Shown here piece by piece: positions 1-64,000 of a stretch of 64,000 nucleotides of DNA (positions within the stretch are counted from its first letter, which is position 1; every line of letters starts with the position of its first letter). The stretch lies in the IMG/VR virus record IMGVR_UViG_3300032797_000730; one strand, 5' to 3'. The notes beneath the pieces are model-generated. The model had not been told where the DNA came from. It ran no database searches and saw nothing but the letters and a program-made list of their open reading frames with translations. Source of the stretch: an uncultured virus (IMG/VR IMGVR_UViG_3300032797_000730). Taxonomy: Duplodnaviria > Heunggongvirae > Uroviricota > Caudoviricetes. The position numbers and the translations under genes were made by a program.

Positions 1-18
1 CTCGGGTACACGTTCATC

Positions 19-1020
19 GTGTTCCCGGACCGCGAGGGCGGCTACCCGGCCGTGTTCACCTTCCAGGCCATCACGGTCGACGCGGCCGAGCAAGAGAAGT
101 CCGAGGTCAAGGAGAAGTATGACCGCAACATGGCCGACGAGCCCTTCAAGGAGCTCTATTTCTTGAAGAAGGTGAATCAAAGCGCCATCCAGGTAACTGG
201 GCGGTACAAGGAACGCCGTACCATCGAGATCCCGCTCGCTACGGTGAAGTTCTACCATGAATACCTCCAGAGCGACATCGATAACGTTACCATCGATGCC
301 AAGCTGGTTGGCTTCCCGTTTTTCCCTGCCAGCCTGTCCTCGCTCGCATTAGAGGGCGCCTTCAAGGTAACGGGAGACTTCGAGATATCGCTACAACGCG
401 TAGCATTGGGCGGGGGCGTGTACGAGTGGCAGCGGGCGTACAAGTTCATCGAGGGATCGGCCGACCTGGAAAACAGCGACCTCTCGAACCTGGTGGCGCT
501 GATAAAAGGCGCGGTGAACGACGCCGAGCGGGAGCATGCCATCGCCGTCATCATGGAGGAGCTTCGTCGGAATGGCACGTATCTCGACATCTACAACGCG
601 AGAAACCTGCTGCGCCAGAGGGGCATCAACGATGCCCTGCTCGACGACGCTGCGATAGAGGCGGCGCTGAACGGCGTGTGCATGAAGAAGGACTACGACC
701 CCACGTACTTCCATGCCTTGAAAGATGTCCAGGAGAAAGGGACGCCCATCTACTATGGCGACCAGGGCTTCATCTTCAGGATCGAGGGGCGCTGGGTCTG
801 GGAGACCCCGAAGCCGAACACCGCGACGTACATCTTTGATGGCACGAAGCCCATCGCCGACCTGCGCTCGTTTCTCTCACGCACTTCGAGGATGGAGATA
901 CTCAAGAACGCGAGCCTGCAAAAAGAGATGGGGTACAAGGGACGTTCCATACACCCGCCCGAGGACGAGAACGGCGAGGGATTCTCCCGCTGGATGCGGG
1001 ACATACAATTCACGAGATGA
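19..1020 (+). CDS. hypothetical protein (probably 5'-truncated by window edge)
   Basis: 333-aa ORF, frame open from position 1, strong GC3 codon bias, ATGA overlap with next gene. Confidence 0.8.
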   Translation: MFPDREGGYPAVFTFQAITVDAAEQEKSEVKEKYDRNMADEPFKELYFLKKVNQSAIQVTGRYKERRTIEIPLATVKFYHEYLQSDIDNVTIDAKLVGFPFFPASLSSLALEGAFKVTGDFEISLQRVALGGGVYEWQRAYKFIEGSADLENSDLSNLVALIKGAVNDAEREHAIAVIMEELRRNGTYLDIYNARNLLRQRGINDALLDDAAIEAALNGVCMKKDYDPTYFHALKDVQEKGTPIYYGDQGFIFRIEGRWVWETPKPNTATYIFDGTKPIADLRSFLSRTSRMEILKNASLQKEMGYKGRSIHPPEDENGEGFSRWMRDIQFTR

Positions 1021-1457
1021 GTGACGTGAAAGAAACGACGATATTCGACCTCGGCTTTCTAAAAGCCAATCGCCATGTTTTTGATGATGACGAGTACATC
1101 TCGCTCGCCATCTTGGGCAAGGATGCAGGATCGTTCACCAGGAATGATTACGGCGATCTCTTCAACGGGAAATGCTCCTGCGGGAACGGGTTCCTTATAA
1201 ATTTCACGTTCGATGGCCAGGTACGCGACGAGAACCTGGACGTGATACCCGACGACAAGCTCGCGGCCGCGTTCCACTGCCCGCTCCACGGGGGAGCCGC
1301 CAGAAACAAGCCAGATCCCATCATCCTCCCTTCGTGGGCGCCCATCGAGTTGATGCGCGAGGTCCTCTTGAAAAACATCGAGATATTGAAGATATGCAAG
1401 GCCAAAGACGATGCCAAGATGGGCTACAAGCCCGTGAAAATTGAATGGGATGACTGA
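1017..1457 (+). CDS. hypothetical protein, possible Zn-binding (CSC...CPLH)
   Basis: 146 aa, ATGA-coupled to upstream ORF. Confidence 0.75.
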   Translation: MSDVKETTIFDLGFLKANRHVFDDDEYISLAILGKDAGSFTRNDYGDLFNGKCSCGNGFLINFTFDGQVRDENLDVIPDDKLAAAFHCPLHGGAARNKPDPIILPSWAPIELMREVLLKNIEILKICKAKDDAKMGYKPVKIEWDD

Positions 1458-1460
1458 ACC

Positions 1461-1682
1461 ATGGAGGACAAGCCGAAAGAAATCGAGAAAAGTGCCACAT
1501 GGCTGCGCCAGGACATAGAATCGGCACTCGCCATGCTAACAAAATGCAAGGAGAAGGACCGGAGGGCGAGGATAATGGCGCTCGTGGATAAACATGCCAA
1601 GAAATGCCTGGACGAATACCGCGCGAAGGAAGGGGATTGCAACAAGGAATGCTGCCCGAACTGGGAGGACTGCACGTTATGA
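1461..1682 (+). CDS. hypothetical protein with Cys-rich C-terminus
   Basis: 73 aa ending CNKECCPNWEDC; fits operon tiling. Confidence 0.7.
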   Translation: MEDKPKEIEKSATWLRQDIESALAMLTKCKEKDRRARIMALVDKHAKKCLDEYRAKEGDCNKECCPNWEDCTL

Positions 1683-3115
1683 CGGAAGCGAAGCAAATGA
1701 CAGCCGAAAAGGCCTACGACGAGATGCTCGATCTCTTCGAGCACCCCGAGCCCACGAATGCGTGGGTGGAAGCGTTTAACGAGGCGGCGCTCGCCCTCGA
1801 ATCGAGGGATGATAACGATGCCCCCGAGATGGAGGAGGGCGAGCAGGAGGTCACGCCTGGCGACGGGGACCCCGCGTTCAAGACGGTCGAGGATGGCGTG
1901 GGGGCACCGACGACGGCCCACCAGCTGCCCTGGATCGCGTGGCTATCAAAAGGGAAAATATACGTGGCGAGCCCGCCGATCAACCTCGGGATCGGCTCGT
2001 TCAGGCTCACGCTGGACGTGATGGACCCGCATCATGGCGAGGGCGACCCCCACATCAACGCGCACTGCATCCCGTGCAATGACCTGGGCGAGATGCTGGC
2101 CAAGCCGGGCAGCTCGAACACGGCTTGCCTGCTCATCACGCCCGACGCGGGGCCCGCCATGATATTCGCGGGATGGGACTTCGTGGCGAGGGAAGGCGTG
2201 GAGGGCGCGCTGGAAGCAGGTGCGATCACCAAGACCTGGGTGGACGTGGTATCGGCCAAGGTTCCCTGCAAGGATTTACCCCCCGAGGAGGAGGCGCACG
2301 CCATGAAGATGCTCCAGGTATATGCCAGGGAGCGTGACCTGGAAAACGCCATCGTGATGTATAGAAAGGTGCTCAAGGGGCGCAGCCAGCCATGCAGGGC
2401 CATGGCCAACGCTTATAACAAGATCGGGTTCTACCTGTACATCGTGAACGGCGAGCAGGTAGAAAACCGCTACCATGGCGGTGACGCGTGGGGGAACGAG
2501 ATCGGTGGCGTGCGGCACAAGATGGCCAACACCACGCCCGGCATGTTCAAGAAGTGGCTGCTGAACGGCGCGCCACTTGATGGCTCGTATTTCCGCGGCT
2601 TGATGACCAAGGCCGAGAACCAGGTATATCCAGCCCCGGATGAAATGGTGCAGGCCAGGAACCTGCGAAACGGCCACGCGAGCGCGGTGAACAGCTTCCC
2701 GCCAGGGCTCGGGATACCGCCACGGCTCGTGCCCGAGGAGTTCTACGCTTGCAAGCCGATGGGCGTGCAGCTCTCGCCATCCGAGCGCAACAACAGGGGA
2801 GCGGCGATAAGGGAAGCCCTCAAGGAGATCAGCAGGAGCAGCGGCGCGCTCAGGGGCGACATCGGCATGTACACCAAAGGCTTGATAATGCTGGAGAAAG
2901 GGGGCCGTTGCCATAACAAGGGCTTCCATGCCATCTACGTGTACGAGTTTTTCATCTTCGATCCCGAAACGGGGAAGCACGTGGAAGGCTCGTATTCGAC
3001 CATTCATCACCACGACACGGCATACTTCAGCCATGCTTGTGGTGATCACCATGACAACATCTTCTCGGGAAATCGAGCCGGATGGGCCCACGCGAGGCGT
3101 TTTTGGCCGAGTTGA
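1679..3115 (+). CDS. hypothetical protein (478 aa)
   Basis: Long ORF; likely start ATG 1679 (ATGA overlap); contains PHINAHCIPC segment. Confidence 0.8.
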   Translation: MTEAKQMTAEKAYDEMLDLFEHPEPTNAWVEAFNEAALALESRDDNDAPEMEEGEQEVTPGDGDPAFKTVEDGVGAPTTAHQLPWIAWLSKGKIYVASPPINLGIGSFRLTLDVMDPHHGEGDPHINAHCIPCNDLGEMLAKPGSSNTACLLITPDAGPAMIFAGWDFVAREGVEGALEAGAITKTWVDVVSAKVPCKDLPPEEEAHAMKMLQVYARERDLENAIVMYRKVLKGRSQPCRAMANAYNKIGFYLYIVNGEQVENRYHGGDAWGNEIGGVRHKMANTTPGMFKKWLLNGAPLDGSYFRGLMTKAENQVYPAPDEMVQARNLRNGHASAVNSFPPGLGIPPRLVPEEFYACKPMGVQLSPSERNNRGAAIREALKEISRSSGALRGDIGMYTKGLIMLEKGGRCHNKGFHAIYVYEFFIFDPETGKHVEGSYSTIHHHDTAYFSHACGDHHDNIFSGNRAGWAHARRFWPS

Positions 3116-3143
3116 AGGCGGCCGGGAAGGCCCGGCCGGGACG

Positions 3144-3158
3144 AAAAGGTTAAAAAGG
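3144..3158 (+). promoter_or_regulatory. putative archaeal BRE/TATA promoter, preceded by GC hairpin 3119-3138
   Basis: AAAAGGTTAAAAAGG in an intergenic gap, similar to the motifs at 13085 and 56347; CGGCCGGG-AAGG-CCCGGCCG hairpin upstream. Confidence 0.45.
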
Positions 3159-3240
3159 TGGAAAACGTGAAAAATGTTGAAATGAGTGAAAACGACAAAC
3201 TCGAGACGCAGATCACTGACGTGCTGGAGGGCGAGCGACC

Positions 3241-4116
3241 ATGAGCCCCGACACGATAGATTGGGAGCAGCATTCACCCAAGGAATGCGCCGAGGAGATA
3301 CATCGGCTGCGGGCGCAACTCGCCGAGGCATATTCAGTGTTCTGCGAAGCGGACCCGAGCGAGTTCGAGGACAACGCCCAGCAGTTGGATTGGTTCAACC
3401 GGCTCGACAAGTTGTTGAAGGGTGCCGCGCCGCCCGCTGCCCACGAACCTGTTCTGCATCCAGATCGGGTGCAGGAAACCGACAGTCTTGTCGTCCAACC
3501 CGGCGGCGTGTGGGAGAAGCCCGCTGCCGCCCCCGCGCCCCTCGCGGCCGCGAACGTGGAGATGGCACGCGCCGGCTTCGAGGCGATGGCGTCGTTCGTG
3601 AAACAGCACGAGAAACCCGCTGCCCCCCGAGCCCCTGGGCACGTGTTCGGCACGCACATCGTCGAAAAGACTGCCCCGGCCGCCCCTATTAAGCTCACGG
3701 TTGCTACCATTCGCCGGATAGATCAAGAGAACGAGATGCGACGGGCAAACGTTGAACCGTATCCGTCAACGATTTCTGGAGGCGTACTCACGAAAAGGAG
3801 CAATTCCTTTGGAACCCCGGCTGCCCCCGCGCCCCGGCCCGACGCGTTTCAACAGTGCTCCAATACCGAGTGCAAGGAAAACATGCGCGGGAAATGCACG
3901 TCACTATTGCGCCTGTGGTACACGACGTGCAAGGACGAGCCCGCCCCGGCCGCCCCGAATACCCCGGCCCCGGCTGGTGCGCAAAACCTGGGCGGTCCTG
4001 GCGAGGTCGGTAATGCCGGGGACGGGAAAGCGGCCGCGGGCGACAGCGAGGAGCTCATCGACAAGCATTATCGATCCGTTAACAGGAAGAAGGCCATGAA
4101 GGAGGGCAGGTATTGA
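3241..4116 (+). CDS. hypothetical Pro/Ala-rich protein with small Cys module
   Basis: 291 aa; repeated KPAAAPAP/TPAAPAP linkers; CSNTEC..GKC..C. Confidence 0.75.
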   Translation: MSPDTIDWEQHSPKECAEEIHRLRAQLAEAYSVFCEADPSEFEDNAQQLDWFNRLDKLLKGAAPPAAHEPVLHPDRVQETDSLVVQPGGVWEKPAAAPAPLAAANVEMARAGFEAMASFVKQHEKPAAPRAPGHVFGTHIVEKTAPAAPIKLTVATIRRIDQENEMRRANVEPYPSTISGGVLTKRSNSFGTPAAPAPRPDAFQQCSNTECKENMRGKCTSLLRLWYTTCKDEPAPAAPNTPAPAGAQNLGGPGEVGNAGDGKAAAGDSEELIDKHYRSVNRKKAMKEGRY

Positions 4117-4394
4117 TGGAAGCACTGGTGCCTGGGAAAATACCCGTGGGGCTCCTGGAGATCATAATGGCCATGGACGACGCTGCCAAGACCACGCGGG
4201 AACTGCACGGGGCGAGCAAGATAGGGAACACGACGTTGCGAGAGTTCCTCAAGAAATCGATGGCCGAGGAGAACGTGGACTGCTGGCGGGCGAGTACCTC
4301 GACGAGAGGACGCCCCCCGATGCACTGGTTTCTCACGGCCAAGGGAAAGCTGGTGCTGAAACAACTACGAGGCGAAAAACATGAAGGACAATGA
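4116..4394 (+). CDS. winged-helix DNA-binding protein
   Basis: TTRELHGASKIGNTTLREFLKK...WFLTAKG matches wHTH (HxlR/MarR-like) pattern. Confidence 0.7.
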   Translation: MEALVPGKIPVGLLEIIMAMDDAAKTTRELHGASKIGNTTLREFLKKSMAEENVDCWRASTSTRGRPPMHWFLTAKGKLVLKQLRGEKHEGQ

Positions 4395-4587
4395 CAAGAT
4401 GTTCAAGGTGCCTTGCGAAAAGTGCGGGCACGAGGTGGAGGTGAACCTTTCAAGGGATGCCCCTGATGTTGAAGAGGCGGTGAATGCTTTCACGGCCCTC
4501 CTCAAGATTTGGGCCAAGGAAGGCCTCACCGAGGATCTTGACACGGAAATGAACAGGCTCCACGAGCAGTTCGGTGACCTGTCGTGA
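4381..4587 (+). CDS. small protein with CxxC motif
   Basis: VPCEKCGHEV; 68 aa, coupled overlaps. Confidence 0.7.
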   Translation: MKDNDKMFKVPCEKCGHEVEVNLSRDAPDVEEAVNAFTALLKIWAKEGLTEDLDTEMNRLHEQFGDLS

Positions 4588-4775
4588 GAAAGGCGTGGTC
4601 GATCATCGCGCTCGCGGCGATCCTCATGGGCACTGGCATCACCATCGGGGGAGAGAAAGGGGTGATGATCTTTGTCATGGGATTCATTCTCGGCTGCTTC
4701 TCGTTCTGTGCCCTGGCAATGACAACGCACGACGAGAACGAGGAGGAAGAACTGCATCTATATCATGGTGATTGA
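4584..4775 (+). CDS. small membrane protein (2 TM)
   Basis: Two hydrophobic segments and acidic tail; GTGA overlap. Confidence 0.7.
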   Translation: MRKAWSIIALAAILMGTGITIGGEKGVMIFVMGFILGCFSFCALAMTTHDENEEEELHLYHGD

Positions 4776-4776
4776 C

Positions 4777-4983
4777 ATGGGAACATTCCTTGACGATTTG
4801 ATGTGCCCTAAATGCAAGGTATATCTCAAGACCGACGGGAAGGTGGTGGTGCTCGGGTGCGACGTGGATAGGCGCCGCGTGAACGTGCAGCGCTGCCCCA
4901 GATGTGGCCTGGAGGTATATGCGAACATGGGCAAGAAAAGCATGGCCCCGTGGCCAGTGGACGTGGAAGTGAACGAGCTATGA
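4777..4983 (+). CDS. zinc-ribbon protein
   Basis: CPKC...CPRC; GGTGA SD upstream of ATG 4777. Confidence 0.75.
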   Translation: MGTFLDDLMCPKCKVYLKTDGKVVVLGCDVDRRRVNVQRCPRCGLEVYANMGKKSMAPWPVDVEVNEL

Positions 4984-5147
4984 GGGAGATCGACAAGAAG
5001 AAATACCGCGCCAGGTGGTGCCAGGAATGGTGCACCAGGTGCAAGAACTACGGGACTGACGCGTGCCTGGAATGCGGGTCCGAGAAATACACGGACACGA
5101 AAGGGATGGAGCATAACGCCCGCCCGGAACATTTCGAGGAGGAGTGA
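4980..5147 (+). CDS. small Cys-rich protein
   Basis: WCQEWCTRC...CLEC; ATGA overlap. Confidence 0.7.
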   Translation: MREIDKKKYRARWCQEWCTRCKNYGTDACLECGSEKYTDTKGMEHNARPEHFEEE

Positions 5148-5148
5148 C

Positions 5149-6018
5149 GTGAAGGCATACATAGCGAACGGCTGCGTGTTGCACGCGGTCGACAAGAGAT
5201 ATGACATGATAGTGGAAATCGACGGGAAGGAGGTAAAGGGCGAGCTGCCCCAGGCAATAGGCACGGGGGAGCACGCCTTCAAGGCATGGCTCGTCACGAG
5301 CAAGCTGGACCACTACGAGAAGGATTCCAATCGCATCTCCATCGAGGAGTACGAGAAAAGGAGAGGGGAATGCCTTGCCATCGGCCCGGACGAGAATGGC
5401 GTGGAATATGTCTCCCTGGAGAAGGAGTTCGAGTGGCGCAAGTTTAGTGAAGGCCTCGAGCCCGTGCACGTGGAGGCCCGCGTGGACGAGCCCGTCGAGG
5501 CGATCAACTTCACCACGGTCCTTGACTGTGGCCCCCACATCAAATGTATCAAGTCATTCGATCGGGTACCCCTCGAGCTCTTGGAGAAAGGAATGTATTT
5601 CACCTACGAGCCGGACGCGGGCATCCTGCTCGCCGAGGGGGCAAAAAAGGCGGGCCTCGATCCGGGCGCCATTAAGCATGACAAGAATGATCTCTTCGCC
5701 CTTAGATACTCGTCATACAAGGAGCGCTATCCTTTCGACCGGAACGACTGCCTTGGTAGCGGCGAGTACATCTCCCTTGATGAAGCCAGGGCCCGCCAGG
5801 CCCGAGACGAAAAGTTGATCCATGAGCAACTACTCGCCATGAAAGCGAGATATTTCAACAAGAAGGACATCCCCGCTGGTGAAGCGGTCCGGGAGATCGA
5901 GCACATCGAGAACCTCGTCCTGGATATCAAGACATCGAGCACGAGAGCCGGTGCGGACAAGGCAGCAGCCCTGCAATACCTGCGAGCCAAGAAAAAAGAA
6001 TGGAGTGAAGGAGCATGA
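5149..6018 (+). CDS. hypothetical protein
   Basis: 289 aa, GTG start after GAGGAG, typical codon usage. Confidence 0.8.
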   Translation: MKAYIANGCVLHAVDKRYDMIVEIDGKEVKGELPQAIGTGEHAFKAWLVTSKLDHYEKDSNRISIEEYEKRRGECLAIGPDENGVEYVSLEKEFEWRKFSEGLEPVHVEARVDEPVEAINFTTVLDCGPHIKCIKSFDRVPLELLEKGMYFTYEPDAGILLAEGAKKAGLDPGAIKHDKNDLFALRYSSYKERYPFDRNDCLGSGEYISLDEARARQARDEKLIHEQLLAMKARYFNKKDIPAGEAVREIEHIENLVLDIKTSSTRAGADKAAALQYLRAKKKEWSEGA

Positions 6019-6200
6019 GCGAAGCACCCCCGAAGAGAAAGGCTGCCATCTTGAGGCTGCCCCTGGAGAAGGTGACGTGGTTGAAGTCGCGGATCATCGC
6101 CGCGATCAAGGCCACGCCCTCCGACGGCGAGGCCGACGCGTGGATCGACATCTACAACCAGCTGAAGGAGGCCGAGAAGTACCCCGTGGATGGGGATTAG
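6015..6200 (+). CDS. hypothetical protein
   Basis: 61 aa, ATGA overlap. Confidence 0.7.
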   Translation: MSEAPPKRKAAILRLPLEKVTWLKSRIIAAIKATPSDGEADAWIDIYNQLKEAEKYPVDGD

Positions 6201-6201
6201 A

Positions 6202-6342
6202 ATGGACGTGCGGAAGCTCGAAGCGTTCACCCGGTGCCCGCATTGCGGCACGGGGTCGTCCATCGCGTGGCTTGACAAGGACGGCACGATCCGGTGCCTG
6301 GCCTGCAAGGCCCCGCTACCTGGCGCAAAGATGAAGGCATGA
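6202..6342 (+). CDS. small zinc-ribbon protein (not in ORF track)
   Basis: MDVRKLEAFTRCPHCG...RCLACKAP, 46 aa, fills gap. Confidence 0.7.
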   Translation: MDVRKLEAFTRCPHCGTGSSIAWLDKDGTIRCLACKAPLPGAKMKA

Positions 6343-6470
6343 AAAACAAGAAGGCCATCAAGGCAGGCGTGGACTGCAGCCGCGCATACGTGCGAGGCGG
6401 CGTCGTGTACTGCTGGCTCACGAGCACGACCTGCGAGTCGACAAAAAACAGGGGGATGTGCAAGAAATGA
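6339..6470 (+). CDS. small Cys-rich protein (not in ORF track)
   Basis: MKNKKAIKAGVDCSR...YCWLTSTTCE...MCKK; ATGA overlaps on both sides. Confidence 0.65.
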   Translation: MKNKKAIKAGVDCSRAYVRGGVVYCWLTSTTCESTKNRGMCKK

Positions 6471-6877
6471 GCGAGAAAACGATAAAGGGCATCCGCACGA
6501 GCTCGATGCCCGCGAACACGAAGGATTGGAAGGGCCATAAAAAAGAAGTGGTGGCCCTTGGTTACGAGTTCCACGTGTACAAGGACATGGGCGAGTGGAT
6601 CAGGCTCGTCGGCGGCCCGACGGGGTACGAGGAGGCCGAGGTGAAGTCCCTGGCCAAGTGGGCTTTCTCTTGGAAAACGAGGCTGCACCTCGACCGGCGG
6701 CAAGTTTGGGTGGCGTGCTGGGGTACCAGGGCCACGAGCTGCCCGCCAGAGCCCCCGAGCGAGGATAATGGCGGGATGGGCGTTCCTGGCGGATTTAGCT
6801 ACGGGTACGACAAGCTGGACATCCCGGCGAGCGAGATCCGCAGGGTGTTCAAGTTAGAGGGAAAGGTGGTGAAATGA
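6467..6877 (+). CDS. hypothetical protein
   Basis: ATG 6467 coupled to upstream stop. Confidence 0.75.
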   Translation: MSEKTIKGIRTSSMPANTKDWKGHKKEVVALGYEFHVYKDMGEWIRLVGGPTGYEEAEVKSLAKWAFSWKTRLHLDRRQVWVACWGTRATSCPPEPPSEDNGGMGVPGGFSYGYDKLDIPASEIRRVFKLEGKVVK

Positions 6878-6878
6878 G

Positions 6879-7085
6879 ATGATGTACACTGCGACGGAGG
6901 CCTTCGAGGCCCCAAACATAATGGAACTATCGAACGTGATAAGCCACTTCTTGGATGACCTGTACAAGAGGCATACCATCGTGAGGGTGGTGCATTCGTA
7001 CACGACGTTGATGCGGCCCCCTCATGGGCACGTCAATGAGAGGTGCTTCCAGACGATGATCATCTACGAGTACGGGACGATGTGA
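6879..7085 (+). CDS. hypothetical protein
   Basis: 68 aa, SD GGTGA upstream. Confidence 0.7.
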   Translation: MMYTATEAFEAPNIMELSNVISHFLDDLYKRHTIVRVVHSYTTLMRPPHGHVNERCFQTMIIYEYGTM

Positions 7086-7150
7086 ATGGCCAAACATGAC
7101 GTTTTTAAAGACTTCGCTGATGGCTGCTGTGGATCTTATAAAATGACGAG

Positions 7151-7813
7151 ATGGTGAAAAAAACGACAGAAAAGATAACTGCGAGGGACGTGGCCCTTGG
7201 GGTGCTCAAATCTACCGGGTGCCCAATGACGGCCGCTCAGATATACGCCGAGAGCAAGGCTATGAAGATGGAATGGATATCGGAGGCCGAGTACCCGGCA
7301 GCGGTGATAAATTCCCTCATGGTGAGGGATGTGAGGACAAAAGGGGCGGCGTCCGACTTCATAAAGGTATCATCGGAACCTAACACATGGGCCCTCAACA
7401 CGGATAAGAGAAGAGCAGAGGCCCCTTCCAAGGAGGCGGTAATACCGATAACGGACGCGCCGACCGCCAAGAAAGTGATCAACATCGTCCAGAGGATCAA
7501 CATCAAGAAGCTTGGCATAGAGAACGAGCACGAGCTGGAACTCGTTATGTGGGGCGCGATGTGCGGCCGGTGGCCCGACTGGATAAAGTGGCGCAAGAGT
7601 TTCGGAGGGCGGACGTGTGACGTGGGGCTCTCTGATGTGGCAGTGGAGATGAAATACATAAAATCCATGGCAGATAAGGACCGCCTCGTGGGGCAGGTAC
7701 TTGACTATCTTAAAGACGTGGACGAGGTAGTCGTGGTCGCCATCGATGAGAAGGGGCTCCTCAAGGAATCTCCACTCAAGGATTTTGACAATGTATTCAT
7801 GGTAGTAATGTAA
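7151..7813 (+). CDS. HARE-HTH domain plus PD-(D/E)XK restriction-endonuclease-like protein
   Basis: N-term ARDVALGVLK..PMTAAQI...SDFIKV..NTWAL (HB1/ASXL/restriction endonuclease HTH); C-term E..CD......VEMK...GQVLDY nuclease motifs. Confidence 0.7.
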   Translation: MVKKTTEKITARDVALGVLKSTGCPMTAAQIYAESKAMKMEWISEAEYPAAVINSLMVRDVRTKGAASDFIKVSSEPNTWALNTDKRRAEAPSKEAVIPITDAPTAKKVINIVQRINIKKLGIENEHELELVMWGAMCGRWPDWIKWRKSFGGRTCDVGLSDVAVEMKYIKSMADKDRLVGQVLDYLKDVDEVVVVAIDEKGLLKESPLKDFDNVFMVVM

Positions 7814-7819
7814 AAAATT

Positions 7820-8947
7820 TTACTTTTTTACCCAGTCGAGCACCCACTCTTTTGTTATCTGGCGGGGGGCATACTTGCGAGTGGGATCGATGACCCGCTC
7901 CACGTCCTCGCAGCACACCAATCCTATGCGGGACAGGATGCTGCGGGTCTCGGTGACCCAATCGTCAGAACAGCTGGGCGCCACCACGACCACGCAGTGG
8001 CCGCCAGGCTTCAAGTAGCTGCAGATACGATCCATGTAGACGTTGAGCTCGGCCGTGCTCTGGATGAACTTGGAGGGCTCGGGGGAGGGCTCGGTGAAGA
8101 AGAACAGGTGCGTGAACTTGTGGACCTCGGGATAGTTCACGACGCGCTGGAGCTTCCCGTAGGGAGGGGACGTGACGATCAGGTCGACGGGCGGCTCCCT
8201 GCTGCTGTATATCTGTGCCCAAGATGAAGCATCAGGCGAGTTTATTATCACGGGGAACACGCCGTTGCGATAGTTGAAGGGCTTGTCGAACACGCTGGAC
8301 TTGCCGTCGTACATGCGATAGTAGTCCAGGAATGAATCCCTCGTGCGCTTCACGTAGGCCCTGAAGATGTCGATGAAGTCATGGCGTTCCTCTCGCCCCT
8401 TCTCCCAATGGCTGGCCTGGATCATGGCGCTCGCCACCCTCGAAAGGCACTGGCCCGCGCAGATCTTCAAGAAGTCTTTACCGTACCCGTCGGGCAGCTT
8501 GAAGATGGCGGTGCGGACGGCCATGACCTGGCCGACTGCCTCGGCCGAGAAGTAGTTGTACCGGCCCTTCTCGTTCTTGCACGTGAGCTCGGGTATCATC
8601 CAGGGCTCGGCGTCTCGCACATCTGGATGCAACAATTCCTCTTCGGTAAAGGAGATGGCCTCGTGAAACTCGCGGACCGTGTACTCGTGGGTCTTTACCC
8701 GGCACAGGGCGAACGAGACGGGCATGATGTCGACGTGTATGGGCAGGCAGCCATGGAGCTTGGCTTCCACGGCAGTGGTGCCGCTGCCCCCGAAGGGGTC
8801 CATGACTACTTGAGGGTTGTACTTCTCGATAAAGAAGCGGGGAATTTGGGGAATAAAACGGGCGGGGTATGAATAGATGCCATGAACCCCGTAGTTCGTG
8901 ACCTCGCCCGTGAAATCAAGGTTTGTCGTCATTTTAATCCTGTCCAT
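7820..8947 (-). CDS. DNA N4-cytosine (amino) methyltransferase
   Basis: HGIYSYPARF, DPFGGSGTT (SAM-binding), TSPPY (catalytic motif typical of m4C enzymes). Confidence 0.9.
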   Translation of the reverse strand: MDRIKMTTNLDFTGEVTNYGVHGIYSYPARFIPQIPRFFIEKYNPQVVMDPFGGSGTTAVEAKLHGCLPIHVDIMPVSFALCRVKTHEYTVREFHEAISFTEEELLHPDVRDAEPWMIPELTCKNEKGRYNYFSAEAVGQVMAVRTAIFKLPDGYGKDFLKICAGQCLSRVASAMIQASHWEKGREERHDFIDIFRAYVKRTRDSFLDYYRMYDGKSSVFDKPFNYRNGVFPVIINSPDASSWAQIYSSREPPVDLIVTSPPYGKLQRVVNYPEVHKFTHLFFFTEPSPEPSKFIQSTAELNVYMDRICSYLKPGGHCVVVVAPSCSDDWVTETRSILSRIGLVCCEDVERVIDPTRKYAPRQITKEWVLDWVKK

Positions 8948-9143
8948 ATTTTCTACGATGGGCCTTCACACGGTAGTCGTCGGCGTGCAAGCTGCGCCAC
9001 TTGCTATAATAAAAATACACCGTGCCCCTGTTCATGTGGAGGGCACGGACAACGGCGCGGGGCTTCGGGAGGGGCAGGCCCGCCTTCTCGGCGGCGAGGA
9101 ACTGGTCAAGGTACCGGAACACCTTGCCCCTCTTGATGGCCAT
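8934..9143 (-). CDS. small HTH-like DNA-binding protein
   Basis: PRAVVRALHMNRGTVYFYYSKW resembles an HTH; start may be GTG 9152. Confidence 0.6.
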   Translation of the reverse strand: MAIKRGKVFRYLDQFLAAEKAGLPLPKPRAVVRALHMNRGTVYFYYSKWRSLHADDYRVKAHRRKYGQD

Positions 9144-9153
9144 CCAGGGCACG

Positions 9154-9375
9154 CTACTCTCCCTCCGGGGGAGACACGGGGCCGTCGTATTCCTCGGCAG
9201 GTTCCTCGCCAATAAAGGCGCCCATGAGCTCGCGCATGGCACGGCTCAGCTCGCGGACCTTGCGGGCACGGAGCACGCCCTCGGCGCCGAACACGTCCTT
9301 GCACGCCTCGATGTCCCGTTCCAGCTGCGCGGAGAGGAGCTCGATGGCATTGGGGGCAGGTGGCTCGCCGCTCAT
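9154..9375 (-). CDS. hypothetical protein
   Basis: 73 aa, ATGA overlap with NDT gene. Confidence 0.7.
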   Translation of the reverse strand: MSGEPPAPNAIELLSAQLERDIEACKDVFGAEGVLRARKVRELSRAMRELMGAFIGEEPAEEYDGPVSPPEGE

Positions 9376-9767
9376 AGGTTGATCTTCCCCTCGTTCATGT
9401 TCTTGAGGATCTGTGCCACGTCAGAGAACGAGTACGCCGCGTGATAGAGATACACGAGATGGCCGAACGCGCCGAGCGTGTCTGGCCCCTGCGTGCGGTC
9501 CATGAGCACGATGATCTTCCTGCCAAGGGCGATGGCCATGCCAAACTCGGTGTACTTCCCCTTGGAGGGGGTGGCGGGGTCGATCATGACGAACACCTCG
9601 CATTCCCTCACGCCGCCGAGATCCTGGCTGGCATACTCGCTGGCGTCGTCACTCTTCTCATGCTTGGTCCAGTCGCAGCACATGTAATGGCCGCGCGCCC
9701 TGAGATAGTCCATGAGCTCGGTGGCGAACACACGATACTCCCACGTGCCTGCAACATACACCTTCAT
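9372..9767 (-). CDS. nucleoside 2-deoxyribosyltransferase / nucleotide N-glycosidase family protein
   Basis: KVYVAG...DLGGVRECE...SKGKYTEFGMAIALG with catalytic Glu. Confidence 0.85.
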   Translation of the reverse strand: MKVYVAGTWEYRVFATELMDYLRARGHYMCCDWTKHEKSDDASEYASQDLGGVRECEVFVMIDPATPSKGKYTEFGMAIALGRKIIVLMDRTQGPDTLGAFGHLVYLYHAAYSFSDVAQILKNMNEGKINL

Positions 9768-9932
9768 TCAGAACACCCCCAGGTACTTGCCAGTATCGCC
9801 CGTGTTGGAGGGGCAGTCCTCGTTGTCGCAATACTCTTCAACGGGGATGTCCTCGCCGATGTGCTCGGCCTCAGGGCCCCTTCTTGTTTTCAACTGGTTC
9901 CCGCATAGCGGGCACCTGTGGCTTTGGCTCGT
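9768..9932 (-). CDS. zinc-ribbon protein with apparent ACG start (not in ORF track)
   Basis: (M)SQSHRCPLCGNQL...YCDNEDCPSN...LGVF; stop abuts NDT ATG; no ATG/GTG/TTG upstream of the first CxxC. Confidence 0.6.
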   Translation of the reverse strand, partial: TSQSHRCPLCGNQLKTRRGPEAEHIGEDIPVEEYCDNEDCPSNTGDTGKYLGVF

Positions 9933-10335
9933 TCAACGTCGCCTCCTTTTTTATCATAATGGGTTTCTGTGGTACTGGCTTCACGGGGATGTTATCCATT
10001 TCGCCCCTTAACTCGGGGTATCTATCCTGGAGAACTAGCGTGAGATCCCTGGTCAACTTGTCCATCACCAGGTTGATGCACTTCCCCGCAATGTTCATGT
10101 CCTCGCCTCCCATCCTCAAGGAGGCGAGCTCGGCCTGCTTCTCCCTTATCTCGGGCGCGTCGGGGTTCTTGGGGTTCTTGAGCTCGTTGAAAAGCTCGAG
10201 CGCCCGCTTGCTGTTGGCGCCCATGATGGACGTGATCTGCCCGAGCACGAGTGACAAGGGCAGGATGTCCGTCTTCGCGTTGATGTAGTCCAACTTTTTA
10301 TTCATTTCGTTTAACTTGTGTATCAAGTCTTTCAA
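9871..10335 (-). CDS. hypothetical helical protein
   Basis: 154 aa, TTG start overlapping ArsR stop. Confidence 0.7.
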   Translation of the reverse strand: MKDLIHKLNEMNKKLDYINAKTDILPLSLVLGQITSIMGANSKRALELFNELKNPKNPDAPEIREKQAELASLRMGGEDMNIAGKCINLVMDKLTRDLTLVLQDRYPELRGEMDNIPVKPVPQKPIMIKKEATLNEPKPQVPAMREPVENKKGP

Positions 10336-10631
10336 GAGGTTTTGGCTCGTTTCTCGCTCACCTTTTCAAGGTCTATGGTTATCGATTTATGTTTCAACTT
10401 TATCATTGTTTTCCCGCCGGTGCCGTCCGTGAAGTAGTATTCCTCGACGAGGCCCGCCTCTTGTAAATCTTTCAGGTAGGCCCACGCCGTGCTCCATGCC
10501 ACGTCCAGCGTCTCCGCTATCTTTCCCTTTGGCAAGGGGGACTTGGCGAGCGCCAGGAGCATCCGGATCTTCGTGTTGTTGGCCAGCACCCGCCCTATCT
10601 CTCTCGCCTGCGCTTCAGTGATTACCTCCAT
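10332..10631 (-). CDS. ArsR-family winged-helix transcriptional regulator
   Basis: VLANNTKIRMLLAL...IAETLDVAWSTAWAYLKDLQEAGLV. Confidence 0.85.
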   Translation of the reverse strand: MEVITEAQAREIGRVLANNTKIRMLLALAKSPLPKGKIAETLDVAWSTAWAYLKDLQEAGLVEEYYFTDGTGGKTMIKLKHKSITIDLEKVSEKRAKTS

Positions 10632-11604
10632 CGGCTATCGCCGCCAGCAGGTATCCTACATGCACGTCCTTTATCCCGCCCGACCGGATGCGGTCGTCCG
10701 CCTCGGAGAAAGCGCGGGCTGCTGGAAACGCCAGCGGGCCCATCGCCGCGTGGAGCTGCTCGATGAAGTCACGAACATCGAACTGGAGACGGGCGTGCTC
10801 CTTCTCGAAGAAGGTTCGGGCCGCGTTATACTTTACCATCGCTGGCTTGTCCGTGGTGATCGGCCACTGTAGTATGTCCTTCACGTTCTCCACGATGCTG
10901 CTGATGTCGTCGCCAAAGTCCAGGTCCGCCATCGTGACGGGATGGTCGATGCCCCTGAGTTTTTCTAGGCAGTCGTTGATGGCGCGCCGCAAGTCCCCGT
11001 GGTAGAACTTCACGATGGCGTCGAGCACGGGGCATCTCTCGCCTTTCATGCCAAGGATGATGCCCTCCTTGTTGGCGATTTCCCATATTTTCCCACCCAT
11101 CCACTCGTCGGGGATGGCCTGGAACCGGAACGTGGCAGCCCTGCTGAGCATGGCCTCGATGTAGTCGGCCCGGTTACCACTCATAAAGAAGCGGCACCGG
11201 TCCTCGTACTTCTCGACCGTGTTACGCATGGCGTGTTGTGCGTCGCCCGTCACGTGGTCGGCCTCGTCCAGGAAACAGATGCGGAACGGCACGTCCCACG
11301 CGGGCCCGGCGCTGGCGAACTCCTTTATCTCGCCGCGCACCACGTCGATGCCCCTTTCATCCGAGGCGTTGAACTCCTTGAAGTCGGGGTGCTTCTCGTT
11401 CCACACGTCAAAGCCGTTGAACATGGCAGAAGCCATGCCCTTGGCCCACGTTGTTTTACCGCATCCAGGAGGCCCGACAAGGATGACGTGAGGCATGTCC
11501 TTGTTGGCTACCCATCGCTTGGAGACGGCTATGATCTTGTCCTGGCCGATGATCTGGTCAAGGGCATTGGGCCCCTGCGGCCGGTACTTGTCCACGAGCA
11601 TCAT
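10615..11604 (-). CDS. rfcS: replication factor C small subunit (clamp loader)
   Basis: LVDKYRP, GPPGCGKTT, EFNASDERGIDVVR, LDEADH, GDLRRAIN; true start ~11604. Confidence 0.95.
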   Translation of the reverse strand: MMLVDKYRPQGPNALDQIIGQDKIIAVSKRWVANKDMPHVILVGPPGCGKTTWAKGMASAMFNGFDVWNEKHPDFKEFNASDERGIDVVRGEIKEFASAGPAWDVPFRICFLDEADHVTGDAQHAMRNTVEKYEDRCRFFMSGNRADYIEAMLSRAATFRFQAIPDEWMGGKIWEIANKEGIILGMKGERCPVLDAIVKFYHGDLRRAINDCLEKLRGIDHPVTMADLDFGDDISSIVENVKDILQWPITTDKPAMVKYNAARTFFEKEHARLQFDVRDFIEQLHAAMGPLAFPAARAFSEADDRIRSGGIKDVHVGYLLAAIADGGNH

Positions 11605-11609
11605 GGCGA

Positions 11610-11948
11610 TCACGGCGTGATCGGGAGCCTGGCCTCCTTGTTGCCAGCGGTCGGCCCGATGAGGTCCTCGATCTTCGGGATTGCCGGGGACGAGGAGACT
11701 TCCCGCGCCAAGAAGATGCCGTAGATGATGTTGCTGCGGTTGTTGTACTCGTTCTTGTGAACATAGCACAGCTTCCAGCCATCCTTGCCAAGCCGGTTGA
11801 GGGCGTGCTCTATCATCATGCCCATCATCACCGTCCCGTCCATGGCACGGAGCTTCCCTTCGGCCTTGAGCTTGCTGTGCACCGCGTATTCCTCGGCGCA
11901 CATCTCCGACCAGTCCTTGTATCGCTTGTACTCTATCTGGTTTGCCAT
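11610..11948 (-). CDS. DUF4177-like hypothetical protein
   Basis: EYK...ALNRLGKDGWKLCYV pattern; starts MAN. Confidence 0.65.
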   Translation of the reverse strand: MANQIEYKRYKDWSEMCAEEYAVHSKLKAEGKLRAMDGTVMMGMMIEHALNRLGKDGWKLCYVHKNEYNNRSNIIYGIFLAREVSSSPAIPKIEDLIGPTAGNKEARLPITP

Positions 11949-11960
11949 TCAAAAATCACC
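11940..11960 (-). repeat. junction repeat B, copy 1 (GGTGATTTTTGAATGGCAAAC)
   Basis: Identical 21-mer at 25871-25891 on the + strand. Confidence 0.9.
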
Positions 11961-13028
11961 GTTCGTATCTGCTACGGTAGCAGTCTTTTCTTTTTTCTTG
12001 ATGATTACCTTGGTAACGCCGTCATCCACGACCTTGGCCTTCTTTGGCTTCTTCTCGGCCGCGAAGAGCTGTGCTGGAAAATCCAGCTTCACGCGGCGAT
12101 TAAAGCAGGGAAGGGCCGCCATCATGGAGGCGACATATGCTTGCTTGGTACGGCGTACCCATGAATCGACGGTGCTCAGCCCGTCGAGCATCGACAAGAG
12201 CGCCCCCATCGAGGGGGCCAGCCTGGCGGCGCTCCCGTCCACCCAATTAATTGCCCAAGATAAAGGGTCAGACGGGTGTTGGAGTGCAGCCAGTCGCCTC
12301 GCAGGATCCCGCTCGCCCACGATGACGCCTGCAATCCCCTCGGCCGAATACTCCTTCTCGGGCACGCGTTCGTCTCGAACGTCGTAGAGGATGCGGCGCA
12401 TTACTTCCCGGAAGTCGGGGGAATATATCTTCTCGGCATCGAGCGAGAGGTGCGGGAACTTCTTGTCGAGGAATACCTGGAGGTCTTTCAACTTGGGGGG
12501 GAACATCCGCATGACCGTGCATTGCTTCTTCACCGACTCTGGCACGCGGTCTATCTCGTTGCAGGTCATCACGATGGGGACCACGGCGTCCTCCAGGATA
12601 GAGTTGAAGGCGGCGTGCGAGCGCCAATAGAAGTTGTCGACCTCCTCGAATAGAAAGCAGGTGTTGGATTGAGTCGCGTGCCCGCCGAAGAGCTTCGAGT
12701 TGAGAAGCTCGGGCGTGCGGAACTCGGAAATGTTTATCTCGTTAAGGTTCTTGCCCGCGTCGTGGATGGCCTTGCGGGCGGAGATGGACTTGCCACATCC
12801 TGGCGGGCCGTGGATGATGACCTTCTCGCCAGCCAGGATGAGGGCCTTGAGCTTGGTAATCTCGTCGCCATGGCCAACGACAAACAGGGTGTCGGGCATC
12901 TCGTAGCTAGTGTAGGACTTGTACACGCCAGGCATCTCCCGGATCGGGATGCCCGTGGTCTGGGATATCTCCTCCAGGGTGAACCGGTTGGCCATGACAA
13001 GTTTTTTCAACATTTTCGCCGGGTCCAT
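11949..13028 (-). CDS. rfcL: replication factor C large subunit-like AAA+ ATPase
   Basis: GPPGCGKS, EINISEFRT, FEEVD, PIVMTCNE; Lys-rich tail ending ADTNGDF; near rfcS. Confidence 0.85.
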   Translation of the reverse strand: MDPAKMLKKLVMANRFTLEEISQTTGIPIREMPGVYKSYTSYEMPDTLFVVGHGDEITKLKALILAGEKVIIHGPPGCGKSISARKAIHDAGKNLNEINISEFRTPELLNSKLFGGHATQSNTCFLFEEVDNFYWRSHAAFNSILEDAVVPIVMTCNEIDRVPESVKKQCTVMRMFPPKLKDLQVFLDKKFPHLSLDAEKIYSPDFREVMRRILYDVRDERVPEKEYSAEGIAGVIVGERDPARRLAALQHPSDPLSWAINWVDGSAARLAPSMGALLSMLDGLSTVDSWVRRTKQAYVASMMAALPCFNRRVKLDFPAQLFAAEKKPKKAKVVDDGVTKVIIKKKEKTATVADTNGDF

Positions 13029-13049
13029 GAATTTGTAGAACTCGGCGAC

Positions 13050-13100
13050 TGTATTTATATTCTCGTGCCGGGAATTCCCGGCACAAAAAGGTTTAAATAA
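13050..13100. promoter_or_regulatory. divergent archaeal promoters
   Basis: + strand AAAAAGG-TTTAAATA (13085-13099); - strand TATAAATA ~25 nt before rfcL ATG; lies between divergent operons. Confidence 0.7.
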
Positions 13101-13168
13101 GGCAGCCGTTTCAAGGACGTGCCGAAAAGTTGATTTGTAACATTTTAAAACAACACAGGGTAAATAAC

Positions 13169-14875
13169 ATGGCGGTAGCAAAACGAGAACTCACGGAGAA
13201 AGAGTGGGCTGCGGAAGCAGCCTGGATAAAGAAGCTGGCCGAGTCGGCAGATGTCGAGCCAGAGGAAGTGAAAGGGAAGATAGCCGAGCGATTCGCCGAG
13301 TACGCGGACTTGAAGGAGCTCAAGGGCAAACCGGCGTCGTTCATCCTGCAGAGGGTGCGTAACCGGGTAACAGGAGACTTCAAAGGGCTTGCGAACCTCG
13401 ACACCTTCCACGGGTACATCGACGGGCCGAGCGGGCTGGAAAGGGACTGGAACGCCTCCAAGATGGCGGAGATACAGGACACGGCCAAGACACCGGATGC
13501 GGTGTTGGCCATGGCCAAGCCAACCATGGAGGAGAAGGTGATCGAAGGGAAGGCTACCAAGGTAGAGGTGCCTTCCAAGATCATCACCGTGACGGAGATC
13601 ATCGACGGGAAGCCAGTCGAGAAGCCGGTGCGGAAGCTGTTGAGGCCGATGCACAAGGACAAGGACGGCACGTGGCACGTCGTCCACGAGGTGAAAGAGG
13701 GCGGCAAGATGTTAAAGGCCTACGAGCTGTGGGAGAAGGCAGGCGATCCTGTTGTCCCGAGGGACACGTCAGAGTTCCTTGGTGACGGCAAGACCGAGAA
13801 TTTCAACTTCGGTGGCGAGCTCAAGCCTAACTGGGGCGTTAACCTCTCAGCAACATTCTTCTTGAGAAAGGAGGCCAACGAGTACTGCCCGAGGCGTGCC
13901 AATATCCAGGTCTATGGGGAGCTGGCGGACCCTGCTAACAAGGACAACATCGTGAAGGACCTTGAAGCGAGGGGGCTGTTCGGCGTGCCGGTGATGTTCA
14001 AGGGCGCGCTCAACACGGACAAGACCACGGAGGGACAGTTCCTCATCAGCGTGCGCCGCAAGTACGTGTGCCAGCCCCTGAAGGACGTGCCCGAGGGGAT
14101 GACTCTCGGGGCGAGCATCGATGCCTGGACCGGGCAGCCAGAATATTCGGGAGACCCGTTCGATGCATTCGAGGGCGGGGTGCCTGGGAAGCTTGTCAAG
14201 GGCGGTGACAGCCTTTTAGGAGAGTCCTTCGACAAGGGGATGCGTGCGGTGTACAAGGTAGGCACCACGGAGCGCGTGGATATGCTCTTCATGAAGGCGG
14301 AGGAAGCAAACGAGAAGGCTAAGAAGGCCGGGAAGGCGCCGCCGTATGCCATCAAGCTATTACCTTTCGCGACGGTAACGATGGGCACGCTGCGCGAGTG
14401 GCACGAGAAGTTCCAGATGACCACCAACGACTTCAAGGTCATCAAGCGAAAGACCGCCGACGAGTCCGGGGACTTCCAGGTAAAGAACAGGGCGAGATAT
14501 GCGGTCCTGGAATGCTCTGGGCAGCCTGCAGAAGCGCCTGCGGAGGGACAGTCGATACGGCTCGTTATCATGGACAGCGCCGACCCGGACACGAAGATGT
14601 CGGTGTTCCTGCCGAGGCACATTACGAGCGTCGGGTTCACTGGGCTGGCGGACCTCAAGCTCGTCATGCAGACCCGCAAGAAGGATACCTACTGGGACAA
14701 GGAAGCGAACGATAACCTGGAGGATGGTGATGGCCGGTTCGGCGACATACAACTGGACGTGGCGGCCATGATGGTGACGTTCGTGCACCCCGAGGAGGAG
14801 AATGACGTGCCTGGCACCGGCGGGATCGAGAAGAAGGTCAACGTGCCAGCGCCCGCGGAGAGGCCTGATGTCTGA
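13169..14875 (+). CDS. large hypothetical replication protein (possible ssDNA-binding/OB-fold)
   Basis: 568 aa, beta-rich, acidic C-terminal region, first gene of operon with ATPase and clamp; function inferred from context only. Confidence 0.6.
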   Translation: MAVAKRELTEKEWAAEAAWIKKLAESADVEPEEVKGKIAERFAEYADLKELKGKPASFILQRVRNRVTGDFKGLANLDTFHGYIDGPSGLERDWNASKMAEIQDTAKTPDAVLAMAKPTMEEKVIEGKATKVEVPSKIITVTEIIDGKPVEKPVRKLLRPMHKDKDGTWHVVHEVKEGGKMLKAYELWEKAGDPVVPRDTSEFLGDGKTENFNFGGELKPNWGVNLSATFFLRKEANEYCPRRANIQVYGELADPANKDNIVKDLEARGLFGVPVMFKGALNTDKTTEGQFLISVRRKYVCQPLKDVPEGMTLGASIDAWTGQPEYSGDPFDAFEGGVPGKLVKGGDSLLGESFDKGMRAVYKVGTTERVDMLFMKAEEANEKAKKAGKAPPYAIKLLPFATVTMGTLREWHEKFQMTTNDFKVIKRKTADESGDFQVKNRARYAVLECSGQPAEAPAEGQSIRLVIMDSADPDTKMSVFLPRHITSVGFTGLADLKLVMQTRKKDTYWDKEANDNLEDGDGRFGDIQLDVAAMMVTFVHPEEENDVPGTGGIEKKVNVPAPAERPDV

Positions 14876-16074
14876 TGATGCCATCGCCCCACACGGCGAC
14901 CAAGACATTCGTGGAGAAGCAGCCTTCCCCTGATTCTCCAGAGGCGGACGCGGAGACCAAGGCCCGCGTGGAGCAGGCCCGGAAAAACGCGGACATGGCA
15001 TTCTCCGAGGAGTACAAGCCAGGCTCTGGTTCCACGGGCCTGATCATTGCCGACATTGCCCTGGGGAAGGGGCACAAGACCACCTTCGCCTGGCAGTGGG
15101 CTTTTTTTAATTCCAAGTTCAAGTCCTTCATGGGGCCGCAGTGCCAGAGGATCATCACCACGGGACGATTGCCCGAGATAGAGAACATCGCTGTCGTGGA
15201 CACCGAGGAGACTGTCAAGAGGGACATGGATCACGGGTACCTGGGAGAGATAATGAAGCCCGTGATCGAGATAAGCAAGATACACATCGAGCCCGTGCCC
15301 CTGCTACGCAGCAGGGAGAAGATGAAGGATGGCGTCATCGTGAAGCTTGAAAAGGAATACGATGCCGACAAGATGCGGGACAACTTCGAGGCGGCCATCT
15401 GGGCTGCCGCTGAGAGGTTCAAGGGGAACACCCTTCTCATCGTGGATTCCATGAGTGATTATCGTGACATGATAACCGACGAGCAGGACACAATGGGCGG
15501 GAAAACCGTCATCAAGAAGTACGGGAGGAAGGCCGATGAGGAGGACGACGAGGAGACCAACACCGACCGCAGGTTCTACCGGTATCGCAACAAGTGGTGG
15601 ACCAACGTGCTGATGAAACTCAGGTCCACGTCGTGCTGGGTCGTCGAGACCTTCAAGCTGGAGACACGAGAGCCCGAGTGGCAATGGAAGGATGTCAAGA
15701 CGCGCGTGGGAACGGACAAGCTCAAGAAGGAGAGCTATGTCTACCATTCCATCAAACTGCCAGAGAACTATCCAGTGATGGTTGGAAAGACCGACTATCG
15801 TATCGACCAGGGTTACACGCTGCGCCAGATACTGGATGTCCAGACGGGCACCATGAAGGACTGCGTCCGCACGGACTGGTATCGCCACCCGCACAGCACG
15901 ATGCAGTACCTCAAGCTGCCTCAGGACCAGAGAGATACATGGGAATCCAAGTGCCTGCTCGACTTCCCGCAGTTCGATAGAATGGCATGCATGTATCTCA
16001 TAGAGGACATGGCGGCTGCACTACTTCAAGAGAGTGGCAAGACGAGTTGGGGCAAATATGGCAAGGAAAAATGA
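14875..16074 (+). CDS. RecA/Sak4-like P-loop NTPase
   Basis: Variant Walker A LGKGHKTT, IAVVDTE, Walker B LLIVDSMSD. Confidence 0.7.
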   Translation: MMPSPHTATKTFVEKQPSPDSPEADAETKARVEQARKNADMAFSEEYKPGSGSTGLIIADIALGKGHKTTFAWQWAFFNSKFKSFMGPQCQRIITTGRLPEIENIAVVDTEETVKRDMDHGYLGEIMKPVIEISKIHIEPVPLLRSREKMKDGVIVKLEKEYDADKMRDNFEAAIWAAAERFKGNTLLIVDSMSDYRDMITDEQDTMGGKTVIKKYGRKADEEDDEETNTDRRFYRYRNKWWTNVLMKLRSTSCWVVETFKLETREPEWQWKDVKTRVGTDKLKKESYVYHSIKLPENYPVMVGKTDYRIDQGYTLRQILDVQTGTMKDCVRTDWYRHPHSTMQYLKLPQDQRDTWESKCLLDFPQFDRMACMYLIEDMAAALLQESGKTSWGKYGKEK

Positions 16075-17071
16075 GGTGAAACCAGTGGCTGACAAGAAAG
16101 ACAAGCCGGTGGAGTTCGAGGTCAACCGAGAGGCGTTTCGCCAGTTCGTGGAGAACGTGCAGTGCAAGGGCATCTCGGACGTGAGCGAGAAGGAGAAGGT
16201 GACCCAGGGCGAGCTGTTCGAGAACTGCCTCCTCGAGGCGGTGAAGGGCAAAGGGATCGTCGTGAAGGCCACCGACACGAGCATCAACAAGGTGATCGGC
16301 CAGCACCTCCTCAGGGAGGGCGAGAGCCTCAAGGTAGTTACCGAGGGAGAGGTACCGGTTACCAACATCAAGAACCTGCTCATCGCGATTGGCAGGACGG
16401 GCGGCGACAAGAAGGGGAGATGCATGCAGGTACTCTATCCAGATCCAGACGAAGCCAACAAGATACGCCTCACCAGGATAGGGACGGAGACAGCGTTCTC
16501 CTTCACGACGAGCGGGCGTGGCGACATCACGTCCCTCAAGGACACGAGCGACATCCGCCACCGATGGGACGCAAAGTTAGGCTGCGTCATCTCCACGTCC
16601 ACCAAGACCAAGACGGAGATACCATGGACGCACAAGATCATCGTGGTGCCAGCGGCCCTTCGTGAGCTGGCCAAGGACGTTTCCAGCTTCGTCAAGCAGC
16701 GCGTCGCGAGGATGTCCATGGCTGGCCAGAAGTGCACGTTCCTCTTGGGTGAGGCGACCGCGTCGAAGAAGGGGGGCCGCGAGCTCACGCCCATCACGCG
16801 GAAGGTGATCGATGCCGAGATAGCCGAACCAGACAAGGACGGGTGGAAGCACGTGGCCAAGACGACGTGGAAGGAGGCTGGAGATGACGCCGAGAAGGTC
16901 GAGGCCAAGTACTACCACGGGTTCTACGCGGTGATACAGTCGCTCGAGGATTCCCTCCAGACCGAGCTGCACTGGGGCAAGATACCTGGCCTGGGGGACA
17001 GCTGGTATTGCTGGGTGCACGCGGAGAACGCCCTCATGGAACTGAACTACATGGTACCGTACGACAAGTAG
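16058..17071 (+). CDS. probable DNA sliding clamp (divergent PCNA/beta-clamp-like)
   Basis: FEVNREAFRQFV...LLEA..GIVVKATD...GEVPV.NIKNLL resembles the clamp fold, repeated; RFC and PolB present. Confidence 0.6.
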   Translation: MARKNEVKPVADKKDKPVEFEVNREAFRQFVENVQCKGISDVSEKEKVTQGELFENCLLEAVKGKGIVVKATDTSINKVIGQHLLREGESLKVVTEGEVPVTNIKNLLIAIGRTGGDKKGRCMQVLYPDPDEANKIRLTRIGTETAFSFTTSGRGDITSLKDTSDIRHRWDAKLGCVISTSTKTKTEIPWTHKIIVVPAALRELAKDVSSFVKQRVARMSMAGQKCTFLLGEATASKKGGRELTPITRKVIDAEIAEPDKDGWKHVAKTTWKEAGDDAEKVEAKYYHGFYAVIQSLEDSLQTELHWGKIPGLGDSWYCWVHAENALMELNYMVPYDK

Positions 17072-17080
17072 GTGGATGAC

Positions 17081-17296
17081 ATGGCGACGGCGCTGATAGC
17101 CGCGGTGATGGACCGGCTCAAGGACAAGAAGACGGGGGATATCATCGAGATGTGTGACAACTACGAGCGGTTCAAGGAGTTCGTGCAGACGATGCACCAC
17201 CTCATGGCAACCGGCCATGCCGAGATGGACGACGACGAGTTCACGGTGGCTGTAGGGAATGCCCTTAAAAAGGCCGACCCGGACTATTACAAGTAG
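17081..17296 (+). CDS. hypothetical protein
   Basis: 71 aa after SD GGTGG. Confidence 0.7.
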   Translation: MATALIAAVMDRLKDKKTGDIIEMCDNYERFKEFVQTMHHLMATGHAEMDDDEFTVAVGNALKKADPDYYK

Positions 17297-17319
17297 GTAA
17301 AACACGCACGCGGAGGCCC

Positions 17320-17469
17320 TGGCGGCCGGGCAATAGACCGCCAAAAACCAAGGCTGCCGGGCGGGAGAAAGGTTCCCGTCCAGAGGCGGTGGTGTCCTCA
17401 CGCTCAACGCCTGTGCGAGGGCGCGCGGAGAAGGCCATCGTCGCAGGGGCTCGCACAGCTCCTGGCAGC
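17320..17469 (+). ncRNA. unassigned highly structured RNA-like element
   Basis: TGGCGG/CCGCCA hairpin; closing stem GCTGCC(17353)/GGCAGC(17464-17469) enclosing GGGCGGGA/TCCCGTCC, GAGG/CCTC and CTGTGCGAG/CTCGCACAG; no credible ORF. Confidence 0.5.
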
Positions 17470-17478
17470 TATAACCCT

Positions 17479-17574
17479 GCGAGGGTAGCTCAGAAGCAGA
17501 GCACCGGGACACCAGCTTGAAGCCAGTGGCTGCATACCCGGCACGCGGAGGTGCGAGTCCTCCCCCTTGCTCCA
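17479..17574 (+). tRNA. tRNA with 21-nt anticodon-arm insertion, probably tRNA-Cys(GCA)
   Basis: Acceptor GCGAGGG/CCCTTGC, U73, encoded CCA; D stem GCTC/GAGC; AC stem CCGGG/CCCGG; T stem GGAGG/CCTCC; removing the insert leaves loop CT-GCA-TA. Confidence 0.65.
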
Positions 17575-17592
17575 AACAACGAGGCAAACAAT

Positions 17593-17850
17593 ATGACAAA
17601 GATCATCAACGCGGAACACTCGCCGAACATCAACGGCAAGGGCACCTGGTACGTCCTCATCGAGGTGGAGCGGTGCACCGAGAAGCACCCCGATCCATGG
17701 GACATCCATACGAAGCCATGCCAGAAGTGCGGAGGATACAGGGGGCATGGGGACAGGATAGAAACGTACAACGGTTTTGCAACGTTACAGGAATTGAAGG
17801 AATGGATAGATAGCAGGGTAGAACAGCATGGTAGTTCGCCGGACTCATAA
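17593..17850 (+). CDS. hypothetical protein overlapping tRNA-Met exon 1
   Basis: 85 aa with PCQKCGG, typical codons; TAA stop lies in the tRNA anticodon loop. Confidence 0.6.
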   Translation: MTKIINAEHSPNINGKGTWYVLIEVERCTEKHPDPWDIHTKPCQKCGGYRGHGDRIETYNGFATLQELKEWIDSRVEQHGSSPDS

Positions 17851-18012
17851 ACTGGTGGCGTGCTGGCAGATTGCGATTTGGCACTTTGGAAACACGCCTA
17901 GAAACGGCGCAGCCAAGACACCCCGTGCCCCAATAAATCCCCCTAACCGGGATGGCAGAAGGGCACGTCTTGGGACATCCGGTCATCGCAGGTTCAAATC
18001 CTGCCCCTGCTT
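17812..18012 (+). tRNA. initiator-type tRNA-Met(CAT) with 127-nt intron (17850-17976) at 37/38
   Basis: AGCAGGG/CCCTGCT (A1-U72), D stem GAAC/GTTC (A11-U24), CCGGA-CTCATA|A-TCCGG, T arm GCAGG-TTCAAAT-CCTGC; BHB central helix CUCA/UGGG with 3-nt bulges. Confidence 0.85.
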
Positions 18013-18036
18013 TTATGTTAACACGAGGCGAGACAA

Positions 18037-18918
18037 ACGAGCGAAAACAAGCCATACAAGTGCACGAAGTGCGGGTACAACCACAAAAGTGGTAAAATCT
18101 ACAACGAGCACAAGCAGTTCGCCGAGGTGAAGCCCACCGAGATCCAGGTAAAGGGCCAGGGCTCTTCACCGGTGGGGGGTTCATTCGACGAGCTGGACAA
18201 GATAGACGACGGCAGGCCGGGCGGCGGGGCGATCCCTATCCCGTCGACGAAGATGATCGTGACCAAGGACCATATCATCATCGGCAAGAACGCCACGGCC
18301 GAGCCCATTAAAAAGGGCGAGATCGTGAGGCCAGCGGGCATCGAAGATGACAAGAGAAGCCTGCTCCAGGCCTACAAGGTGGAGACGGCCAAGGACGGGA
18401 AAATGACGGGCACCGCCAGCCAGGCGGGCAAGATCATCAAGACGGCCAGGGTAGTCATCGAGCCCGAGAAGAAGGATTCTCAAGGGGCGTTCACGGTCAA
18501 GCACCTGGACGCGTTCCTGCTACACGCTAACCGGAAGCAGGTGAACCTGCTCACGACCGAGTTCCCGTGGGTGGTGAAGGATGGCGCGAGGCTCAAGGCC
18601 AACTGGCGGGTAGGGTGCTGGGAAAAACCCGACGGAGGGCGCATCCCGTTCACGGTCGAAGAGATGGTGAAGTACGCCGTCCTCATCGACAAGGTGAGCG
18701 GGAAGCACGCGGGGCTGCTCAAGAAGCGGCGCGCCAAGAAGGCGCTACGTGACTCGGCATACCCAAACACGTGGACCGAGCACGCCGCCGGGATCAAGGG
18801 CCAGTGCAAGGATTGCGTTAACAGGGGCGCCAAGTCGTGCGGGAACATGACCGTCGACGAGATCGTCAACGTCCTCGAGGGGAAGGCCAACTGCCCGATC
18901 TACAAGAAAGAGGGATAG
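18037..18918 (+). CDS. protein with N-terminal C2H2-like Zn finger and C-terminal Cys cluster; apparent ACG start
   Basis: In-frame extension upstream of GTG 18127: (M)SENKPYKCTKCGYNHKSGKIYNEH; SD-like GAGGCGA 5 nt before ACG. Confidence 0.7.
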   Translation, partial: TSENKPYKCTKCGYNHKSGKIYNEHKQFAEVKPTEIQVKGQGSSPVGGSFDELDKIDDGRPGGGAIPIPSTKMIVTKDHIIIGKNATAEPIKKGEIVRPAGIEDDKRSLLQAYKVETAKDGKMTGTASQAGKIIKTARVVIEPEKKDSQGAFTVKHLDAFLLHANRKQVNLLTTEFPWVVKDGARLKANWRVGCWEKPDGGRIPFTVEEMVKYAVLIDKVSGKHAGLLKKRRAKKALRDSAYPNTWTEHAAGIKGQCKDCVNRGAKSCGNMTVDEIVNVLEGKANCPIYKKEG

Positions 18919-18921
18919 GCC

Positions 18922-19074
18922 ATGTTGAAGGTAGAGATATTTTGTGGCAGCGCTTCCGATGTTAAAAAGGAATGCAATGCGTTTCTCTCGGGCATCAAGA
19001 GCGAGGACGTGGTCGATTTTAAAATTGCCGAGAACGGCATCTTCATAACCATCGTGGTGATGCACGAGCTTTGA
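18922..19074 (+). CDS. small hypothetical protein (not in ORF track)
   Basis: MLKVEIFCGS...IVVMHEL, 50 aa, fills gap, TTGA overlap. Confidence 0.65.
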   Translation: MLKVEIFCGSASDVKKECNAFLSGIKSEDVVDFKIAENGIFITIVVMHEL

Positions 19075-19508
19075 GGGCCGTGGCGCTGGTGATATCGAGG
19101 ACCCTCGTTCCGGGCATCGAGGGCAGCCAGCTGGGTGCCATGCTACGGGACGTGTTCAGGAAGTCGAAGAACACGTGCTTCGTCGTGGAGGAGCTACGCC
19201 AGCCCATCATGGCAATGATGGAGCAGTATTCACAAGGGGGGTGTGCGATGGTATCCATCGTGCCAAAGCTGCGGAAGTACAAGCGAAAGCAGGATGCCTA
19301 CCTGGCCAGGGCCGTGGAAATGGCGGAGGCGAGCCAGGAGTGCTTCGCGTTCCATGACCTGGCGGACTGGACAAACTCCTCGGTGATGATAGCGGCCGCG
19401 TTCAAGGAGATGCACCCGGAGTATCTCCTGGCCACCTATCTCGTGATAGATGGAGCAGTGATAGAAGTGACGCTCGACGAAATGAAGAGGAGGAGCGGGT
19501 TCTTATGA
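19071..19508 (+). CDS. hypothetical protein (possible SLOG/Rossmann-like)
   Basis: 145 aa; AYLARAVEMAEASQECFAFHD resembles SLOG RN..M......AF.D. Confidence 0.55.
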   Translation: MRAVALVISRTLVPGIEGSQLGAMLRDVFRKSKNTCFVVEELRQPIMAMMEQYSQGGCAMVSIVPKLRKYKRKQDAYLARAVEMAEASQECFAFHDLADWTNSSVMIAAAFKEMHPEYLLATYLVIDGAVIEVTLDEMKRRSGFL

Positions 19509-22500
19509 TGATGCCGCCACTGATGAACGAGCACATCTTCATCAAGGTAGCGCCCATCACCGACACGCGCACGATATGCATCATCAACAAGAACCACGAG
19601 ACCATGACCAAGGACGGGGAGGAAGTGCCCGTCTGGGTCGTGGCGGGGAAGGAGAAGGACGGCCGCCACTGGATGCTCAGGGTGCACGGGCCCCGCGTGC
19701 GGCCATCGTTCGGCGTGCCCTACGAGGAATTCTGGAAGGTGATGGACGATACCAGGCTCACGGGGTTCAGGAGGGGGCCAGACTCGCCATTCGGGGAGCC
19801 GGTGATGGAGGTGTTCACGAAGCTGCCAAAGGATATAGGGTCGGGGGAAGCAGCCATGCGGAACTTCGTGAGCCACTCGTACCAGGGAGACGTGCGGTTC
19901 GAGGACAAGGTGGCAATCGACCTTCGTATATGGGAGGGCTACATGACGTTCGATGCCAATGCCGTCGGTGAATTTGGATACGTGGAGGATAGATACGTTG
20001 GCCCGCCGCCAGAGGGGTACGAGAAGTTCTACGTGCCCAAGACGAAGGTGTACTTCGATTCGGAATGGAACATGGCAATGCTGGCGGACGGGGAGGGGCG
20101 GATACGGTTCAGGAGAAAGAAAGGGCAGAAGGATGACCCGACGAAGTATGAAAAGGCCAAGGTAATAACAATCTCCTTCCTGGAAGCGGTGGGATGGAAG
20201 TTCCACGTGTTCACGTGGCACCCGAGGGTGAAGGTGAAGTGCAAGTTCCAGGAGCAATACCTCTCGCGCATCGCCGAGAAGGCGAGGAAGCGGCTGCCAC
20301 AGATGCCAAGGGAATACACGGCCGAGATACACGCGTGCACGAGCGAGAGGGAGTTGCTCGTGGCGATGGTGGATTACCTGGCAGGGGCGCAGATAGATTG
20401 TCTCATCGGGTTCAACGCGTTCTCCGGGATACACGGGATCGGGGGGGACAAGAAGTGGATAAATGGGTTTGACATGCCCTGGCTGTACAGGCACTGCATG
20501 GTCAACCCGAAGCACAATACTAACTGGGTGCCGAGGGACCCGGACGTGAACCTCCATCGCATATCGCCTGTTGGCGTGACGTACATGCGGGAGGAGTTCG
20601 GGAAGGAGGAAGTCGTTATAAGGATGATAACGTGCCTGGACCTCTGGCACATGATGAGCTTCTTCGAGTACCACAAGAAAGACAAGCTCAAGAACGAGAA
20701 GCAAGGAACGTTCATGGAGAAGTACCTGGGGATAGGGAAGTATCCACGGAAGTATAAGTGGGTCTGGGAGGAATGGGAGAAGGAGCCGCTCGACGAGAGA
20801 AAGTACAACATGGCCGACACCGAGGGATGCGCGGGCGTGGAGCAGATATTTAACCCGAGCGAGGACTGCTTCAACAGGGCCACGTTCTCTGGCGCCAGCT
20901 GGGACGCAGGGATGTCGGCGAGCAGGCTGCACGACCTGGTGAACCTGCACCTCTACAAGGACTGCTATTACCTGGATTCAAAATCATATGATGACCGGCA
21001 CGAGCGGATTTGGTTATGGGGAGGATTTAGCGATGAGAAGGTAGGGGGGTTTAACAAGGAGGTTAACAAGGGGATGCACAGGATGGCCATCGGCCTGGAC
21101 TTCAACAAGTTCTACCCGATGGCGGGGATCGGTTCTAATTGCGCCCCCGAGACGTTCGTGAACATGACCAGGCTCAAGCTTGACAAGCGGGGCCTGGTCG
21201 TCGTGGACAAGCGCCCCTATCTCAAGCACGAGGTGACGGACTGGCCAGCGTTCGTGAAGGAGTGCAAGGAGTTGAGGGAGAGGGACGCGCTCACGAGGAC
21301 GCTCGCAGTGCAGGATGTCATCACGAATGACCTCATCGGCTGGAAGGAGACAGAGTATCTCTGGGGAGACTTGATAGTTACCCCGGCGGGGCTGTTCAGG
21401 AAGGACATCATCGCCAAGAATGTCAAGGCGTTCCAGGACATGCTCAAGAACAGGAAGGCGCTCCAGAAGATAGCGGACAAGATACTGGAGGCTATCAAGG
21501 ACAAGGACGCGTTCGAGTACGTGCTGGCGGACCTGCGGCAGTTCTCCTACAAGCAGTACATGAACGGAAGGTTCGGGGTGCAGGGGCTGGAATCTGATAG
21601 GCTTTACATGCTGGCGCTGTTCAACACCTATACCCTCGTGTGCCAGGAGATAATCAAGGAATGTATCAGGTACATCGAGGAGGAGCTCGTGTATCCGGTG
21701 AACCTGGCGAGCACGGATTCCATGTTCGTCGATGCCAAGCTGCCCCCGAAATGGATCGAGGACAAGGGAAAGGTGTACTTGCAGGAGGCCGAATGGCTCT
21801 CGGAGAAAGTGCAGGAACACGCCCAGGAGTTTGCCATGCACGAGTTCAACATCAGCGACCCGAGCGTGTTCACGCTTGAATGCGATGTCATCTGCAAGAC
21901 CATGTTCATCGAAAACATGCGGTTTTACATCAAGAACGTGATGTGGAGCAAGGGGGTCATCCTGGACCCGCCGCAGCTGGAATTCAAGGGAATGAAGAAG
22001 GTACGGCGGGAAGTGGCGGCGATAACCGAGGACGTGCAGGAGCGGCTCGGCAAGATATACATGAACGACGGGACGTTCCAGGACATCCAAAACGAGGTCA
22101 AGAAGCTGCACGCCGAGTTCTCGTCCAAGCCACTGTGGGAGGTGTGCAAGTCCCTTCCAGTGAACCAGCCACTCGATGATTATGCCGAGACGAGCGAGCA
22201 GTTCAAGGCGTTCACGATGGCCGACAAGTACTTCGGCCTGGACGTGTCGGTGGGCGAGCGGTTCTATGTCGCCCCCGTGAAGTACTGCCCGCCCGCGATA
22301 AAGGGCATCAAGGTAGACCCGCGGCTCGGGGATGTCTTGGCATTTGACGAGGACACGCTCCCGGCGATAGAGGCCGCGGGGATAGTGATAGACGTGCACG
22401 AGCTGGAGGACAAGGCCGTGGCATCGCCCGCGGACGAGATACTCGAGATGTTCGGCACGGGATATTGGAAAATACTGTCGGCCGCGAGGATAGCCGACAC

Positions 22501-22516
22501 GACGGGTGAATTCTGA
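19505..22516 (+). CDS. polB: family B DNA polymerase with 3'-5' exonuclease
   Basis: ExoI FDSE, ExoII GFN...FDMPWL, ExoIII YNMAD; Pol A LDFNKFYP, B KQYMNGRFG, C STDSMFV; ends ADTTGEF. Confidence 0.93.
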   Translation: MMMPPLMNEHIFIKVAPITDTRTICIINKNHETMTKDGEEVPVWVVAGKEKDGRHWMLRVHGPRVRPSFGVPYEEFWKVMDDTRLTGFRRGPDSPFGEPVMEVFTKLPKDIGSGEAAMRNFVSHSYQGDVRFEDKVAIDLRIWEGYMTFDANAVGEFGYVEDRYVGPPPEGYEKFYVPKTKVYFDSEWNMAMLADGEGRIRFRRKKGQKDDPTKYEKAKVITISFLEAVGWKFHVFTWHPRVKVKCKFQEQYLSRIAEKARKRLPQMPREYTAEIHACTSERELLVAMVDYLAGAQIDCLIGFNAFSGIHGIGGDKKWINGFDMPWLYRHCMVNPKHNTNWVPRDPDVNLHRISPVGVTYMREEFGKEEVVIRMITCLDLWHMMSFFEYHKKDKLKNEKQGTFMEKYLGIGKYPRKYKWVWEEWEKEPLDERKYNMADTEGCAGVEQIFNPSEDCFNRATFSGASWDAGMSASRLHDLVNLHLYKDCYYLDSKSYDDRHERIWLWGGFSDEKVGGFNKEVNKGMHRMAIGLDFNKFYPMAGIGSNCAPETFVNMTRLKLDKRGLVVVDKRPYLKHEVTDWPAFVKECKELRERDALTRTLAVQDVITNDLIGWKETEYLWGDLIVTPAGLFRKDIIAKNVKAFQDMLKNRKALQKIADKILEAIKDKDAFEYVLADLRQFSYKQYMNGRFGVQGLESDRLYMLALFNTYTLVCQEIIKECIRYIEEELVYPVNLASTDSMFVDAKLPPKWIEDKGKVYLQEAEWLSEKVQEHAQEFAMHEFNISDPSVFTLECDVICKTMFIENMRFYIKNVMWSKGVILDPPQLEFKGMKKVRREVAAITEDVQERLGKIYMNDGTFQDIQNEVKKLHAEFSSKPLWEVCKSLPVNQPLDDYAETSEQFKAFTMADKYFGLDVSVGERFYVAPVKYCPPAIKGIKVDPRLGDVLAFDEDTLPAIEAAGIVIDVHELEDKAVASPADEILEMFGTGYWKILSAARIADTTGEF

Positions 22517-22524
22517 TGGCAAAC
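22505..22524 (+). repeat. junction repeat A, copy 1 (GGTGAATTCTGATGGCAAAC)
   Basis: Identical 20-mer at 24017-24036. Confidence 0.9.
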
Positions 22525-22749
22525 TACAAGCGGTTCATCGACGAGCTTGACAACACGATCATGGATGCCCTGTTCCCAGGATGGCGAGGGAAGGCCTGGT
22601 ACTGGTGGAATGACCTGGCCCCGAGGTTCCTCAACCGCAACTGGTTCCGGTGGTATTTCTGGTACTGGTGGATGCCCGACTTCAACCCGGATGGCCCTGT
22701 TGGCAAGGCGTATTACTATATCAGGCACAAGAAATGGAGGTGGCGATGA
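22516..22749 (+). CDS. Trp-rich small protein
   Basis: 77 aa starting MAN, very rich in W/Y/R. Confidence 0.7.
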   Translation: MANYKRFIDELDNTIMDALFPGWRGKAWYWWNDLAPRFLNRNWFRWYFWYWWMPDFNPDGPVGKAYYYIRHKKWRWR

Positions 22750-23189
22750 TGGTGGACATAGCGATATACATGCTGGTGTTCATGGCGGGCGGGATGATCT
22801 TCGAGGCCATGGGATTCGCCCTTGGCGTGGCAAGGAGAAACCGGTTCGACGAGAAGAACTGGAACATGACCCAATTCCTAGACCATTCCGAGTCGGCGTA
22901 CCTGGACAGCCACGATGACTTCTCGATAGCCATGATGCGCGCCAAGCCAAGGATCTCCAACCTGGCAATCGATCTCGTGTTCGAGGACATGGACTGGCGC
23001 TGCGTCACGAAGGGCGAGATAGCCCGCGCTGAAAACTACGCGCTCATCTTGGGCAAGAAGGAGAAGATCGCTGCATGGTGGCGGGAGAAGCGGGACGATT
23101 TTATTCTCGATCACGGGTCGTTCCATGCCAAGAACGAGATACGAAAGAGAAGGGCGTTCGATGCCATGGGCGTGGAGGAGATTCCATGA
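22746..23189 (+). CDS. hypothetical protein with N-terminal TM helix
   Basis: GGAGGTGG SD, ATGA overlap. Confidence 0.7.
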   Translation: MMVDIAIYMLVFMAGGMIFEAMGFALGVARRNRFDEKNWNMTQFLDHSESAYLDSHDDFSIAMMRAKPRISNLAIDLVFEDMDWRCVTKGEIARAENYALILGKKEKIAAWWREKRDDFILDHGSFHAKNEIRKRRAFDAMGVEEIP

Positions 23190-24028
23190 TACAATCATTT
23201 GGATATTTCGGGGGCAAAGCCTGGCTCGTTCCAGAGCTCGTCAGGCTCACGCCCCCTCATCTCATATCAATAGAAGCGTTTGGAGGGGCCGCGTGGTACA
23301 CGCTCAACAAGCCAAAGTCACATGCCGAGGTCGTGAATGACATCAATGACCTGCTGGTAAACATGTGGGAAGCTATACGTACCAACGTGGATAGATTCAA
23401 GGAGCGCAACGAGCGGGTGATAGATGCACGAAAGCTCTACCTGGACTACGAGAAGGAATACACGGATGACAAGTGGGTTAATTGTGATGCCGTGGAGAAG
23501 GCGTTCCGGTTCTATTACATGGTGACGCACAGCTTCTCCTTCACGATGCACGGGTTCCACGCCATGCGGTTCGACGAGGGGACGGCCCAGCACACGAGCT
23601 ATAGAAACAAGATAGAGATAATAGACGAGATATATAACAGGATAAAGGACGTGCACTTCCGCAACGAGGACGTGTTCAAGATGCTGCCCAGGTGTGACAA
23701 GCCGGACACGTTCATGTACCTCGATCCTCCATACGAGCAGGGAGGATATGCATACGAGGAGATCATCGGGGGCAAGCCTTGGAAGGAGGGCGACGCGCAA
23801 AGGTTAAAAGAAATGATCCATTCTTTTAAAAACGCGAAAGTTTTATTGTCGGTCGACAACGGTGAATTTTACTTGAAGGATGGTTGGACCATGCAAATAA
23901 TGGACAAGGGTGGAAGGAAAACGAAGGCGGGCGCGACCCCGAACCGCGAGTGCCTCGTCATGAACTACGAGAGGCCCAAGCAAGGGTTCAGGTTGAGCAC
24001 GGCTGCATCTACAAGCGGTGAATTCTGA
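23186..24028 (+). CDS. dam: DNA adenine methyltransferase (Dam/D12 class)
   Basis: YFGGK, EAFGGA, VVNDIN, YLDPPY; ends ASTSGEF. Confidence 0.92.
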   Translation: MIQSFGYFGGKAWLVPELVRLTPPHLISIEAFGGAAWYTLNKPKSHAEVVNDINDLLVNMWEAIRTNVDRFKERNERVIDARKLYLDYEKEYTDDKWVNCDAVEKAFRFYYMVTHSFSFTMHGFHAMRFDEGTAQHTSYRNKIEIIDEIYNRIKDVHFRNEDVFKMLPRCDKPDTFMYLDPPYEQGGYAYEEIIGGKPWKEGDAQRLKEMIHSFKNAKVLLSVDNGEFYLKDGWTMQIMDKGGRKTKAGATPNRECLVMNYERPKQGFRLSTAASTSGEF

Positions 24029-24036
24029 TGGCAAAC
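24017..24036 (+). repeat. junction repeat A, copy 2
   Basis: Identical to 22505-22524. Confidence 0.9.
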
Positions 24037-24174
24037 AACATGGAGCATTGCCCGTTCCACCACGCAACGGGGAGGTACTGTTCGAGGACCATGTGCACGT
24101 GCACGGGCCTGGACAGGAGGCGGTTCGAGTACAGGAAATGCTCGCATTACAAGGACGGGGTGAGGGACGCGTGA
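24028..24174 (+). CDS. small Cys/His-rich protein (not in ORF track)
   Basis: MANNMEHCPFHH...YC...CTC...KCSHY, 48 aa, coupled at both ends. Confidence 0.7.
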   Translation: MANNMEHCPFHHATGRYCSRTMCTCTGLDRRRFEYRKCSHYKDGVRDA

Positions 24175-24713
24175 CCTACGGGGGCAAGGGAAAAACGGCG
24201 GAATGGGGCACGCCTCCAGACGTGTTCAAGTCGCTCGACGCCGAGTTCCACTTCACGCTGGACCCGTGCGCCAACGACAAGAACCACAAGTGTGACAAGT
24301 ACTACACCAAGGATGATGATGGCCTCACCAAGTCCTGGAAGGGCGAGGTCGTGTTCATGAACCCGCCATATGGAAAGGCAATAGCCCAGTGGGTGCAGAA
24401 GGCCTACATGGAAGCGCTCGGTGGTACCACGGTGGTCTGCCTCCTGCCCGTCAACACGGACACTGGCTGGTTCCAGGATTACATCTATCATAAGGCCGAG
24501 ATCAGGTTCCCAAGAGGAAGGATTAACTTCGTGAACGAGAAGGGCGAGACGGTGAAAGGGTCAAATCATTGTAGCATGTTCGTGATATACACGTCGGAGA
24601 GCGTGGCGCCCCCTCCAACCAACCCCACGAGATCATACTGCACGCTGGACAGCAAGTGCAACGTGTTCACGCCGTGTGTCGAATGCAGGTATTGCCTGGT
24701 GATGAAGAGATGA
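24171..24713 (+). CDS. phage-type DNA N6-adenine methyltransferase
   Basis: EWGTPP...FTLDPCA...DGL..SW...FMNPPYG...CLLP..TDT.WF...GRINF; Cys-rich tail. Confidence 0.92.
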   Translation: MTYGGKGKTAEWGTPPDVFKSLDAEFHFTLDPCANDKNHKCDKYYTKDDDGLTKSWKGEVVFMNPPYGKAIAQWVQKAYMEALGGTTVVCLLPVNTDTGWFQDYIYHKAEIRFPRGRINFVNEKGETVKGSNHCSMFVIYTSESVAPPPTNPTRSYCTLDSKCNVFTPCVECRYCLVMKR

Positions 24714-25384
24714 CACTCTACGTTGCTGGCATCGAGACATGCGCCCTCGCCGAGTTTGGAAAGGGGCTGGCGTGCGTGATATTCCTGCAAGGCTGCGACA
24801 TGAAATGCGGGTACTGCCAGAACCCCGAGCTCAGGGCGCCCTACAGCGAGAAAGTCATGGAGGCCACGGCCGACCAGATCATCGCCGAGATACCATGGGA
24901 TGACATAGACGCTATATCAGTGACGGGCGGCGAGCCCCTGTGGTCCGTGATGGGGCCGGGGAGCGGGACGGGCGACTTGATAAAGCTATTCGAGCACGCC
25001 CGCAGGAAACAGAAAACGACCAACGTGGACTCGAACGGGCTATACACCAACGAGGGGAAGGCAAGGGTACTCTCGCTCGTGGCGCCATTCCTCACGACGA
25101 TAAGCATCGATATAAAACACGCGAGCACGACGTATCTCGAACAGATGGCCCAGGCATTGAGACGGGCCGAGGTGTTTCACAAGGCACGGTTTCGGATGGT
25201 TCTTTACGAGGGCAGGTGGCAGAAGAGGTCGTGCATCGACTCTGGCGTTATGACAATGCTCCTTCTCGGGATAAAGAAGATAAGAGGCACGAGGAATGGC
25301 ATGGCCGCTCCAATGATGTCGGATGAGGATTGCATTGCCATGCAGGAAGCATATAACAATGCAGGAATAGAGCTGGTGATTTAA
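24710..25384 (+). CDS. nrdG: radical SAM glycyl-radical activase (anaerobic RNR activating enzyme)
   Basis: IFLQGCDMKCGYCQNPE, SVTGGEP, DSNG, IDIK; NrdD present at 42.7 kb. Confidence 0.8.
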   Translation: MTLYVAGIETCALAEFGKGLACVIFLQGCDMKCGYCQNPELRAPYSEKVMEATADQIIAEIPWDDIDAISVTGGEPLWSVMGPGSGTGDLIKLFEHARRKQKTTNVDSNGLYTNEGKARVLSLVAPFLTTISIDIKHASTTYLEQMAQALRRAEVFHKARFRMVLYEGRWQKRSCIDSGVMTMLLLGIKKIRGTRNGMAAPMMSDEDCIAMQEAYNNAGIELVI

Positions 25385-25882
25385 ACGAGCGACGCGGCGA
25401 AGAAAGCAAAGAAACGATACGAGGACGAGATAATGCCCGCCAACGTTCATGGGGATGACTTCGTGCTCGTGCACTCGATCACGGGGTATGGAAGGAAGGC
25501 TTTCCTCATTGACATGGTAAAGAAAGGGGCCGAGCCCTTCGGGAAAGGGGTGGAGATTGTAAAGGAGGATGCGGGCTCGGTGAAGCGCCAGGAGTTCAGG
25601 GAGGGAGAGTTCGTGTCGTATGGCGGGCAGGTGTTCGTCGCGTTCCCGCTCGCGGACCTGGATCTCATCGGGAGCGTGATCAAGGTATCGCTGCTTCGCT
25701 CGTGGATGAAATCGGACGAGGGCGATGTCGCTGCCGAGGGGCATCTTCTCGTGCTCGAGGATGGCGTGGGGGACTGCGTGGCGATAGCGGGCTGCGGCCC
25801 CGTCGAGGGAAACGATAGAAAGATAATGGCTGCTGTTGAATCGTTGATGGTAAAAACGGCCGACCCTTTTGGTGATTTTTGA
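25385..25882 (+). CDS. hypothetical protein; apparent ACG start (first ATG at 25433)
   Basis: GGTGA SD, then ACG AGC immediately after nrdG stop, in frame; ends ADPFGDF. Confidence 0.7.
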   Translation, partial: TSDAAKKAKKRYEDEIMPANVHGDDFVLVHSITGYGRKAFLIDMVKKGAEPFGKGVEIVKEDAGSVKRQEFREGEFVSYGGQVFVAFPLADLDLIGSVIKVSLLRSWMKSDEGDVAAEGHLLVLEDGVGDCVAIAGCGPVEGNDRKIMAAVESLMVKTADPFGDF

Positions 25883-25891
25883 ATGGCAAAC
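25871..25891 (+). repeat. junction repeat B, copy 2
   Basis: Identical to the reverse complement of 11940-11960. Confidence 0.9.
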
Positions 25892-26515
25892 AATGACATG
25901 GACAAGATAGTGGACGAGCTGGACGAGCAGTTCGAGAAGTGGAAAGCTGGCCAGAAAGGGCCTGGCGCCAAGCTGCCCCCGCCAGGCTTTAACACGCCCC
26001 TTCCAAAAGCACTCGAAGGGCCGCTGGTGCCGCCGCCAGGGAGGCCTCACGTTCCACAACTGGGTAGATGGAAGCCCATGTTTTTCGAGGGCACTGCTAA
26101 CATGAATGTGGAGTCGGTCCCGATAGCCGAGGCGAGGGAGAAGTATGGCCTCGACATCAGGGATGATGGCACGTTCAGGGACACCTTGAACAAGCGATGC
26201 AGGCTGTGCGGCGCCAAGATGCACGTCGAATATGAAAGCAAGGACACTATAATGTTCGCGTGCGACACGCTCGGCTGCCGAAACAACCCGGCAACGTGGA
26301 ACCAGCCCGTCCCGGACATGCACTCCATCATGGAGAAGCAGGTAGAGGCAGCGGCGCCCGCCATCAAGGGACGGCCATACCATCCAAAAAAGGCGGTAGA
26401 GAGGCACGGGATAAACATACTAAAGACCATAGCCGTGCTGGCGATGATGCTCACCGCCGTGGGCGCGGCGTCATATGCATTGATCACGTTTTTGATCATA
26501 TTATTTAGCAGGTGA
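25883..26515 (+). CDS. Zn-ribbon protein with C-terminal TM anchor
   Basis: Starts MAN; CRLCG...CDTLGC; hydrophobic C-terminus. Confidence 0.75.
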   Translation: MANNDMDKIVDELDEQFEKWKAGQKGPGAKLPPPGFNTPLPKALEGPLVPPPGRPHVPQLGRWKPMFFEGTANMNVESVPIAEAREKYGLDIRDDGTFRDTLNKRCRLCGAKMHVEYESKDTIMFACDTLGCRNNPATWNQPVPDMHSIMEKQVEAAAPAIKGRPYHPKKAVERHGINILKTIAVLAMMLTAVGAASYALITFLIILFSR

Positions 26516-26520
26516 TTGTG

Positions 26521-26913
26521 ATGACGTATCACGTGATGATAAACACGAGAGAAGACGCGGACAAGCTCGTCGCCGACATCATGGCGCAGGAGTCGGACTG
26601 GAAGGATAACCCGACGATGCACATCGCAACATGGACTGATTGGGCGTATCCCAACCACCCGTACTTCTTTTTGTTCATGTACAAGGTGTGCCAGTACGGG
26701 TATCACGACAGCGTGTATGGCCCGTTCACGAGGGAGCCCAGGCTGCCAAGGAACATCGAACTCGGCCTCCTGCAGAAGGTGAACACGTCCCACTATCACA
26801 AGTGGCTCCTGGACGGGAAGGAGATACTCGTGCACCTGGCAGCGGCCCAGTTCGTGGCCGATTTCAAGGACGAGAAATTATTCAAGGAAGTGATTGAAAA
26901 ATGGAAAAAATAG
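26521..26913 (+). CDS. hypothetical protein
   Basis: GGTGA SD; 130 aa. Confidence 0.75.
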   Translation: MTYHVMINTREDADKLVADIMAQESDWKDNPTMHIATWTDWAYPNHPYFFLFMYKVCQYGYHDSVYGPFTREPRLPRNIELGLLQKVNTSHYHKWLLDGKEILVHLAAAQFVADFKDEKLFKEVIEKWKK

Positions 26914-27971
26914 ACCTTACAGCATATCTCAAGGAAACGGTGGTCGTGGACCACCACAAGTTCCGCGACATGCCATATATAGACAAGAGCAGGTGGCGGG
27001 CACACAAGAAGTGCGGGTTCATGTTCCAGCTGCGGGTGACCGAGCAGATGCAGGGGAAGTCCGTGACGGACGAGCTCACCCTCGATCACTCGGCCCGTGA
27101 CACTGGAACCAACTCGCACCTCGTGATTGCCTACTTCTTCAAGGCGATCATCGATAACGATCTCTTGGAGCGTTTCATGAAACTGCCAATCGACGACACG
27201 TTCAAGGGCAGCCTTTTATACTACACGTTCTTTGATATCTGTAACCAGATACTCCCGGAGAAGCTGCGCTCTGACCAGTTCCAGCAACGCATCATCTCCA
27301 ACTTTTGCGAGTACCAGAAGGATTACTGGAACTACCTTTCGAGGGAGCTTGGTCACACGAAGGCGATGTTCAAGAAGTTCTTTATCCCGATATACATCGA
27401 GCTCTACATCGAGAACTTCGACATGATGCTCTTCGGGACCATGGACGCCATGTACAACAATCCCCTCCACGGGACCGACACGAAATGGGGCAAAAAGAAA
27501 TACACGATCATCGACTACAAGACAGGGTACGTGTCCACGATGGTCACCCGCGGCAGGAAAATGCCCGACGGCTCGTACAAGCCCGACTTCACGTCCGAGG
27601 ATCGCCAGGAGCTGCACTTCTACGCGTGGCTCGTGACGCACGCCCAGGTCAAGCGGGAGATAGTCAACGCCACGACCATGGAGAAGGAGATCGTGAACGT
27701 TCCCCTGTTCCCGGACCTCAAGGAGTACACCGATGTCATTGCCAACATGATTTTCCTCGGCGAGGACCGCCCCATTTACTTACCGCCCATGACCATGAAC
27801 GAAAAGAGCATGAACACCGTGTTCAAAGACATCACCATCATGCGAGAAACGTGGGTCAATGGTGGGAACTATCCACGAGTGGACGATTCCCAGATAGACT
27901 ACGTGTGCAAGTCGTGCGACTACGTTGAATATTGTAACGGGTTGAGGCTAAAGGAGGCGATGGGTCAATGA
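26901..27971 (+). CDS. Cas4/RecB-like PD-(D/E)XK exonuclease with Fe-S ligands
   Basis: KKCG, GTNSH, E...GTMD, IIDYKTG, QELHFYA, CKSCDYVEYC. Confidence 0.85.
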   Translation: MEKIDLTAYLKETVVVDHHKFRDMPYIDKSRWRAHKKCGFMFQLRVTEQMQGKSVTDELTLDHSARDTGTNSHLVIAYFFKAIIDNDLLERFMKLPIDDTFKGSLLYYTFFDICNQILPEKLRSDQFQQRIISNFCEYQKDYWNYLSRELGHTKAMFKKFFIPIYIELYIENFDMMLFGTMDAMYNNPLHGTDTKWGKKKYTIIDYKTGYVSTMVTRGRKMPDGSYKPDFTSEDRQELHFYAWLVTHAQVKREIVNATTMEKEIVNVPLFPDLKEYTDVIANMIFLGEDRPIYLPPMTMNEKSMNTVFKDITIMRETWVNGGNYPRVDDSQIDYVCKSCDYVEYCNGLRLKEAMGQ

Positions 27972-28240
27972 GACACTACGTTATATCCCTCGCGATCCCA
28001 GGCGTCGAGAAGGACCGCAAGATCCACCTGGAACGCCTGGAGCTTGATTACCTCCAGAAGGGTAACGGTGACTGGGCCAACATCCAGTTCCATCTCTACG
28101 CCACCGAGGGCTCCGAGATAAAAGAAATCATCCAGTATGACAAGGACGGGAAGTTCGTTGGCGTGTACAAACTCGTGAAAGAAGAGTCCCCTGCAGAGAA
28201 GGACGACAGCGAGTTTTATGGTGACGACGATGCAGAGTGA
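27968..28240 (+). CDS. hypothetical protein
   Basis: 90 aa, ATGA overlap. Confidence 0.7.
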   Translation: MRHYVISLAIPGVEKDRKIHLERLELDYLQKGNGDWANIQFHLYATEGSEIKEIIQYDKDGKFVGVYKLVKEESPAEKDDSEFYGDDDAE

Positions 28241-28385
28241 ACGGACGTTCGTGTGCAGCCGTGAATGTCACGTGTGCCACAAGTGGTACAACACCAAGAA
28301 CGCTCGCGACCGGCACGAGCAGGCAGTAGAGGGAATAGATCATGGCTTTGATATCCAACGGGGCGCGGTGAAGCGGAAGCGGTGA
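28230..28385 (+). CDS. small C2H2-like Zn-finger protein (not in ORF track)
   Basis: MQSERTFVCSRECHVCHKWYNTKNARDRHE, GGTGA SD. Confidence 0.65.
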   Translation: MQSERTFVCSRECHVCHKWYNTKNARDRHEQAVEGIDHGFDIQRGAVKRKR

Positions 28386-28389
28386 GTGG

Positions 28390-29460
28390 ATGGATGTTGA
28401 AAGCCTTTATTGGGAGACCACGGTGCCGCAGCGGCCCGTCCAGCGAAAGTGCCTTTTCGGCTGGACCAGGGCGCTCGCCGATGCCCGCTGGTGGATGGCG
28501 CAGGGCGCCGAAGCCTACATCACCAATTATGGCTTCAAGAACCTCGTCACCAATCCAGGCGAGTTCGGGTTTGATAGGCAGGTGGTCCCCGATTATAACA
28601 CGGCTGTCATCACTCACATATTCATTGACATCGATTACTTTATCTGGGAGGATGGTGAGATAGTGGAATCAAGGCCTGATATCTACAAGGACGTGGCCCG
28701 CATCGATGAGTGGTGCGGGCAGGGCGGCTACAAGCGCCGCTGGAACTTCACGGGCGGCGGCTTCCACGGCTTCATCAAGGCCGACGGGCCCGCCTCCAAG
28801 CTCGACGACGCCGTGCGATTCATCGCCGCCGAGACAGGCGCCCGCATCGACGAGGGCTGCGGCAACCCTGCCATGAGCAAGCGGGTCATCGGTTCCATCA
28901 ACAAGAAGTATGGAAACCACGTCATCCCCGTCACCACCGAAGAGATAAGCACGCGTGCCCGAGAGGATTTGTTGTTGATGGCTCGTGAACCCCGGAATGA
29001 AATCCTTTCTCTCGGGCATGACACGTGGTACTTCGCGACGGTGAAGGCGAGCCCGAAGAAGCAGCAGGAGACGCTGGGGAAGTATAGCAGGCGGGTGATA
29101 GCGGACGTGAAGGATGCGGTCCTGGAGAAGTACGGGCTCGATTGGAACCTGGACTTCTGCCCTGCCATGCAATACTTGATAATGAAGGAGCGGCCGGGCA
29201 ACGAGGATCGCAGGTTCGTGATAAAGTATCTTTACGACGTGCTCAAGGTCCCGTTCGTGGATATCCTGGACCCGACCAAGACCGTCGCCAACTTGTTTTA
29301 CAACATCATGGAAAACAAGGTGAAAGCGATGCACGCCATCAAGGAGAGACAATGCGAGATGATCTACAAGCGGCGACGGCGGTTTCACCCGCACGATTTA
29401 CGGCTCGAGGGCTTGTGCCCGGAGGAGTGTGCTGAATGCCTGGAGAGACGGAATCTTTGA
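28390..29460 (+). CDS. archaeo-eukaryotic primase (PriS catalytic domain fused to PriL-CTD-like domain)
   Basis: IFIDID, FTGGGFH, RVIGSIN; C-term FCPAM...NEDR...GLCPEECAEC. Confidence 0.85.
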   Translation: MDVESLYWETTVPQRPVQRKCLFGWTRALADARWWMAQGAEAYITNYGFKNLVTNPGEFGFDRQVVPDYNTAVITHIFIDIDYFIWEDGEIVESRPDIYKDVARIDEWCGQGGYKRRWNFTGGGFHGFIKADGPASKLDDAVRFIAAETGARIDEGCGNPAMSKRVIGSINKKYGNHVIPVTTEEISTRAREDLLLMAREPRNEILSLGHDTWYFATVKASPKKQQETLGKYSRRVIADVKDAVLEKYGLDWNLDFCPAMQYLIMKERPGNEDRRFVIKYLYDVLKVPFVDILDPTKTVANLFYNIMENKVKAMHAIKERQCEMIYKRRRRFHPHDLRLEGLCPEECAECLERRNL

Positions 29461-29609
29461 GCGAGCTGCTGGCGGACGTGAAGGACCGGTTCGCCAGGCA
29501 GGGGTTCCGCAGCAAGATAACGGTAGACGACACTGGCATCGCGGAGACGATAACCATCGTGCTTTTCAGGGACAACACGTTTGGCATGGGGGAGATGATG
29601 ATAACGTGA
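29457..29609 (+). CDS. small hypothetical protein (not in ORF track)
   Basis: TTG start, LSELLADVKDRF..., coupled at both ends. Confidence 0.6.
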   Translation: MSELLADVKDRFARQGFRSKITVDDTGIAETITIVLFRDNTFGMGEMMIT

Positions 29610-29923
29610 GCGACTTCAAGATCATAACACCAAAGGAATGGGATAGCGTCATTTCAAGGATGGAATGCCCCACGTGCGGGGAGCCGATGATATTGCTGGC
29701 GGTGAATCTCGGCGTGATGAACGTTATGAAGGTGACCATGAACCCGTTCGAGAAGGTGAATTACGGCATGGAGACGGAGCTGCAACACATGGGATTTGAC
29801 CTCACGGTGAAGGCAACCGACCGGTGCCCGGCGTGCATGGGCGAGTTCACCAGGGTGTATCACATCGAGGAGAAAGAGCGGGTGCAGTTCATGAACATGC
29901 TGGCGAGCGTGATAACCAGGTGA
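29606..29923 (+). CDS. zinc-ribbon protein
   Basis: CPTCG...CPACMG; GTG start at overlap. Confidence 0.75.
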   Translation: MSDFKIITPKEWDSVISRMECPTCGEPMILLAVNLGVMNVMKVTMNPFEKVNYGMETELQHMGFDLTVKATDRCPACMGEFTRVYHIEEKERVQFMNMLASVITR

Positions 29924-30120
29924 AAGAATCGATATGCAAGGAATGCGGCCGTTCTTTTCACAGGAAATGCCACGAGGCCTATTGCTCCCCCAAATGCAGG
30001 GCTGTTAACAAAAAGCGCAAGCAGCGGCAGTACGAAAAGGATTGGCACTCGAGACATAAAGACTATTACAGGGAGTATTATAAAAAACGCAAGGCGCGAG
30101 AGAAAGATGAGCAAGCATAG
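29920..30120 (+). CDS. TRASH/MYM-like Zn-finger protein with basic helix
   Basis: CKECGRSF...YCSPKCR followed by basic tail. Confidence 0.75.
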   Translation: MKESICKECGRSFHRKCHEAYCSPKCRAVNKKRKQRQYEKDWHSRHKDYYREYYKKRKAREKDEQA

Positions 30121-32308
30121 CGTGCACGAGACCCGCGAGCGCATAAAGGAAAGGGTCCGCGATTACTTGATAAACGGGGACCCCGCGTTTCCCCTCGTGA
30201 TATCGATATATCCTGGAGGGGGGAAAACGACCAACGTGCTCTCGGTCCTGTTCGGCCAGCACGAGGAGATAGACGAGAAAGGGGACCGGGTACTCAGGGA
30301 AGATGGACCTCCATACGTGTTCGCTTATCTCGCCCCTCGCCACGAGGTGATCGACGAGAGCGTTGGCAGGGTGTACCACGGGCAGTTCGTGCATTTCAAG
30401 AGCCGCATCAAGGAATGTAACAACCCTCTCGTGCGCCAGATCCTCCTGGACCCTGAAACGAAGGACACGGGGTATTTCCCGGTCGAGTACTTTTGCCATG
30501 GTTGCCAGTACAGGTACGTGCCCAAGAAGGATGTTGTTGTTGATGGGGGAGAGCACCCAGAACGTGGGATCGCGTCCACGTGCCCGTATGAGATAAACAA
30601 GCACGCTATAGAGAGCTGGGAAATGCCACCGTGGGCGGGCGTGCACCATCACATCCTTACATATCTCCCCGATTACATGGCGGGTGAGATAGAGGACCCT
30701 GGAAGGGGGAAGGCGAGGAGGGAAACAAAACTCGACGTGATCATCATCGAAGAGAATCCCATGGGGACGATGCTCGAGACCATGAAAGTGGATGCCGACT
30801 TGCTCTCTATTTTGGAAAGGGAAGTGAACTGGTTCGGGGCACGCGCCCTTGCACATGCTGACTGGGTAGGGGACACCGACTTCTCTGGGCACGTTGGCGT
30901 GTATCGGGACGTGATAGAATTTCTCCTGGGCGAGCTCAATGCCATGGAGAAGGCCCCATCTAAGAGGAGCGCGTCCAGGAAGGGAGCGGCCGCGGCGCCG
31001 GACGAGACGCACCTCGGGATGTTCCCGGCCATGCGGGCCACGAGATGGGAGAAGCTGCAGGAGGCCATCGATGAGTGGCGCCCCCTGGATTGGGAGGCGT
31101 TCGATCACCAGTGGGCGAGATACCTGGGCAAGCGGATGTTCGAGGACATCGAAAAGGAGGGCCTGGACGAGCGAGCGGCGATGGCGATCAGGCCTACGAT
31201 AGAACGGCTCAGGTTTGTTGGTTCTGTACTCGGGGGCTTTCACAGGATACTCTCGTCCATTTTCCGGGTGAGCACGTTGGAGAATCTCAAGTACCACTTC
31301 GCCCTGGTTGACCAGAACTGGACCAGCCCTCGGGATGTGTACATCAACGTCAACATGTTTCATGCCGACATCATCCCCCGTCTCGGGTGCAAGGTAATAG
31401 CTTTGGATGGTACCGGGGACCAGGAGACGTGGGGGCGGATATTCGGGAAGCCCATACCGGATGCAAACTTCATTCCAGAGCCGGGTTATTACCCGAACGT
31501 GACGCGCGTGTCGTGGAACACGGAGGAGCGCAGGGCCATGTATTTCCAGGCCTCGTACATAAAGAGAGACGGGACGCTCCAGGACACGGGGAGGACCATG
31601 CTCGAGCTCGCGGCGCTCATCATCAAGACGCACGCGACCAAGGGATCCCCGGTGGCCGTGATAGGGTCGGAGAAGATGGGGAAGTTCCTGCAGGAGGTAT
31701 GCGATGCCGATAACATCCCCAGGGCGTCCTACATGTACGATCATTACTACAACATCACGAGCAAGAACGCCATGCAGCGGTGCGATACCATCATCACCCT
31801 TTCCACCCCGCAGCCACCTGCCATACAACTGGAGGCATCGGTGAAGCTGAGCGGCTGGCCACGAGAGGCGTGGGAGCGGCACTACGTGGACAACGAGATG
31901 ATCCAGGCCATCGCCCGCGCCAGGCCGTCGCTGGAGACGAGGCCATCGGAATGGGGGATGACGAGCGTGCCCCGCAGCCCCGTGCACATCTACATCTTCG
32001 GCTCCCGCGGCATCTTCACCGGTGGCAGGGAGAAGGAGCTCGTGAAGGAGCAGTACCAGGAGATGACCCCCGCGCAGCTCGAAGGAAAACTTAAATACGG
32101 CGGGGATGGTAGTATTCCATGGACAAGGTCACAGCTACGGTCAGTATCATCAATTTTGTCCTGTTTTGGAAACGCGCCCCTCACCCAGAAAGAAATCCAA
32201 GCGATGACAAAACTCGCATGGTCTCCGGTGAAAAATGTGACAAACCACCTTCTAAAACTAGGTATCCTGTCAAGAGAAAAAAACAAATTAATTAAAGTGA
32301 AAAAATGA
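30107..32308 (+). CDS. SF2-like helicase / origin-binding protein with Cys cluster and C-terminal wHTH
   Basis: PGGGKTT, YLAPRH, C..CHGC..CPY, VIIIEENP, ALDGT, IQAIARARP; C-term LTQKEI...HLLKLGIL. Confidence 0.7.
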   Translation: MSKHSVHETRERIKERVRDYLINGDPAFPLVISIYPGGGKTTNVLSVLFGQHEEIDEKGDRVLREDGPPYVFAYLAPRHEVIDESVGRVYHGQFVHFKSRIKECNNPLVRQILLDPETKDTGYFPVEYFCHGCQYRYVPKKDVVVDGGEHPERGIASTCPYEINKHAIESWEMPPWAGVHHHILTYLPDYMAGEIEDPGRGKARRETKLDVIIIEENPMGTMLETMKVDADLLSILEREVNWFGARALAHADWVGDTDFSGHVGVYRDVIEFLLGELNAMEKAPSKRSASRKGAAAAPDETHLGMFPAMRATRWEKLQEAIDEWRPLDWEAFDHQWARYLGKRMFEDIEKEGLDERAAMAIRPTIERLRFVGSVLGGFHRILSSIFRVSTLENLKYHFALVDQNWTSPRDVYINVNMFHADIIPRLGCKVIALDGTGDQETWGRIFGKPIPDANFIPEPGYYPNVTRVSWNTEERRAMYFQASYIKRDGTLQDTGRTMLELAALIIKTHATKGSPVAVIGSEKMGKFLQEVCDADNIPRASYMYDHYYNITSKNAMQRCDTIITLSTPQPPAIQLEASVKLSGWPREAWERHYVDNEMIQAIARARPSLETRPSEWGMTSVPRSPVHIYIFGSRGIFTGGREKELVKEQYQEMTPAQLEGKLKYGGDGSIPWTRSQLRSVSSILSCFGNAPLTQKEIQAMTKLAWSPVKNVTNHLLKLGILSREKNKLIKVKK

Positions 32309-32637
32309 TGGGTGATAAGGAATATTGCACCGAGCGCAGGGCCGCCGCGAGGGATTGGATAAACGAGTATAAACATACTCATCCCTGCGAGATTTGTGGC
32401 GAGGCTGACATCCGCTGCCTTCAATTCCATCACAAGGACCCGTCCGAGAAAAGGTTTCTTCTCAGCGGGAACCAGAGCCTGGACTTGACGAAAATAAAGG
32501 AGGAAATATCAAAATGTAGGATTATGTGTGCCAACTGCCACGCGAAAGAAACATTTGACAGGGGCCAGAATAGCGGGAAGCATAAAAACGAGCACAAGAA
32601 TAAATACAATGGCGCCGATGTATTTGGAGAATTTTAG
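32305..32637 (+). CDS. HNH endonuclease
   Basis: CEICG...LQFHHKDP...KCRIMCANCH; ends ADVFGEF. Confidence 0.88.
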   Translation: MMGDKEYCTERRAAARDWINEYKHTHPCEICGEADIRCLQFHHKDPSEKRFLLSGNQSLDLTKIKEEISKCRIMCANCHAKETFDRGQNSGKHKNEHKNKYNGADVFGEF

Positions 32638-32656
32638 AAACAGTGAAGGTGAAAAA

Positions 32657-33022
32657 ATGAAGCCGGACCCGGAGAACGCGTTGAGGAAGCGCATAGAAGA
32701 CGTGGTGAAGAAGCGCAAGACCAAGGAGGAGGACGTGCCCACCTTCCGAGGCGGGCGCAGCTGGAACCAGATAGCGGATGATTTTTGCACCAAGATACTG
32801 CGGAAGCTGGAAGCCGACAATGTTTCGAGCGTTACCCTCACGGGGAACGTTGCGAGGGAAATGGCTGGAGACCCGGACAACCAGGCTTTTAGAAGCAGGT
32901 GCCTGGTGCACGGGATAAAGATAATAAAGGATAACTACACGAATGCTTACAAGATAGAAAAATTTAGCGTCGTAGAAAGGGAGTTGAAAAAACGTGACAA
33001 AAAGAAAGGTACTGGGATGTAG
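32657..33022 (+). CDS. hypothetical basic protein
   Basis: GGTGA SD before ATG 32657. Confidence 0.7.
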   Translation: MKPDPENALRKRIEDVVKKRKTKEEDVPTFRGGRSWNQIADDFCTKILRKLEADNVSSVTLTGNVAREMAGDPDNQAFRSRCLVHGIKIIKDNYTNAYKIEKFSVVERELKKRDKKKGTGM

Positions 33023-34184
33023 CGACCATTTCCGCGGGCTCGGGACGAGCTTCGCCAGGCAGGCACGGCTCGTGATGTCCATGCTGCCTGGGTTCGAGTG
33101 GTGCTACCTCGGGCTGTGCTACAAGGGCGACCCTGGCATGAGGCCAGCCGAGGACGGCGTGCCGCCCTACATGCTCTACCCGACATTCAACGAGGATATT
33201 CATGTCGCTGATAACTTGCCGGAGGTCGCGGCCAATTGCGATCCAGATGCCATCTGGATATACGAGGATGCCCAGAACGTGGCCATGTATAGAGACCTCA
33301 AGGGGAGGGCCCCTGTTATAGGGTACTTCGCCTGGGACGTGGACTATTGGGGGAGTTCCATGGACGAGGTGATAGAGAACGTGGACGTGCCGGTGTGCAT
33401 GAGCGACTTTGCCGAGGCCATGATCCACGAGCGCGGGTACGACGTTGACAAGGCGTACAACTGCGTGGACGAGCGCGTGTTCAAGCCAGCCACCGACGAG
33501 GGCATGGCCGAGATGCGGCGCATGCTCGGCGTGCCCGATGGCAAGAAGATCGTCCTCTACGTGGGGATGCTTCATGGCCGCAAGAACCCCGAGTCTCTAT
33601 TCGCCATGGCCCAGGAGCTCAAGCGGATACGAGGGGATGACTTCGTGCTCGTCGTGCACGGCGACCCGAAGTTCCGATATAACTCGTGCGACGTGTTCGT
33701 CGAGGCCATGACCAGGGGAATCGAGAAGAACGTCATCTTCACCCCAGTCCCTCAGGGCGCCTGGATACAGGGCATACACCCGGGGAGGCTCAACTCCATG
33801 TACAACCTGGCGGACGTGTACGTGTCCGCCCATGGTGGCGAGGGCTTCGGGCTGCCCGCCGCGGAGGCGGGGCTGTGCGGGAAGCCGTTCGTGATGACGG
33901 ATTGCACCACGACCAGGGAATTCTCTGACGGGGGCCGCAACGGCGTGGCCGTGCCAGTCCTCGTGCACCGGAAGGTTGAGGGCGTCACGAGGCCCATGCC
34001 CGACCACGTGAAGATGGCCGAGGAGGTTTCAGCGCTGCTGGACGACGAGAAGCGCCGCAAGGCGATGGGTTCCAGGTGGCGGGACCAGGTGCTCTCCAAG
34101 TACACGATGAAAGCGCTCAAGCCAAGATGGGAAGCCATCTTCGAGAAGTGCTTCGTGAACGGCGTGAGGGTGAAGGAGATATGA
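32994..34184 (+). CDS. glycosyltransferase family 4 (GT-B)
   Basis: VLYVG...RKN, YNLADVYV...GEGFGLPAAEAGLCGKP. Confidence 0.92.
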   Translation: MTKRKVLGCSDHFRGLGTSFARQARLVMSMLPGFEWCYLGLCYKGDPGMRPAEDGVPPYMLYPTFNEDIHVADNLPEVAANCDPDAIWIYEDAQNVAMYRDLKGRAPVIGYFAWDVDYWGSSMDEVIENVDVPVCMSDFAEAMIHERGYDVDKAYNCVDERVFKPATDEGMAEMRRMLGVPDGKKIVLYVGMLHGRKNPESLFAMAQELKRIRGDDFVLVVHGDPKFRYNSCDVFVEAMTRGIEKNVIFTPVPQGAWIQGIHPGRLNSMYNLADVYVSAHGGEGFGLPAAEAGLCGKPFVMTDCTTTREFSDGGRNGVAVPVLVHRKVEGVTRPMPDHVKMAEEVSALLDDEKRRKAMGSRWRDQVLSKYTMKALKPRWEAIFEKCFVNGVRVKEI

Positions 34185-34606
34185 GTGGCACATACAATTT
34201 GCGAATCTACGTGGATGGGGGCGTGCACAAGGCCAGCCAGGCCCACTCTCGTGGCGCGGGCGCCTACAGGTTCGTCGTGTTTGGCATGCTGGGCGGCACC
34301 CTCCATGACGAGACGTTCACCGAGAAGGACCAGACCGTGCCAGAGACCGAGATGAAGGCGCTGATAAAGGCATTGGAATGGGCCAACTCCCGCCCCTATA
34401 ACAAGGATCATTATTCCCTGAACGTTTTCTGTGACAGCGAGCTGGTCGTGAAGTGGATGAGCGGCGAGTACAAGATGCGCGCCGACAACATCCGGCCCCT
34501 CTACATCAAGGCCAAGGAGATCGTGGCCAAGCTGGAAATGGAGGGGGCCACGATAAAGATCACCAAGATAAAGGGCAAGGAAAACATGGCCCACGTGGAG
34601 GCGTAG
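34181..34606 (+). CDS. rnhA: ribonuclease HI
   Basis: IYVDGG, ETEMKALIKALE, CDSELVVKW..GEYK, EN..AH. Confidence 0.85.
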   Translation: MSGTYNLRIYVDGGVHKASQAHSRGAGAYRFVVFGMLGGTLHDETFTEKDQTVPETEMKALIKALEWANSRPYNKDHYSLNVFCDSELVVKWMSGEYKMRADNIRPLYIKAKEIVAKLEMEGATIKITKIKGKENMAHVEA

Positions 34607-34610
34607 GATC

Positions 34611-34781
34611 ATGGAGGAGATGATAAAATCGTTAAGGAAGGAGCTGCTCGATGCCATAAACTACATCAGGGCCCTGGAGGAATATCACGACGTTATATCC
34701 GAGATGGGAACGCTGCAAGAGAAGATGGGCAGGTATCTCTTCGACTTGAAGAAGCTGCGGGAAAAGGTGAACATCGAATGA
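34611..34781 (+). CDS. small coiled-coil protein (not in ORF track)
   Basis: MEEMIKSLRKELL..., 56 aa, GGAGG SD, ATGA overlap. Confidence 0.65.
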   Translation: MEEMIKSLRKELLDAINYIRALEEYHDVISEMGTLQEKMGRYLFDLKKLREKVNIE

Positions 34782-34999
34782 GCCAGAAGATGTGCGAGAC
34801 CTGCATATTCGGCAGGAACGCGACCATCTACATCCTGTGCACCAACACTCTCAATTACCTCGACGAGATGACCGCTGGCAAGAACCACGTCACCAGGGGC
34901 GGCATCCCGCACTCGTCCTCGTACACGTGTTCCCGCTGGTCGCAGGACAAGATAGAGCTCATAGCATTCATACCAGGAGGAGACAAAAACAATGGTTAA
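34778..34999 (+). CDS. small Cys-rich protein
   Basis: CETCIF...C...CSRW. Confidence 0.7.
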   Translation: MSQKMCETCIFGRNATIYILCTNTLNYLDEMTAGKNHVTRGGIPHSSSYTCSRWSQDKIELIAFIPGGDKNNG

Positions 35000-36026
35000 A
35001 ATAGAATGGAAGGCGTACTTCGCCGGGATGAGCGGGTACGCGGAAGCAGCAAGGCAATACTGCCTGGCCTTGAAACGGCTGGGCGTTGACCTGATAACAA
35101 CGTCATTGGACAACAGGTTTTTCGCCAGCTTTGGCTGGATGGCCGAGGCGTGCAAGCAAAAGAAGGATGGCCATTTCACGGTGATGCACGACATCCCCGC
35201 CCTTCCCCAGCCAGGCTACTACACCACGTTCGAGTATAACAGGGCCCCCGATCAATGGGCACTCCCTCTCAGGCACGCACAAGTGGTGATGACCCCGAGC
35301 GAGTTCTCCAAGAACTCGCTCGCCGCGATATGTGACAAGGAGAAGATACACGTCGTGCACCATGGCGTGAGCGAGCGGTTCACTCCATTTGGTCCCAGTG
35401 CCGAGCTAGAGAGCGACGTGGAACTGCCGACGTTCAAGTTTCTCAGCGTGTTTGAATGGGTGGAGCGGAAGTGCGGCGACCGCCTGGTGAAGGCGTTCCA
35501 ACAAGCGTTCGGCCCGGATGATGACGTTGGCCTTTTCATCAAGACGGCTGGCAGCCGCAAGGTGCCGCTCGTGATCAACAAGGTGCCTGGCTGCAAGATA
35601 TTCATGGTCGATGGGTTCGTGAACGACATGGCCCAGTTATACAGGGCCTTTGATGCCTACATCTCCTGCAGCTCTGGTGAAGGATGGGGAGAGACACTCA
35701 GCGAGGCGATGGCCTGCGGCCTGCCAGTTATAGGATCGAGGCATGGTGGCAACCTGGAGTTCATGAACGACGACAACTCGTTCCTGGTTGACGTGGAGCC
35801 GTGGCAGGCCATCGGTTACAACATGCTCGAGCCCCTCGTGGCCCCGTGGATGTTGCATCGCCCGCCGGTCGTGGAGTCCATGAAGATAGCCATGCGGGCA
35901 GTGATGAATGACACGTGCGGCGCGGCGAAAAGGAACGCGATGAACGCCCGCAAGGTGACCAAGGACTTCACGTGGGAGAAAGCAGCGAAGAGGATAATCG
36001 AGATAGTCGAGGCGATACAAAAATGA
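34992..36026 (+). CDS. glycosyltransferase family 4 (GT-B)
   Basis: SGYAEAAR, FLSVFEWVERK, GEGWGETLSEAMACGLPVI. Confidence 0.92.
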   Translation: MVKIEWKAYFAGMSGYAEAARQYCLALKRLGVDLITTSLDNRFFASFGWMAEACKQKKDGHFTVMHDIPALPQPGYYTTFEYNRAPDQWALPLRHAQVVMTPSEFSKNSLAAICDKEKIHVVHHGVSERFTPFGPSAELESDVELPTFKFLSVFEWVERKCGDRLVKAFQQAFGPDDDVGLFIKTAGSRKVPLVINKVPGCKIFMVDGFVNDMAQLYRAFDAYISCSSGEGWGETLSEAMACGLPVIGSRHGGNLEFMNDDNSFLVDVEPWQAIGYNMLEPLVAPWMLHRPPVVESMKIAMRAVMNDTCGAAKRNAMNARKVTKDFTWEKAAKRIIEIVEAIQK

Positions 36027-36931
36027 CGAAACTAAAACGCATCATAATAAACATAGCGTTCAACCGGCCCCAGTACCTGGAGCAGGTACTGGACGGGATA
36101 AGGGCGCAACACCTGGAGCCAGAAAAGTATGACTACGTGGCTTTCGTAGACGGCCCCAGGAATCTAAACAAAGGGGATAACATGGGGATATCGGAGAACC
36201 TCGTGCTCATCCAGAAGTTCATGACGGCGATGACGAACACGTTCAACGCCGCCACCGTGATATGCAGGGATGCCAACGTGGGCGTGGACGTGAACGTGCT
36301 CGATGCCCTCTACCAGGTGTTCGTCAACAACCACTACGACGAGGCCATCATCATCGAGGAGGACGTGGTGCCGCTCAAGGGATTCATCGATTGGATGGAA
36401 TGGGGGCTCAAGAACCTCGTGGGCAAGAAGGTGGACAAGTGCTGCGGCCAGGGCACGATCTTCAACGTCATCGGCTTCGGAGAGCCCAAGACAAAGGACG
36501 AGAATCCAGCGGCTTACCAGGTCGTGCGCTGGTTCACGCCATGGGGATGGGCAACGAAGGGGGATGTTTGGAAGCAGGCCTTCGAGCACAAGGTAAAGAA
36601 GATGTACACTAACGGCAGCATGACCTACGAGCAGTATGCAAAGGTGCACGAGGAGGCGTTCGAGCTGCATCCAGACAAGCACAAGTCCAAGTTCATCACG
36701 TGGCGCGGTGGCAAGGCAGTCCAGTACCAGTGGGGCTGGGACAACTTCACGAACATGGTCGGCGAGGTCCAGGACCTCTACGAGGCACATCCCATCGTGC
36801 CGAGGACCATCAACGTGGGGAAGGTCGGGATACACCAGGACGGGAACCAGGTTCTCCCGGAGCTCATGGAAAGGAAATGCACGAGCGAGAACTTCGACCT
36901 CATAAAAGACGGGTTTGTAGAGGTGGATTGA
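36023..36931 (+). CDS. GT-A glycosyltransferase (GT13/GnT-I-like)
   Basis: AFNRPQYL, FVDGP, IIIEEDVV, FTPWGWAT, GWD, RTINVG..G.H. Confidence 0.85.
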   Translation: MTKLKRIIINIAFNRPQYLEQVLDGIRAQHLEPEKYDYVAFVDGPRNLNKGDNMGISENLVLIQKFMTAMTNTFNAATVICRDANVGVDVNVLDALYQVFVNNHYDEAIIIEEDVVPLKGFIDWMEWGLKNLVGKKVDKCCGQGTIFNVIGFGEPKTKDENPAAYQVVRWFTPWGWATKGDVWKQAFEHKVKKMYTNGSMTYEQYAKVHEEAFELHPDKHKSKFITWRGGKAVQYQWGWDNFTNMVGEVQDLYEAHPIVPRTINVGKVGIHQDGNQVLPELMERKCTSENFDLIKDGFVEVD

Positions 36932-37123
36932 ATGGGATCGAAGGTGTTTGCGGACAAGTTTCGCGAGATAAGAAAGAGCCTTGATGATTTGAAAGGCGCC
37001 ATGACCGTGGACGATTTGAAAGAGATGGTGGACAAAAAAATCGAGTGGATCTTGAACATCCTCATAATATGGTTCGATGACGAGAAATACCCCGACGGGA
37101 TGGGGGATCTACGAAAGAACTGA
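36932..37123 (+). CDS. hypothetical protein
   Basis: 63 aa, GAGGTGG SD. Confidence 0.65.
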   Translation: MGSKVFADKFREIRKSLDDLKGAMTVDDLKEMVDKKIEWILNILIIWFDDEKYPDGMGDLRKN

Positions 37124-37136
37124 GCAGGTGAATCAA

Positions 37137-37811
37137 ATGGAATACAGGACATCAGAAACGCTCGAAGAAAGCAGGGCGCGCTGGGAACGCCTCGCAAAGA
37201 AGATGGACATCCAGTCCATCATCGGCAAGCCCATGGACAGGGAGGAGTTCTTTAGAACAGGAGAGAAGTCGGTAACCGAGCTCATCGCCATCATGGCACT
37301 CGTGGGCGCCAAGAGGGAAGGCACCATACTCGACTTCGGCTGTGGCATAGGCAGGGTGGCGAAGGCACTCATCCCTGTTTTCAAGAGGGTCGTTGGCGTG
37401 GACATATCACAAGACATGATAGACAAGGCGATGGCAAACGTGCCCATGGCCTGGTTCAAGCGGGCGGATGACCTGTCCTCTTTCAAGGACGGGGAATTCG
37501 ACGTGGTGTGGTCCCAGTTCGTCCTGCAGCACTGCCCGCAGGAAGTGCAGTTCAACACCATCAAGGAGTTCCTGAGGATAACCAAGCCTGGCGGGTTGAT
37601 AACGTTTGACGTGCTCGTCGGCAAGGACGAGCCAGGCCCGAGGTGGGGCGTGATATCTACCCATGATGACTACGCCGTTCTCATGTACAGCGTTCACGAG
37701 AGGGACGTGGACCGGGTACTCGTGCACGAGGGCAGCAGCGTCCTCAAGCTGTATCGTGACGGCGGTGCGTTCTGCAGGTATGCCATCTTGAAAAACAAGG
37801 GGGCGACGTGA
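37137..37811 (+). CDS. class I SAM-dependent methyltransferase
   Basis: ILDFGCGIGR, GVDIS, FDVVWS.FVLQH, LRITKPGG. Confidence 0.92.
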   Translation: MEYRTSETLEESRARWERLAKKMDIQSIIGKPMDREEFFRTGEKSVTELIAIMALVGAKREGTILDFGCGIGRVAKALIPVFKRVVGVDISQDMIDKAMANVPMAWFKRADDLSSFKDGEFDVVWSQFVLQHCPQEVQFNTIKEFLRITKPGGLITFDVLVGKDEPGPRWGVISTHDDYAVLMYSVHERDVDRVLVHEGSSVLKLYRDGGAFCRYAILKNKGAT

Positions 37812-39178
37812 TGGCAGGATACACTGTCATATCACTGTTCTACAACCAGCACGAGCGGCTCCCCATGCTCAAGCGAGCATGGGACGCCCAGACTGTCAAG
37901 CCAGACGAGATCATCATCGTGGACGATGGCAGCGACGATCCGGTAGAAGTGGATTGGGCGAGGGTGATACGGCTGCCTCACACGATGAACATCGCCCGCG
38001 CGAGCAACGTGGGCGTTGACGCCTGCAAGTCCGAGTACTACGTGATAACGTCGCCCGACACGATATACTCGCCCAACTTCGCCGGGGAATCCTTGCGGCT
38101 GATGACCACTACCCCTTGGGCATCCAAGATGATGTTCTACGGCGCGTGCGGTGATACCAAGTCTCCAGACAACCTGCCGCCGTTAAACTTTATCCCCGTA
38201 GCAGAAGCATGGCCCCCCGCGGCCCCATCCGCCTGGATGATGTGGAAGCCAGGCTTCCTTCGATTCGACGAGGCCTACAAGGGCTGGGGAAGGTACGACG
38301 ACGACTACGCCCTCCGGTTCATCCGCTCGGGCGGCAAGTTCTTTCCCGCCCCGGGGTTAGGCTTGTGGCACCTGGACCATCTATCACCACCCCTCTGCAA
38401 GAAGCGCGGCGAGAAACAACTATGGGAGTTCAAGGCGCCCGAGAATGACAACTACAGGAAGTTCACGGCCCTCAATCACCTGGAGGATGGCTACACGGTC
38501 ATCTCCCTCTTTTATAACCAGCACGAGCGCCTTGGCATTCTCAAGCGGTGGCTCACCGACCAGGTACTCAAGCCAAATGAAATAATCATCATGGACGACG
38601 GGAGCGACGAGCCCGTGAAGGTCGACTGGGCCCGCACCATCACCCTTCCCCATACCATGAACATTGCCAAGGCAAGCAACCTGGGGGTCCAGGCCGTGAG
38701 GACCAAGTACTTCGTCATCACCTCGCCAGACCTGCTATACTCGCCAAACTTCGCGTCCAGGTCCATCGAGTTGCTCGAAAGGAACGTGGGCATGTACGTG
38801 GTCGTCGGTGGCTGCGTTCCCGCCATGGACTCGCTCGTGTACATGAAAAACCCTCCCAAGTCGGTGTACCACGTCCCCGATGGAATATACAGCCAGCACC
38901 CTGCCGACTACGCGCCCACTGGATGGATAGAACGAACTGGCCATTTCCTGGGCTTCGACGAGAGAGCACTTGGCTGGGGATTCTATGACAACGAGTATTC
39001 CAACAGGTACGTTGCCGAGGGAGGGAAATACATCGTGTGCAACGACATCTGCATGTACCACTTGAACCACTGGGCCGATCCAAAGTGCCTAAGACGAATG
39101 AGGGATGAAGTGAAGTTCCGCGTCGACAATAGAAACCTGTATCTCATCCAGGGTGATCCTAAAGATGCAAAACACTAA
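37811..39178 (+). CDS. tandem double GT2 glycosyltransferase
   Basis: Two copies of YTVISLFYNQHERL...III.DDGSD...FDE...GWG.YD. Confidence 0.88.
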   Translation: MAGYTVISLFYNQHERLPMLKRAWDAQTVKPDEIIIVDDGSDDPVEVDWARVIRLPHTMNIARASNVGVDACKSEYYVITSPDTIYSPNFAGESLRLMTTTPWASKMMFYGACGDTKSPDNLPPLNFIPVAEAWPPAAPSAWMMWKPGFLRFDEAYKGWGRYDDDYALRFIRSGGKFFPAPGLGLWHLDHLSPPLCKKRGEKQLWEFKAPENDNYRKFTALNHLEDGYTVISLFYNQHERLGILKRWLTDQVLKPNEIIIMDDGSDEPVKVDWARTITLPHTMNIAKASNLGVQAVRTKYFVITSPDLLYSPNFASRSIELLERNVGMYVVVGGCVPAMDSLVYMKNPPKSVYHVPDGIYSQHPADYAPTGWIERTGHFLGFDERALGWGFYDNEYSNRYVAEGGKYIVCNDICMYHLNHWADPKCLRRMRDEVKFRVDNRNLYLIQGDPKDAKH

Positions 39179-40076
39179 CTATTATAGCAACGAGTTGAAG
39201 TTACTCGAGCACGTCCACGAGTTGAAGCTGATAACGACCATGCCACGCCCTATCGACATCGTCATCTCGCTCACGGGCGCGTGCAACCAGAAGTGCCCAT
39301 TCTGCTACGTGAAAGGCGAGAAGCCCCGTTGGAACCAGGGCGTGGATGACATCAAGAAGCTCATCGACATGGTAGAACCCAAGGCCGTGGAAATAAGCGG
39401 CGGAGAGGCCACGCTCCATCCGGGCCTGGACGAGCTCGTCGAGTGGATAGCCAGGCGTGGCATCAACGTGGCCCTCACGACGAACGGCACCCTCCTCCAC
39501 CTGCACACCAAGACCCTCCACATTTTCTCTTGGATACGCGTGTCCGTGAACGTGTACATCCATGGTAGCGAGAAGAGCGATCTCCTTCTCCTGGCCGAGA
39601 AAGAAATTCCCAAGACCACCACGTATGGCTACAACTACGTGTATAACAGGTACCAGCCGTTCTCCATGGGCGCGCTGATGGACTTCATGGCCCGCCACCC
39701 GCGGGCGGAATACTTGCGGGTATCTCCTGATATCAATTCCACGGATGACGAGCTCGTTAACTTCATCAACATGGAGATTCTTGTTGGCAGCAAGATATTC
39801 AAGTCCATCTTGCCGAAGTACAAGCCATACGATGGCCAGTGCTATTGCGGGTGGATAAAGCCGATGGTGGAGAGCAACGGGAACATCTATCCCTGCTTCC
39901 GCATCCTCGCCGATGGCTACAGGGACAAGGCCGTGCCGATAGGGCATATCAAGGACCCGACCTGCCTTTTAAAGTTCAAGGAGTTCACCCCGCACTGCGA
40001 GCGGTGCTATCTCCACGCCAGGAACGAGTTCGTGGACGCCCTCGTGAAGGGCATGAAACATGGAAACTTCGTGTAG
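39165..40076 (+). CDS. radical SAM protein with SPASM/twitch domain
   Basis: CNQKCPFC, SGGE, TTNG, CYCG...NGNIYPC...CERC. Confidence 0.92.
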   Translation: MQNTNYYSNELKLLEHVHELKLITTMPRPIDIVISLTGACNQKCPFCYVKGEKPRWNQGVDDIKKLIDMVEPKAVEISGGEATLHPGLDELVEWIARRGINVALTTNGTLLHLHTKTLHIFSWIRVSVNVYIHGSEKSDLLLLAEKEIPKTTTYGYNYVYNRYQPFSMGALMDFMARHPRAEYLRVSPDINSTDDELVNFINMEILVGSKIFKSILPKYKPYDGQCYCGWIKPMVESNGNIYPCFRILADGYRDKAVPIGHIKDPTCLLKFKEFTPHCERCYLHARNEFVDALVKGMKHGNFV

Positions 40077-40088
40077 ATGGTGGCGAGC

Positions 40089-40703
40089 ATGAACGATGAT
40101 TTTTTATTCTGGGAAAACGACTTCATTACCAAGAAGCACGGGAATCTCCAGGTCCTAAAAGGGTTCAAGTACCATGCAGGGTTAAAGATCGGGCTGAATT
40201 TATTGCACCAGGGCAGGCACGCGGCCCCGATAATCGTGGAGACAGGGACGCAGCGGGCGATAGACGATCCTGGTGGTTGTAGCACCCTGATCCTCGGGTG
40301 CTACCTCCAGAAGAAGGGAGGGCACTTGTGGACATGTGACATCAACCCCAAGAGCGTTGCAGCGGGCAAGGTTGCCACGGCCGAGTACAAGGATTTTATA
40401 ACATACGTTGCAGGCGACTCGATACAGTTTCTCAAGACATTTAGCGGGAGAATAAATCTCCTGTTCCTGGACAGCATGGACTGCGACCCAACGGGGGATG
40501 CGATCCCGGCGCAGGTACATCAGCGCGAGGAGTTCCTGGCGGCGGAGAGATGTTTCGTGAAAGGATCGGTCCTCGTCATGGACGACACGAACTTCCCGAA
40601 TGGCGGGAAAACCAGGCTGCTCAAGAACTTCATCCTGGACAATCGAACGGGGTGGAAGCTGATCTGCGATTATGGAGAGACGGTTTTCTACAAGGTGGAA
40701 TGA
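40089..40703 (+). CDS. SAM-dependent methyltransferase (Methyltransf_24-like)
   Basis: IVETGT, CDIN, GDSIQFL, LLFLDS, VMDD. Confidence 0.85.
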   Translation: MNDDFLFWENDFITKKHGNLQVLKGFKYHAGLKIGLNLLHQGRHAAPIIVETGTQRAIDDPGGCSTLILGCYLQKKGGHLWTCDINPKSVAAGKVATAEYKDFITYVAGDSIQFLKTFSGRINLLFLDSMDCDPTGDAIPAQVHQREEFLAAERCFVKGSVLVMDDTNFPNGGKTRLLKNFILDNRTGWKLICDYGETVFYKVE

Positions 40704-40704
40704 T

Positions 40705-41379
40705 ATGAAGAAGATCATCGTTTTGGGGGACAGCCACGGCCGCATCTTCGACGGGGTATTCCATAGAAAGGAGATACAGACAACTGCATACGGGTTGCTC
40801 GATGGAGAGAAAGGGAAGGAGCTGATAGCATCGATAAATAAAGCAGACGCCATCGTCCTCTCGGCCGGGGAATTGGACTGCCGCTTCCATGTCAACAATC
40901 AACGCGTCGTCACCGGCACGAGTTATGGCCTCGTGATAGATGCAATCCTCGAAAGGTTTGTTAGATACATCATGTCCATTCCTGTAAAGGTGTACGTGCT
41001 CGGGATACCGCCCGCTGGCTGGCAAAAGAACATTTACGGCGCCCCCAACTACGCGGCGCCCGAGCAGCACGCCGAGATATACAGGATGTTCCATGAAAAG
41101 GAGATGGAGAAGATGGAAAAATTTGGGATAACGTGCATCGACATGTATGCCCTGTTCGTCGGGCCTGACGGCCATTTTCTCCCGGAGTGGACGAAGGATG
41201 GCGTGCATCTCGTGAACAGCGCCGTGAACGTGGCACTCGGGGCCATATCCCCGGAGGCGTGCTGGAACCGGCACTGCGAGGAGTACCAGCAGGACTTCGA
41301 GATGCTTGCACTCGCCAGGGCCAAGAAACTCAAGGAGGAGAAAGAGAAATGCCAGAGCAAAGATGGGACGACCCCCTGA
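40705..41379 (+). CDS. SGNH/GDSL-like hydrolase or acyltransferase
   Basis: VLGDSH block I, GELDCR, DGVH block V. Confidence 0.82.
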   Translation: MKKIIVLGDSHGRIFDGVFHRKEIQTTAYGLLDGEKGKELIASINKADAIVLSAGELDCRFHVNNQRVVTGTSYGLVIDAILERFVRYIMSIPVKVYVLGIPPAGWQKNIYGAPNYAAPEQHAEIYRMFHEKEMEKMEKFGITCIDMYALFVGPDGHFLPEWTKDGVHLVNSAVNVALGAISPEACWNRHCEEYQQDFEMLALARAKKLKEEKEKCQSKDGTTP

Positions 41380-41663
41380 CAATAGAGCAGGTCGACCGGA
41401 TGTTTGAATCCTTTGAACGACTTGTCAGGCGAGAGGCGTCCGGCTCGTACCTTACCACGCTGTACGACGTGCTCGTGAGAAGGCTGTGCCCGGCGTGCAG
41501 GAAAACTAGGATGACCCTCGGGGATTACAAGGCCAAGGGGGGCACCGAAAAGCAATGGAACGACCCGCGGGTGATGGTCGTGTGCTGCAACTGCATGGGC
41601 CTGTTGAGCTTCGGCTTCTCCATCGAGGAAGTAATTGGCATGTACAAGGACCATAAAAGTTGA
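41349..41663 (+). CDS. zinc-ribbon protein
   Basis: CPAC...CCNC. Confidence 0.7.
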   Translation: MPEQRWDDPLTIEQVDRMFESFERLVRREASGSYLTTLYDVLVRRLCPACRKTRMTLGDYKAKGGTEKQWNDPRVMVVCCNCMGLLSFGFSIEEVIGMYKDHKS

Positions 41664-41668
41664 TTAAA

Positions 41669-41941
41669 ATGAAAGACAAATCCAACGAGAATGCCCTGAA
41701 CTGCAGGGTGGACAAGGTGCTGCTGAAACTCAAGAAGCCGGACGAGACGAACAGGGAGTTCGTCGAGCGGGCGTTGATATGCCTCCGCGACTTCAAGGGG
41801 AATGGCGAGGCCCAGGTGTACTACAACATCCTGGTGAAGCTGATAAAGGTGTTCGTGAAAGAAGGCCTCTTCGTCGGCACGATAACCGACAGGGAGGCCG
41901 TGGAGATACAAGACATAATAGACAAGGAGGGATTGGCATGA
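41669..41941 (+). CDS. hypothetical protein (possible ribbon-helix-helix)
   Basis: LNCRVDK.LL.LKKPDETNREFVERAL resembles RHH. Confidence 0.6.
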   Translation: MKDKSNENALNCRVDKVLLKLKKPDETNREFVERALICLRDFKGNGEAQVYYNILVKLIKVFVKEGLFVGTITDREAVEIQDIIDKEGLA

Positions 41942-42363
41942 GCAGAGAGATACTGACACCGGGCGGCGTGAAACACGCGCCAGAAACAGGGAAGCCCGCG
42001 CGTAGGCCGGGCTTCAAGTTCCACTACTGGGAATACTTTAAAAGCGAGCACGGCACGTTCTTCAGAGCGGGCACGCCCCAATATCAAGGCGAGGTCCTGG
42101 AGAATGACTTCGCCAAGAAGCTGGCTGCCGAGATACCCCTGAAACACCGGGCAGTTGGAAGGTGCATCAGCATAGTCGAGCACGTCCCTTCCGGGCACTA
42201 CGCGTTCGCCATCCTGCATCCAAGGGACCAGAAGGCCCTGTACGGAGGCAGGCTGTTCATAACGAACGAGCGCAAGTTCCGGGAGATGGGACGGCGCATA
42301 GCAGTGGGGCGCCTCAAGAAGGCGCACCCCGAGCTGTTCGAGGTCGATGTCAATGTCGGGTAG
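41938..42363 (+). CDS. hypothetical protein
   Basis: ATGA overlap; contains AILHPRDQ...GRRIAVGR. Confidence 0.7.
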   Translation: MSREILTPGGVKHAPETGKPARRPGFKFHYWEYFKSEHGTFFRAGTPQYQGEVLENDFAKKLAAEIPLKHRAVGRCISIVEHVPSGHYAFAILHPRDQKALYGGRLFITNERKFREMGRRIAVGRLKKAHPELFEVDVNVG

Positions 42364-42643
42364 AGGACCCGCGGGTTTCGACTTTGCCGCCGTGAGAAAG
42401 GCCCAGCCAAACGAGCAAAAGCCAGGGGAGAAAGAGAAGGAGAAAGACAGGGCGCCAAGGGAACCAAAAGAAAAGAAGCAGGACAACAAGCTACTTGCCG
42501 CTACGTTGCTACTCGGCGAGTCCCTTCCATTCCTAAGAAAACACGCATCGTACAAGATGAACTGGAATGGCACGAAGGAAGGCGAGCTGTGCCAGGCCCT
42601 GGTAGACCGGATAGACGCCCTCTTGAAATCCATGACCGGGTAA
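42347..42643 (+). CDS. hypothetical protein
   Basis: 98 aa, last gene before the intergenic promoter. Confidence 0.65.
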   Translation: MSMSGRGPAGFDFAAVRKAQPNEQKPGEKEKEKDRAPREPKEKKQDNKLLAATLLLGESLPFLRKHASYKMNWNGTKEGELCQALVDRIDALLKSMTG

Positions 42644-42697
42644 CTTTTTAACCCCCCGGCTTGTATTGAATTATGCCTTTTTTAAAATCAACGGTGA
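42639..42697 (+). promoter_or_regulatory. putative promoter and SD for nrdD
   Basis: GGTAAC-TTTTTAA and TTTTTAAAA AT-rich boxes; GGTGA 6 nt before TTG start. Confidence 0.5.
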
Positions 42698-42703
42698 GAA
42701 CGC

Positions 42704-44617
42704 TTGGTCGTAGAAATCCACCAGATATCACGGGGTAACCTTGGCCAGGAACCTGCCACGTGTGACGAGTTCCGTGGCCTGTTAAAATCACAAGATCCAT
42801 GGGTCCTCAAGAACCTTGGAATAGAATACACTGATCCTTTGGAATGGTTAAGAAAATACGACGCCGCAAGTACCATAGGAGAGATGACATCGAACCCGAA
42901 TGCCAGCGTCGGGAACCAGAAGAACTCCAGGAACAGGGCGTCCGAGATGGCCTCCCCATGGTTGAAGTTGAGGGGCCTCGACGAGCTGTGGTCATGGGGC
43001 AAGGAGGTGTTCGGGAAGGACTTCTCGCTCGACCCCGTCTTCTCCGGGAAGCTCTACATCCACAAGCTCTCGAAGCTAGACCGGCCCTATTGCGTCGGTG
43101 CGAGCTGCCTGGACATCATGCAGGACGGCCGCCCCTACGCTGACATTGTTGGCAAGCCCCCGAAACACTTCAGCTCGTTCATGGGCCAGATGTTCGAGTA
43201 TGTCCTCAACATGGTCGGCGACTGGTCTGGCGCGATAGCCGTGAGTGATTGGATGCCTGGCATGGCATACTACGTCCGCAAGGAGAAGGTTCCCGACACG
43301 GCGATACGCCAGGAATGGCAGGCCATCGTCCACAAGTTCCATAACAAGTGGCGAGAGGACGGCGACCCCCCGTTCACGAACACCTCTTTCAATTCCCCCT
43401 CGGTGCTCGAGGACATCTTCAAGACTGCCGTGTTCCCGGATGGCTCGAACGTGCTCGATTACAAGGACGAGATAATGCACGTGCAAGACGTGCTCCTCCA
43501 GTTCATGGCCGAAGGCGACCCCTCGAAGGCCGGCATCCAGTACAAGTTCCCGGTGATGACCGCCAACTTCAAGCCCGAGGACATCGGCTCCCCCTGGTGG
43601 GAGAAGGTAGCCAGGAAAAACAACGAGGGCTTCCTCAACATCTGCCACGCCGCCATGTTCGCCAGCTGCTGCCGCCTCCTCTCAGACTACAGGACCATGC
43701 TCAAGATGAAGCAGTACTCGAATGGTGGAGGGGGCATCAAGACAGGCTCTCACATGGTAGTAGCGCTCAATCTACCGGGCATAGCCAAGTCCACGAAAGG
43801 ATGGTCCGAGTTCATGGACGAACTTGGCGTGATGATCGACCACGCCGTGCGATATCTCTACATTCACAAGCACTTCATCTTGGGAAGGCGAATCAAGGAT
43901 GCATACAATCCTTTTCTCGCCAAGTTTCGTGATGATGCCGGTGATGTCCTTGACGTGGGCCCTTGGATGCACCTCAACATGTTTTTCAGCACCATCGGCG
44001 TGCACGGCGTGCCCGAGATGGTGCAGGAGTTCGGGGAGGACGTGACGGAGAAGCATGGCGCCCGGCTCGCCGAGAGGGTGCTCACGTATATCGTCAACAG
44101 GGCGAATGATTACAGCAAGCAATTCACCGAGAATGTTGGCGATGATGGCATCATCATGGTGTTCAACGTGGAACAGATACCGGCGGAATCGGCGAGCCAT
44201 ACCATGGCATCGTTCTTCGGTGACGAGATGTACTCGAACCAGTTCGTCCCGCTGGACCAGCCGATAGATATATGGAAGCGGGTAGAGATAGAAGGAAGGC
44301 TCTCCAAGATACTCACTGGGGGGAGCATGACGTTCCTGCATCTTGGCTCCGCCATGGACCCGGACCAATCGCTGCTGTTTCACAAGCGGGTGATGCAACG
44401 GAGCGGCGGGAATCTCAACCAGTTCTGCGTGGACTACGGGTTCTCGCTGTGCAAGAAATGCAACACGAAAGTAGTTGGCAGGGTCGAGAAATGCTCGTGC
44501 GGGAGGCCGATGCGGCACTACCAAAGGGTCGTGGGGTACATGGTCCCGGAGTCGTCGGTGAACCGCCCGAGAGTCGTTAATGATATAAGAAAACGTTTAG
44601 GTTACGAGCACTGGTGA
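42704..44617 (+). CDS. nrdD: class III anaerobic ribonucleoside-triphosphate reductase
   Basis: PYC, ASCCRL, GSHMVVALNLP, TIGVHG, EQIPAES, CKKC..CSCG, glycyl-radical motif RVVGY. Confidence 0.95.
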   Translation: MVVEIHQISRGNLGQEPATCDEFRGLLKSQDPWVLKNLGIEYTDPLEWLRKYDAASTIGEMTSNPNASVGNQKNSRNRASEMASPWLKLRGLDELWSWGKEVFGKDFSLDPVFSGKLYIHKLSKLDRPYCVGASCLDIMQDGRPYADIVGKPPKHFSSFMGQMFEYVLNMVGDWSGAIAVSDWMPGMAYYVRKEKVPDTAIRQEWQAIVHKFHNKWREDGDPPFTNTSFNSPSVLEDIFKTAVFPDGSNVLDYKDEIMHVQDVLLQFMAEGDPSKAGIQYKFPVMTANFKPEDIGSPWWEKVARKNNEGFLNICHAAMFASCCRLLSDYRTMLKMKQYSNGGGGIKTGSHMVVALNLPGIAKSTKGWSEFMDELGVMIDHAVRYLYIHKHFILGRRIKDAYNPFLAKFRDDAGDVLDVGPWMHLNMFFSTIGVHGVPEMVQEFGEDVTEKHGARLAERVLTYIVNRANDYSKQFTENVGDDGIIMVFNVEQIPAESASHTMASFFGDEMYSNQFVPLDQPIDIWKRVEIEGRLSKILTGGSMTFLHLGSAMDPDQSLLFHKRVMQRSGGNLNQFCVDYGFSLCKKCNTKVVGRVEKCSCGRPMRHYQRVVGYMVPESSVNRPRVVNDIRKRLGYEHW

Positions 44618-44623
44618 CGAGAT

Positions 44624-45061
44624 TTGAGCCTCAAAAACAAGGACAGTATCAAGGCCGAGGACGAGACAACCCTCGCCCTGATGAGCCAGGAGAAGCCCCA
44701 GAAAGGGGCGCCGGTAAAGCCAACCATGAAACCCCCGGCCGAGCGGCCGGTGGAACCAGCCGATCCAGCCGATCTCCCCCAGTTGAACCAGATAAACGCG
44801 GAGGGGCCGTTTCTCGACGTGAATGCCTTCGAGTACGTGCTGGCCGTTCCAAAAACGTTTGACAACCAAAAAATGTTTGATGTCGGTGGCAGGCAGTTCC
44901 TGGGGCTCGCGCCATCAAACTGGTGCGAGAACGTGAAGTTTTTCGTGAACGGCGTGCTCAAGAATTTCCAGTCCTTGAAGATCGAGCTGGACGGCACCCT
45001 GAAACTGGATTCAAGAAACAGGCCAGTTGCCCCGGTGCCAAAGGTGATCATCGATGGCTGA
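44624..45061 (+). CDS. hypothetical protein
   Basis: TTG start after GGTGA SD; Pro-rich N-terminus. Confidence 0.75.
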   Translation: MSLKNKDSIKAEDETTLALMSQEKPQKGAPVKPTMKPPAERPVEPADPADLPQLNQINAEGPFLDVNAFEYVLAVPKTFDNQKMFDVGGRQFLGLAPSNWCENVKFFVNGVLKNFQSLKIELDGTLKLDSRNRPVAPVPKVIIDG

Positions 45062-45521
45062 GGAGGAACCAATAGACACTGGAGGGGCCGCGAGGCATTT
45101 TCACACGGCCACGGTGATCACCGACAAGATTGCCAGGAAGGCCTCCTTCCAGGGCGTGCCGAAGGTCGACGCGAATAAATGCCCGTGGTGCGGGGGCCTG
45201 GACTCAATCGTGGACAACAGGTGCCAGATGCCTGGCTGCGGCAAGCCGGTGATATACACCGGGCCAAAACCCGTGGACGAGCCAGCCATCTCCAGCGACG
45301 AGGCTGACATGATAGCACGCCGCAGGGCCGAGAAGATGGAGAGCCTGGCAGGCATGGGCCCCCTGCCAGGGAACATCCGGGAGATGCGGAGGGAGATGCG
45401 GCGGCGTTTGGATGCCGCGGCCGCCACGGAACAGAAACCGGCGCCAAGGCCACGAAGGGCGCCGCCAGTGGCCATGCCCGACGAGGGCAGTGGACCAGCA
45501 GATACAACGGGTGAATTCTAA
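45054..45521 (+). CDS. zinc-ribbon protein with ADTTGEF tail
   Basis: CPWCG...CQMPGC; disordered tail ending ADTTGEF. Confidence 0.75.
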   Translation: MAEEEPIDTGGAARHFHTATVITDKIARKASFQGVPKVDANKCPWCGGLDSIVDNRCQMPGCGKPVIYTGPKPVDEPAISSDEADMIARRRAEKMESLAGMGPLPGNIREMRREMRRRLDAAAATEQKPAPRPRRAPPVAMPDEGSGPADTTGEF

Positions 45522-45688
45522 TGTGCATGCAAGTCTACATCAAGGATGGAAAATGCCTCGCGTGCGGGGGCACCGGGATCATTTTATCCAGGTTCGAGAC
45601 CGAGGACGGGTACAAGTTTGGCCTCGGCGAGCCGTGCCCCGCGTGCAACGGGAAACCAGTCGTCGAGGGCCTGATCCACCTGGCCTAG
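45521..45688 (+). CDS. DnaJ-type CxxCxGxG Zn-finger small protein (not in ORF track)
   Basis: CLACGGTG...CPACNG; TAATG overlap; stop overlaps the convergent gene. Confidence 0.7.
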   Translation: MCMQVYIKDGKCLACGGTGIILSRFETEDGYKFGLGEPCPACNGKPVVEGLIHLA

Positions 45689-46035
45689 AGCGTGGGCGGC
45701 GCCAGGAAGGCCCTCTTGAAGTGGCGAACGCGCTGCCACGTCTCGACCGTGCCGTCGCTCGCCCCCCATTTATACCTATATTTTTCTGCATCCAGGCCAG
45801 CCCCGCCGTCGATGGTCCACACGTACTTCTTGTCGTTATCCCAATCGTTGTACGTGTATCTATAATGTCCCATTCCTATCGGCGTCATCAGCGCGGCGTT
45901 CACGACGACCGCCAGCGTGTCCGCGTCCATGATGGTTATGTGAGGGGTTAGACCGGTAACTGGGCCTGACGCGTTATTAAAAAAAGCAGATATGGTAACC
46001 GGTATATCGAACCCAGTTGGCCCTCCCATGATCAC
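45685..46035 (-). CDS. virion-associated Ig-like/beta-sandwich protein
   Basis: PVTGLTP.ITI...M..IG.G.Y.Y.Y pattern; last gene of the tail operon. Confidence 0.6.
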   Translation of the reverse strand: MIMGGPTGFDIPVTISAFFNNASGPVTGLTPHITIMDADTLAVVVNAALMTPIGMGHYRYTYNDWDNDKKYVWTIDGGAGLDAEKYRYKWGASDGTVETWQRVRHFKRAFLAPPTL

Positions 46036-46565
46036 AGCCCCGCCGCGGCGATGCCCTGCGTGGCCGCCGCTATCTTCTTTATCTCGTCAATGAGCTTGCC
46101 GAACGTCCCGGCCGTGACGTGGCCCGACGCGATCTCGTTCCACACGGCATCTGCTATCTCGCTTGCGGAGGGGTACGTTCCGCCCTCCGTGGTTATGCCG
46201 ACGGCATCGCTGGTGAGGAGGATGGTCGTCGTGACGTTGTAGCTGCCGAGCGTGGAGACGAACGTGTTACTCCCATACGTGCCAGGCTCGTCTATGAACA
46301 GGTTGCCCGTGAGCGTGAGCTGGTGGTTGGCCTCATGCGGCCGTATCTTCCAACCATTTGAAAGAAAAAAATAGGGAGCAACGCTCTTGCTCCCAGTTGT
46401 CGGGTCACCGCCAACGGTACGCATGGCTTGAAGGTACTTCGCATTGTCAGCAAGGATCATCCATTCCTTCCAGTCACTGTACAGGTCGATGGCAACATCG
46501 AGTTCCGTTTCCCCGAAGTTGACGATGATGAGCTTGTTAGGCCCATCGAAGGTGACCTTTGCCAT
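46032..46565 (-). CDS. putative virion structural protein
   Basis: VTFDGPNKLI...DLYSDWKEW...FFLSNGWKI; C-term IADAVWNE...GTFG. Confidence 0.65.
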   Translation of the reverse strand: MAKVTFDGPNKLIIVNFGETELDVAIDLYSDWKEWMILADNAKYLQAMRTVGGDPTTGSKSVAPYFFLSNGWKIRPHEANHQLTLTGNLFIDEPGTYGSNTFVSTLGSYNVTTTILLTSDAVGITTEGGTYPSASEIADAVWNEIASGHVTAGTFGKLIDEIKKIAAATQGIAAAGL

Positions 46566-46571
46566 GTGCTA

Positions 46572-48395
46572 TCACGCGTTGGCGTAGTTGCGTTCGAGTG
46601 GTGCGACGAGCGAGGCGATGTTGGACGTTGACCTGGTGATGGTAGCAGTGGCTTCCACGAACTGTGCTGTCTCCAACCCGAGAGAAATGGCTGTGATTGG
46701 GGCGTCTTCCCCATCTGACCCAGCTCCGCGTTGCACGTTGGAGTCGTATGCGAACGTGAGTATGATGGATGCTTCGTTGTTGACCTTCCCTCCCATCTGC
46801 TGCGTGATGGTTCCGCCGGTGTCAGCCGTCTCTGCCTCTTCACTGCCCGTGTTGGCATACGTGAACGTGTATGTCGTGACGCCCGTGACCACGTGGTTAC
46901 CGTTGTATCCCGTGCCACCGAGACCGGCGACCTTCACACAGTCTCCAACAGCGAGGCCGTGCGCTAGCGTTGTGGTGATGGTTGCGACGTTAGATCCGTT
47001 GCGGGCGCGGTATGTCGTGGCAAACGCGTTGTTGGTGTCGATGAGGATGGCGTTCGCGGTGCCATAGTCGTAGCCGAGATCGCTTCCAGCTTCGTCGTTG
47101 GTGAAGAACACGCGATAGATGGCGTCATCGTCATCCTGCAGGTTCTGCCCGAAGCTCAACGTGAGCACTGCCACGAATGGATACTGCACGTATGTCGGGG
47201 CCACGAAGTCGTCGTCTGCAAAGTAGATGCGGTTCGTGTCTTCCTCCTGGAAGTCCTCGATGAACGTGCCTTCCGCGGTGGTGTACAACTTCGTCTTGAG
47301 GTCTGTGCCGACGAACTCGATGATGTCGTTGGTGGTCTTGCCGGTCTTTGTGAGTGTTCCGCTCTCGTCTATGTCCCTGTTCTGGCGAAGCATGAACCGG
47401 ATGAACGTGTATATCTGCTCTGCCGTTCCTTGGTTACCATCGATGATAGCGTGGAAGTCATACGACGTTCCACCGATGCTCTTCGATTGTGGGGTGGCAT
47501 ACCAGGTGATGCTCATGCCGACAGCGTTCACCGTGTAGGTAACGCCTGTAGCAGTCGGAACAGCGACATCCGTGGTTATCTCCGTCCCGCTAACGCGGGT
47601 GGCTATCTTGTAAATGCCCATCGCAGCACCAGCCGCTATGCAGAGAAACTTTCCCACGTCCCCTGCTTCAAACGTGCCAGTGGCGCTCGTGAACGTCGTC
47701 GTCCCGTTCCCTACACCATCTGCAGCGGTCCTTACAATGCTGCCAAAGTATGGCGTCTTGCCGATCACGTTGGCGTCGGTATCCTCGATGCTGAGGTCGT
47801 CGCTATTGCTCAGAGGGAACCTGTAGCACTGGTAAGTCATCGTGGTGACACCAATATCGCTCAACTGGGACATTGCGTAGGTCTTGGCATACTCCCGCAC
47901 GAACAGCTTGAAGTAACTGCGGTAGTCGAAGTTACCATGCGTGCCGTCTCCATACACCTTCACGGCCTGGTTGCACGCCCCCGTGAGGAGCATGTTTGTT
48001 GAAGCCGCCGACACTGCTTGCTGGTAGTACACCTGCCCGCCCGTCCCGATGGTGCCCAAGCTGATGATGCACGCGTATTCCTCTTGGGAAACACCACCAG
48101 AATCTTTCAACGCCCACCCGCCAGTGCGGATGAGGCCACGCGTCGTGGCGTCTGCGAAGTCCCACCCGTCTATCAACTCGAACTGCTCCGCCGTGATCGC
48201 AGTGAACGGGAAGGGATACTTGATGAGGTTGCTGTCACTCTTCCATTCCTCCTTGCAGAAGGAATAGAGGCACTGGAGAGTGATGCCATCAGTGGTAAGG
48301 TCTCCGGCTACGACGAGCTGGATGGTCTTGGCCGATGCGGTTATTACAACCTCGACTCCCTGTGCCAGCACGTCTGGGTCTGTTATCAACGTCAT
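46572..48395 (-). CDS. putative virion structural protein with FCCH-like beta insert
   Basis: 607 aa, Thr/Gly-rich; ATITTTLAHGLAVGDCVKVAG..GYNG insert. Confidence 0.65.
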   Translation of the reverse strand: MTLITDPDVLAQGVEVVITASAKTIQLVVAGDLTTDGITLQCLYSFCKEEWKSDSNLIKYPFPFTAITAEQFELIDGWDFADATTRGLIRTGGWALKDSGGVSQEEYACIISLGTIGTGGQVYYQQAVSAASTNMLLTGACNQAVKVYGDGTHGNFDYRSYFKLFVREYAKTYAMSQLSDIGVTTMTYQCYRFPLSNSDDLSIEDTDANVIGKTPYFGSIVRTAADGVGNGTTTFTSATGTFEAGDVGKFLCIAAGAAMGIYKIATRVSGTEITTDVAVPTATGVTYTVNAVGMSITWYATPQSKSIGGTSYDFHAIIDGNQGTAEQIYTFIRFMLRQNRDIDESGTLTKTGKTTNDIIEFVGTDLKTKLYTTAEGTFIEDFQEEDTNRIYFADDDFVAPTYVQYPFVAVLTLSFGQNLQDDDDAIYRVFFTNDEAGSDLGYDYGTANAILIDTNNAFATTYRARNGSNVATITTTLAHGLAVGDCVKVAGLGGTGYNGNHVVTGVTTYTFTYANTGSEEAETADTGGTITQQMGGKVNNEASIILTFAYDSNVQRGAGSDGEDAPITAISLGLETAQFVEATATITRSTSNIASLVAPLERNYANA

Positions 48396-51025
48396 GTCGG
48401 GTTCACGTAGTTCCTGTCTATTCGTTGTTGCACTGGAATGCTGGCATCAGCATCCAGTAACGTGTAACTATTTATCCTGTAATACTCGTACCCAAGAGAG
48501 TGGATTACAATATCGACGACGGTGTCCGCCGCATACGTGTACTCGTAGCCCCAGCTCGTGTCGCTTTCCTCGATACCACCCAGTTCCGTTGCCTCTCCTT
48601 CGACCAAGACACGTACTTCACTACCAGCGACAAGGCCAGTGAGCGTGAGCGTGCGCTGGTCGTATGGATAGATGACCTCTTGTGCCGTCGTGTCTGCATT
48701 CGTGAGGATGTAGAAGCTGGTAAGGGTGTTCGTCGTGGCTCCGGTGATGCATGTTATCCGTATCTTGAGGTAGAACCCGTCGTCGGCATCTATGGTTTCA
48801 CCACTCAGATTGGCACTGGTCGCCGCTTTCCACGCGCTCCAATCGCCGGTCGTCTTGATCGCATATTCCTTGGATAGGTTTGTCGATGCGCCGGTTCCCG
48901 TCACGACGGCGTCCGCGGCTTGGAACGAGTCGATGCCGAGAATCTTGAACGGGTACTCGAAGATAACATAATCGTTGAGGTTCTGCAACGAGAGCAAGCC
49001 CGCGCCGGTGAATCCCGAAGAGCCGGTGAAGGACGTGGTGATATAGGGAACCATGGTGGATGCTGGCGGGTTGAGGCACAAGCCGAGCCGTCCGGCACTC
49101 GAGCTCGTGTAGATGTTGTAGAACGTGAAGTCATATACGCTCGTAGCACCAGCGTACATGGAGGCGCCACCCATGCTCTTGATGACCGTGTCTTGCGTGA
49201 TTAGGCCCGCTGTGGCAGAGTTCGAGATCGTGTCGGCGTAGTCGCCAGCACAGTTGATGACACTGACGGCATATGAGTTGTTTGCCATGATGAAGAACCG
49301 GGTGGCAAGGTTCACAGCATATACCTTCAACAGTTCGATGCCGACGTTGTTACCACCGTCCGTGATGACGGACAGCATCACGTTCGAGCTGCCGCCATCG
49401 ATGGGAGAGGCACGTGTCCCGACGTTGCGGAACTTCACGTCGATGTTACCCGTGACGTACAAGATGCACGAATCGTGGTGGACATTGCTGATGCTCGGAT
49501 ACCACGAGAACCCGTCCAGTTTCACCGTAGCACAATTGAGGAAGTATATCGCACCGAGCGAGACGTTCGTGTTGCTACTCGTTGTATGATACCAATCAGC
49601 GTAGACGTGGTTCGTGATCGTTACAGTGTTACACGTCGTGGCGTACACTCCGTTGCCTATCGTCGTGCAGCCGGTCAGCACGATGTTCTTGGACGAGTTG
49701 ATGAGCCCTATCGGGAATGACGTCGCGTTCGTCCGTACAGTGCGGTTTCCAACGATGCAGCTCGTGAACGTGATGTTCTCGCAGTAGGACACGCTGACGC
49801 CGTAGTCATTGGCGGCAATCGTTCCAGTGCGCCCGATGACGCAGTTTGAAACAGCACATGTTTTGTGATTGCTGAGAAGGATCAGCGCCACGGTGTCGCC
49901 GTTGTTGTAATTGGAATTACAAACCGTGTCGAGCACGATCTCGCCAAATATCTCGCTCAACGACATCTGGTCGAAATAACTGCTGTATTTCACCGTGACG
50001 GCTTCTGGAGTGTCCGGGTCTGGCGGGGACGCTTGGTTTGCGGCGAGATACCAATCACCGGTGATGTATTCCATGTCTATGGTGCCGCCGCTCGTCGTGG
50101 TGAAGTCTGGCCGGTTCGCGAGTGTCGAGTTCGGCACGGCTATAGTTCCGCGAGAGGCGGTTGCACATTCTGTGAATATGATATTCGGGATGCGGATGTT
50201 ACAACCACTAACTGGTAGTTTCCCGATGCTGTTCGTGCCATCGTTCCCGATTCGGAGGAGGCCTCCGCCGGTGCTCATCAACTCGACACACGTGGATCGG
50301 GCATCCGTGCCCATGTGCGAGGTCGTGAACCCGCCCGCAGCACTGGCGATTTGAGCATGGAAGTATTCGTACACGCCAGTCCCCACGCCGGTCTCTATCC
50401 ACAAGCCGGGTATGCGGACGTTCGCTTGTCCCATGTTCGGGCATTGCACTTGTTGGCCACGCGCACCGGTAGTCGTGCCGAGGTAGAACCAATCACCACG
50501 CGATTGTATCGTGCATCCGGACGCCGTCGTGTGCGACGCTGACGAGTCTATCCGCACCTCTATCCACCCTGTAACCGTCGCACCGTTCGTTGTGCATGTC
50601 GTGAACGTGTTCAATGATTCTGACACGTTGAAGTTCCCAGACGTGCTCTTGAACTTGAGAAAACCACTCGCTGGCATGGCGCTACCAGCCGCTGTTGGAG
50701 CAACGTTTATCGACGAGTACACGCCGAGCAACTCGCCCGTCACGCCACTCGTCGCGCCCGTGATCGTGCTGCCAAGTGCCGGGACGTTGCCCGTCGCGCC
50801 CGTGTACGGCACCCACTTGACATACCTGGCATCGTAGAGGATCTTTCCCGTGGAACCCGCTGTAAATGCCACGCCACCGATGCTGTTGCTTCCCCACGTG
50901 GTCACGTTCTTGTGGTAGCATGTATCGGTGTTCACCGTGAGTATTGCTCCGGTATCCATCGTGAACACCTCGCCCGCGGTTCGTACCGCAGAGTCCAGGT
51001 CTTGCGAAGACGATATGGTCGCCAT
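48392..51025 (-). CDS. large tail fibre/adhesin-like protein with beta-helix region
   Basis: 877 aa, Thr/Ser/Asn-rich, repeated C.N.T...C beta-helix turns. Confidence 0.7.
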   Translation of the reverse strand: MATISSSQDLDSAVRTAGEVFTMDTGAILTVNTDTCYHKNVTTWGSNSIGGVAFTAGSTGKILYDARYVKWVPYTGATGNVPALGSTITGATSGVTGELLGVYSSINVAPTAAGSAMPASGFLKFKSTSGNFNVSESLNTFTTCTTNGATVTGWIEVRIDSSASHTTASGCTIQSRGDWFYLGTTTGARGQQVQCPNMGQANVRIPGLWIETGVGTGVYEYFHAQIASAAGGFTTSHMGTDARSTCVELMSTGGGLLRIGNDGTNSIGKLPVSGCNIRIPNIIFTECATASRGTIAVPNSTLANRPDFTTTSGGTIDMEYITGDWYLAANQASPPDPDTPEAVTVKYSSYFDQMSLSEIFGEIVLDTVCNSNYNNGDTVALILLSNHKTCAVSNCVIGRTGTIAANDYGVSVSYCENITFTSCIVGNRTVRTNATSFPIGLINSSKNIVLTGCTTIGNGVYATTCNTVTITNHVYADWYHTTSSNTNVSLGAIYFLNCATVKLDGFSWYPSISNVHHDSCILYVTGNIDVKFRNVGTRASPIDGGSSNVMLSVITDGGNNVGIELLKVYAVNLATRFFIMANNSYAVSVINCAGDYADTISNSATAGLITQDTVIKSMGGASMYAGATSVYDFTFYNIYTSSSAGRLGLCLNPPASTMVPYITTSFTGSSGFTGAGLLSLQNLNDYVIFEYPFKILGIDSFQAADAVVTGTGASTNLSKEYAIKTTGDWSAWKAATSANLSGETIDADDGFYLKIRITCITGATTNTLTSFYILTNADTTAQEVIYPYDQRTLTLTGLVAGSEVRVLVEGEATELGGIEESDTSWGYEYTYAADTVVDIVIHSLGYEYYRINSYTLLDADASIPVQQRIDRNYVNPT

Positions 51026-51267
51026 TATGCTTCCACCCAGTCGATGCTCGTCAGCAACCCGTCAGTGTATCCGAGCGTTCCCGTTCGCACGCCCACGTCT
51101 TCTACGGACGTGAGCACCCCGTCCGTGTATGACAGGTTGATCACCCTCCCGCTGGCGAACGTTATCTTCGTGAGAAGCCCGTCCGTGTACTCGAAGTCAG
51201 CATCCGATGGAGGCGTTGATCCACCGCCCCCTCCGCCACCGGCGCCAGTCGGGAACGACCGGTACAT
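51025..51267 (-). CDS. small protein with three YTDG(L/V)LT repeats
   Basis: Poly-Gly followed by FEYTDGLLT, LSYTDGVLT, LGYTDGLLT. Confidence 0.7.
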   Translation of the reverse strand: MYRSFPTGAGGGGGGGSTPPSDADFEYTDGLLTKITFASGRVINLSYTDGVLTSVEDVGVRTGTLGYTDGLLTSIDWVEA

Positions 51268-51471
51268 CTATGCGATCGGCCCTCCTGTCGTTTCTGCCAG
51301 CTCCCCTGCAGGGAGGCTCACGCTCCCCTTAGTCTCCCCGGGGGGTGGCGGTGGTGCGGATTTCAACAACACCAGCATCTCCTTCACGATCTCGATTATG
51401 GCGCCGAGCAGCGCTAGCCTGTACTTCAACCAGAGGACCTCGGCTGTATCTCCGGGTGTTTGTGTGCTCAT
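51268..51471 (-). CDS. hypothetical protein
   Basis: 67 aa; stop abuts the next start. Confidence 0.65.
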   Translation of the reverse strand: MSTQTPGDTAEVLWLKYRLALLGAIIEIVKEMLVLLKSAPPPPPGETKGSVSLPAGELAETTGGPIA

Positions 51472-51492
51472 ATGCCCAACCTACCACGACGC

Positions 51493-51508
51493 TTTATTAA
51501 ACGTTTTC
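51493..51508 (-). promoter_or_regulatory. putative BRE/TATA promoter
   Basis: GAAAACG-TTTAATAAA ~22 nt upstream of ATG 51471 (leaderless geometry). Confidence 0.6.
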
Positions 51509-51702
51509 TACCAGCTGATCTTGCCGAATATCAACAGCAACACGAAGACCGCGGCCGCTCCCAAGACGAAGCCTGTCACCGCGTAGATGCCCCGCATGAA
51601 CATCTCATGCCATTTATGCCACCAGTACGCCGCCAGCGCGAAGCATACCACGAACATCACGCCCATGATGGCGAGCCACCAGTACCATTCCATATCATCC
51701 AC
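51508..51702 (-). CDS. small 2-TM membrane protein
   Basis: Two strongly hydrophobic segments. Confidence 0.7.
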   Translation of the reverse strand: MDDMEWYWWLAIMGVMFVVCFALAAYWWHKWHEMFMRGIYAVTGFVLGAAAVFVLLLIFGKISW

Positions 51703-52399
51703 CCTTGTTGAAAAGTTTAAACAACTTCTCCTTTACCTTGTTTAAATCAATATCTTTCTCTTGGGTACGGAGCTGCTCGTTGTACTTCTCCAGCTCCTTT
51801 CGCTTGGCCCTGTTCTTCATCACGTTCTCGTCTGACTTGATGGCCTTGATAAGTGCTTCTATCTGGCCAACATTCCCCTTCTCCCTTGCCGACATGGCCT
51901 TGAGCTTGACGTTGGCAACGAGTGAGTCGAGTATGACCTCCAACGCCTCGTCTACTTTAGGATCGTTCCGTATCCTGTTCCAGCGCTTCTTGTTTTTCAA
52001 GACGCCATACTCCTGCTCCTTCCTATACTCTTCTAAAGCCTTGGTGACCTTTGGCTGGGAGATTATCTTCTTTACCGACATGAGTGCTTCGATATCTACA
52101 GCGCTATCCTCCATGTCGAGCTTGAGCGTGTACTCGCTCTCGAACTTCTTGAGGAACTGCTTCGCCCTCTCCAAGCTCATCTTTGACACGATGCCGTTGA
52201 GCAGGAGCAGTAGCTCCATGAGTTTGCCCTTCCCCATGGCACGGGCGGTCTTGTACCCGACATCGTTCTTTATCCGCATGATGATGATGACGAACGCGCA
52301 GAACACGGTTATCCCCACGCCGAACTTGTTGAGGAAGTCCGAGAAGAGGGACATCAGCTCCTCCACGTCCTGCATGAGGAAAAAAAGAAAGGGAAACAC
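51695..52399 (-). CDS. membrane-anchored coiled-coil protein
   Basis: N-terminal TM, charged helical remainder. Confidence 0.75.
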   Translation of the reverse strand: MFPFLFFLMQDVEELMSLFSDFLNKFGVGITVFCAFVIIIMRIKNDVGYKTARAMGKGKLMELLLLLNGIVSKMSLERAKQFLKKFESEYTLKLDMEDSAVDIEALMSVKKIISQPKVTKALEEYRKEQEYGVLKNKKRWNRIRNDPKVDEALEVILDSLVANVKLKAMSAREKGNVGQIEALIKAIKSDENVMKNRAKRKELEKYNEQLRTQEKDIDLNKVKEKLFKLFNKGG

Positions 52400-52402
52400 C
52401 TC

Positions 52403-52993
52403 CTATTTGAAGAACGTGCTCCACACGTAGGAGACGAGCATGGCCACGCTCAGCATGACGCTGACGACGATCTTCACGAGCGTCGCATACGAGATGACGA
52501 TGTCGCTCTTGTTTTTCTGGAAGTTCTTTTGCTTCTCCTCGATCTCCGCCAGGACCTTCTTGCCCTCGGCTATCTCGGCCGCGATATCGTCCTTGTACTT
52601 CACGAGGTTGAGGAGAACGTCCTTGAACTTCGGGTCGATGTTCATGGCATCGAGGAAGTCGTTGATGGCCTTGTTGGCTGCTTCCACCTCGGTCATCTTC
52701 TTCTCCTTGATGTCGGAGACCATCTCCGCGAGCTCCTTCTTCATCTTGGCGAGGATGTCAGTGCCGTTCTTGAGAACGTCATCCACGGTTGATTTGCCCG
52801 TCCGCCTGAGGCCCTCCAAGTAGGAGGAGAGCTTTCCCTTGAAGTCCTTCTCCAGCAAGACCTTCACGTTGTCCGCTATGTCCGGGACTTCTGACGTGAT
52901 GATCTGCGTGACCTGTTTTAGCAACGCGTCCTTCGCCGTCTCCGGTGTCGGAGGAACTGGCGGAGTCGTTGGCTTTGCTGATGTTGACATCAT
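52403..52993 (-). CDS. coiled-coil protein with C-terminal TM anchor
   Basis: MMSTSAKP...; ends VKIVVSVMLSVAMLVSYVWSTFFK. Confidence 0.75.
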   Translation of the reverse strand: MMSTSAKPTTPPVPPTPETAKDALLKQVTQIITSEVPDIADNVKVLLEKDFKGKLSSYLEGLRRTGKSTVDDVLKNGTDILAKMKKELAEMVSDIKEKKMTEVEAANKAINDFLDAMNIDPKFKDVLLNLVKYKDDIAAEIAEGKKVLAEIEEKQKNFQKNKSDIVISYATLVKIVVSVMLSVAMLVSYVWSTFFK

Positions 52994-53286
52994 ATCACCA
53001 ATATTAACTGCATAACGTTCCATATAACAGGAATTGCAAAACAAATTACGAGAAAGTATCCCAGCTTCATGGACTTGCTGGCGATATACCCAGAAAGTAA
53101 TACGAGTAGTATCGAGATTCCAATCCAGCCAAACACCCCGTAGATGGACGACAAGCACCATGCTGAAATGTAATTTAACTCGGTCGCTCCCAGGATGCCT
53201 ACCATGTAACACGTTAGCAAGTAATCCGCCGCTCTCTCCATGAAGGCGAGAAACGTGAAATTGATAAACGTGTTTTTTTGCTCCAT
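52990..53286 (-). CDS. low-GC multi-TM membrane protein (DUF5658-like)
   Basis: AADYLLT...GATELN pattern, 3 TM segments, AT-rich codons. Confidence 0.65.
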   Translation of the reverse strand: MEQKNTFINFTFLAFMERAADYLLTCYMVGILGATELNYISAWCLSSIYGVFGWIGISILLVLLSGYIASKSMKLGYFLVICFAIPVIWNVMQLILVI

Positions 53287-53291
53287 TCACA

Positions 53292-54977
53292 TCACGAGTT
53301 GTTGTTTGCGTTTATGTCATTTCCCCCGCCGACTGTAACCCCTTGGGAATGTGCATTGTTAGCCACGACGACGTTCTCGCTACCCCCGCTGCAAGTTAAC
53401 CCGCTGATTGTGCTTCCAGTAGCTACCCCTTTTATGGTATTTCCAACAGCGGTACACGCGACGGTGGACCCCATGTTTATCCCGTAGGATGACCCTGCAA
53501 CTGCATTGGATGTCACGGTATCAATCGTGTTCCCGGTGACGCTCGTGTACTCGACAGCTCCCGCACCGGTTAATATGATGCCATAACACATCTGGGCTCC
53601 AGTGCCGCCGCCCGTTATGCTGTATATGAAGTTCCCGCTTATCGCTCCCCTTCCAGAATTAGTATATATCCCGGCTGTGGTAGAAGCACTAGTCCCGCAA
53701 GAAATACTCGCTATCGAGTTGCCGGTGATGGTGAAATTGTCCGATCCTCCAACATTGACGGATATGCCTATTGCTTCTTTGGCAGCCGTGGCTATTGTCA
53801 ACGACTTGATCGTGTTGTTAGCTATCAGTACACCGACGCTGCTGTTTATTCCATAAGAATTATAGGATGCAGAGGACAGCGTGCTTATGTAGTTCCCTTT
53901 CACGGCACACCCAGAAGAAGACACCAGGATACCGTATAGATCGGTAGTCGTGCTAGTGAGATTGTAGATGATGTTGTTTTCTGCTACGCAATTAGTAGAT
54001 CCGAGTATGATACCTGCATGGAATGCCCCGGTGATGTAACAAGATGATATCCTGATGTAGGAACCCGTGGCCGTTTCGATGCCGTGTTCGGAGTTCGAGT
54101 AAGTACCGCTGTAAGTTATCTCGCAATGATCTATGACAGCGTTAGCGCTGGCACAATACACGTTGCCAACAACGATGGAATTAATTAACCTTATTCCTGC
54201 ACCAGTGTTCATGTTTATCTCACCGTTCACGGACACGTTTTCCAAAACAGCGTTTGCCCCCGTAATGGTAACATCTCCCGTTATAACGACGGTGTTCCTG
54301 TCAATACCAGATATTATGATCGTGTCAGCAATAGTTACATTTTCCGTGTACGTTCCAGGTGACAGGATTATTGTACCATGCCCTCCAAGTGCAGTGATCG
54401 CTGTTGAAATACTGTCTCCTTCTTTAAGGAATATCACCATTTTATTTGCGCCATCCGTTCCTATTTTCCTTGGAACGAGTAGCTCGGCCTTCATGCTCCC
54501 ACCAACACTAACATTTAATATATCATCCTCGGTCTTGAGATTGCGAACGTCAACGAGTGCGTTATCTCCAGAGCCTCGGATGGCGATTATGACATCCGTT
54601 GGTAGCACGCTGGTCTTGTCCTTCACCGAGATGACGCCATCGTTAGACGCGACCACGCACTTGGTAACGGCGCTGATGTTGAGGGCCGTCACTGCCGCGC
54701 AGAGCACCACGCGAGAGTTACCATCCCCGTTCCTCGTGAGGATGTAGCCGTTGGCCACGTCGCAGTCGTCATACGTGCCACTAGGCGCCAGGTTCCCCGT
54801 GCCCGAGTCCATGAGTAGCATTGCCGTCTCGCGGGAGTGGAGAATGTTCCTGATTGCTGCCTGCAGCCCTGGCTTGCCAGCATTGTCCAGCTCGTTGTTG
54901 AACTGGTCCTGGACGATGCGCCCTTCGCCATAAAGGTTCCGGGTCCAGTCGTTGTTTCCCTCGGGATCGACCATCAC
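53292..54977 (-). CDS. tailspike with right-handed parallel beta-helix (pectin-lyase-like)
   Basis: SISTAI...GTIILSPGTYTENVTI, then repeated GI....I.GN.I units. Confidence 0.82.
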   Translation of the reverse strand: MMVDPEGNNDWTRNLYGEGRIVQDQFNNELDNAGKPGLQAAIRNILHSRETAMLLMDSGTGNLAPSGTYDDCDVANGYILTRNGDGNSRVVLCAAVTALNISAVTKCVVASNDGVISVKDKTSVLPTDVIIAIRGSGDNALVDVRNLKTEDDILNVSVGGSMKAELLVPRKIGTDGANKMVIFLKEGDSISTAITALGGHGTIILSPGTYTENVTIADTIIISGIDRNTVVITGDVTITGANAVLENVSVNGEINMNTGAGIRLINSIVVGNVYCASANAVIDHCEITYSGTYSNSEHGIETATGSYIRISSCYITGAFHAGIILGSTNCVAENNIIYNLTSTTTDLYGILVSSSGCAVKGNYISTLSSASYNSYGINSSVGVLIANNTIKSLTIATAAKEAIGISVNVGGSDNFTITGNSIASISCGTSASTTAGIYTNSGRGAISGNFIYSITGGGTGAQMCYGIILTGAGAVEYTSVTGNTIDTVTSNAVAGSSYGINMGSTVACTAVGNTIKGVATGSTISGLTCSGGSENVVVANNAHSQGVTVGGGNDINANNNS

Positions 54978-55654
54978 TTGTCGCCATCCTTCTTCTTCTT
55001 TGCCTTCTTCTTCTCCGGGTTGGTGTCGTCGTCATCGACGTTGTTATTTGTATCGGGGTCGAGCGTGCCATTCAGCACGTCCTTGTTGTCGCTCGTCTTC
55101 TCATTCTCGTCCTTCCCCTTGCACTGGCCGAGGTCCGGGTATTTCTTGCACACGGCTGCCCGTACCTTCGCCTTCTCCTCGGGCGTGCCATGCTGGCTCA
55201 CCCTGGCCAGCGCGTTCGCGGCGTGGGCCCGGTCGTGGATGGGGTATCTCCTGCCTGGGAGGGCGAATGACGAGTCTGGAAGTTTATTCCTCGCGGCCGA
55301 GCTGAGCTCGGCGAAAGCATTCCTCTCCAGGTAGTCCTCCTCGAACAGCCACCTGTACTGCTCGTCCTCCTCGTAGGGCAGCTTGTTACCGTTTTCCATC
55401 TCGTACTTTAGCTCCAGCTTTCTCAACTCGTAGGACGCTATCCTCGTGGAAATGAACCGGAGCTCGTCCTCCTGCGCCTGCTTGGCGACCTGCCTTCTCT
55501 TTTCACGTATGATCCTTGCATCGATTGCCATGGTCTCGTTCCTCGTGTTCGCTTCTATCTTGCCACATATCTTGCGTGCCGATTCATCACCATGTCCCTT
55601 GGACTTTTGATCGGCAATGCATTCCGCCCAGTCCTTGTAAGGTCCTATCGGCAT
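54974..55654 (-). CDS. multi-module protein with DUF6582-like domain
   Basis: N-term MPIGPYKDWAECI...ARKICG; LSSAARNKLPDSSFALPGRRYPIHDRAHAANALAR. Confidence 0.7.
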   Translation of the reverse strand: MPIGPYKDWAECIADQKSKGHGDESARKICGKIEANTRNETMAIDARIIREKRRQVAKQAQEDELRFISTRIASYELRKLELKYEMENGNKLPYEEDEQYRWLFEEDYLERNAFAELSSAARNKLPDSSFALPGRRYPIHDRAHAANALARVSQHGTPEEKAKVRAAVCKKYPDLGQCKGKDENEKTSDNKDVLNGTLDPDTNNNVDDDDTNPEKKKAKKKKDGDK

Positions 55655-55666
55655 GTCGTGTCATCC

Positions 55667-56323
55667 CTATCCAAACGTCAACCGGTATTCAAACATCAAC
55701 GGGTTCCCGTCCTTCACCTTGTAGAAGGGCTGGTCCACGTACTTGGTCGGCGTCACCGGATCGTCCACCCCGTAGTAGACCCTGCGTGCCACCATGGCGT
55801 AAGGCTTCTGGTCCGGGTCCGACTGGGGGTCTGCCGACGGGGGTGTCGAGGCGTGCAAGAATATCCCCGCCTCCCGTATCGGTACCGGGGTAGCATGGGC
55901 GAACTGCGCGTCCAGGAATATCGCCACGGCAGTCATGGCCTGCGCCACCCTCGACTTCGAGTTGATGGAAGAGCGGCCAAGGGGAAACTCGCTGCTCAAA
56001 CGCCAGTCGTCCTTGCTCACGCCAAACCAGTCCCCGACATCTATGTCGACCCCCTCGTTCGGGCCCGCTGTCGTGTCGTTGTTGTCCGTGGAATCGCCGA
56101 GCGCCGCGCCCAGGATCCCGCTGCCACTGTTCCACTTGCCGTTGTTGAACATCTCGTCGAGCATGAACTCCTTCCCTGTCTCGACGATCATGTTCTTTTT
56201 CCATCCCGTGTCCCCGGTGTAGCCGTTCAAGAACGGCCTTCTCGGGAGACGCCTGCCCGTCCTGAGGTCCAGGACACTCAGCCGCATAAATCCCACGGGC
56301 TTCAATGAATCGAATAGCTGCAT
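55667..56323 (-). CDS. tail-collar/fibre attachment-like protein
   Basis: KNMIVETGK...ALGD...IREAGIF...L.FEYRLTF pattern. Confidence 0.65.
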   Translation of the reverse strand: MQLFDSLKPVGFMRLSVLDLRTGRRLPRRPFLNGYTGDTGWKKNMIVETGKEFMLDEMFNNGKWNSGSGILGAALGDSTDNNDTTAGPNEGVDIDVGDWFGVSKDDWRLSSEFPLGRSSINSKSRVAQAMTAVAIFLDAQFAHATPVPIREAGIFLHASTPPSADPQSDPDQKPYAMVARRVYYGVDDPVTPTKYVDQPFYKVKDGNPLMFEYRLTFG

Positions 56324-56346
56324 CGTGTTTTACCTCTTGTCTCCGA

Positions 56347-56362
56347 TTTTTAAACCTTTACC
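56347..56362 (-). promoter_or_regulatory. putative BRE/TATA promoter
   Basis: GGTAAAGG-TTTAAAAA ~24 nt upstream of ATG 56323. Confidence 0.6.
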
Positions 56363-57428
56363 AGGCATATCGTATATCATCAAGAAGGACGCCGCTCGTG
56401 TCGTCCGTGACGGCGATGAAGTACTTCACCCCCGCGGTCCACGTGTTCCGCCCCTCCATGACGGCGGACCACGCCCAGTAATCGTCATACTTGCCCACTC
56501 TCAATTCAGTGGTGGACACCATGACTATAGCCCATTCCTCCTCCACGTCCTGCGTCCACGAGAGCCCCGTGCTCACCGGGTTACCATCACTATCCATGAC
56601 GTACACCAGGTGATCTGAAGGATCGAAAACGAGGTGAACTCGCGCGTCCGCCTCGGCCGTCTTGCCATCCTCGCTCAGCCGTATCTCTAGCGGCTCGCTC
56701 GTGTCATCCGGAACCGTGGCCTTGAACTTGACGGCGTACCCGTTGAACGCCGTGCCACTTATCACCGGGAACGTGCCGCGCGCCTCGCCATCCTCCGTGC
56801 TTTCCGGGGTGTACAGCCAGCTCGGCGTCACGTCATCGATGTACGTGATGGATTGTTCCCCCGTGGAGCCGCCATACTCGTATTTGCTGATCACGGCGTT
56901 GACAGCGCTCGACCAGTTCGCCCGCTGGTTTCCCGTGTCCCACGTTCCACCATCAACCCGCAGCTTGAACTGGCTCGTCGAGTAGAATTGCAGCTCGACC
57001 TCGCATTCCGATGCGGTGCCATAATGACAGTTTGGCATGTCCACGACGCCCTCGGCGACCGTGTAGTAATAGAAATGCCCCGTGGCCGCGTTCACGCCGC
57101 AATGGATGACGAGCGTGCTGCCTTCATAAAAGACGAGCGGGTTATGCGTTCCCTCGGTCGGCATCCTGAATTTCACCTTGAACGTGTCGCCCACATGGCC
57201 CGCGCTGGAGAACGTGCAGATGGCCCCGCAACCACCAGAACCGGTGTTGTCCACGAACTTGAGCTTCCCGCTTTCAACGGCATATGTTGCCGTGTCTGAC
57301 TTCGAGAAGTCCCACGAGCCGATCTGGCCGCTGGTGGGATCATCGGGCGTCGCCTTCCATTCGGGCGTCTCGAACGTCTCGATCCCGCTCGCCGGGGTCG
57401 TCTCCGCTTTCAACAGCCCCTTGATCAT
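56358..57428 (-). CDS. beta-sandwich (lectin/ConA-like) tail-associated protein
   Basis: Two internal paralogous beta-rich units (KVKFRMP / AVKFKATVP; YIDDV / LLDDI). Confidence 0.6.
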   Translation of the reverse strand: MIKGLLKAETTPASGIETFETPEWKATPDDPTSGQIGSWDFSKSDTATYAVESGKLKFVDNTGSGGCGAICTFSSAGHVGDTFKVKFRMPTEGTHNPLVFYEGSTLVIHCGVNAATGHFYYYTVAEGVVDMPNCHYGTASECEVELQFYSTSQFKLRVDGGTWDTGNQRANWSSAVNAVISKYEYGGSTGEQSITYIDDVTPSWLYTPESTEDGEARGTFPVISGTAFNGYAVKFKATVPDDTSEPLEIRLSEDGKTAEADARVHLVFDPSDHLVYVMDSDGNPVSTGLSWTQDVEEEWAIVMVSTTELRVGKYDDYWAWSAVMEGRNTWTAGVKYFIAVTDDTSGVLLDDIRYAW

Positions 57429-58648
57429 ACTTCCTCAGCCTCCCAGATCCCCGATACTTCCGTCCAGAGTGCTGGCGCCTCCGCCGCTATGTCATCCCCG
57501 TCCTCGTACCCTTCAAAGTCATCTAGCTCGTTCTCGCTGCACCAGTCATCGAACTCCAGCCAGAAGCAATCCATCCACCAGCTGCCCTGCCAGACATTTC
57601 CATAAACATCATCAGCATCCCCCCCGGGGCTGCTCCAGTCATCGGAGTCTATGTCGTCGCCCTCGTCCTCGAACCCTCTCAACAGCCACGCGAAGTACCC
57701 GTTCACCCCCGCCGGGCACGCCCGCTCCACGAGCCCATCATAATCCAGGTGCGCGTTCCCTGCCTGCCAGAGCGCCCTTGCCCCGAGCCCTTCGGGGTTC
57801 ACTGCAACGTAAAACACTGGCTCGTCATCGTTTGGTATATCCCAGACGAGCAGGTCCACTGGATCGAGCACGTGCATGAAATGGGTGAAGAACCGCTCTA
57901 TCTCGCTCTTCGTCGGTATGAGATCCCATGTCCTTGCCCACACCCTCCTTGCATACGCCTCGTCAGTTTCCCCGTCATACCTCGATAGCCCCACGTTCCT
58001 CCCGTGAAAGTCCACGAGCGGCCAGGTCGCGTTGGGCCCGGCGAACTTGTACCCGCCACATTCCGGGCACGTGGTCCCCTCCGGGTACTCGCCAAGTCCC
58101 ATGCACGTCATGCACCATTCCGGTTGCGGGAACAGCCCCCGCTTCACCCTCAACAAGTTGGCCATCAGGTCATTTACCCCCAGCCCGTATAATATCCTCG
58201 GGCTCGGGCTGGCCATCGCCAGTATCGAAAATATCTCCTGGTTCCTCCCGGCGCTCGCCGTTACTCGCACGTCCGTTATCCTGTAAATGTTATTGTCCTG
58301 CAGCGGGTAGATCGTCTCCGAATCCGTGTACGCTGGTATCGTGATTGTTTGGGTCTTGCTCAGCGCGTGGGTGAACACGGGAAAGTCCTGCCTGAACCCA
58401 TTTCTCGTTTCTTGTACCCAAGATGAAATTGTTGCCGTGTCATAGTCCACCTCGACAACAACGGCTATCTCTCGGGTACGTTGCTGCACCAGCAACAACA
58501 TGGGTGCCGGGTTCAGCACGGTGCCAGAGACAAGGGTTGCCGTTGAAGGGCTCCAGGCGCCATGTATCCACGTGCCCATGTTGGGCATCCACGAGCCCTT
58601 CATGGATTCCGCGTGGTATCTGGCCCACGCGGACGTGAACGTTGCCAT
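57425..58648 (-). CDS. baseplate wedge protein (gpI-like) with Zn-finger insertion
   Basis: VDFHGRNVGLSRYDGETDEAYARR...ACPAGV; CMTCMGLG...CPECGG; follows baseplate J. Confidence 0.7.
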   Translation of the reverse strand: MATFTSAWARYHAESMKGSWMPNMGTWIHGAWSPSTATLVSGTVLNPAPMLLLVQQRTREIAVVVEVDYDTATISSWVQETRNGFRQDFPVFTHALSKTQTITIPAYTDSETIYPLQDNNIYRITDVRVTASAGRNQEIFSILAMASPSPRILYGLGVNDLMANLLRVKRGLFPQPEWCMTCMGLGEYPEGTTCPECGGYKFAGPNATWPLVDFHGRNVGLSRYDGETDEAYARRVWARTWDLIPTKSEIERFFTHFMHVLDPVDLLVWDIPNDDEPVFYVAVNPEGLGARALWQAGNAHLDYDGLVERACPAGVNGYFAWLLRGFEDEGDDIDSDDWSSPGGDADDVYGNVWQGSWWMDCFWLEFDDWCSENELDDFEGYEDGDDIAAEAPALWTEVSGIWEAEEV

Positions 58649-58664
58649 GCTGAACCGTTCCATG

Positions 58665-60542
58665 TTACATCGAACCTTCCGTGAAGTCGGTGCCTGGACC
58701 ATACGTGCCGGTGTCGAGCAGCGCTATTTCGAGCTGCCCGACGAGCACGTCGGCCTCGGTGGCCTTGGTGATGGCGCCATCGTCGTTCCGCTCTATCGTG
58801 CAGTCGAGCAGCTTGATGACGCCCGTGGTGTGCATGATGACGTATTCCACTTGCGAGAACACGACGTTGTCTCCTGGACCGAGGCCGTTGATGTAGGCAG
58901 CCATGTTTTCGTTTATCTCGGCTACCACGTTATCCCAGTCCTGGGAGGGGTCTATGAATACAGTGCCGGTGACATTTATATAAGCAGTCGTGGCCTCCAT
59001 GATGTTACCCTGGATACAGATCGGGGAATAAGCCTTCCGGTTGAAGTCAATTATCATGGACTCTATCTGAGAAACGTAGTCATAGAGATCGTAGCCCAGA
59101 TTGGCAGCAACTACCAGGGTATATGATGCCCCTCCCCAGTTGGTCTTGAAGGCGATGTCAGCGTCGGCATCGGCGGACTCGTCCACGAACATCTCGCCGT
59201 CGGCATACTCGTCCCCCGTTTCCTGGTACTTGAATTCCCAATGATCGCCAGCATCTGACGTGTCGTCATCGTTCTCGATGGTGAAAAGGTACGTGTGGGT
59301 AGGGTCCTGGCTGCCAAACCTGCAGGGAACCTGGATCTCCTGCCAGTCGGTCGGGTGGTCGGGATCAACATCTTCGATGGTGAATATCCTGTTCGAGATG
59401 GGCGTGTTCGCCACGGTCGTTGCATAGTCCGTGTTCCAGAGGTAGAGCTTGAGCCTGAGCGGGCATGGCGAGCCAACCTTCCTGGCATAGAGCGTGATGT
59501 ACTTGATCGTGAGCCGGTCTCCCGTGGGAACGAACGTCTGGCCATAGACCACGTCATCGTCGCCGTACATGGCGATGGTCTCGAACGATGTCCACGTGCC
59601 AGCCACGTCCCACGCGGCCGATGGGAACGCCACGTCGACACCAACGGTTTGGAAGCACTTCGTCGCGCGTATGGCCTCGAGCTGGCCAACCAGCTGGGCG
59701 ATTTTCTGGTAGCCAAACTGGGTGTTGACGAGTGATTTGATGCGGAGCCTGTATGCAGCGTTTGACTCGATATCGGCGCCGCCTATGGAGTTGTACTCGT
59801 TCGTGACGCTCGTGACGCCTCCCAGGCCGTCGGTGTTCTCGGTTATCTGGCCAATGCTCACGCGGCTCCCGGCCCCTGCCTCGGCGGCGACGGATGATAC
59901 CTTCACCGACACGTCCTCGGTGGCTTCGAGGCCGATGTAATAGTACGTGTTCTCCGCCGGTTCCGATGCGCCCAGCCACGTGATCTGGTCTCCAGCGTAG
60001 GTCCAATCGGTGCTCTCCGCGTAGGACGTGCCCGACTGGTTGGCGGACGTGTTGATCCACGCGATGGATGTCACGTCCGAGTACGGCCACGGGATATCAT
60101 CCGTGCCAGAAGGCGCTCCCTTCCTTATCCTGATAATGGAAGGGATCGTAGCGTCGGCCGTGGTATCGTAGGCTATCCCCGTGCGCGTGGAAAACGTGCT
60201 CCCTGTTGGCACTAGATATCCAGTGGCTGGACCGGTGCATTTGAGTATCAGGGTGGCATTCGTGGCGTTCTTGAGAAACACGCCCCTCGAATTGCCCCAT
60301 GATTGCAGTGCCCAGTCGGCCGCGTTGTCCAGGTTGATTATGTCTGCAAGCGTGCCAATGGACTTGTCCAGCTCGTTGTATTCCAATGCCTTGCTCTTGT
60401 AAACCTCCCATATCCAGCTGCCTTTTGTCGTGGAGATCCTTGGATCCATGGCGTGCAGCCTGGCGAAGGATTCCTCCAGGACCGTCGCCAGGGGCTTCAC
60501 GACATACCCGTTTGGCGTGAACCCGTAGCTCGTTTTACTCAC
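58665..60542 (-). CDS. baseplate J-like protein with inserted domains
   Basis: YGFTPNGY, L...G...GV....A..AT, SVTN....GGADIESNAAYRLR, YINGLGPGDNV. Confidence 0.88.
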   Translation of the reverse strand: MSKTSYGFTPNGYVVKPLATVLEESFARLHAMDPRISTTKGSWIWEVYKSKALEYNELDKSIGTLADIINLDNAADWALQSWGNSRGVFLKNATNATLILKCTGPATGYLVPTGSTFSTRTGIAYDTTADATIPSIIRIRKGAPSGTDDIPWPYSDVTSIAWINTSANQSGTSYAESTDWTYAGDQITWLGASEPAENTYYYIGLEATEDVSVKVSSVAAEAGAGSRVSIGQITENTDGLGGVTSVTNEYNSIGGADIESNAAYRLRIKSLVNTQFGYQKIAQLVGQLEAIRATKCFQTVGVDVAFPSAAWDVAGTWTSFETIAMYGDDDVVYGQTFVPTGDRLTIKYITLYARKVGSPCPLRLKLYLWNTDYATTVANTPISNRIFTIEDVDPDHPTDWQEIQVPCRFGSQDPTHTYLFTIENDDDTSDAGDHWEFKYQETGDEYADGEMFVDESADADADIAFKTNWGGASYTLVVAANLGYDLYDYVSQIESMIIDFNRKAYSPICIQGNIMEATTAYINVTGTVFIDPSQDWDNVVAEINENMAAYINGLGPGDNVVFSQVEYVIMHTTGVIKLLDCTIERNDDGAITKATEADVLVGQLEIALLDTGTYGPGTDFTEGSM

Positions 60543-60939
60543 CCATGGTCGTTGCTAGTGTGATGATGTCCCCGTTTATAGTCATTATCCTGATGTCTAC
60601 ATAGTACTCGTTCTCGTTATCCTCGTCCTGCGTTACCCCCGTCACGACAACGTCCCTTATCATGAGCGCCTTGCTAGGATCGAGGCACGCCTTTACCATG
60701 CTTGTTATAAGAATGGTAGGCGCGACCTTGAAAGGATTCTGCACGATCCCGAAGAGATCTAATCCCCAGTCCTGGTCAAATAACTCCTCGCCTACTATCG
60801 TCTTGAGTGCAACCAGGCACTCCTGCAGGGCGAGGCCGATATCCTCTATCGTCACCAGGTTCCCGTCCTTGTCCACGTACACGTCCCCCGTCCGCTGGTC
60901 CTGGAGGACTGCCTTGCCAAAGTCAAGCTTGCTTGACAT
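60535..60939 (-). CDS. baseplate wedge/sheath initiator (gp25/DUF2634-like)
   Basis: GD...D.DGNL...Q....LKT..GE.FDQDWGLD. Confidence 0.8.
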   Translation of the reverse strand: MSSKLDFGKAVLQDQRTGDVYVDKDGNLVTIEDIGLALQECLVALKTIVGEELFDQDWGLDLFGIVQNPFKVAPTILITSMVKACLDPSKALMIRDVVVTGVTQDEDNENEYYVDIRIMTINGDIITLATTMGE

Positions 60940-61285
60940 CCGCTGGCCTCTCCTCTATTTTCTTTGGCTGGGGCGCTTTCGTCTCATCGCCTTCCGTAGC
61001 GGCGCGTAGCTCGTGCTCTTTTTTCAACCATCGCCTTATCAACGATTTTATCCCATAAACGGCGAGCAGCATCAACAACGTGTACCCGACGCTTGATATC
61101 AGCGCCATGGAAAACGCCATGAGCCATGTCCCGAAGCTCCACGTCCAAGGGCTCCACGTCGTCAATGGTTTTATCGAGTCCACCGTTACCAGGAATGCTG
61201 CTATCCCTAGCAAGTAGAACCCCAGCCACAGCGCCCATCCGATGAACGCCGTGAATTTATCAAGCCTGTTTTTTGTCATGTTCAT
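60923..61285 (-). CDS. 2-TM membrane protein within the baseplate operon
   Basis: MNMTKNRLDKF..., two TM helices, charged tail. Confidence 0.7.
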   Translation of the reverse strand: MNMTKNRLDKFTAFIGWALWLGFYLLGIAAFLVTVDSIKPLTTWSPWTWSFGTWLMAFSMALISSVGYTLLMLLAVYGIKSLIRRWLKKEHELRAATEGDETKAPQPKKIEERPADVKQA

Positions 61286-62925
61286 TCCGCCTTCGCTTTC
61301 GTAGAATTTGAATTGGAAGCGCTCACTTGCGCCGGTTCGGTGCCAGGCACTGCATCCCATCCCTTGCCAGCTGGCGGGGTGACCGTGTGCGTGTGGTCCG
61401 CCAGCGCCACGAGTTTGGATGCACCGCTGCCAAGTTTTATCGTGGTGGCCTCTACCGTCACCGTGCCACCCGATTCGATCCTGATGTACGCCGTTCCAGT
61501 CGGCGTGTTCGATGGCTTCGATGTCGCCTCCGCCATCGGGTCCTTGGTATCGATCACCACCCCCTTGGCGGCACGCAGTACCCACGCCTCGGCCGCGGCA
61601 TCGTAATATAGCTCCCCGCTGTCAAGCCTGAGGAGCATATCGTCATCCTCGCATTGAGGGACCGTGTCCTTCTCGTCCCCCTCCTTCCACATCATGGGGC
61701 CGATGAGCCCGAACGCCCTTTGTGTATTGGGGTGGAACACCATCGCCCTGCTCCCGTCAACCTTCGGGAATAGCAACCCCACCCCGTTCCCCGCGTATGG
61801 CGTCGTCCTCGTGAGTTGCCCCATCTTGGGATTGTCGAGGAACTTCCATGCGCCCTGGTCCTGCTTGCTGGAGTCCTTCGGGACGAAGCTCGCCTCGTAC
61901 TTCCCGTGGCTGCTATCCCTTGCATCCCCCTCGCCAGCCTTCACGTCCACGACTTTCACGCCGTCCTTGACGTGCGGGAAATCTGGCGGTAGTACCTCGT
62001 CGTTGATGCACGCCATCAGGATCTCGTCACACGTCACGGCCGCCCGTATCATCTTCACGTGGTTCTCCCGCTCGTTCTCGCCATTGGCATAGTAGCTGGC
62101 CTTGATCGCCTTCCACAGCTCTCCCCCTATCCTGGCCATCGAGCCTGGCAGGAACATGGCCCCTCCCTGTACCACCATGTCAAATATCTCGACGACGCCG
62201 CCATCAAACAACCCATAATTGATATACTTCCCGGACGGGGCCAGCTCGTCAAACTGTTCGATGTCGCTCTCCTCGAACGACGCGAGTGGCTTCCCCATGA
62301 ACAAGGACGGCTCGAACGGCGAGTAATAATACTCCAACCCAAGTTCCGACGCTATCTCGTCTACCATATCAGCGACCGTCTCGTTGAAGCAGAACATCTT
62401 CTCGTAGACCTTGTCCACGCCCTCCAGGACACAGTTCACGCTAAAATCCTCCAGGTTCTCGTCATACAGGTCGGCCTCCTTCAGTGCCTTCATGGCCACC
62501 TCCGTGATGGCATCCATGTAGTTCCCCGACTTCCCCAGGTCGATCATGCCCCACGTGGTGCAGTGGCAGAGCGCCCGGTATAGTGGTGGCTCGCCCGTTA
62601 TCCGCAGGCACCATTCCTTGCCTGGGGCGTCTGGCTCCTCGAACCTGATGTCCGAGATGACCCATGGAATGGATCCAAGGCCACTTCCTTGTATCTTGAC
62701 CCGGAACGTGTCGCCGATGCACGGCCGAGAGCGCTGGGTCGTCGTCGGGTCCATGACATAGAGGCACACCTCGATGTACGAGCCCTCCTTCCCGAACGAG
62801 GAGAATATCTTCACCTCGGTCTCCTCGTTCATGATGGCCGACTCCCTGGCGAGCTCGCCGCTGTCCTCCCTCACCGGGAGCATGACGATTACCGATGTCG
62901 TGTACTCGCTGCCACTCATGCTCAT
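61282..62925 (-). CDS. fused baseplate hub and central spike (VgrG-like)
   Basis: Hub-like N-term; OB motif TPYAGNGVGLLFP; beta-strand repeats; HTH (HxH) spike-tip motif. Confidence 0.75.
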   Translation of the reverse strand: MSMSGSEYTTSVIVMLPVREDSGELARESAIMNEETEVKIFSSFGKEGSYIEVCLYVMDPTTTQRSRPCIGDTFRVKIQGSGLGSIPWVISDIRFEEPDAPGKEWCLRITGEPPLYRALCHCTTWGMIDLGKSGNYMDAITEVAMKALKEADLYDENLEDFSVNCVLEGVDKVYEKMFCFNETVADMVDEIASELGLEYYYSPFEPSLFMGKPLASFEESDIEQFDELAPSGKYINYGLFDGGVVEIFDMVVQGGAMFLPGSMARIGGELWKAIKASYYANGENERENHVKMIRAAVTCDEILMACINDEVLPPDFPHVKDGVKVVDVKAGEGDARDSSHGKYEASFVPKDSSKQDQGAWKFLDNPKMGQLTRTTPYAGNGVGLLFPKVDGSRAMVFHPNTQRAFGLIGPMMWKEGDEKDTVPQCEDDDMLLRLDSGELYYDAAAEAWVLRAAKGVVIDTKDPMAEATSKPSNTPTGTAYIRIESGGTVTVEATTIKLGSGASKLVALADHTHTVTPPAGKGWDAVPGTEPAQVSASNSNSTKAKAE

Positions 62926-63986
62926 GCACCATACAACGGGTAGAAGAAGAACCCTACCATCGTGAAGTCATTTCCAGACAACTGGACGCTTTTCATGTAG
63001 AGGTACAGCTCCTCCATCACCGGCTTGTTGACGTGCATCATCCCGTCATCCTCGTCCTCGTACCAGGACGTTGGAGCGCTCGTCCCCAAATAGTACACGA
63101 GCCCAGGCTGTACCGTGAACTCAGCGATGCCGACCTTCATCTTGGGCGTGATCTGCTGCCCGGTGCCCGAACCCATTGCCATCTCCACCCGGAACGAGCA
63201 TTGAATCGGGGACGTGAACTCCAGGTAACCGTCGTGGGGTACGAGGCCAGTTATCTTGAACGCGTTGCATCCATAGATGATCGTGTTTTCCAGATCGGCT
63301 TGCTTGGCTTCCGTCGTCATGAGAACGTCCTTTATCTCGTCATAATCCTCGTCCGTCTCCGGGTTAACGACCTCCTCGCCGATATAGTGGAGGAATGATT
63401 TCCAGTCCACGAGAGGCACGTGATACTCGGTAACGCCGGTCTTTCCATTCAAGGTGACCGTCACGAGCGTCGGATCGGTGTTGAACGTCACGCCCTGCTG
63501 ATATGTCGTGGACGATGCATTCCCGTTATTTATAGAAGGGCATTGATGCGGCGCGACGACATCACCCTCCTTGGTCTCGCTGAAGAGCGACCCGCTCACC
63601 ACGTCCAGCCCCTGCGTGTTTCCCTGGTTGAGGGGCAGCGCCCTCTGCTGTTTGAATCCCGCGCTCGTGCCCTCCAGGATGCGCCCGACGATCGGGTCCG
63701 ACGAGTACCGGAGGGGCGACCAAAATGACCTCTTCATGGTGCCCCACGCGCGCCACGCGAGGTTGAACCAGAGTCCTATCTTGTCATATTCGATGACGGA
63801 CTTCGGGTCCACCCCCGTGACCTGCATCGTTTTTGCCCTGCCGGCCCCGGCGGTGTACCTCGTGCGGATTTTCATCGCCTGCTGTGTTTTGGCTATCTTT
63901 TGTTTCCTGGCAGGGGTAGGCACTTTTTTCTTCAACCTATTTATCCAGCTTTCTCTCTTCTTGATGGCGTCCTTGTTCACGGGCAC
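62922..63986 (-). CDS. hypothetical tail/baseplate-associated protein
   Basis: 354 aa, basic N-terminus, ATGA-coupled to the hub gene. Confidence 0.65.
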   Translation of the reverse strand: MPVNKDAIKKRESWINRLKKKVPTPARKQKIAKTQQAMKIRTRYTAGAGRAKTMQVTGVDPKSVIEYDKIGLWFNLAWRAWGTMKRSFWSPLRYSSDPIVGRILEGTSAGFKQQRALPLNQGNTQGLDVVSGSLFSETKEGDVVAPHQCPSINNGNASSTTYQQGVTFNTDPTLVTVTLNGKTGVTEYHVPLVDWKSFLHYIGEEVVNPETDEDYDEIKDVLMTTEAKQADLENTIIYGCNAFKITGLVPHDGYLEFTSPIQCSFRVEMAMGSGTGQQITPKMKVGIAEFTVQPGLVYYLGTSAPTSWYEDEDDGMMHVNKPVMEELYLYMKSVQLSGNDFTMVGFFFYPLYGA

Positions 63987-64000
63987 GACCTCGGTGGCCG

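Follow-up and report, generated by a model that had tools for sequence, protein, structure and literature searches.

Near-cognate initiation at ACG is known from eukaryotes and their viruses, the VP2 protein of AAV and the C' protein of Sendai virus being examples. In the virus described here an ACG likewise appears to open conserved frames and would presumably also be read by initiator Met-tRNA with a mismatch at the central position, with a lower yield and a dependence on the sequence context. In AAV and Sendai virus the ACG is selected by scanning in a Kozak context and provides one alternative isoform, whereas here the codons are found at Shine-Dalgarno distance on polycistronic, prokaryote-type messages, and five genes of a tailed, probably archaeal, virus are concerned. 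In this respect the arrangement resembles an engineered E. coli reporter, in which ACG behind a strong ribosome-binding site is measurably used for initiation, yielding a detectable protein whose N-terminal residue is Met and, to a trace, Thr, according to the accessible text of Hecht et al. (bioRxiv 10.1101/063800). Unlike in the reporter, the viral ACG codons are natural, are located at conserved start positions, and one of them is evolutionarily retained. There is also a similarity with the GUG and UUG starts of archaea and bacteria, which are driven by the ribosome-binding site and interchange with ATG among relatives, but these have the mismatch at codon position 1 and the ACG described here has it at position 2; the accessible text of the review by Asano (PMC4705826) does not list an ACG start for archaea. 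ACG is not accepted as a start in table 11, and a literature search found no paper on a natural ACG start in archaea or archaeal viruses. In plant organelles a genomic ACG at a conserved start position, as also seen here, is edited to AUG (accessible text of PMC9845219), but no editing machinery was found in a Pfam scan of 60 proteins of the viral sequence.

The window is the whole stretch of 64,000 nucleotides from an uncultured virus (IMG/VR record IMGVR_UViG_3300032797_000730). From its sequence, this is probably a tailed virus of archaea. Its PolB matches only 10 of 50,697 phage records, all of them haloarchaeal tailed viruses, with about 24% identity, and archaeal-type features are a tRNA intron after position 37 and the BRE/TATA-like element AAAGGTTTAAAWA, which occurs twice versus 0.01 times expected. 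The tail module includes a Baseplate_J domain (Pfam), and no capsid or terminase family is recognised among the window proteins. In this virus, ACG is likely to be a working, probably weak, start codon of five genes, read by initiator tRNA. The relevant features are:

9768..9932, minus strand: gene (a), 54-residue Zn-ribbon protein (CPLC...CDNEDC), ACG at 9932-9930
9946-9939, minus strand: ribosome-binding site of gene (a), GGAGGCGA, with the 6-nt spacer cgttga
17812..18012, plus strand: tRNA with anticodon CAU (Rfam RF00005, 42.9 bits)
18025-18031, plus strand: ribosome-binding site of gene (b), GAGGCGA, with the 5-nt spacer gacaa
18037..18918, plus strand: gene (b), 293-residue protein with an N-terminal C2H2-like finger, ACG at 18037-18039
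25375-25379, plus strand: ribosome-binding site of gene (c), GGTGA, with a 5-nt spacer
25385..25882, plus strand: gene (c), 165-residue protein, ACG at 25385-25387
9871..10350, minus strand: gene (d), 159-residue protein, ACG at 10350-10348
10364-10358, minus strand: ribosome-binding site of gene (d), AAGGTGA, with a 7-nt spacer
58665..60533, minus strand: gene (e), baseplate-J-like protein (Pfam Baseplate_J), ACG at 60533-60531
60543-60539, minus strand: ribosome-binding site of gene (e), GGTGA, with the 5-nt spacer gtaaa

The sites of genes (a), (b) and (c) had been pointed out in an earlier note on this DNA (minus strand 9932, 18037 and 25385) and are present in the sequence as described there, with spacings of 6, 5 and 5 nt, respectively, where the note had given 5-6 nt. 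The analysis has added two further sites with this build, being those of genes (d) and (e), at minus 10350 and minus 60533. The signature common to the five sites is a GGAGGTGA-like ribosome-binding site, 5-7 nt and then A-ACG-AGC. In all cases the ACG follows the end of a GGTGA/GGCGA motif by 5-7 nt, and this geometry is the same as for the canonical starts. The comparison at the DNA level concerns two relatives only, both syntenic with the window: the metagenome contig L002, which is a different virus from a different assembly, and the 71-kb IMG/VR record G001. At each of the five sites the ACG is aligned with a canonical start (ATG, GTG or TTG) in L002, G001 or both. The alignment of homologues that the note had proposed shows that the N-terminal extensions are present and open with ATG, GTG or TTG at the aligned codon, and for genes (a) to (d) the extensions upstream of the first canonical start are conserved protein sequence.

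The zinc-finger genes (a) and (b) have, as the note had it, an in-frame stop just upstream and no canonical start before the finger. In gene (a) this stop is TGA 9935-9933, immediately upstream of the ACG, and the frame reads TSQSHRCPLCG...YCDNEDC up to the stop at 9770-9768; the gene for a nucleoside deoxyribosyltransferase (Pfam PF05014) begins immediately after it, with ATG 9767. TTG 9893, as the first canonical start, is downstream of CPLC and has no ribosome-binding motif; the public gene call P0009 starts here and is shortened to 41 aa, and the first Cys pair is lost when the ACG start is not used. The corresponding sequences are GGAGG-9nt-ATG AGT in L002 and AGGAGG-9nt-ATG AGC in G001. 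In gene (b) the in-frame stop is the TAA at 18019, and no ATG, GTG or TTG is found before GTG 18127, which is also without a ribosome-binding motif. The frame reads SENKPYKCTKCGYNH...H, and without the ACG start the entire finger is lost. This finger is conserved in the homologues P0006 (MSNENKPYKCTKCGYNH) and P0007 (MSKPYKCTKCGYNH), which both open with M, and in L002 (GAGGTGA-5nt-ATG AGC) and G001 (GGAGGGTGA-6nt-GTG AGC), such that the start codon across the three genomes is ACG, ATG and GTG for the window, L002 and G001, respectively. Between the window and L002, 12 of the 25 finger codons are identical, 8 differ synonymously and 5 non-synonymously.

In gene (c) the ACG is directly 3' of TAA 25382-25384 of the radical-SAM gene, and an internal in-frame ATG (25433) is preceded, at a distance of 7 nt, by a separate GAGGA. 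The ACG is kept in L002, as GGAGGTGg-catga-ACG AAC GAC, and in G001 the sequence is GGTGA-taaa-ATG AAT GAT. The homologues P0012 (MSVAEKAVKRY) and P0013 (MTCAAKDR) open at the position of the ACG, and the extension is conserved in these two proteins and in both relatives. When the window and L002 are compared, the residues T1, D3, K6, A8, R11, Y12, D14 and P18 are invariant and the frame is intact; the internal ATGs of the two genes are not aligned. The radical-SAM gene and gene (c) are in the same frame in the window (TAA ACG) and in L002 (TGA ACG). A fusion of the two by stop readthrough was considered and rejected, as in G001 the genes overlap as ATGA and are in different frames.

Gene (d) has a canonical TTG (10335) 5 codons downstream of the ACG, overlapping the upstream stop as TTGA. 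The sequence in G001 is ATG TCG CAA AAC TTG ATG AAA GAC, and its translation MSQNLMKDLI aligns with TSQNLLKDLI of the window; in L002 the aligned codon is the TTG of GGTGA-6nt-TTG GGA CAA GAA AAC. The extensions of genes (a) and (d) are conserved in both relatives. A dnaX-type programmed -1 frameshift from gene (d) into gene (a) via A AAA AAG 9953-9947 was rejected: the zinc ribbon is encoded not in the -1 but in the +1 frame, which is blocked by TGA 9935-9933. L002 does not have the slippery heptamer (AAT AAG AAG GAG), and gene (a) has its own ATG there. In gene (e), the window sequence GGTGA-gtaaa-ACG AGC TAC GGG TTC compares with ttGGTGA-atgag-ATG AGC TAT GGA TTC of G001. Gene (e) makes a weaker case, as its ribosome-binding site contains an in-frame GTG (60542-60540), itself a canonical start, 9 nt upstream of the ACG. 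A point against the use of ACG is that a canonical alternative is nearby in three of the five genes, namely ATG 25433 of gene (c), TTG 10335 of gene (d) and GTG 60542 of gene (e).

ACG is also the one non-start codon for which a codon control shows enrichment behind ribosome-binding sites. The control takes, from 84 called genes, all non-start codons that come after the upstream in-frame stop and before the first canonical start (917 codons). When the motif upstream of the codon has to match GGAGGTGA in 6 or more of its 8 positions, with a spacing of 5-7 nt, ACG is preceded by the motif five times and any other codon at most twice. With a looser window, the counts are 16 for ATG, 8 for ACG and at most 3 for all other codons. 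The heptamer AACGAGC occurs 26 times in the window versus 8.8 times expected, mostly within genes. This high count comes from the frequent use of the codon pairs AAC-GAG and GAC-GAG, so the heptamer alone does not make the signal.

In the proposed mechanism, the 30S subunit would be placed by Shine-Dalgarno pairing with the GGAGGTGA-like motif at 5-7 nt, as for the ATG, GTG and TTG starts of the virus, and initiator Met-tRNA (anticodon CAU) would pair with ACG, the central C-A mismatch being tolerated. The protein would then begin with Met and its output rate would be lowered. The ACG starts would have arisen from ancestral ATG by single T-to-C changes, which were tolerated or selected in the lineage; the ACG of gene (c) is common to the window virus and L002. 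We infer initiation by ribosomes at ACG, insertion of Met and lowered expression from the sequence comparisons. Against this mechanism, ACG is a poor initiator in the measured cases of the accessible literature, and archaeal aIF1 is reported to reject the non-AUG codon AUU (accessible text of PMC4705826).

The ACG codons could also be undecoded, the starts having been lost in an early stage of gene decay, with truncated proteins made from nearby canonical codons or no protein at all. This is unlikely. An in-frame canonical codon does exist in every gene (TTG 9893, GTG 18127, ATG 25433, TTG 10335 and GTG 60542), and public gene callers have made precisely these truncated calls; ATG 25433 with its GAGGA, TTG 10335 with its TTGA overlap and GTG 60542, only 9 nt from the ACG, also speak for it. 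However, TTG 9893 and GTG 18127 lack a ribosome-binding site, and starting there would remove half of a zinc finger, or the whole of it, despite the purifying selection on the finger. Decay also does not agree with five losses that all ended in ACG, when a single base change of ATG can give seven different non-canonical codons, with intact ribosome-binding sites before the ACG codons, with five genes that have no frameshifts or stops, or with gene (c), for which L002 keeps both the ACG and the conserved extension and the internal ATGs are not aligned. A sequencing or assembly error, with T being the true base and the genes starting with ATG, is hardly credible. The changes are all T-to-C in an identical heptamer, which is the pattern expected from systematic miscalling of a base, but the window contains ATGAGC 38 times and AATGAGC 3 times, and an ATG AGC start occurs in several genes, at 34778 after an A at -1 (cgaATGAGC). 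Random errors frequent enough to affect 5 of about 85 starts would wreck long intact ORFs such as that of PolB (1003 aa, 72% identity to L002). The ACG of gene (c) recurs in the independent assembly of another virus, L002; the JGI contigs with the truncated calls number 3 for P0005, 3 for P0008 and 2 for P0009, and no M-initiated full-length variant was found.

The earlier note had left a choice between programmed near-cognate initiation and C-to-U editing of the transcript, in which ACG would be converted into AUG by an enzyme that recognises A-ACG-AGC. Editing is very improbable here. It would account for the identical context, as expected for a sequence-specific enzyme, and conversion of ACG to AUG is established in chloroplasts (accessible text of PMC9845219). 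But a Pfam scan, which covered 60 proteins of the window only, found no cytidine-deaminase or PPR-type family. C-to-U editing of mRNA is not known from archaea, bacteria or their viruses. The L002 site of gene (c) is ACG AAC, not AGC, and as AACGAGC occurs mostly within genes, a motif-driven editor would alter the proteins at many Thr, Asn-Glu and Asp-Glu positions. Of the two, near-cognate initiation is to be preferred, but its programmed use for controlling a subset of genes is not shown: the five genes are of mixed kinds, and four of them have normal starts in the relatives.

Should ACG indeed start translation in archaeal viruses, gene callers using table 11 would systematically truncate or mis-start such genes, as with the three public calls that lose 13, 30 and 16 residues, whole zinc fingers included. 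A near-cognate start with a second-position mismatch would be added to the prokaryotic repertoire, bringing archaeal initiation nearer to that of eukaryotes, which do use ACG. Five natural matched ATG/ACG gene pairs in close relatives would then be available for studying start-codon stringency and the context rules at +4/+5, and the ACG start may help to mark the host lineage of uncultured viruses.

The common A-ACG-AGC context reported in the earlier note is real: all five ACG sites have AGC as their second codon, versus 4 of 70 canonical starts supported by a ribosome-binding site, and a sixth candidate, in G001, reads ACG AGC TTG. Such a strict context is not predicted by simple near-cognate initiation and could point to a sequence-specific process, for example editing or a mutational hot spot. 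A rather doubtful suggestion is that A-ACG-AGC together with the Shine-Dalgarno motif forms a dedicated weak-start signal that sets expression in archaeal viruses, and perhaps in their hosts. In such a signal A at +4 and G at +5 would be obligatory and would compensate for the central C-A mismatch, by additional pairing with U33 and C32 in the anticodon loop (CUCAUAA) of the initiator tRNA. As an alternative form of this suggestion, the intron-bearing tRNA(CAU) of the virus, with its A1:U72 pair and weakened anticodon stem, would make start-codon selection less stringent in the infected cell. This tRNA has its 129-nt intron after position 37 and ends 25 nt before the ACG of gene (b), and is given here as context only; it is kept in L002 and G001 with compensatory changes in the acceptor stem.

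The three ACG starts that the earlier note had proposed, here sites (a)-(c), carry exactly the sequence written there, and two further sites, (d) and (e), are added to them:

(a) ACG 9932-9930, minus strand: GGAGGCGA-cgttga-ACG AGC, directly after an in-frame TGA
(b) ACG 18037, plus strand: GAGGCGA-gacaa-ACG AGC, with an in-frame TAA at 18019
(c) ACG 25385, plus strand: GGTGA-tttaa-ACG AGC, in frame with ATG 25433
(d) ACG 10350-10348, minus strand: AAGGTGA-gcgagaa-ACG AGC
(e) ACG 60533-60531, minus strand: GGTGA-gtaaa-ACG AGC, at the head of a baseplate-J-like gene

The frame of (a) opens TSQSHRCPLCG...YCDNEDC and its stop adjoins the ATG of the gene for a nucleoside deoxyribosyltransferase (Pfam PF05014); its first canonical start, TTG 9893, is located past the first cysteine pair. 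The frame of (b) opens SENKPYKCTKCGYNH..H, 30 codons ahead of GTG 18127, its first canonical start, and the ACG of (c) lies directly 3' of the TAA that ends a radical-SAM gene (Fer4_12 and Radical_SAM in Pfam). The ACG of (d) is five codons 5' of TTG 10335, the called start of gene 9871-10335, and in (e) an in-frame GTG (60542) falls within the ribosome-binding motif itself. Genes (a)-(d) match no Pfam or PHROG family, and their Atlas matches, all below 0.9, are leads only.

The enrichment of ACG emerges from a window-wide scan for extensions with a ribosome-binding motif and ACG, as suggested in the earlier note, in which ACG is the top non-start codon. The scan set consists of the 917 codons between the upstream in-frame stop and the first canonical start of each of 84 genes, called by a codon-usage model trained on the long ORFs of the window, and the ribosome-binding geometry is taken from unambiguous starts (GGAGGTGA-like, ending 5-7 nt ahead of the start). 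When at least 6 of 8 motif matches are required at 5-7 nt, ACG has five hits and any other codon at most two; under looser limits the counts are 16 for ATG, 8 for ACG and at most 3 for each other codon. Sites (a)-(d) account for four of the five ACG hits. The remaining hit, ACG 53311-53309 (minus strand, ACG CAA), stands directly 3' of an in-frame TAA, carries a weak GGAAATGA motif and is rejected as a sixth site, being taken as chance; it is disfavoured by GTG 53290, a coupled start 1 nt after the TGA of the upstream gene, and by an N-terminus that is unconserved in the syntenic IMG/VR record G001. A search of IMG/VR with this gene (52406-53290) found no relative. ACG-only genes were sought in the uncovered stretches, where two Arg-rich ORFs (17308-17520 and 41975-42142) are unconvincing. 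The heptamer AACGAGC occurs 26 times in the window against 8.8 expected, but it is no evidence by itself, because its frequency is due to codon usage.

Two relatives allow the start regions to be compared. L002, a 19.8-kb contig from the metagenome scan, is syntenic with window 7.8-29.5 kb, with 23 window genes matched at 27-85% amino-acid identity. G001 (70,984 bp; 50 of the 84 window genes matched) was reached via IMG/VR from one protein of a profile search with (c), which gave six proteins at E ≤0.001; four of these were aligned, excluding P0008, a truncated call of the window itself, and the weak 651-aa P0014. The word-index protein search gave two homologues of (b), P0006 and P0007, with the beginnings MSNENKPYKCTKCGYNH and MSKPYKCTKCGYNH, and, with (a) and (c), nothing beyond truncated calls of the window itself. 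No relative of the window was found by megablast against phages, and no further ones by the PolB profile in IMG/VR and GTDB genomes; protein P0002 searched in IMG/VR gave only L001, a weak and unrelated 24-residue match. Inspection by eye covered the start regions of every L002 pair (23) and of those G001 pairs (39) with a match beginning in the first 45 residues. The codons at the aligned start position are:

(a) window ACG AGC; L002 GGAGG-9nt-ATG AGT; G001 AGGAGG-9nt-ATG AGC
(b) window ACG AGC; L002 GAGGTGA-5nt-ATG AGC; G001 GGAGGGTGA-6nt-GTG AGC; P0006 and P0007 begin with M
(c) window ACG AGC; L002 GGAGGTGg-catga-ACG AAC; G001 GGTGA-taaa-ATG AAT GAT
(d) window ACG AGC; L002 GGTGA-6nt-TTG GGA CAA GAA AAC; G001 ATG TCG CAA AAC TTG ATG AAA GAC
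(e) window ACG AGC TAC GGG TTC; L002 no coverage; G001 GGTGA-5nt-ATG AGC TAT GGA TTC

The relatives have ATG, GTG or TTG at these sites, except at (c), where ACG is retained in L002, again straight after the upstream stop; the internal ATG codons of (c) in the window and in L002 are unaligned. The other homologues of (c) open MSVAEKAVKRY (P0012) and MTCAAKDR (P0013), and at (d) the N-terminus MSQNLMKDLI of G001 corresponds to TSQNLLKDLI of the window. In the remaining inspected pairs, canonical starts are found in both genomes at plausibly aligned positions. The finger of (b) differs between window and L002 mostly by synonymous changes (25 codons: 12 identical, 8 synonymous, 5 non-synonymous). 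The N-terminal extensions, whose absence from homologues the earlier note named as a refutation, are present in them, and as judged from these alignments they are coding.

Two tRNA genes lie upstream of (b), one of which has counterparts in both relatives:

17812-18012, plus strand: tRNA(CAU), interrupted after position 37 by a 129-nt intron and ending 25 nt upstream of (b)
L002 9065-9211: counterpart of tRNA(CAU), intron of ~75 nt
L110 (the G001 stretch) 10239-10392: counterpart of tRNA(CAU), intron of ~80 nt
17479-17571, plus strand: second tRNA, matched by Rfam at 41.6 bits, with 21-28 nt inserted into its anticodon arm and a G3:U70 pair

The tRNA(CAU), missed by ARAGORN, has A1:U72 and A11:U24 pairs; it is conserved across the three viruses, the changes in its acceptor stem being compensatory. 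Of the G:C pairs that typically number three in the anticodon stem of initiator tRNAs, it has only two, and one in G001. Initiator, elongator Met and Ile2 are the candidate identities. A search with 21 nt from the 3' half of the tRNA matched 103 stretches; the 80 listed are mostly bacterial tRNA genes, with one archaeal MAG, and are uninformative as to the host. For the second tRNA, the ARAGORN call tRNA-Gly(ACC) is unlikely, and folding did not fix its anticodon.

The window is from a tailed virus, with genes for Baseplate_J, a family-B polymerase (PolB), NrdD, two AAA+ proteins, several glycosyltransferases and three DNA methyltransferases; one of 14 proteins matches PHROG. The methyltransferases, which may indicate heavy genome methylation, and two copies of the BRE/TATA-like box AAAGGTTTAAAWA (0.01 expected) are:

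7823-8947, minus strand: DNA methyltransferase, N6/N4 type
23075-24025, plus strand: DNA methyltransferase, D12 class
24018-24710, plus strand: DNA methyltransferase, Dam-like
13087-13099, plus strand: AAAGGTTTAAAWA, ahead of gene 13130-14875
56347-56359, minus strand: AAAGGTTTAAAWA, ahead of the tail-module operon

PolB matches 10 of 50,697 phage records, all of them Halorubrum or Haloarcula tailed viruses, at ~24% identity. These matches, the intron-bearing tRNA and the BRE/TATA-like boxes make an archaeal host likely.

Near-cognate initiation at ACG is likely, given the aligned start codons, the ribosome-binding sites and the coding extensions. The ribosome-binding site would position initiation at ACG, which the initiator Met-tRNA would read with tolerance of the middle-position C-A mismatch, presumably at reduced yield. 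The inference of near-cognate initiation in the earlier note is in this respect supported, but the programmed control of a subset of genes that it added is not shown. Among eukaryotes and the viruses that infect them, initiation at ACG is well known. In E. coli, it has been measured, with N-terminal Met, according to a preprint (Hecht et al., bioRxiv 10.1101/063800). Archaea use AUG, GUG and UUG, and aIF1 rejects AUU, as described in a review (PMC4705826); the term 'ACG' is absent from the Haloferax ribosome-profiling paper. The literature search found no natural ACG start described for archaea or their viruses, and such usage is absent from the literature searched.

The context A-ACG-AGC is found at all five window sites, and (c) of L002 has A-ACG-AAC. 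Of 70 canonical starts with a ribosome-binding site, 4 have AGC as second codon and 18 have A at -1, so the context of the ACG sites is far from random. There is ascertainment, as the sites of the earlier note were picked by context and (d) was first noticed in the heptamer list; the 917-codon scan, unconditioned on AGC, still recovered (a)-(d). Serine as second residue is partly ancestral, as the relatives have ATG AGC or ATG AGT at (a), (b) and (e). A G001 candidate, AAGGTGA-acaata-ACG AGC TTG GAC (about 54829-54824, minus strand), at the head of gene 53690-54823, is ambiguous, with TTG two codons after ACG, and lies in a region past the end of the window. A published model of extended codon-anticodon pairing, in which mRNA position -1 pairs with tRNA position 37, is rejected as the cause, since A at -1 is opposite A37 at all sites and the model fails to account for the context. 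One might speculate that A at +4 and G at +5 pair with U33 and C32 of the CUCAUAA loop.

Random sequencing error is rejected, since errors that affect five of about 85 start codons would be too frequent for long ORFs to remain intact; PolB is an intact ORF of 1003 aa, 72% identical to that of L002. Error specific to the context is rejected too, by the 38 occurrences of ATGAGC in the window and by several genes starting ATG AGC, one of them with A at -1. The ACG at (c) is also found again in the assembly of another virus, and the truncated public calls P0005 and P0008 occur on three JGI contigs each and P0009 on two, with no full-length M-variant of these calls on record. Methylation-linked systematic T-to-C miscalls, considered because of the three methyltransferases, are rejected by the same 38 occurrences of ATGAGC.

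If the sequence is correct, the ACG codons could be undecoded, the start codons having been lost through gene decay. This is improbable, however, as out of seven possible non-canonical variants the same one has arisen at all five sites, each ribosome-binding site is intact, the genes are free of internal lesions and one ACG is conserved. A sequence-specific C-to-U editor acting at A-ACG-AGC is unlikely. Decoding of ACG by a virus-encoded tRNA, such as the viral tRNA-Thr(CGU) reported in the HFTV1 preprint, is rejected, as neither window tRNA has a CGU anticodon. Readthrough fusion at (c) is rejected by the different frames of the radical-SAM gene and (c) in G001, and a frameshift from (d) into (a) by the heptamer A AAA AAG (9953-9947), which leads to the wrong frame and is missing in L002.

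This heptamer (minus strand) is of the dnaX slippery type, in frame inside (d) and directly before GGAGG; the -1 frame from it stops after 19 codons, and it is probably incidental. Small Cys-rich, zinc-ribbon-like ORFs with ATG or GTG starts are also found in gene-call gaps at 4984-5148, 29924-30106 and 17594-17810 (all plus strand), and small zinc-finger proteins seem plentiful in this virus.

Follow-up and report, generated by a model that had tools for sequence, protein, structure and literature searches.

The window analysed here, the whole 64,000-nucleotide stretch, derives from an uncultivated tailed virus whose host domain is probably archaeal. On translation, six unrelated DNA-handling proteins of the window carry A-[DS]-x-x-G-[DE]-F immediately before the stop codon at their C-terminus (Table 1), and all six genes lie within the replication and DNA-modification module. 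A sequence-only reading of the same DNA had listed these tails, and all of them translate correctly at the positions it gave. Its carrier identities also hold for the family B DNA polymerase (PolB), the Dam methyltransferase, the HNH endonuclease and the AAA+ clamp-loader-like protein termed RFC-L. The last of these matched AAA and phrog_168, together with a weak RFC match (E 2.5e-4), and we infer its large-subunit role from gene order. The 149-aa carrier had no family match in Pfam, PHROG or NCBIfam, its Atlas leads being sub-threshold, and a Pfam search with the 155-aa Zn-ribbon protein was without match.

Table 1. Tail-bearing genes, clamp and loader genes, and junctions in the window (the stop codon is included in the tail coordinates).
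Feature	Coordinates	Strand	Details
RFC small subunit (RFC-S)	10615..11613	-	332 aa; tail-less
AAA+ clamp-loader large-subunit-like RFC-L	11949..13028	-	359 aa; phrog_168 clamp loader, E 1.5e-10
RFC-L tail	11949-11972	-	ADTNGDF-stop
Possible internal copy of the tail core	14153..14170	+	DPFDAF; residues 329-334 of the 568-aa protein (13169-14875)
Divergent PCNA-fold sliding clamp, proposed tail receptor	16058..17071	+	337 aa
Family B DNA polymerase (PolB)	19505..22516	+	1003 aa; PF00136
PolB tail	22493-22516	+	ADTTGEF-stop
Example of a dual-coded junction	22505..22524	+	GGTGAATTCTGATGGCAAAC; G-E-F codons, stop, and next gene's SD and ATG (MAN...) overlap
D12-class Dam DNA methyltransferase	23186..24028	+	280 aa; PF02086, E 1.3e-17
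Dam tail	24005-24028	+	ASTSGEF-stop
149-aa protein, no assigned family	25433..25882	+	149 aa
Tail of the 149-aa protein	25859-25882	+	ADPFGDF-stop
HNH endonuclease	32305..32637	+	110 aa; GC3 0.59; phrog_2255, E 2.8e-23
HNH tail	32614-32637	+	ADVFGEF-stop; Gly is GGA; downstream start not coupled
Zn-ribbon protein	45054..45521	+	155 aa; CPWCGG...CQMPGCG signature
Zn-ribbon tail	45498-45521	+	ADTTGEF-stop; preceded by a Pro/Arg-rich linker
Dual-coded junction, like-built	11941-11960	-
Dual-coded junction, like-built	24017-24036
Dual-coded junction, like-built	25871-25891
Junction after the Zn-ribbon gene	45510-45523		next gene coupled too, but begins MCM

The recurrence of this ending is far above chance, as a scan of C-termini against a shuffled background, a check proposed in the sequence-only reading, makes clear. 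The tail is found on six of 95 genes, as defined by our own codon-usage caller, and in 20,000 shuffles of these 95 proteins about 0.0005 occurrences of the full pattern were expected, against the six observed. A single C-terminus with the full pattern arose in 10 shuffles, and two such C-termini in none; three G[DE]F endings occurred together in one shuffle, and six [DE]F endings in none. Among the 562 open reading frames of at least 40 aa in the window, the full pattern, or even a G[DE]F ending, occurs in only six. Within protein interiors the full pattern was found once, as ADESGDF in a 568-aa protein; it is regarded as a chance occurrence, and orthologues do not keep it.

The genes around the tailed loader encode a candidate receptor. 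The protein at 16058-17071, which the sequence-only reading had called a divergent clamp-like protein, gave an AF2 monomer model (pLDDT 80.3, pTM 0.83) with the two-domain fold of a clamp protomer. Its best Foldseek match was PCNA (5a6d_A, E 1.2e-10, 13% identity), with at least 500 matches at E <= 0.001, all of them PCNA or PCNA complexes among the matches listed. VIA-align likewise returned PCNA (Z 19.7, rmsd 3.0, 239 residues aligned), and its best 41 rows were all clamps, so that model and structural searches alike support a clamp fold. The protein exceeds PCNA in length by about 90 residues and had no match in Pfam (E <= 0.01, PCNA_N and PCNA_C included), PHROG or NCBIfam. Its family is sparse: a search among 1.84 billion gave only 20 representatives (E <= 1e-3), one distant member having a sub-threshold match to DNA_pol3_beta (E 0.053). 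The longest contig listed for this clamp spans 82,901 bases; roughly 19 kb of the virus would thus lie beyond the window and may encode further carriers. The neighbour of the clamp is an archaeal-type RFC small subunit, which matched that of A. fulgidus (2chg, E 7.8e-48) as well as Pfam AAA and DNA_pol3_delta2. The size of a 263-aa protein (18127-18915) made it another candidate for the clamp; searches of PDB, Pfam, PHROG and NCBIfam with it gave no match.

The sequence-only reading had also suggested scanning related viruses, and Phe-terminal tails are indeed present in their orthologues, in four related contigs (L002, G001, L007 and G002). A total of 25 tails was collected: six in the window, four in L002, six in G001, one in L007, five in G002 and three in further PolB proteins. 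All 25 end in F, and in 24 of them D or E stands just before it. The tail is kept by RFC-L in 5/5 lineages, by PolB in 7/7 complete C-termini and by Dam in 4/4 orthologues. Orthologues of the 149-aa protein match its last seven residues at 6/7 and 7/7 positions, at an overall identity of only 34-42%. The G001 orthologue of the Zn-ribbon protein (45% identity) ends in GDPFKDF, encoded by other codons and lacking GGTGA; between these orthologues the linker before the tail diverges, while the tail stays (ADTTGEF against GDPFKDF). G002, a complete relative of 88.6 kb whose PolB is 39% identical to that of the window, carries DP[FW][DEY]F on five of 115 genes, namely RFC-L, PolB, the D12 Dam, an N6_N4 methylase and a 197-aa protein of no assigned function, and GGTGA is absent from all five, because the SD there lies 3' of the stop. 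RFC-S, the clamp, a PD-(D/E)XK nuclease, RNase H and NrdD are tail-less in the window and in orthologues alike. One G002 gene of the structural module is a counter-case in that it ends in GDDEF, although it does so without the DP[FW] core.

As judged by comparing these sequences, the tail peptide is under selection: it is kept through synonymous changes in orthologues, and the distant relative keeps it without any GGTGA, which argues that selection acts on the peptide, as the sequence-only reading had proposed. Searches beyond these contigs yielded little. A search of a genome collection found no relatives, a search of cultured phages with the clamp retrieved none, and a DNA-level search of the window likewise gave none. 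PolB and RFC-L retrieved distant matches only, scans of viral contigs with distant clamps and with PolB P0031 gave no match, and the annotation of HSTV-2 contains neither clamp nor RFC. In a bolder reading taken up below, the tag would be portable. The HNH gene is an insertion relative to G001, where its flanking genes adjoin each other, and this low-GC3 gene, perhaps a recent arrival, bears the tag; in G001, where the tail is found on six of 90 genes, the tag was apparently copied from Dam onto the next small open reading frame.

The synonymous codon variation noted in the sequence-only reading is real, but the nucleotides of the tail are not neutral, because in the window clade the SD of the following gene is written in the G-[DE] codons. 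GGT is the rarest Gly codon (8.7% of Gly codons), yet it encodes the tail Gly in five of the six window tails (P = 2.9e-5) and in 14 of the 15 Gly-containing tails of the window clade, a sign of strong selection on the DNA itself, which shows that part of the conservation serves translation. A coupled start adjoins five of the six tails, four of these sharing TGA(A)TGGCAAAC, and GGTGAWTTYTRR is found five times in the window, each time in a tail. The exception is the HNH copy, which, as had been noted, has GGA and no coupled start; the next ATG lies 20 nt downstream with its own AGGTGA. A virus-supplied GGT-reading tRNA was also considered, and the idea was dropped because an ARAGORN call of tRNA-Gly(ACC) at 17479-17574 was not confirmed by Rfam.

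The codon bias and the coupled starts are what one would expect if the shared ending were a side effect of a cassette optimal for translational coupling (GGTGAWTTYTGA-ATG), with a functionless peptide. This explanation is very improbable. GGTGA occurs in the last 27 nt of 15 of the 54 coupled junctions, in all three frames, and ten of these 15 junctions end in other peptides, including GDLS, KVVK, VRDA, VMKR and KEI. An SD leaves the A-[DS]-x-x part and the invariant Phe unexplained, and tails occur without GGTGA in the HNH protein, in the G001 Zn-ribbon protein (AAG) and throughout G002. Moreover, the MAN start is not kept in relatives, whereas the tail is, and no structural gene of the window carries the tail, in agreement with the earlier view that it is not a general by-product of GGTGA. 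The tail in the window clade is therefore dual-coded, combining a peptide with a GGTGA SD for the tightly coupled next gene.

The block of about 20 nt, GGTGAWTTYTGA(A)TGGCAAAC, that recurs at four junctions of the replication module could also be a repeated RNA or DNA element, such as the operator of a RegA-like repressor or a recombination junction, to which the peptide likeness would be secondary. In RB69 and T4, RegA controls replication genes at their start sites, according to their annotation. However, the block occurs only in this genome, while relatives, G001 and G002 among them, keep the peptide with other nucleotides and other downstream starts, and no regA-like gene was identified among the window genes by Pfam or PHROG. 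We therefore give this possibility little credence, and favour a function of the peptide itself.

Several studies describe C-terminal clamp-binding peptides with which the tail can be compared. The 11 C-terminal residues of the RB69 polymerase gp43 were crystallised on the RB69 clamp (PMC2705854), and T4 gp43, gp33 and gp55 have C-terminal clamp epitopes common to all three (PMC2988020). The gp43 end of RB69, KKASLFDMFDF, may be set beside VDPFDF and YDPWEF of G002 and DPFGDF of the window. As in these phages, the ending is shared by a polymerase and other proteins, here PolB and five more in the window, with 6/90 genes in G001 and 5/115 in G002. The systems differ in that the present clamp resembles PCNA (Z 19.7, versus 15.7 for gp45), one of the loader subunits is an RFC small subunit of archaeal type, and in place of transcription factors the tagged proteins are DNA methylases, an HNH nuclease and Zn-ribbon proteins. 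Every tail here also stops exactly at Phe, whereas RB69 gp55 ends in ...LDFLYEDDN.

The archaeal and eukaryotic PIP box, Qxx[LIM]xx[FY][FY], is found at the C-termini of PolB, RFC-L, Fen1, RNase H2, NucS and NreA (PMC4929162, PMC2705854), and archaeal RFC-L binds PCNA via its C-terminal peptide (PMC2705854). The tail shares with it a C-terminal position on PolB and on the large loader subunit, a flexible linker and a clamp of the PCNA fold (PMC4929162, PMC2705854), and A-x-x-[F/M/x]-G-[DE]-F can be overlaid in register on Q-x-x-L-x-x-F. By contrast, Gln at position 1 is absent from all six window tails and from all 25 overall; the residues at position -3 in the window are N, T, S, F, F and T, so that the Leu-type position is polar in four of six; and a single aromatic residue stands in place of the pair at positions 7-8, the second being missing because the chain ends at Phe. 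The RNase H of this virus is tail-less. E. coli Pol III alpha, which contacts its clamp through the end QVELEF-COOH (PMC2705854), likewise combines an acidic residue with a terminal Phe carboxylate, but it is part of the bacterial beta-clamp machinery, is built on a Gln-Leu core and does not represent a family-wide common tag. The tail lacks the Gln and Leu of the PIP box, as the sequence-only reading had noted, but the motif is less unprecedented than implied, given how close RB69 gp43 and the T4 epitopes come. By analogy, the tail is most likely a shared clamp epitope of the T4/RB69 kind or a truncated PIP box, with an unusual client list. Keyword searches of literature listings and abstracts returned no description of the tail, although such searches cannot exclude one.

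Hydrophobic and acidic, always at the extreme C-terminus and ended by Phe, the tail is proposed to be a tag by which its carriers dock on the PCNA-like clamp that the virus itself encodes, with a probability of about 0.65. The clamp is the putative receptor because both the clamp loader and the polymerase are among the carriers, and because the end of the RB69 polymerase is similar. Borne on a flexible linker, the tail would plug into the hydrophobic partner-binding pocket of the clamp. Since the loader and PolB have the same tag, RFC-L and PolB may compete for one site on the clamp, which would provide the usual hand-off from loader to polymerase. The tag would further tether one or two DNA methyltransferases, the HNH nuclease, Zn-ribbon proteins and the 149-aa protein or its like to clamps on new DNA. 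In the window clade, the genes are packed so closely that GGT GAW, encoding the Gly-Asp/Glu of the tail, at the same time supplies the SD of the next stop-start-coupled gene.

Acidic, Phe-ended tails serve other hubs too, as in bacterial SSB and T7 gp2.5. The tail might accordingly be a docking or sorting tag for another receptor, such as host PCNA, a protease, the localisation machinery or a viral replisome protein. The 568-aa protein and a 399-aa protein are candidates for the last, as they lie between RFC-L and the clamp in a gene order that is the same in all relatives and have no known fold. The 568-aa protein has a GDPF[DE] stretch that is kept in four of five orthologues (GDAFD in L007); its AF2 model has a pLDDT of 45, and its Atlas leads are sub-threshold only. 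Such a receptor is nevertheless unlikely, given that the two carriers common to every lineage are a clamp-loader subunit and a polymerase, the two classical ligands of the clamp pocket (PMC2705854, PMC4929162), and that the tail resembles the clamp-binding end of RB69. As the virus encodes its own clamp, reliance on host PCNA is less likely. Within the preferred reading, docking to the viral clamp, a bolder version is possible, though doubtful: the tail might be a private code that needs the free carboxylate of Phe and is read only by the divergent viral clamp and not by host PCNA, forming an insulated, portable toolbelt that couples methylation of new viral DNA, an HNH nuclease and Zn-ribbon factors to the virus's own forks. 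In this version the tag would, in one clade, have been recoded so as to hold the next gene's ribosome-binding site as well.

Our results indicate the presence, in one small, uncultivated virus family, of a peptide ending in which a putative protein-interaction motif and a ribosome-binding site share six nucleotides; for annotation, this is a warning that the codon bias here does not speak against a selected peptide. Should binding of the tails to the clamp hold, the family would represent a natural clamp toolbelt, all of whose clients could be listed from the C-termini. Among them would be an HNH nuclease and DNA methyltransferases of two families, none of which is a classical client of the clamp in viruses of prokaryotes, and three proteins without a known family would acquire a role near the replication fork.

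The six C-terminal tails of the form A-[DS]-x-x-G-[DE]-F-stop that a sequence-only reading had described were all exact in position and translation (see table). Among the 562 window ORFs of at least 40 aa, the ending [AS][DS]xxG[DE]F, and even G[DE]F alone, is found solely in these six, and [DE][FWY] ends one further ORF of at least 60 aa, which is antisense. The carriers represent 6 of the 95 genes called by a heuristic, non-standard gene finder, a simple model of codon usage built from the long window ORFs. When the C-termini of the 95 proteins were scanned against a shuffled background, as that reading had proposed, the full pattern appeared at one C-terminus in 10 of 20,000 shuffles and at two in none. 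Low-complexity linkers (KKKEKTATV, GKHKNEHKNKYNG, KPAPRPRRAPPVAMPDEGSGP) precede several tails. The full genome may measure 83 kb, of which the window represents 64 kb.

Features of the window and tails of their counterparts in relatives. Positions of the six carriers are those of the tails; percentages are PolB identities
Feature	Position (strand)	Description	Window tail	L002 (71%)	G001 (69%)	G002 (39%)
RFC-L	11949-11972 (-)	divergent AAA+, clamp-loader-like; phrog_168, weak RFC match	ADTNGDF	VSTFGEF	MNLDDF	VDPFDF
PolB	22493-22516		ADTTGEF	ANTMGDF	ANTHGDF	YDPWEF
D12 Dam	24005-24028		ASTSGEF	AETTGEF	ADTGGDF	ADPWYF
Unknown	25859-25882	149 aa	ADPFGDF	SDPFGDF	ADPFGDF
HNH	32614-32637	gene 32305-32637 (+)	ADVFGEF
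Zn-ribbon	45498-45521		ADTTGEF		GDPFKDF (AAG, no GGTGA)
Small Zn-ribbon ORF	24028-24174	48 aa	no tail		ANTFGDF
RFC small subunit	10615-11613	archaeal RFC-S 2chg, E 7.8e-48
Clamp	16058-17071 (+)	337 aa
568-aa protein	13169-14875 (+)	internal GDPF[DE]xF, residues 327-334
121-aa protein	32657-33022 (+)		KGTGM		KSTGL	ENTGMF
M-A-N starts	11946-11948 (-); 22516; 24028; 25883	begin ATGGCAAAC
tRNA, CAU	17812-18012 (+)	129-nt insertion in anticodon loop; Rfam RF00005, 42.9 bits
Weak ORF calls	17551-17850; 17828-18130	doubtful
tRNA-Gly, ACC	17479-17574 (+)	96 nt; ARAGORN
Glycosyltransferase block	32994-41379 (+)	within early region
Deoxyribosyltransferase-like and methylase genes	9372-9767 (-); 7820-8947 (-)	upstream of RFC genes
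G001 Dam	16784-17548 of G001
G001 small Zn-ribbon ORF	17520-17705 of G001

Relatives are few, those with gene context falling into three lineages. The two tail carriers common to every lineage are the clamp-loader subunit and the polymerase. RFC-L of the related contig L007 ends in DIFGDF, and three more PolB proteins end in ANTHGEF, ADTFGEF and MNPFGDF. The distant G002 is a complete genome of 88,646 bases with terminal repeats, in which 5 of 115 genes end in DP[FW][DEY]F, including those for an N6_N4 methylase (YDPWDF) and a 197-aa unknown protein (FDPFDF). Overall 25 tails were seen, every one Phe-final and 24 with Asp or Glu before the Phe. Orthologues of non-carriers likewise have no tail; the exception is a 515-aa structural-module gene of G002, which ends in GDDEF without the DP[FW] core. 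In the simplest history, the ancestral tail would have been D-P-[FW]-[DE]-F, tolerant of a residue at position -2, which would have become Gly (GGT) in the compact window clade, where GGT-GAW doubles as the Shine-Dalgarno site (SD) of the next gene.

The claim that selection acts on the peptide stands in so far as the tail is kept in relatives despite altered nucleotides and altered downstream starts; it is incomplete in that the nucleotides are selected too, and the two effects are separable. GGT, the rarest Gly codon (8.7%), encodes the tail Gly in 5 of 6 window tails (P = 2.9e-5) and in 14 of the 15 Gly-bearing tails with DNA sequence across the window clade. GGTGAW sits 6-7 nt ahead of the next start, and the next gene abuts or overlaps the stop. 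Four tail junctions have in common GGTGAWTTYTGA(A)TGGCAAAC and an M-A-N start, which is absent from all other called window starts and is not kept in relatives; possible reasons for it are local gene conversion among the junctions or a preference for this start context. That the shared ending is purely a by-product of the SD is very unlikely. GGTGA does lie within the last 27 nt at 15 of 54 tightly coupled window junctions, in all three frames, but the 10 such junctions without a tail all have unrelated end peptides, and therefore the SD does not force G[DE]F-stop. Moreover, the HNH tail uses GGA in an uncoupled gene, as had been observed before, and the G002 tails all lack GGTGA because their SD comes after the stop. 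An RNA operator is just as improbable as an explanation.

The clamp gave no sequence match in Pfam, PHROG, NCBIfam or PDB, and its family is tiny, with 20 representatives at E <= 1e-3 among 1.84 billion. The matches listed by Foldseek for an AF2 model built from a 7-sequence alignment (pLDDT 80.3, pTM 0.83) are PCNAs throughout (best 5a6d_A, E 1.2e-10, 13% identity), and include 1isq, the P. furiosus PCNA with an RFC-L PIP peptide. An independent all-against-representatives structure search aligned 239 residues with PCNA (Z 19.7, rmsd 3.0); its best 41 matches were sliding clamps or processivity factors only, with gp45 at Z 15.7. The earlier description of the protein as clamp-like is borne out by this predicted fold.

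We infer, with a probability of about 0.65, that the tail is a tag for the viral clamp, on the basis of its carriers, its likeness to RB69, the T4 precedent and the linkers. Clamp-loader subunits and polymerases are classical clamp-pocket ligands, and the archaeal ones bind via C-terminal peptides (PMC2705854, PMC4929162). The RB69 polymerase ends in KKASLFDMFDF, and according to a review its last 11 residues have been co-crystallised with the RB69 clamp (PMC2705854); the polymerase finishes in F-D-F-COOH, much like VDPFDF of G002 and DPFGDF of the window. In T4, gp43, gp33 and gp55 are described as having one common hydrophobic-acidic C-terminal epitope, with variable linkers and interchangeable among them (PMC2988020), which is an exact precedent for a shared C-terminal tail. 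A receptor other than the viral clamp is unlikely. As a putative clamp tag, the tail would work like a PIP box or the T4-type epitope, although it differs from the canonical PIP box in having neither Gln nor a fixed Leu, in its single aromatic and in that the chain stops at Phe.

The HNH gene has a GC3 of 0.59, against ~0.75-0.85 in its neighbours, and G001 lacks it between the orthologues of the flanking genes; it has the look of a mobile endonuclease gained by recent insertion, yet it bears the virus-specific tail. In G001 (also L014), Dam ends in ETNAADTGGDF and the small Zn-ribbon ORF that follows it ends in ETNAANTFGDF; the likeness extends over 11 residues, and 30 of 48 nt agree, which suggests that the tag was copied locally. 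The internal motif of the conserved 568-aa protein is kept in 4 of 5 orthologues, being GDAFD in L007, and its acidic C-terminus, with E[RK]PDV at the end, is reminiscent of SSB-type tails; AF2 gave no usable fold for it (pLDDT 45). The same protein holds the one internal occurrence of the full pattern, ADESGDF, rejected as a tail copy since orthologues do not keep it. The 121-aa protein and its orthologues may share a conserved C-terminal ending of their own, distinct from the tail.

The virus is tailed, with a Baseplate_J gene and a long minus-strand structural block from ~46 kb. The window also holds a large replication and DNA-modification module, with the RFC genes, PolB, two Dam-type methylases, a further N6_N4 methylase, a PD-(D/E)XK nuclease, RNase H and NrdD. 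The archaeal-type RFC-S, the PCNA-like clamp and the CAU tRNA with its insertion point to an archaeal host. This tRNA looks intron-bearing and archaeal-style, and it overlaps the two weak ORF calls, which are doubtful for that reason. The tRNA-Gly candidate, which would read GGT, falls below the Rfam gathering threshold and is probably spurious. No host or provirus was found in a genome-collection search, and no cultured relative by DNA-level search or, for the clamp, among cultured phages; PolB is only ~24% identical to haloarchaeal tailed-virus polymerases. Three glycosyltransferases (GT1/GT4, GT2), three SAM methyltransferases, a radical SAM enzyme and a GDSL-like hydrolase form a block, possibly a module for DNA- or virion-glycan modification. 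A nucleoside 2-deoxyribosyltransferase-like gene and a third DNA methylase (N6_N4) hint at further DNA-base modification.

It is speculation that tail and clamp form a system orthogonal to that of the host. The tail fits best as a variant on the idea of a clamp epitope shared among viral proteins, here in a PCNA/RFC-type system, and is unusual in a putative client list of D12 and N6_N4 methylases, an HNH nuclease, Zn-ribbon proteins and an unknown protein, in the strict requirement for the terminal Phe, and in tail codons that overlap the SD.

Follow-up and report, generated by a model that had tools for sequence, protein, structure and literature searches.

An intron-bearing initiator-type tRNA gene and ACG start codons in a probable archaeal tailed virus

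Results

The tRNA(CAU) gene and its neighbors

We analyzed a 64,000-nucleotide stretch of an uncultured tailed virus (IMG/VR IMGVR_UViG_3300032797_000730), referred to here as the window. A tRNA(CAU) gene occupies positions 17812-18012 of its plus strand. Its match to Rfam family RF00005 scores 42.9 bits, above the gathering score of 29, and contains a long insert behind the anticodon. ARAGORN did not call the gene in its default mode but, with introns allowed, returned a tRNA-Met(cat) having a mature length of 74 nt and a 127-nt intron at 37/38 (Table 1). Read from the sequence, the tRNA has the pairs A1-U72, G10-C25, and A11-U24, the anticodon CAU, and the anticodon stem CCGGA/UCCGG, comprised of C27-G43, C28-G42, G29-C41, G30-C40, and A31-U39; its discriminator is U, followed by TTT, and no CCA is encoded. 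Every feature that a preliminary description of this DNA had listed (A1-U72, the 11:24 pair, CAU, the CCGGA/TCCGG stem with A31-U39, and U73) is present in the window.

The ORFs flanking the tRNA gave nothing significant in Pfam or PHROGs, and a blastn search with positions 17400-19000 found no match in the phage collection. The second tRNA-like gene, upstream, was read by ARAGORN as Gly(acc) in default mode and as Ser(tga) with an 8-nt intron in intron mode; a homologue begins at position 4331 of the related contig L085.

Table 1. Features of the window discussed in the text
Feature	Position	Strand	Remarks
HARE-HTH domain gene	7163..7813	+	GGTGA, 5 nt, ACG; in G001, GGTGA, 6 nt, ATG
Small CPxCG zinc-ribbon protein gene	9768..9932	-	ACG 9 nt behind AAGGAGG; in G001, ATG AGC
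Gene A	9871..10350	-	AGGTGA, 7 nt, ACG AGC CAA AAC; in G001, ATG TCG CAA AAC
Second tRNA-like gene	17479..17575	+	Rfam 41.6 bits; G3.U70, U73, encoded CCA, irregular extended anticodon region
Small ORF, 85 codons, Cx3H...CxxC	17593..17850	+	Last 13 codons and stop inside tRNA exon 1/anticodon loop
tRNA(CAU) exon 1	17812..17849	+	Acceptor 5' strand, D arm, anticodon stem 5' strand to A37; Rfam, ARAGORN intron mode
tRNA(CAU) intron (predicted)	17850..17976	+	127 nt at 37/38; ARAGORN intron mode
tRNA(CAU) exon 2	17977..18012	+	A38, anticodon stem 3' strand with U39, variable loop, T arm, acceptor 3' strand, discriminator U
Shine-Dalgarno-like GAGG	18025..18028	+	8 nt before ACG 18037
Gene D, zinc-finger-like protein, 293 codons	18037..18918	+	ACG start; homologues ATG (L086, L085), GTG (L021), ACG (L090)
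Gene B	25385..25882	+	GGTGAT, 4 nt, ACG (first codon past stop); in G001, GGTGAT, 3 nt, ATG; in L085, ACG
Gene C, baseplate wedge, phrog_6	58665..60533	-	GGTGA, 5 nt, ACG AGC TAC GGG

Variation of the tRNA among related viruses

Homologues syntenic with the window tRNA lie upstream of the PolB gene in four related contigs, whose PolB proteins are 69-73% identical to that of the window. The five tRNA-bearing contigs compared hold four variants (the window, L085, L021, and one variant common to L086 and L090), which have Rfam scores of 42.9 (window) and, among the other three, 50.2, 48.1, and 56.1 bits and are all called tRNA-Met(cat) by ARAGORN in spliced form. Twelve of the 21 stem pairs vary over the four variants and 11 of the 21 are changed on both sides, with none nonstandard or broken. 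Compensated, unbroken stems over diverged variants imply that the tRNA is under selection. As the preliminary description supposed, the window gene is a real tRNA gene, conserved and compensated, to judge by its RF00005 score, the tRNA-Met(cat) call, and the compensated pairs of its relatives.

In none of the four variants are 29:41, 30:40, and 31:39 all G-C. These pairs are G-C, G-C, and A-U in the window and L085, G-C, G-C, and G.U in L086/L090, and A-U, G-C, and A-U in L021; the tRNA of the relative G001 has A31-U39 plus A29-U41. The claim of a 31:39 pair other than G-C is borne out not only by A31-U39 in the window but also by U39 in all four variants. The lineage has apparently replaced C39 by U, yielding G31.U39 in one variant and the compensated A31-U39 in three. 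This replacement and the variable pairing at 31:39 suggest that the third G-C pair is not under its usual constraint in the lineage.

A purine 11-pyrimidine 24 pair and A73 are initiator features, and U11-A24 is the elongator state. The former had been put forward as a hallmark of this tRNA and is present in the window, but it is not conserved in the lineage: 11:24 is A-U in the window and L086, G-C in L085, and U-A in L021. The discriminator U, similarly, is found in the window and in L086/L090 but gives way to A in L021 and L085. A1-U72, C3-G70, and the 7-nt anticodon loop CUCAUAA that follows from intron removal are common to all four variants.

The intron

The insert at 37/38 agrees with the earlier claim of an intron needing removal. 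Introns of 75 and 81 nt are present in two of the other variants, while the third (L086/L090) is intronless and gives the same 37/38 junction as that predicted for the window. In the window, the 3' end of the intron, UGGG, can pair with loop bases 32-35 (CUCA) and is followed by a 3-nt bulge, ACA. A central 4-bp helix (CUCA with UGGG or CGGG) and a 3-nt 3' bulge recur in each of the three variants that have an intron. The window lacks the outer helix h', which is 2-3 bp long and offset in L085 and L021, and bulge-helix-bulge (BHB) structures forced on the three introns lie 2.7-3.8 kcal/mol above the unconstrained optimum. The window intron would thus be a relaxed BHB with its 5' site in a looser loop, and it looks archaeal. 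Archaeal BHB tRNA introns have been reviewed (PMC4090602); the viral introns resemble them in their canonical position one nucleotide 3' of the anticodon, in the 4-bp central helix and 3-nt 3' bulge, and in being present or absent between close relatives, and differ in the missing (window) or short and offset (L021, L085) outer helix.

A group I intron was rejected, the insert being too short and without an Rfam match; no Rfam family was found inside it at E<=10. The window and L021 introns have a 16-nt conserved core in common. A 15-nt pattern from this core hit 63 IMG/VR loci, 62 of them chance matches, and a pattern for intron-bearing homologues hit 12 IMG/VR loci, none of which is an intron-containing tRNA, all being arrays of adjacent phage tRNAs.

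Comparison with cellular and phage tRNAs

Conserved features of initiators include the G-C pairs 29:41, 30:40, and 31:39 (PMC6393288); C3-G70, highly conserved in tRNAi of all kingdoms (Dong 2014, PMC3950347); and A1-U72, a pair strongly conserved among the initiators of eukaryotes and archaea that matters for setting them apart from elongators (PMC5393177). The closest cellular match found was the initiator tRNA of an archaeal MAG (L094), 80% identical to the mature window tRNA and itself having A1-U72, three G-C pairs, and a canonical BHB intron. Common to the two are the acceptor stem AGCAGGG/CCCUGCU, CAU, A1-U72, C3-G70, G29-C41, G30-C40, the T loop, and the 37/38 intron. The viral tRNA differs in being virus encoded, in its 31:39 pair (A-U, or G.U in L086/L090, instead of G-C), in the U73 of the window instead of A73, and in having only a relaxed BHB. 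The earlier view of a virus-encoded, initiator-type tRNA is consistent with A1-U72, C3-G70, and this 80% identity; the initiator features missing are the three G-C pairs and, in the window, A73.

The mature window tRNA is also 73-76% identical to two bacterial-type phage tRNAs. Exact patterns taken from its sequence caught 17 phage tRNA loci (7 + 10); the 15 inspected (5 of the first 7 and all 10 of the second set) have a 1:72 mismatch (CxU, UxU, or AxA) and no pair. None of the 17 has an intron, and most of those inspected encode CCA. These initiator-like tRNAs of IMG/VR phage contigs are related to the window tRNA but carry the 1:72 mismatch of bacterial initiators; that tRNA-fMet hallmark is absent from the viral clade, which has a Watson-Crick A1-U72. 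The 10 loci of the second set, from IMG/VR, were all of this bacterial type, 9 of them with CCA, and none belonged to the viral clade.

The window, with a tRNA gene amid the replication genes of a tailed virus, is comparable to phages that have initiator-like tRNA-fMet genes and to the haloarchaeal tailed viruses with their tRNA sets; among the latter, HGTV-1 has 36 tRNAs and RNA ligases proposed to aid tRNA intron removal (PMC8651126). A limited literature search turned up no account of an archaeal virus whose initiator tRNA contains an intron.

Genes starting with ACG

The preliminary description placed the tRNA immediately upstream of an ACG-start gene, and this is the case: ACG 18037 lies 24 nt past the tRNA end, in the only coding frame and behind the Shine-Dalgarno (SD)-like GAGG. 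No in-frame ATG, GTG, or TTG occurs from the stop at 18019-18021 to GTG 18127, which is beyond the conserved CxxC. The gene D copies of L090 and L086 are near identical yet begin with ACG and ATG, respectively.

We lined up 26 start pairs of the window and G001 by eye. ACG was found at the starts of six window genes, each aligned with an ATG or GTG start in G001 (6/26 pairs) and each preceded by an SD sequence 4-9 nt upstream. The absence of any canonical start before conserved residues is strict for the genes beginning at 18037 and 9932; in the latter, ACG is the first codon past a TGA, and no canonical start lies ahead of the conserved CPxCG. In two others, the first canonical codon downstream of ACG is an ATG (25385) or a TTG (10350), and starting there would cut off residues aligned with G001. 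The genes at 7163 and 60533 have an ATG or GTG 3-4 codons upstream but without an SD sequence, the in-frame ATG at 7151 being situated before and inside the SD sequence of gene 7163. The G001 counterpart of gene C reads GGTGA, 5 nt, ATG AGC TAT GGA. Six or more window genes thus appear really to start at ACG behind good SD sites, a plural set that makes the case for ACG starts stronger than had been supposed, and we infer that these are near-cognate starts read by Met-tRNAi.

Three of the five tRNA-bearing contigs have ACG starts (window, 6; L085, 1; L090, 1), and G001 has none (0/26). GTG and TTG starts together are equally frequent in the window (4/26) and G001 (4/26). ACG starts rise with GC content, from 0/26 in G001 (50.9%) through 1 of about 11 in L085 (53.5%) to 6/26 in the window (56.7%).

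In mycobacteriophage Corndog, the tape-measure gene is proposed to begin comparably, at an ACG where relatives have ATG (PMC4351075). As in near-cognate ACG starts of eukaryotic and viral mRNAs and in Corndog, the codon stands here exactly at the position of the relatives' ATG, and, as in Corndog, the conserved or observed N terminus has no canonical start ahead of it. The present case differs in its extent, with six genes within a single 64-kb window and one gene in each of two relatives, all preceded by an SD sequence, and in being known from sequence.

C-to-U editing of ACG to AUG, although conceivable, was considered and dropped: a Pfam scan of 78 ORFs revealed no deaminase domain, and ATGAGC sites persist in the window. 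Frameshifting from a nearby out-of-frame ATG was rejected for want of a consistent pattern over the six sites. A second tRNA that would read ACG was likewise rejected, since no 7-nt loop formed from the tRNA-like gene at 17479 gives a CGU anticodon.

Host

The host is probably an anaerobic archaeon. All 10 matching records for PolB in the phage collection are haloarchaeal tailed viruses, at about 24% identity; the clamp-loader protein has its best matches in bacterial T4-like phages, which counts against an archaeal host. The pattern that gave the second set of phage loci matched two loci in cellular contigs, a Mesorhizobium tRNA with A1xA72 and the archaeal MAG, neither plausible as a host.

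Discussion

The observations can be accounted for by a virus-supplied initiator tRNA of the archaeal/eukaryotic type in a virus that independently tolerates ACG starts, an explanation to which we assign a probability of about one-half. Under it, a myovirus-like tailed virus would encode a functional initiator tRNA, the 127-nt intron of which would be removed by the splicing endonuclease and ligase of the host. In this explanation the pre-tRNA must be spliced by the host, since the virus yielded no splicing enzyme of its own. Once mature, the tRNA would receive methionine and be taken by aIF2 to the P site of the ribosome, supplying or topping up initiator tRNA for the virus's own genes. ACG starts would have drifted in under GC pressure and be tolerated, the SD sequence placing the codon in the P site and the eukaryote-like initiation system of the host accepting ACG less efficiently. 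We infer the archaeal host, the splicing, the methionylation, the use of the tRNA as an initiator, and that the ACG starts do not depend on it. Two of the steps have apparent weak points: an endonuclease needing a strict BHB might fail to cleave where the outer helix is missing at the 5' site, and U73 might impair methionylation.

Virus-encoded tRNAs are usually explained by codon supply and lately by escape from tRNA-cutting defenses. The viral gene could conceivably be a backup for a cellular initiator that is depleted or cleaved during infection by the host or by one of its defense nucleases, with U39, A31, and position 73 rendering the viral tRNA hard to cleave. VapC-type toxins cut initiator tRNA at 38/39, and the whole lineage has changed to U39, right next to the loop. 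Escape from tRNA-targeting defenses has been described for phage tRNAs altered in the anticodon loop (PMC10264068, PMC11555353). The loop CUCAUAA, however, is unchanged in all of the viral variants, the series from G.U to A-U resembles ordinary compensated drift, and no defense or nuclease partner was identified; we regard defense evasion as unlikely, if conceivable.

The preliminary description proposed, instead, that the tRNA licenses the ACG and TTG starts. In this reading, the gene would be a natural low-stringency (“Sui-”) initiator, by virtue of its non-G-C 31:39 pair and perhaps U73 next to A1-U72, that stabilizes the P-site complex on near-cognate codons, loosens the start-codon check of the host, and switches on or boosts, during infection, genes with ACG, TTG, or GTG starts behind strong SD sequences, with splicing by the host enzyme as a timing switch. 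The position of the tRNA directly upstream of an ACG-start gene favors it, as do the ACG starts in three of the five tRNA-bearing contigs, U39 in all four viral variants against C39 in the archaeal MAG initiator, and the concentration of ACG starts in the two best-sampled U73 viruses, in a tiny sample. The premise that changing G31-C39 lowers start-codon accuracy in yeast also holds: G31A:C39U and C39U alone, base changes identical to the viral states, produce Sui- phenotypes and raise UUG:AUG 6-7-fold and about 2.5-fold, respectively, and C3:G70 acceptor-stem changes raise all near-cognates (Dong 2014, PMC3950347). The part of the claim that bears on ACG is not supported, however: in the same yeast data G31A:C39U raises UUG, CUG, and GUG but not ACG or AUA (Dong 2014, PMC3950347). 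Those mutants, moreover, were engineered in a scanning eukaryote and have an effect limited to first-position mismatches, while the viral tRNA is known from sequence; the result may fail to transfer to an SD-led archaeal system.

Nor do the relatives bear licensing out. All five contigs that were testable or had ACG starts contain the tRNA, and a relative that lacks it yet has ACG starts was not found, which leaves dependence conceivable; but G001 has the tRNA, with A31-U39 and A29-U41, and no ACG start among 26, and L086, with the same tRNA as L090, has ATG at gene D. TTG and GTG are ordinary prokaryotic start codons that need no special tRNA, and their combined counts do not differ between the window and G001. 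A causal role of the tRNA in the ACG starts is not supported, nor is a control circuit switched by splicing, and we consider licensing quite improbable. The G001 count, the GC trend, the ACG result in yeast, and the Corndog proposal lead us to favor ACG starts that are independent of the tRNA.

Two further readings concern the identity of the gene itself. The CAU anticodon alone cannot tell an initiator from an elongator tRNA-Met or from a tRNA-Ile2 with a modified C34 reading AUA; the variants have no more than one or two of the three G-C pairs, 11:24 is U-A in L021, and the T loop is the ordinary UUCAAAU. Against either alternative are the retention of C3-G70, a closest cellular match of initiator type, and A1-U72, the pair that distinguishes initiators (PMC5393177), in all four variants; judged by hallmarks only, an elongator or Ile2 identity is very unlikely. 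A decaying pseudogene, or the integration-site remnant of a host tRNA gene disrupted by the 127-nt insert, could be suspected from U73 and the lack of CCA in the window copy, from the long insert with its poor 5' BHB half, and from the protein ORF extending into exon 1. Yet decay should not leave 11 of 21 pairs compensated and none broken over four diverged variants, nor a syntenic position at such PolB divergence; the insert falls exactly at 37/38 with a conserved 3' helix and bulge, and viral replication genes lie on both sides with no integrase seen. The pseudogene reading is accordingly disfavored, to the point of being hardly credible.

The role of the third G-C pair is here put to a natural test: in a probable archaeal virus, a putative intron interrupts the initiator tRNA, and the anticodon stem of that tRNA bears the one change known to make start-codon choice less accurate in yeast. 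A link between the tRNA and the ACG starts would amount to a novel form of translational takeover, a viral tRNA reprogramming start-codon selection; without such a link, the window would still offer a clean set of ACG starts open to testing, among them that of a virion protein, the baseplate wedge. Roughly one in five of the gene starts that can be compared in the window has ACG in place of ATG. Such starts, and ATG/ACG differences between near-identical relatives, imply that gene finders truncate or miss genes of this kind, and the start-codon rules of archaeal viruses need revisiting.

The small ORF that runs into the tRNA was also considered as a deaminase; CTE...PCQKC is present, but the spacing and the 85-aa size are a misfit. 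Its ATG at 17593 is preceded by CGAGGC plus 8 nt, as is ACG 18037.

Identification and class of the tRNA(CAU) gene

The gene at 17812-18012 scored 42.9 bits to the Rfam tRNA model (gathering score 29), with a long insert after the anticodon. ARAGORN made no call for it in default mode and, with introns allowed, returned a tRNA-Met(cat) with a mature length of 74 nt, interrupted at 37/38. The characters given in the preliminary description are all legible in the sequence: A1-U72, A11-U24, a CAU anticodon, an anticodon stem of CCGGA/UCCGG that gives A31-U39, and a U discriminator followed by a T run. CCA, as read from the sequence, is not encoded at the 3' end. An 85-codon open reading frame (Cx3H...CxxC) with an ATG start and a Shine-Dalgarno (SD) sequence overlaps exon 1 by 39 nt and has the anticodon-loop TAA as its stop codon, which 5' processing of the tRNA would take away from that message.

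Window features, including the six ACG starts with the corresponding starts in the related virus G001
Feature	Position	Strand	Observation
Conserved noncoding block	17300-17350		
Second tRNA-like gene	17479-17575	+	
85-codon ORF	17593-17850	+	
tRNA(CAU) exon 1	17812-17849	+	ARAGORN intron mode
tRNA(CAU) intron, 127 nt	17850-17976	+	ARAGORN intron mode
tRNA(CAU) exon 2	17977-18012	+	ARAGORN intron mode
Family B DNA polymerase (PolB)	19505-22516		
NrdD, with radical-SAM activase	42704-44617		
ACG start, HARE-HTH protein	7163	+	G001 ATG; in-frame ATG 7151, 4 codons upstream, without SD
ACG start, small zinc-ribbon protein	9932	-	G001 ATG; ACG directly after TGA
ACG start, gene A	10350	-	G001 ATG; AGGTGA 7 nt upstream
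ACG start, gene D, 24 nt after the tRNA	18037	+	G001 GTG
ACG start, gene B	25385	+	G001 ATG; ACG directly after stop; ACG also in related contig L085
ACG start, baseplate wedge	60533	-	G001 ATG; GTG 3 codons upstream, within SD

PolB searches yielded five related contigs spanning the DNA upstream of PolB, and three more loci with too little upstream DNA. Four of the five carry a tRNA(CAU) gene upstream of PolB in the same position and orientation: L021, from virus G001 (PolB 69% identity, 81-nt intron), L085 (71%, 75-nt intron), L086 (73%, intron-less), and L090 (80% across the 104 N-terminal residues, with an intron-less tRNA of the same sequence as that of L086). The fifth, L089 (39%), has none within the 15 kb covered. 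The four distinct viral sequences differ at 12 of the 21 stem pairs, 11 of these by changes to both bases, and every pair remains standard, which rules out a pseudogene or a chance match. The earlier observation is confirmed and extended, and the relatives show selection acting on a genuine tRNA. A1-U72, C3-G70, and U39 are kept in all four variants; at position 31 the window, L085, and L021 carry A, and the G found there in L086/L090 makes a G.U wobble. L021 additionally has A29-U41, and the 11:24 pair and position 73 differ among variants. L086, a 7.2-kb metagenome contig, has the same tRNA at both ends (91-165, +, and 7076-7150, -) with mirrored ORFs, probably a fold-back introduced during assembly, or possibly a true inverted repeat.

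Two loci matched a pattern scanned against a single genome for each prokaryotic species: a Mesorhizobium tRNA mismatched at 1:72 (A1xA72), and locus L094 from the metagenome-assembled genome of an uncultured archaeon, whose tRNA has A1-U72, all three G-C pairs, and the acceptor stem and T loop of the window tRNA. The mature window tRNA is 80% identical to this initiator-type tRNA versus 73-76% to two bacterial-type, initiator-like phage tRNAs; for the L021 tRNA the values are 77% and 65%. Phage tRNAs were gathered with exact patterns taken from the window tRNA sequence (17 loci, 7 + 10). The 15 that were inspected (5, together with all 10 of the second set) have a CxU, UxU, or AxA mismatch at 1:72, and most of them encode CCA in the style of bacterial initiators. 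The viral clade studied here, in contrast, has a true A-U at 1:72. Its set of three G-C pairs, a defining initiator feature, is incomplete, and the window copy also lacks the usual A73. On the strength of A1-U72, C3-G70, and closer identity to L094 than to the phage tRNAs, we file it as a tRNA that would work like an archaeal-type initiator. Judged by sequence, the window gene is a virus-encoded, intron-split tRNA of the archaeal initiator type that is missing the third G-C pair.

ACG starts and their relation to the tRNA

The six ACG starts of the window are more striking than the tRNA itself. The ACG start proposed for gene D held up: it aligns with the canonical starts of relatives (ATG in L086 and L085, GTG in L021; L090 also has ACG) and follows, at 8 nt, a GAGG whose spacing and CGAGGC context are shared with the nearby ATG 17593. 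Gene D is the only coding frame following the tRNA. From the stop at 18019-18021 to GTG 18127, which sits past its conserved CxxC, no ATG, GTG, or TTG occurs in frame, and its first 26 codons in L090 and L086 are near-identical apart from the ACG/ATG start. Comparison of the whole window with G001 added five cases, among them the small zinc-ribbon gene, with no canonical start 5' of its conserved CPxCG. An SD lies 4-9 nt upstream of every ACG (6/6), the context is A-ACG-A (A at -1 and +4) in all six and ACG AGC (Ser) in five, and four of the seven window copies of the 8-mer AAACGAGC fall at ACG starts. The alignment with canonical starts of relatives and the SD sites indicate that all six starts are real.

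Across 26 pairs of starts lined up by eye (a Dam methylase pair was dropped for mismatched frames), the window uses 16 ATG, 1 GTG, 3 TTG, and 6 ACG, against 22, 2, 2, and 0 in G001. A separate scan of ORF starts in G001 turned up no ACG behind an SD that lacked a canonical start beside it. In phage Corndog, an ACG start has been proposed where relatives have ATG, according to the account in PMC4351075. Keyword searches of the open-access literature, short of a full survey, met no description of archaeal ACG starts or of initiator tRNAs or tRNA introns of archaeal viruses.

The preliminary description held that a low-stringency initiator with A31-U39 licenses the ACG and TTG starts once spliced. 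This interpretation is supported in part. TTG starts do occur in NrdD, a clamp loader, and the genes at 44624 and 19071, all behind GGTGA, but they need no special tRNA: GUG and UUG are described as ordinary starts in archaea and bacteria (PMC4705826), and GTG plus TTG use is the same in the window and G001. Dependence of the ACG starts on the viral tRNA is unlikely (roughly one chance in eight). Results given by Dong et al. (2014, PMC3950347) for yeast tRNAi lend the idea some substance, since any Watson-Crick replacement of G31:C39 lowers accuracy, with UUG:AUG up 6-7-fold, as does C39U alone, with a rise of ~2.5-fold. The viral 31:39 states match exactly those changes, and U39 is conserved throughout the clade. 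The same yeast results, however, have G31A:C39U raising UUG, CUG, and GUG and not AUA or ACG; it is acceptor-stem changes that raise all near-cognates, including ACG.

Of the five contigs with the tRNA, three have ACG starts, yet G001 has the A31-U39 tRNA and none, and L086 and L090 differ in the gene D start despite an identical tRNA. No relative with ACG starts and without the tRNA was found among the related contigs. The U73 variants (window and L090) carry most ACG starts, in a sample far too small to rely on. ACG counts rise with GC content, from 0 in G001 (50.9%) through 1 of about 11 in L085 (53.5%) to 6/26 in the window (56.7%), a trend across these genomes that fits AT-to-GC drift at tolerated sites.

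Intron

In each of the three variants with an intron, CUCA at loop positions 32-35 is able to form a helix with UGGG (window, L085) or, by three pairs, CGGG (L021). The UGGG or CGGG is followed directly by a 3-nt bulge (ACA, AGA, or AAA) and then the 3' exon. The expected UAA is present at the 5' cut site, where the outer helix is poor: the window has none, and those of L085 and L021 are offset and only 2-3 bp long. A forced bulge-helix-bulge is 2.7-3.8 kcal/mol worse than the unconstrained fold; as modeled, the motif is a relaxed bulge-helix-bulge. Relaxed motifs are processed by heterotetrameric or epsilon-type endonucleases (TACK and DPANN archaea) and are not known to be processed by strict euryarchaeal enzymes. 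Neither a splicing endonuclease nor an RtcB-type ligase was found among 78 window ORFs scanned with Pfam.

Two elements recur in the window and L021 (4164-4242) introns, the 16-nt core AGATTGCGATTTGGCA and the block GCCTAGRAA; the window intron has ~50 additional nucleotides that fold as a hairpin. No Rfam family matched within the window intron, and the core is missing from L085. Its retention between viruses with PolB at 69% identity suggests that the intron RNA itself may be functional. At the L094 tRNA locus (560-1060, -), the intron is 412 nt long, interrupts the gene at 37/38, and shows the canonical bulge-helix-bulge. That intron contains a 134-codon ORF with a weak match to LAGLIDADG_3 (E = 0.18, below threshold), and it may be a homing-endonuclease intron within an initiator tRNA.

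Genomic setting

In gene content the window resembles a tailed virus, encoding two AAA+ clamp-loader-like proteins, Dam-type methylases, a PD-(D/E)XK nuclease, RNase H, glycosyltransferases, and the baseplate wedge protein, along with PolB and NrdD. In the phage collection, all PolB matches (10/10 records, ~24% identity) were to haloarchaeal tailed viruses, and the best matches of the clamp loader are bacterial T4-like phages. Window SD sites are mainly of the GGTGA(T/TC) type.

The second tRNA-like gene, ~240 nt 5' of the initiator tRNA, scored 41.6 bits with Rfam in E-value mode. Among its features are G3.U70, U73, an encoded CCA, a D loop without GG, G at T-loop position 55, and a 28-nt anticodon region that folds as an extended arm; ARAGORN read it as Gly(acc) in one mode and, in a different mode, as Ser(tga) interrupted by an 8-nt intron. 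G001 has no homolog; that of L085 (from 4331) shares the acceptor, D, and T arms, and its anticodon arm has a different stem, of 7 bp, with AUUUCAU as the loop. Between the preceding gene and the tRNA module lies a noncoding block conserved in three viruses (window, L021 4008-4055, and L085 4280-4330). It consists of ACGCGGAG, a GGCGG...CCGCC hairpin, and AAACC, and may represent a terminator, promoter element, or small RNA.
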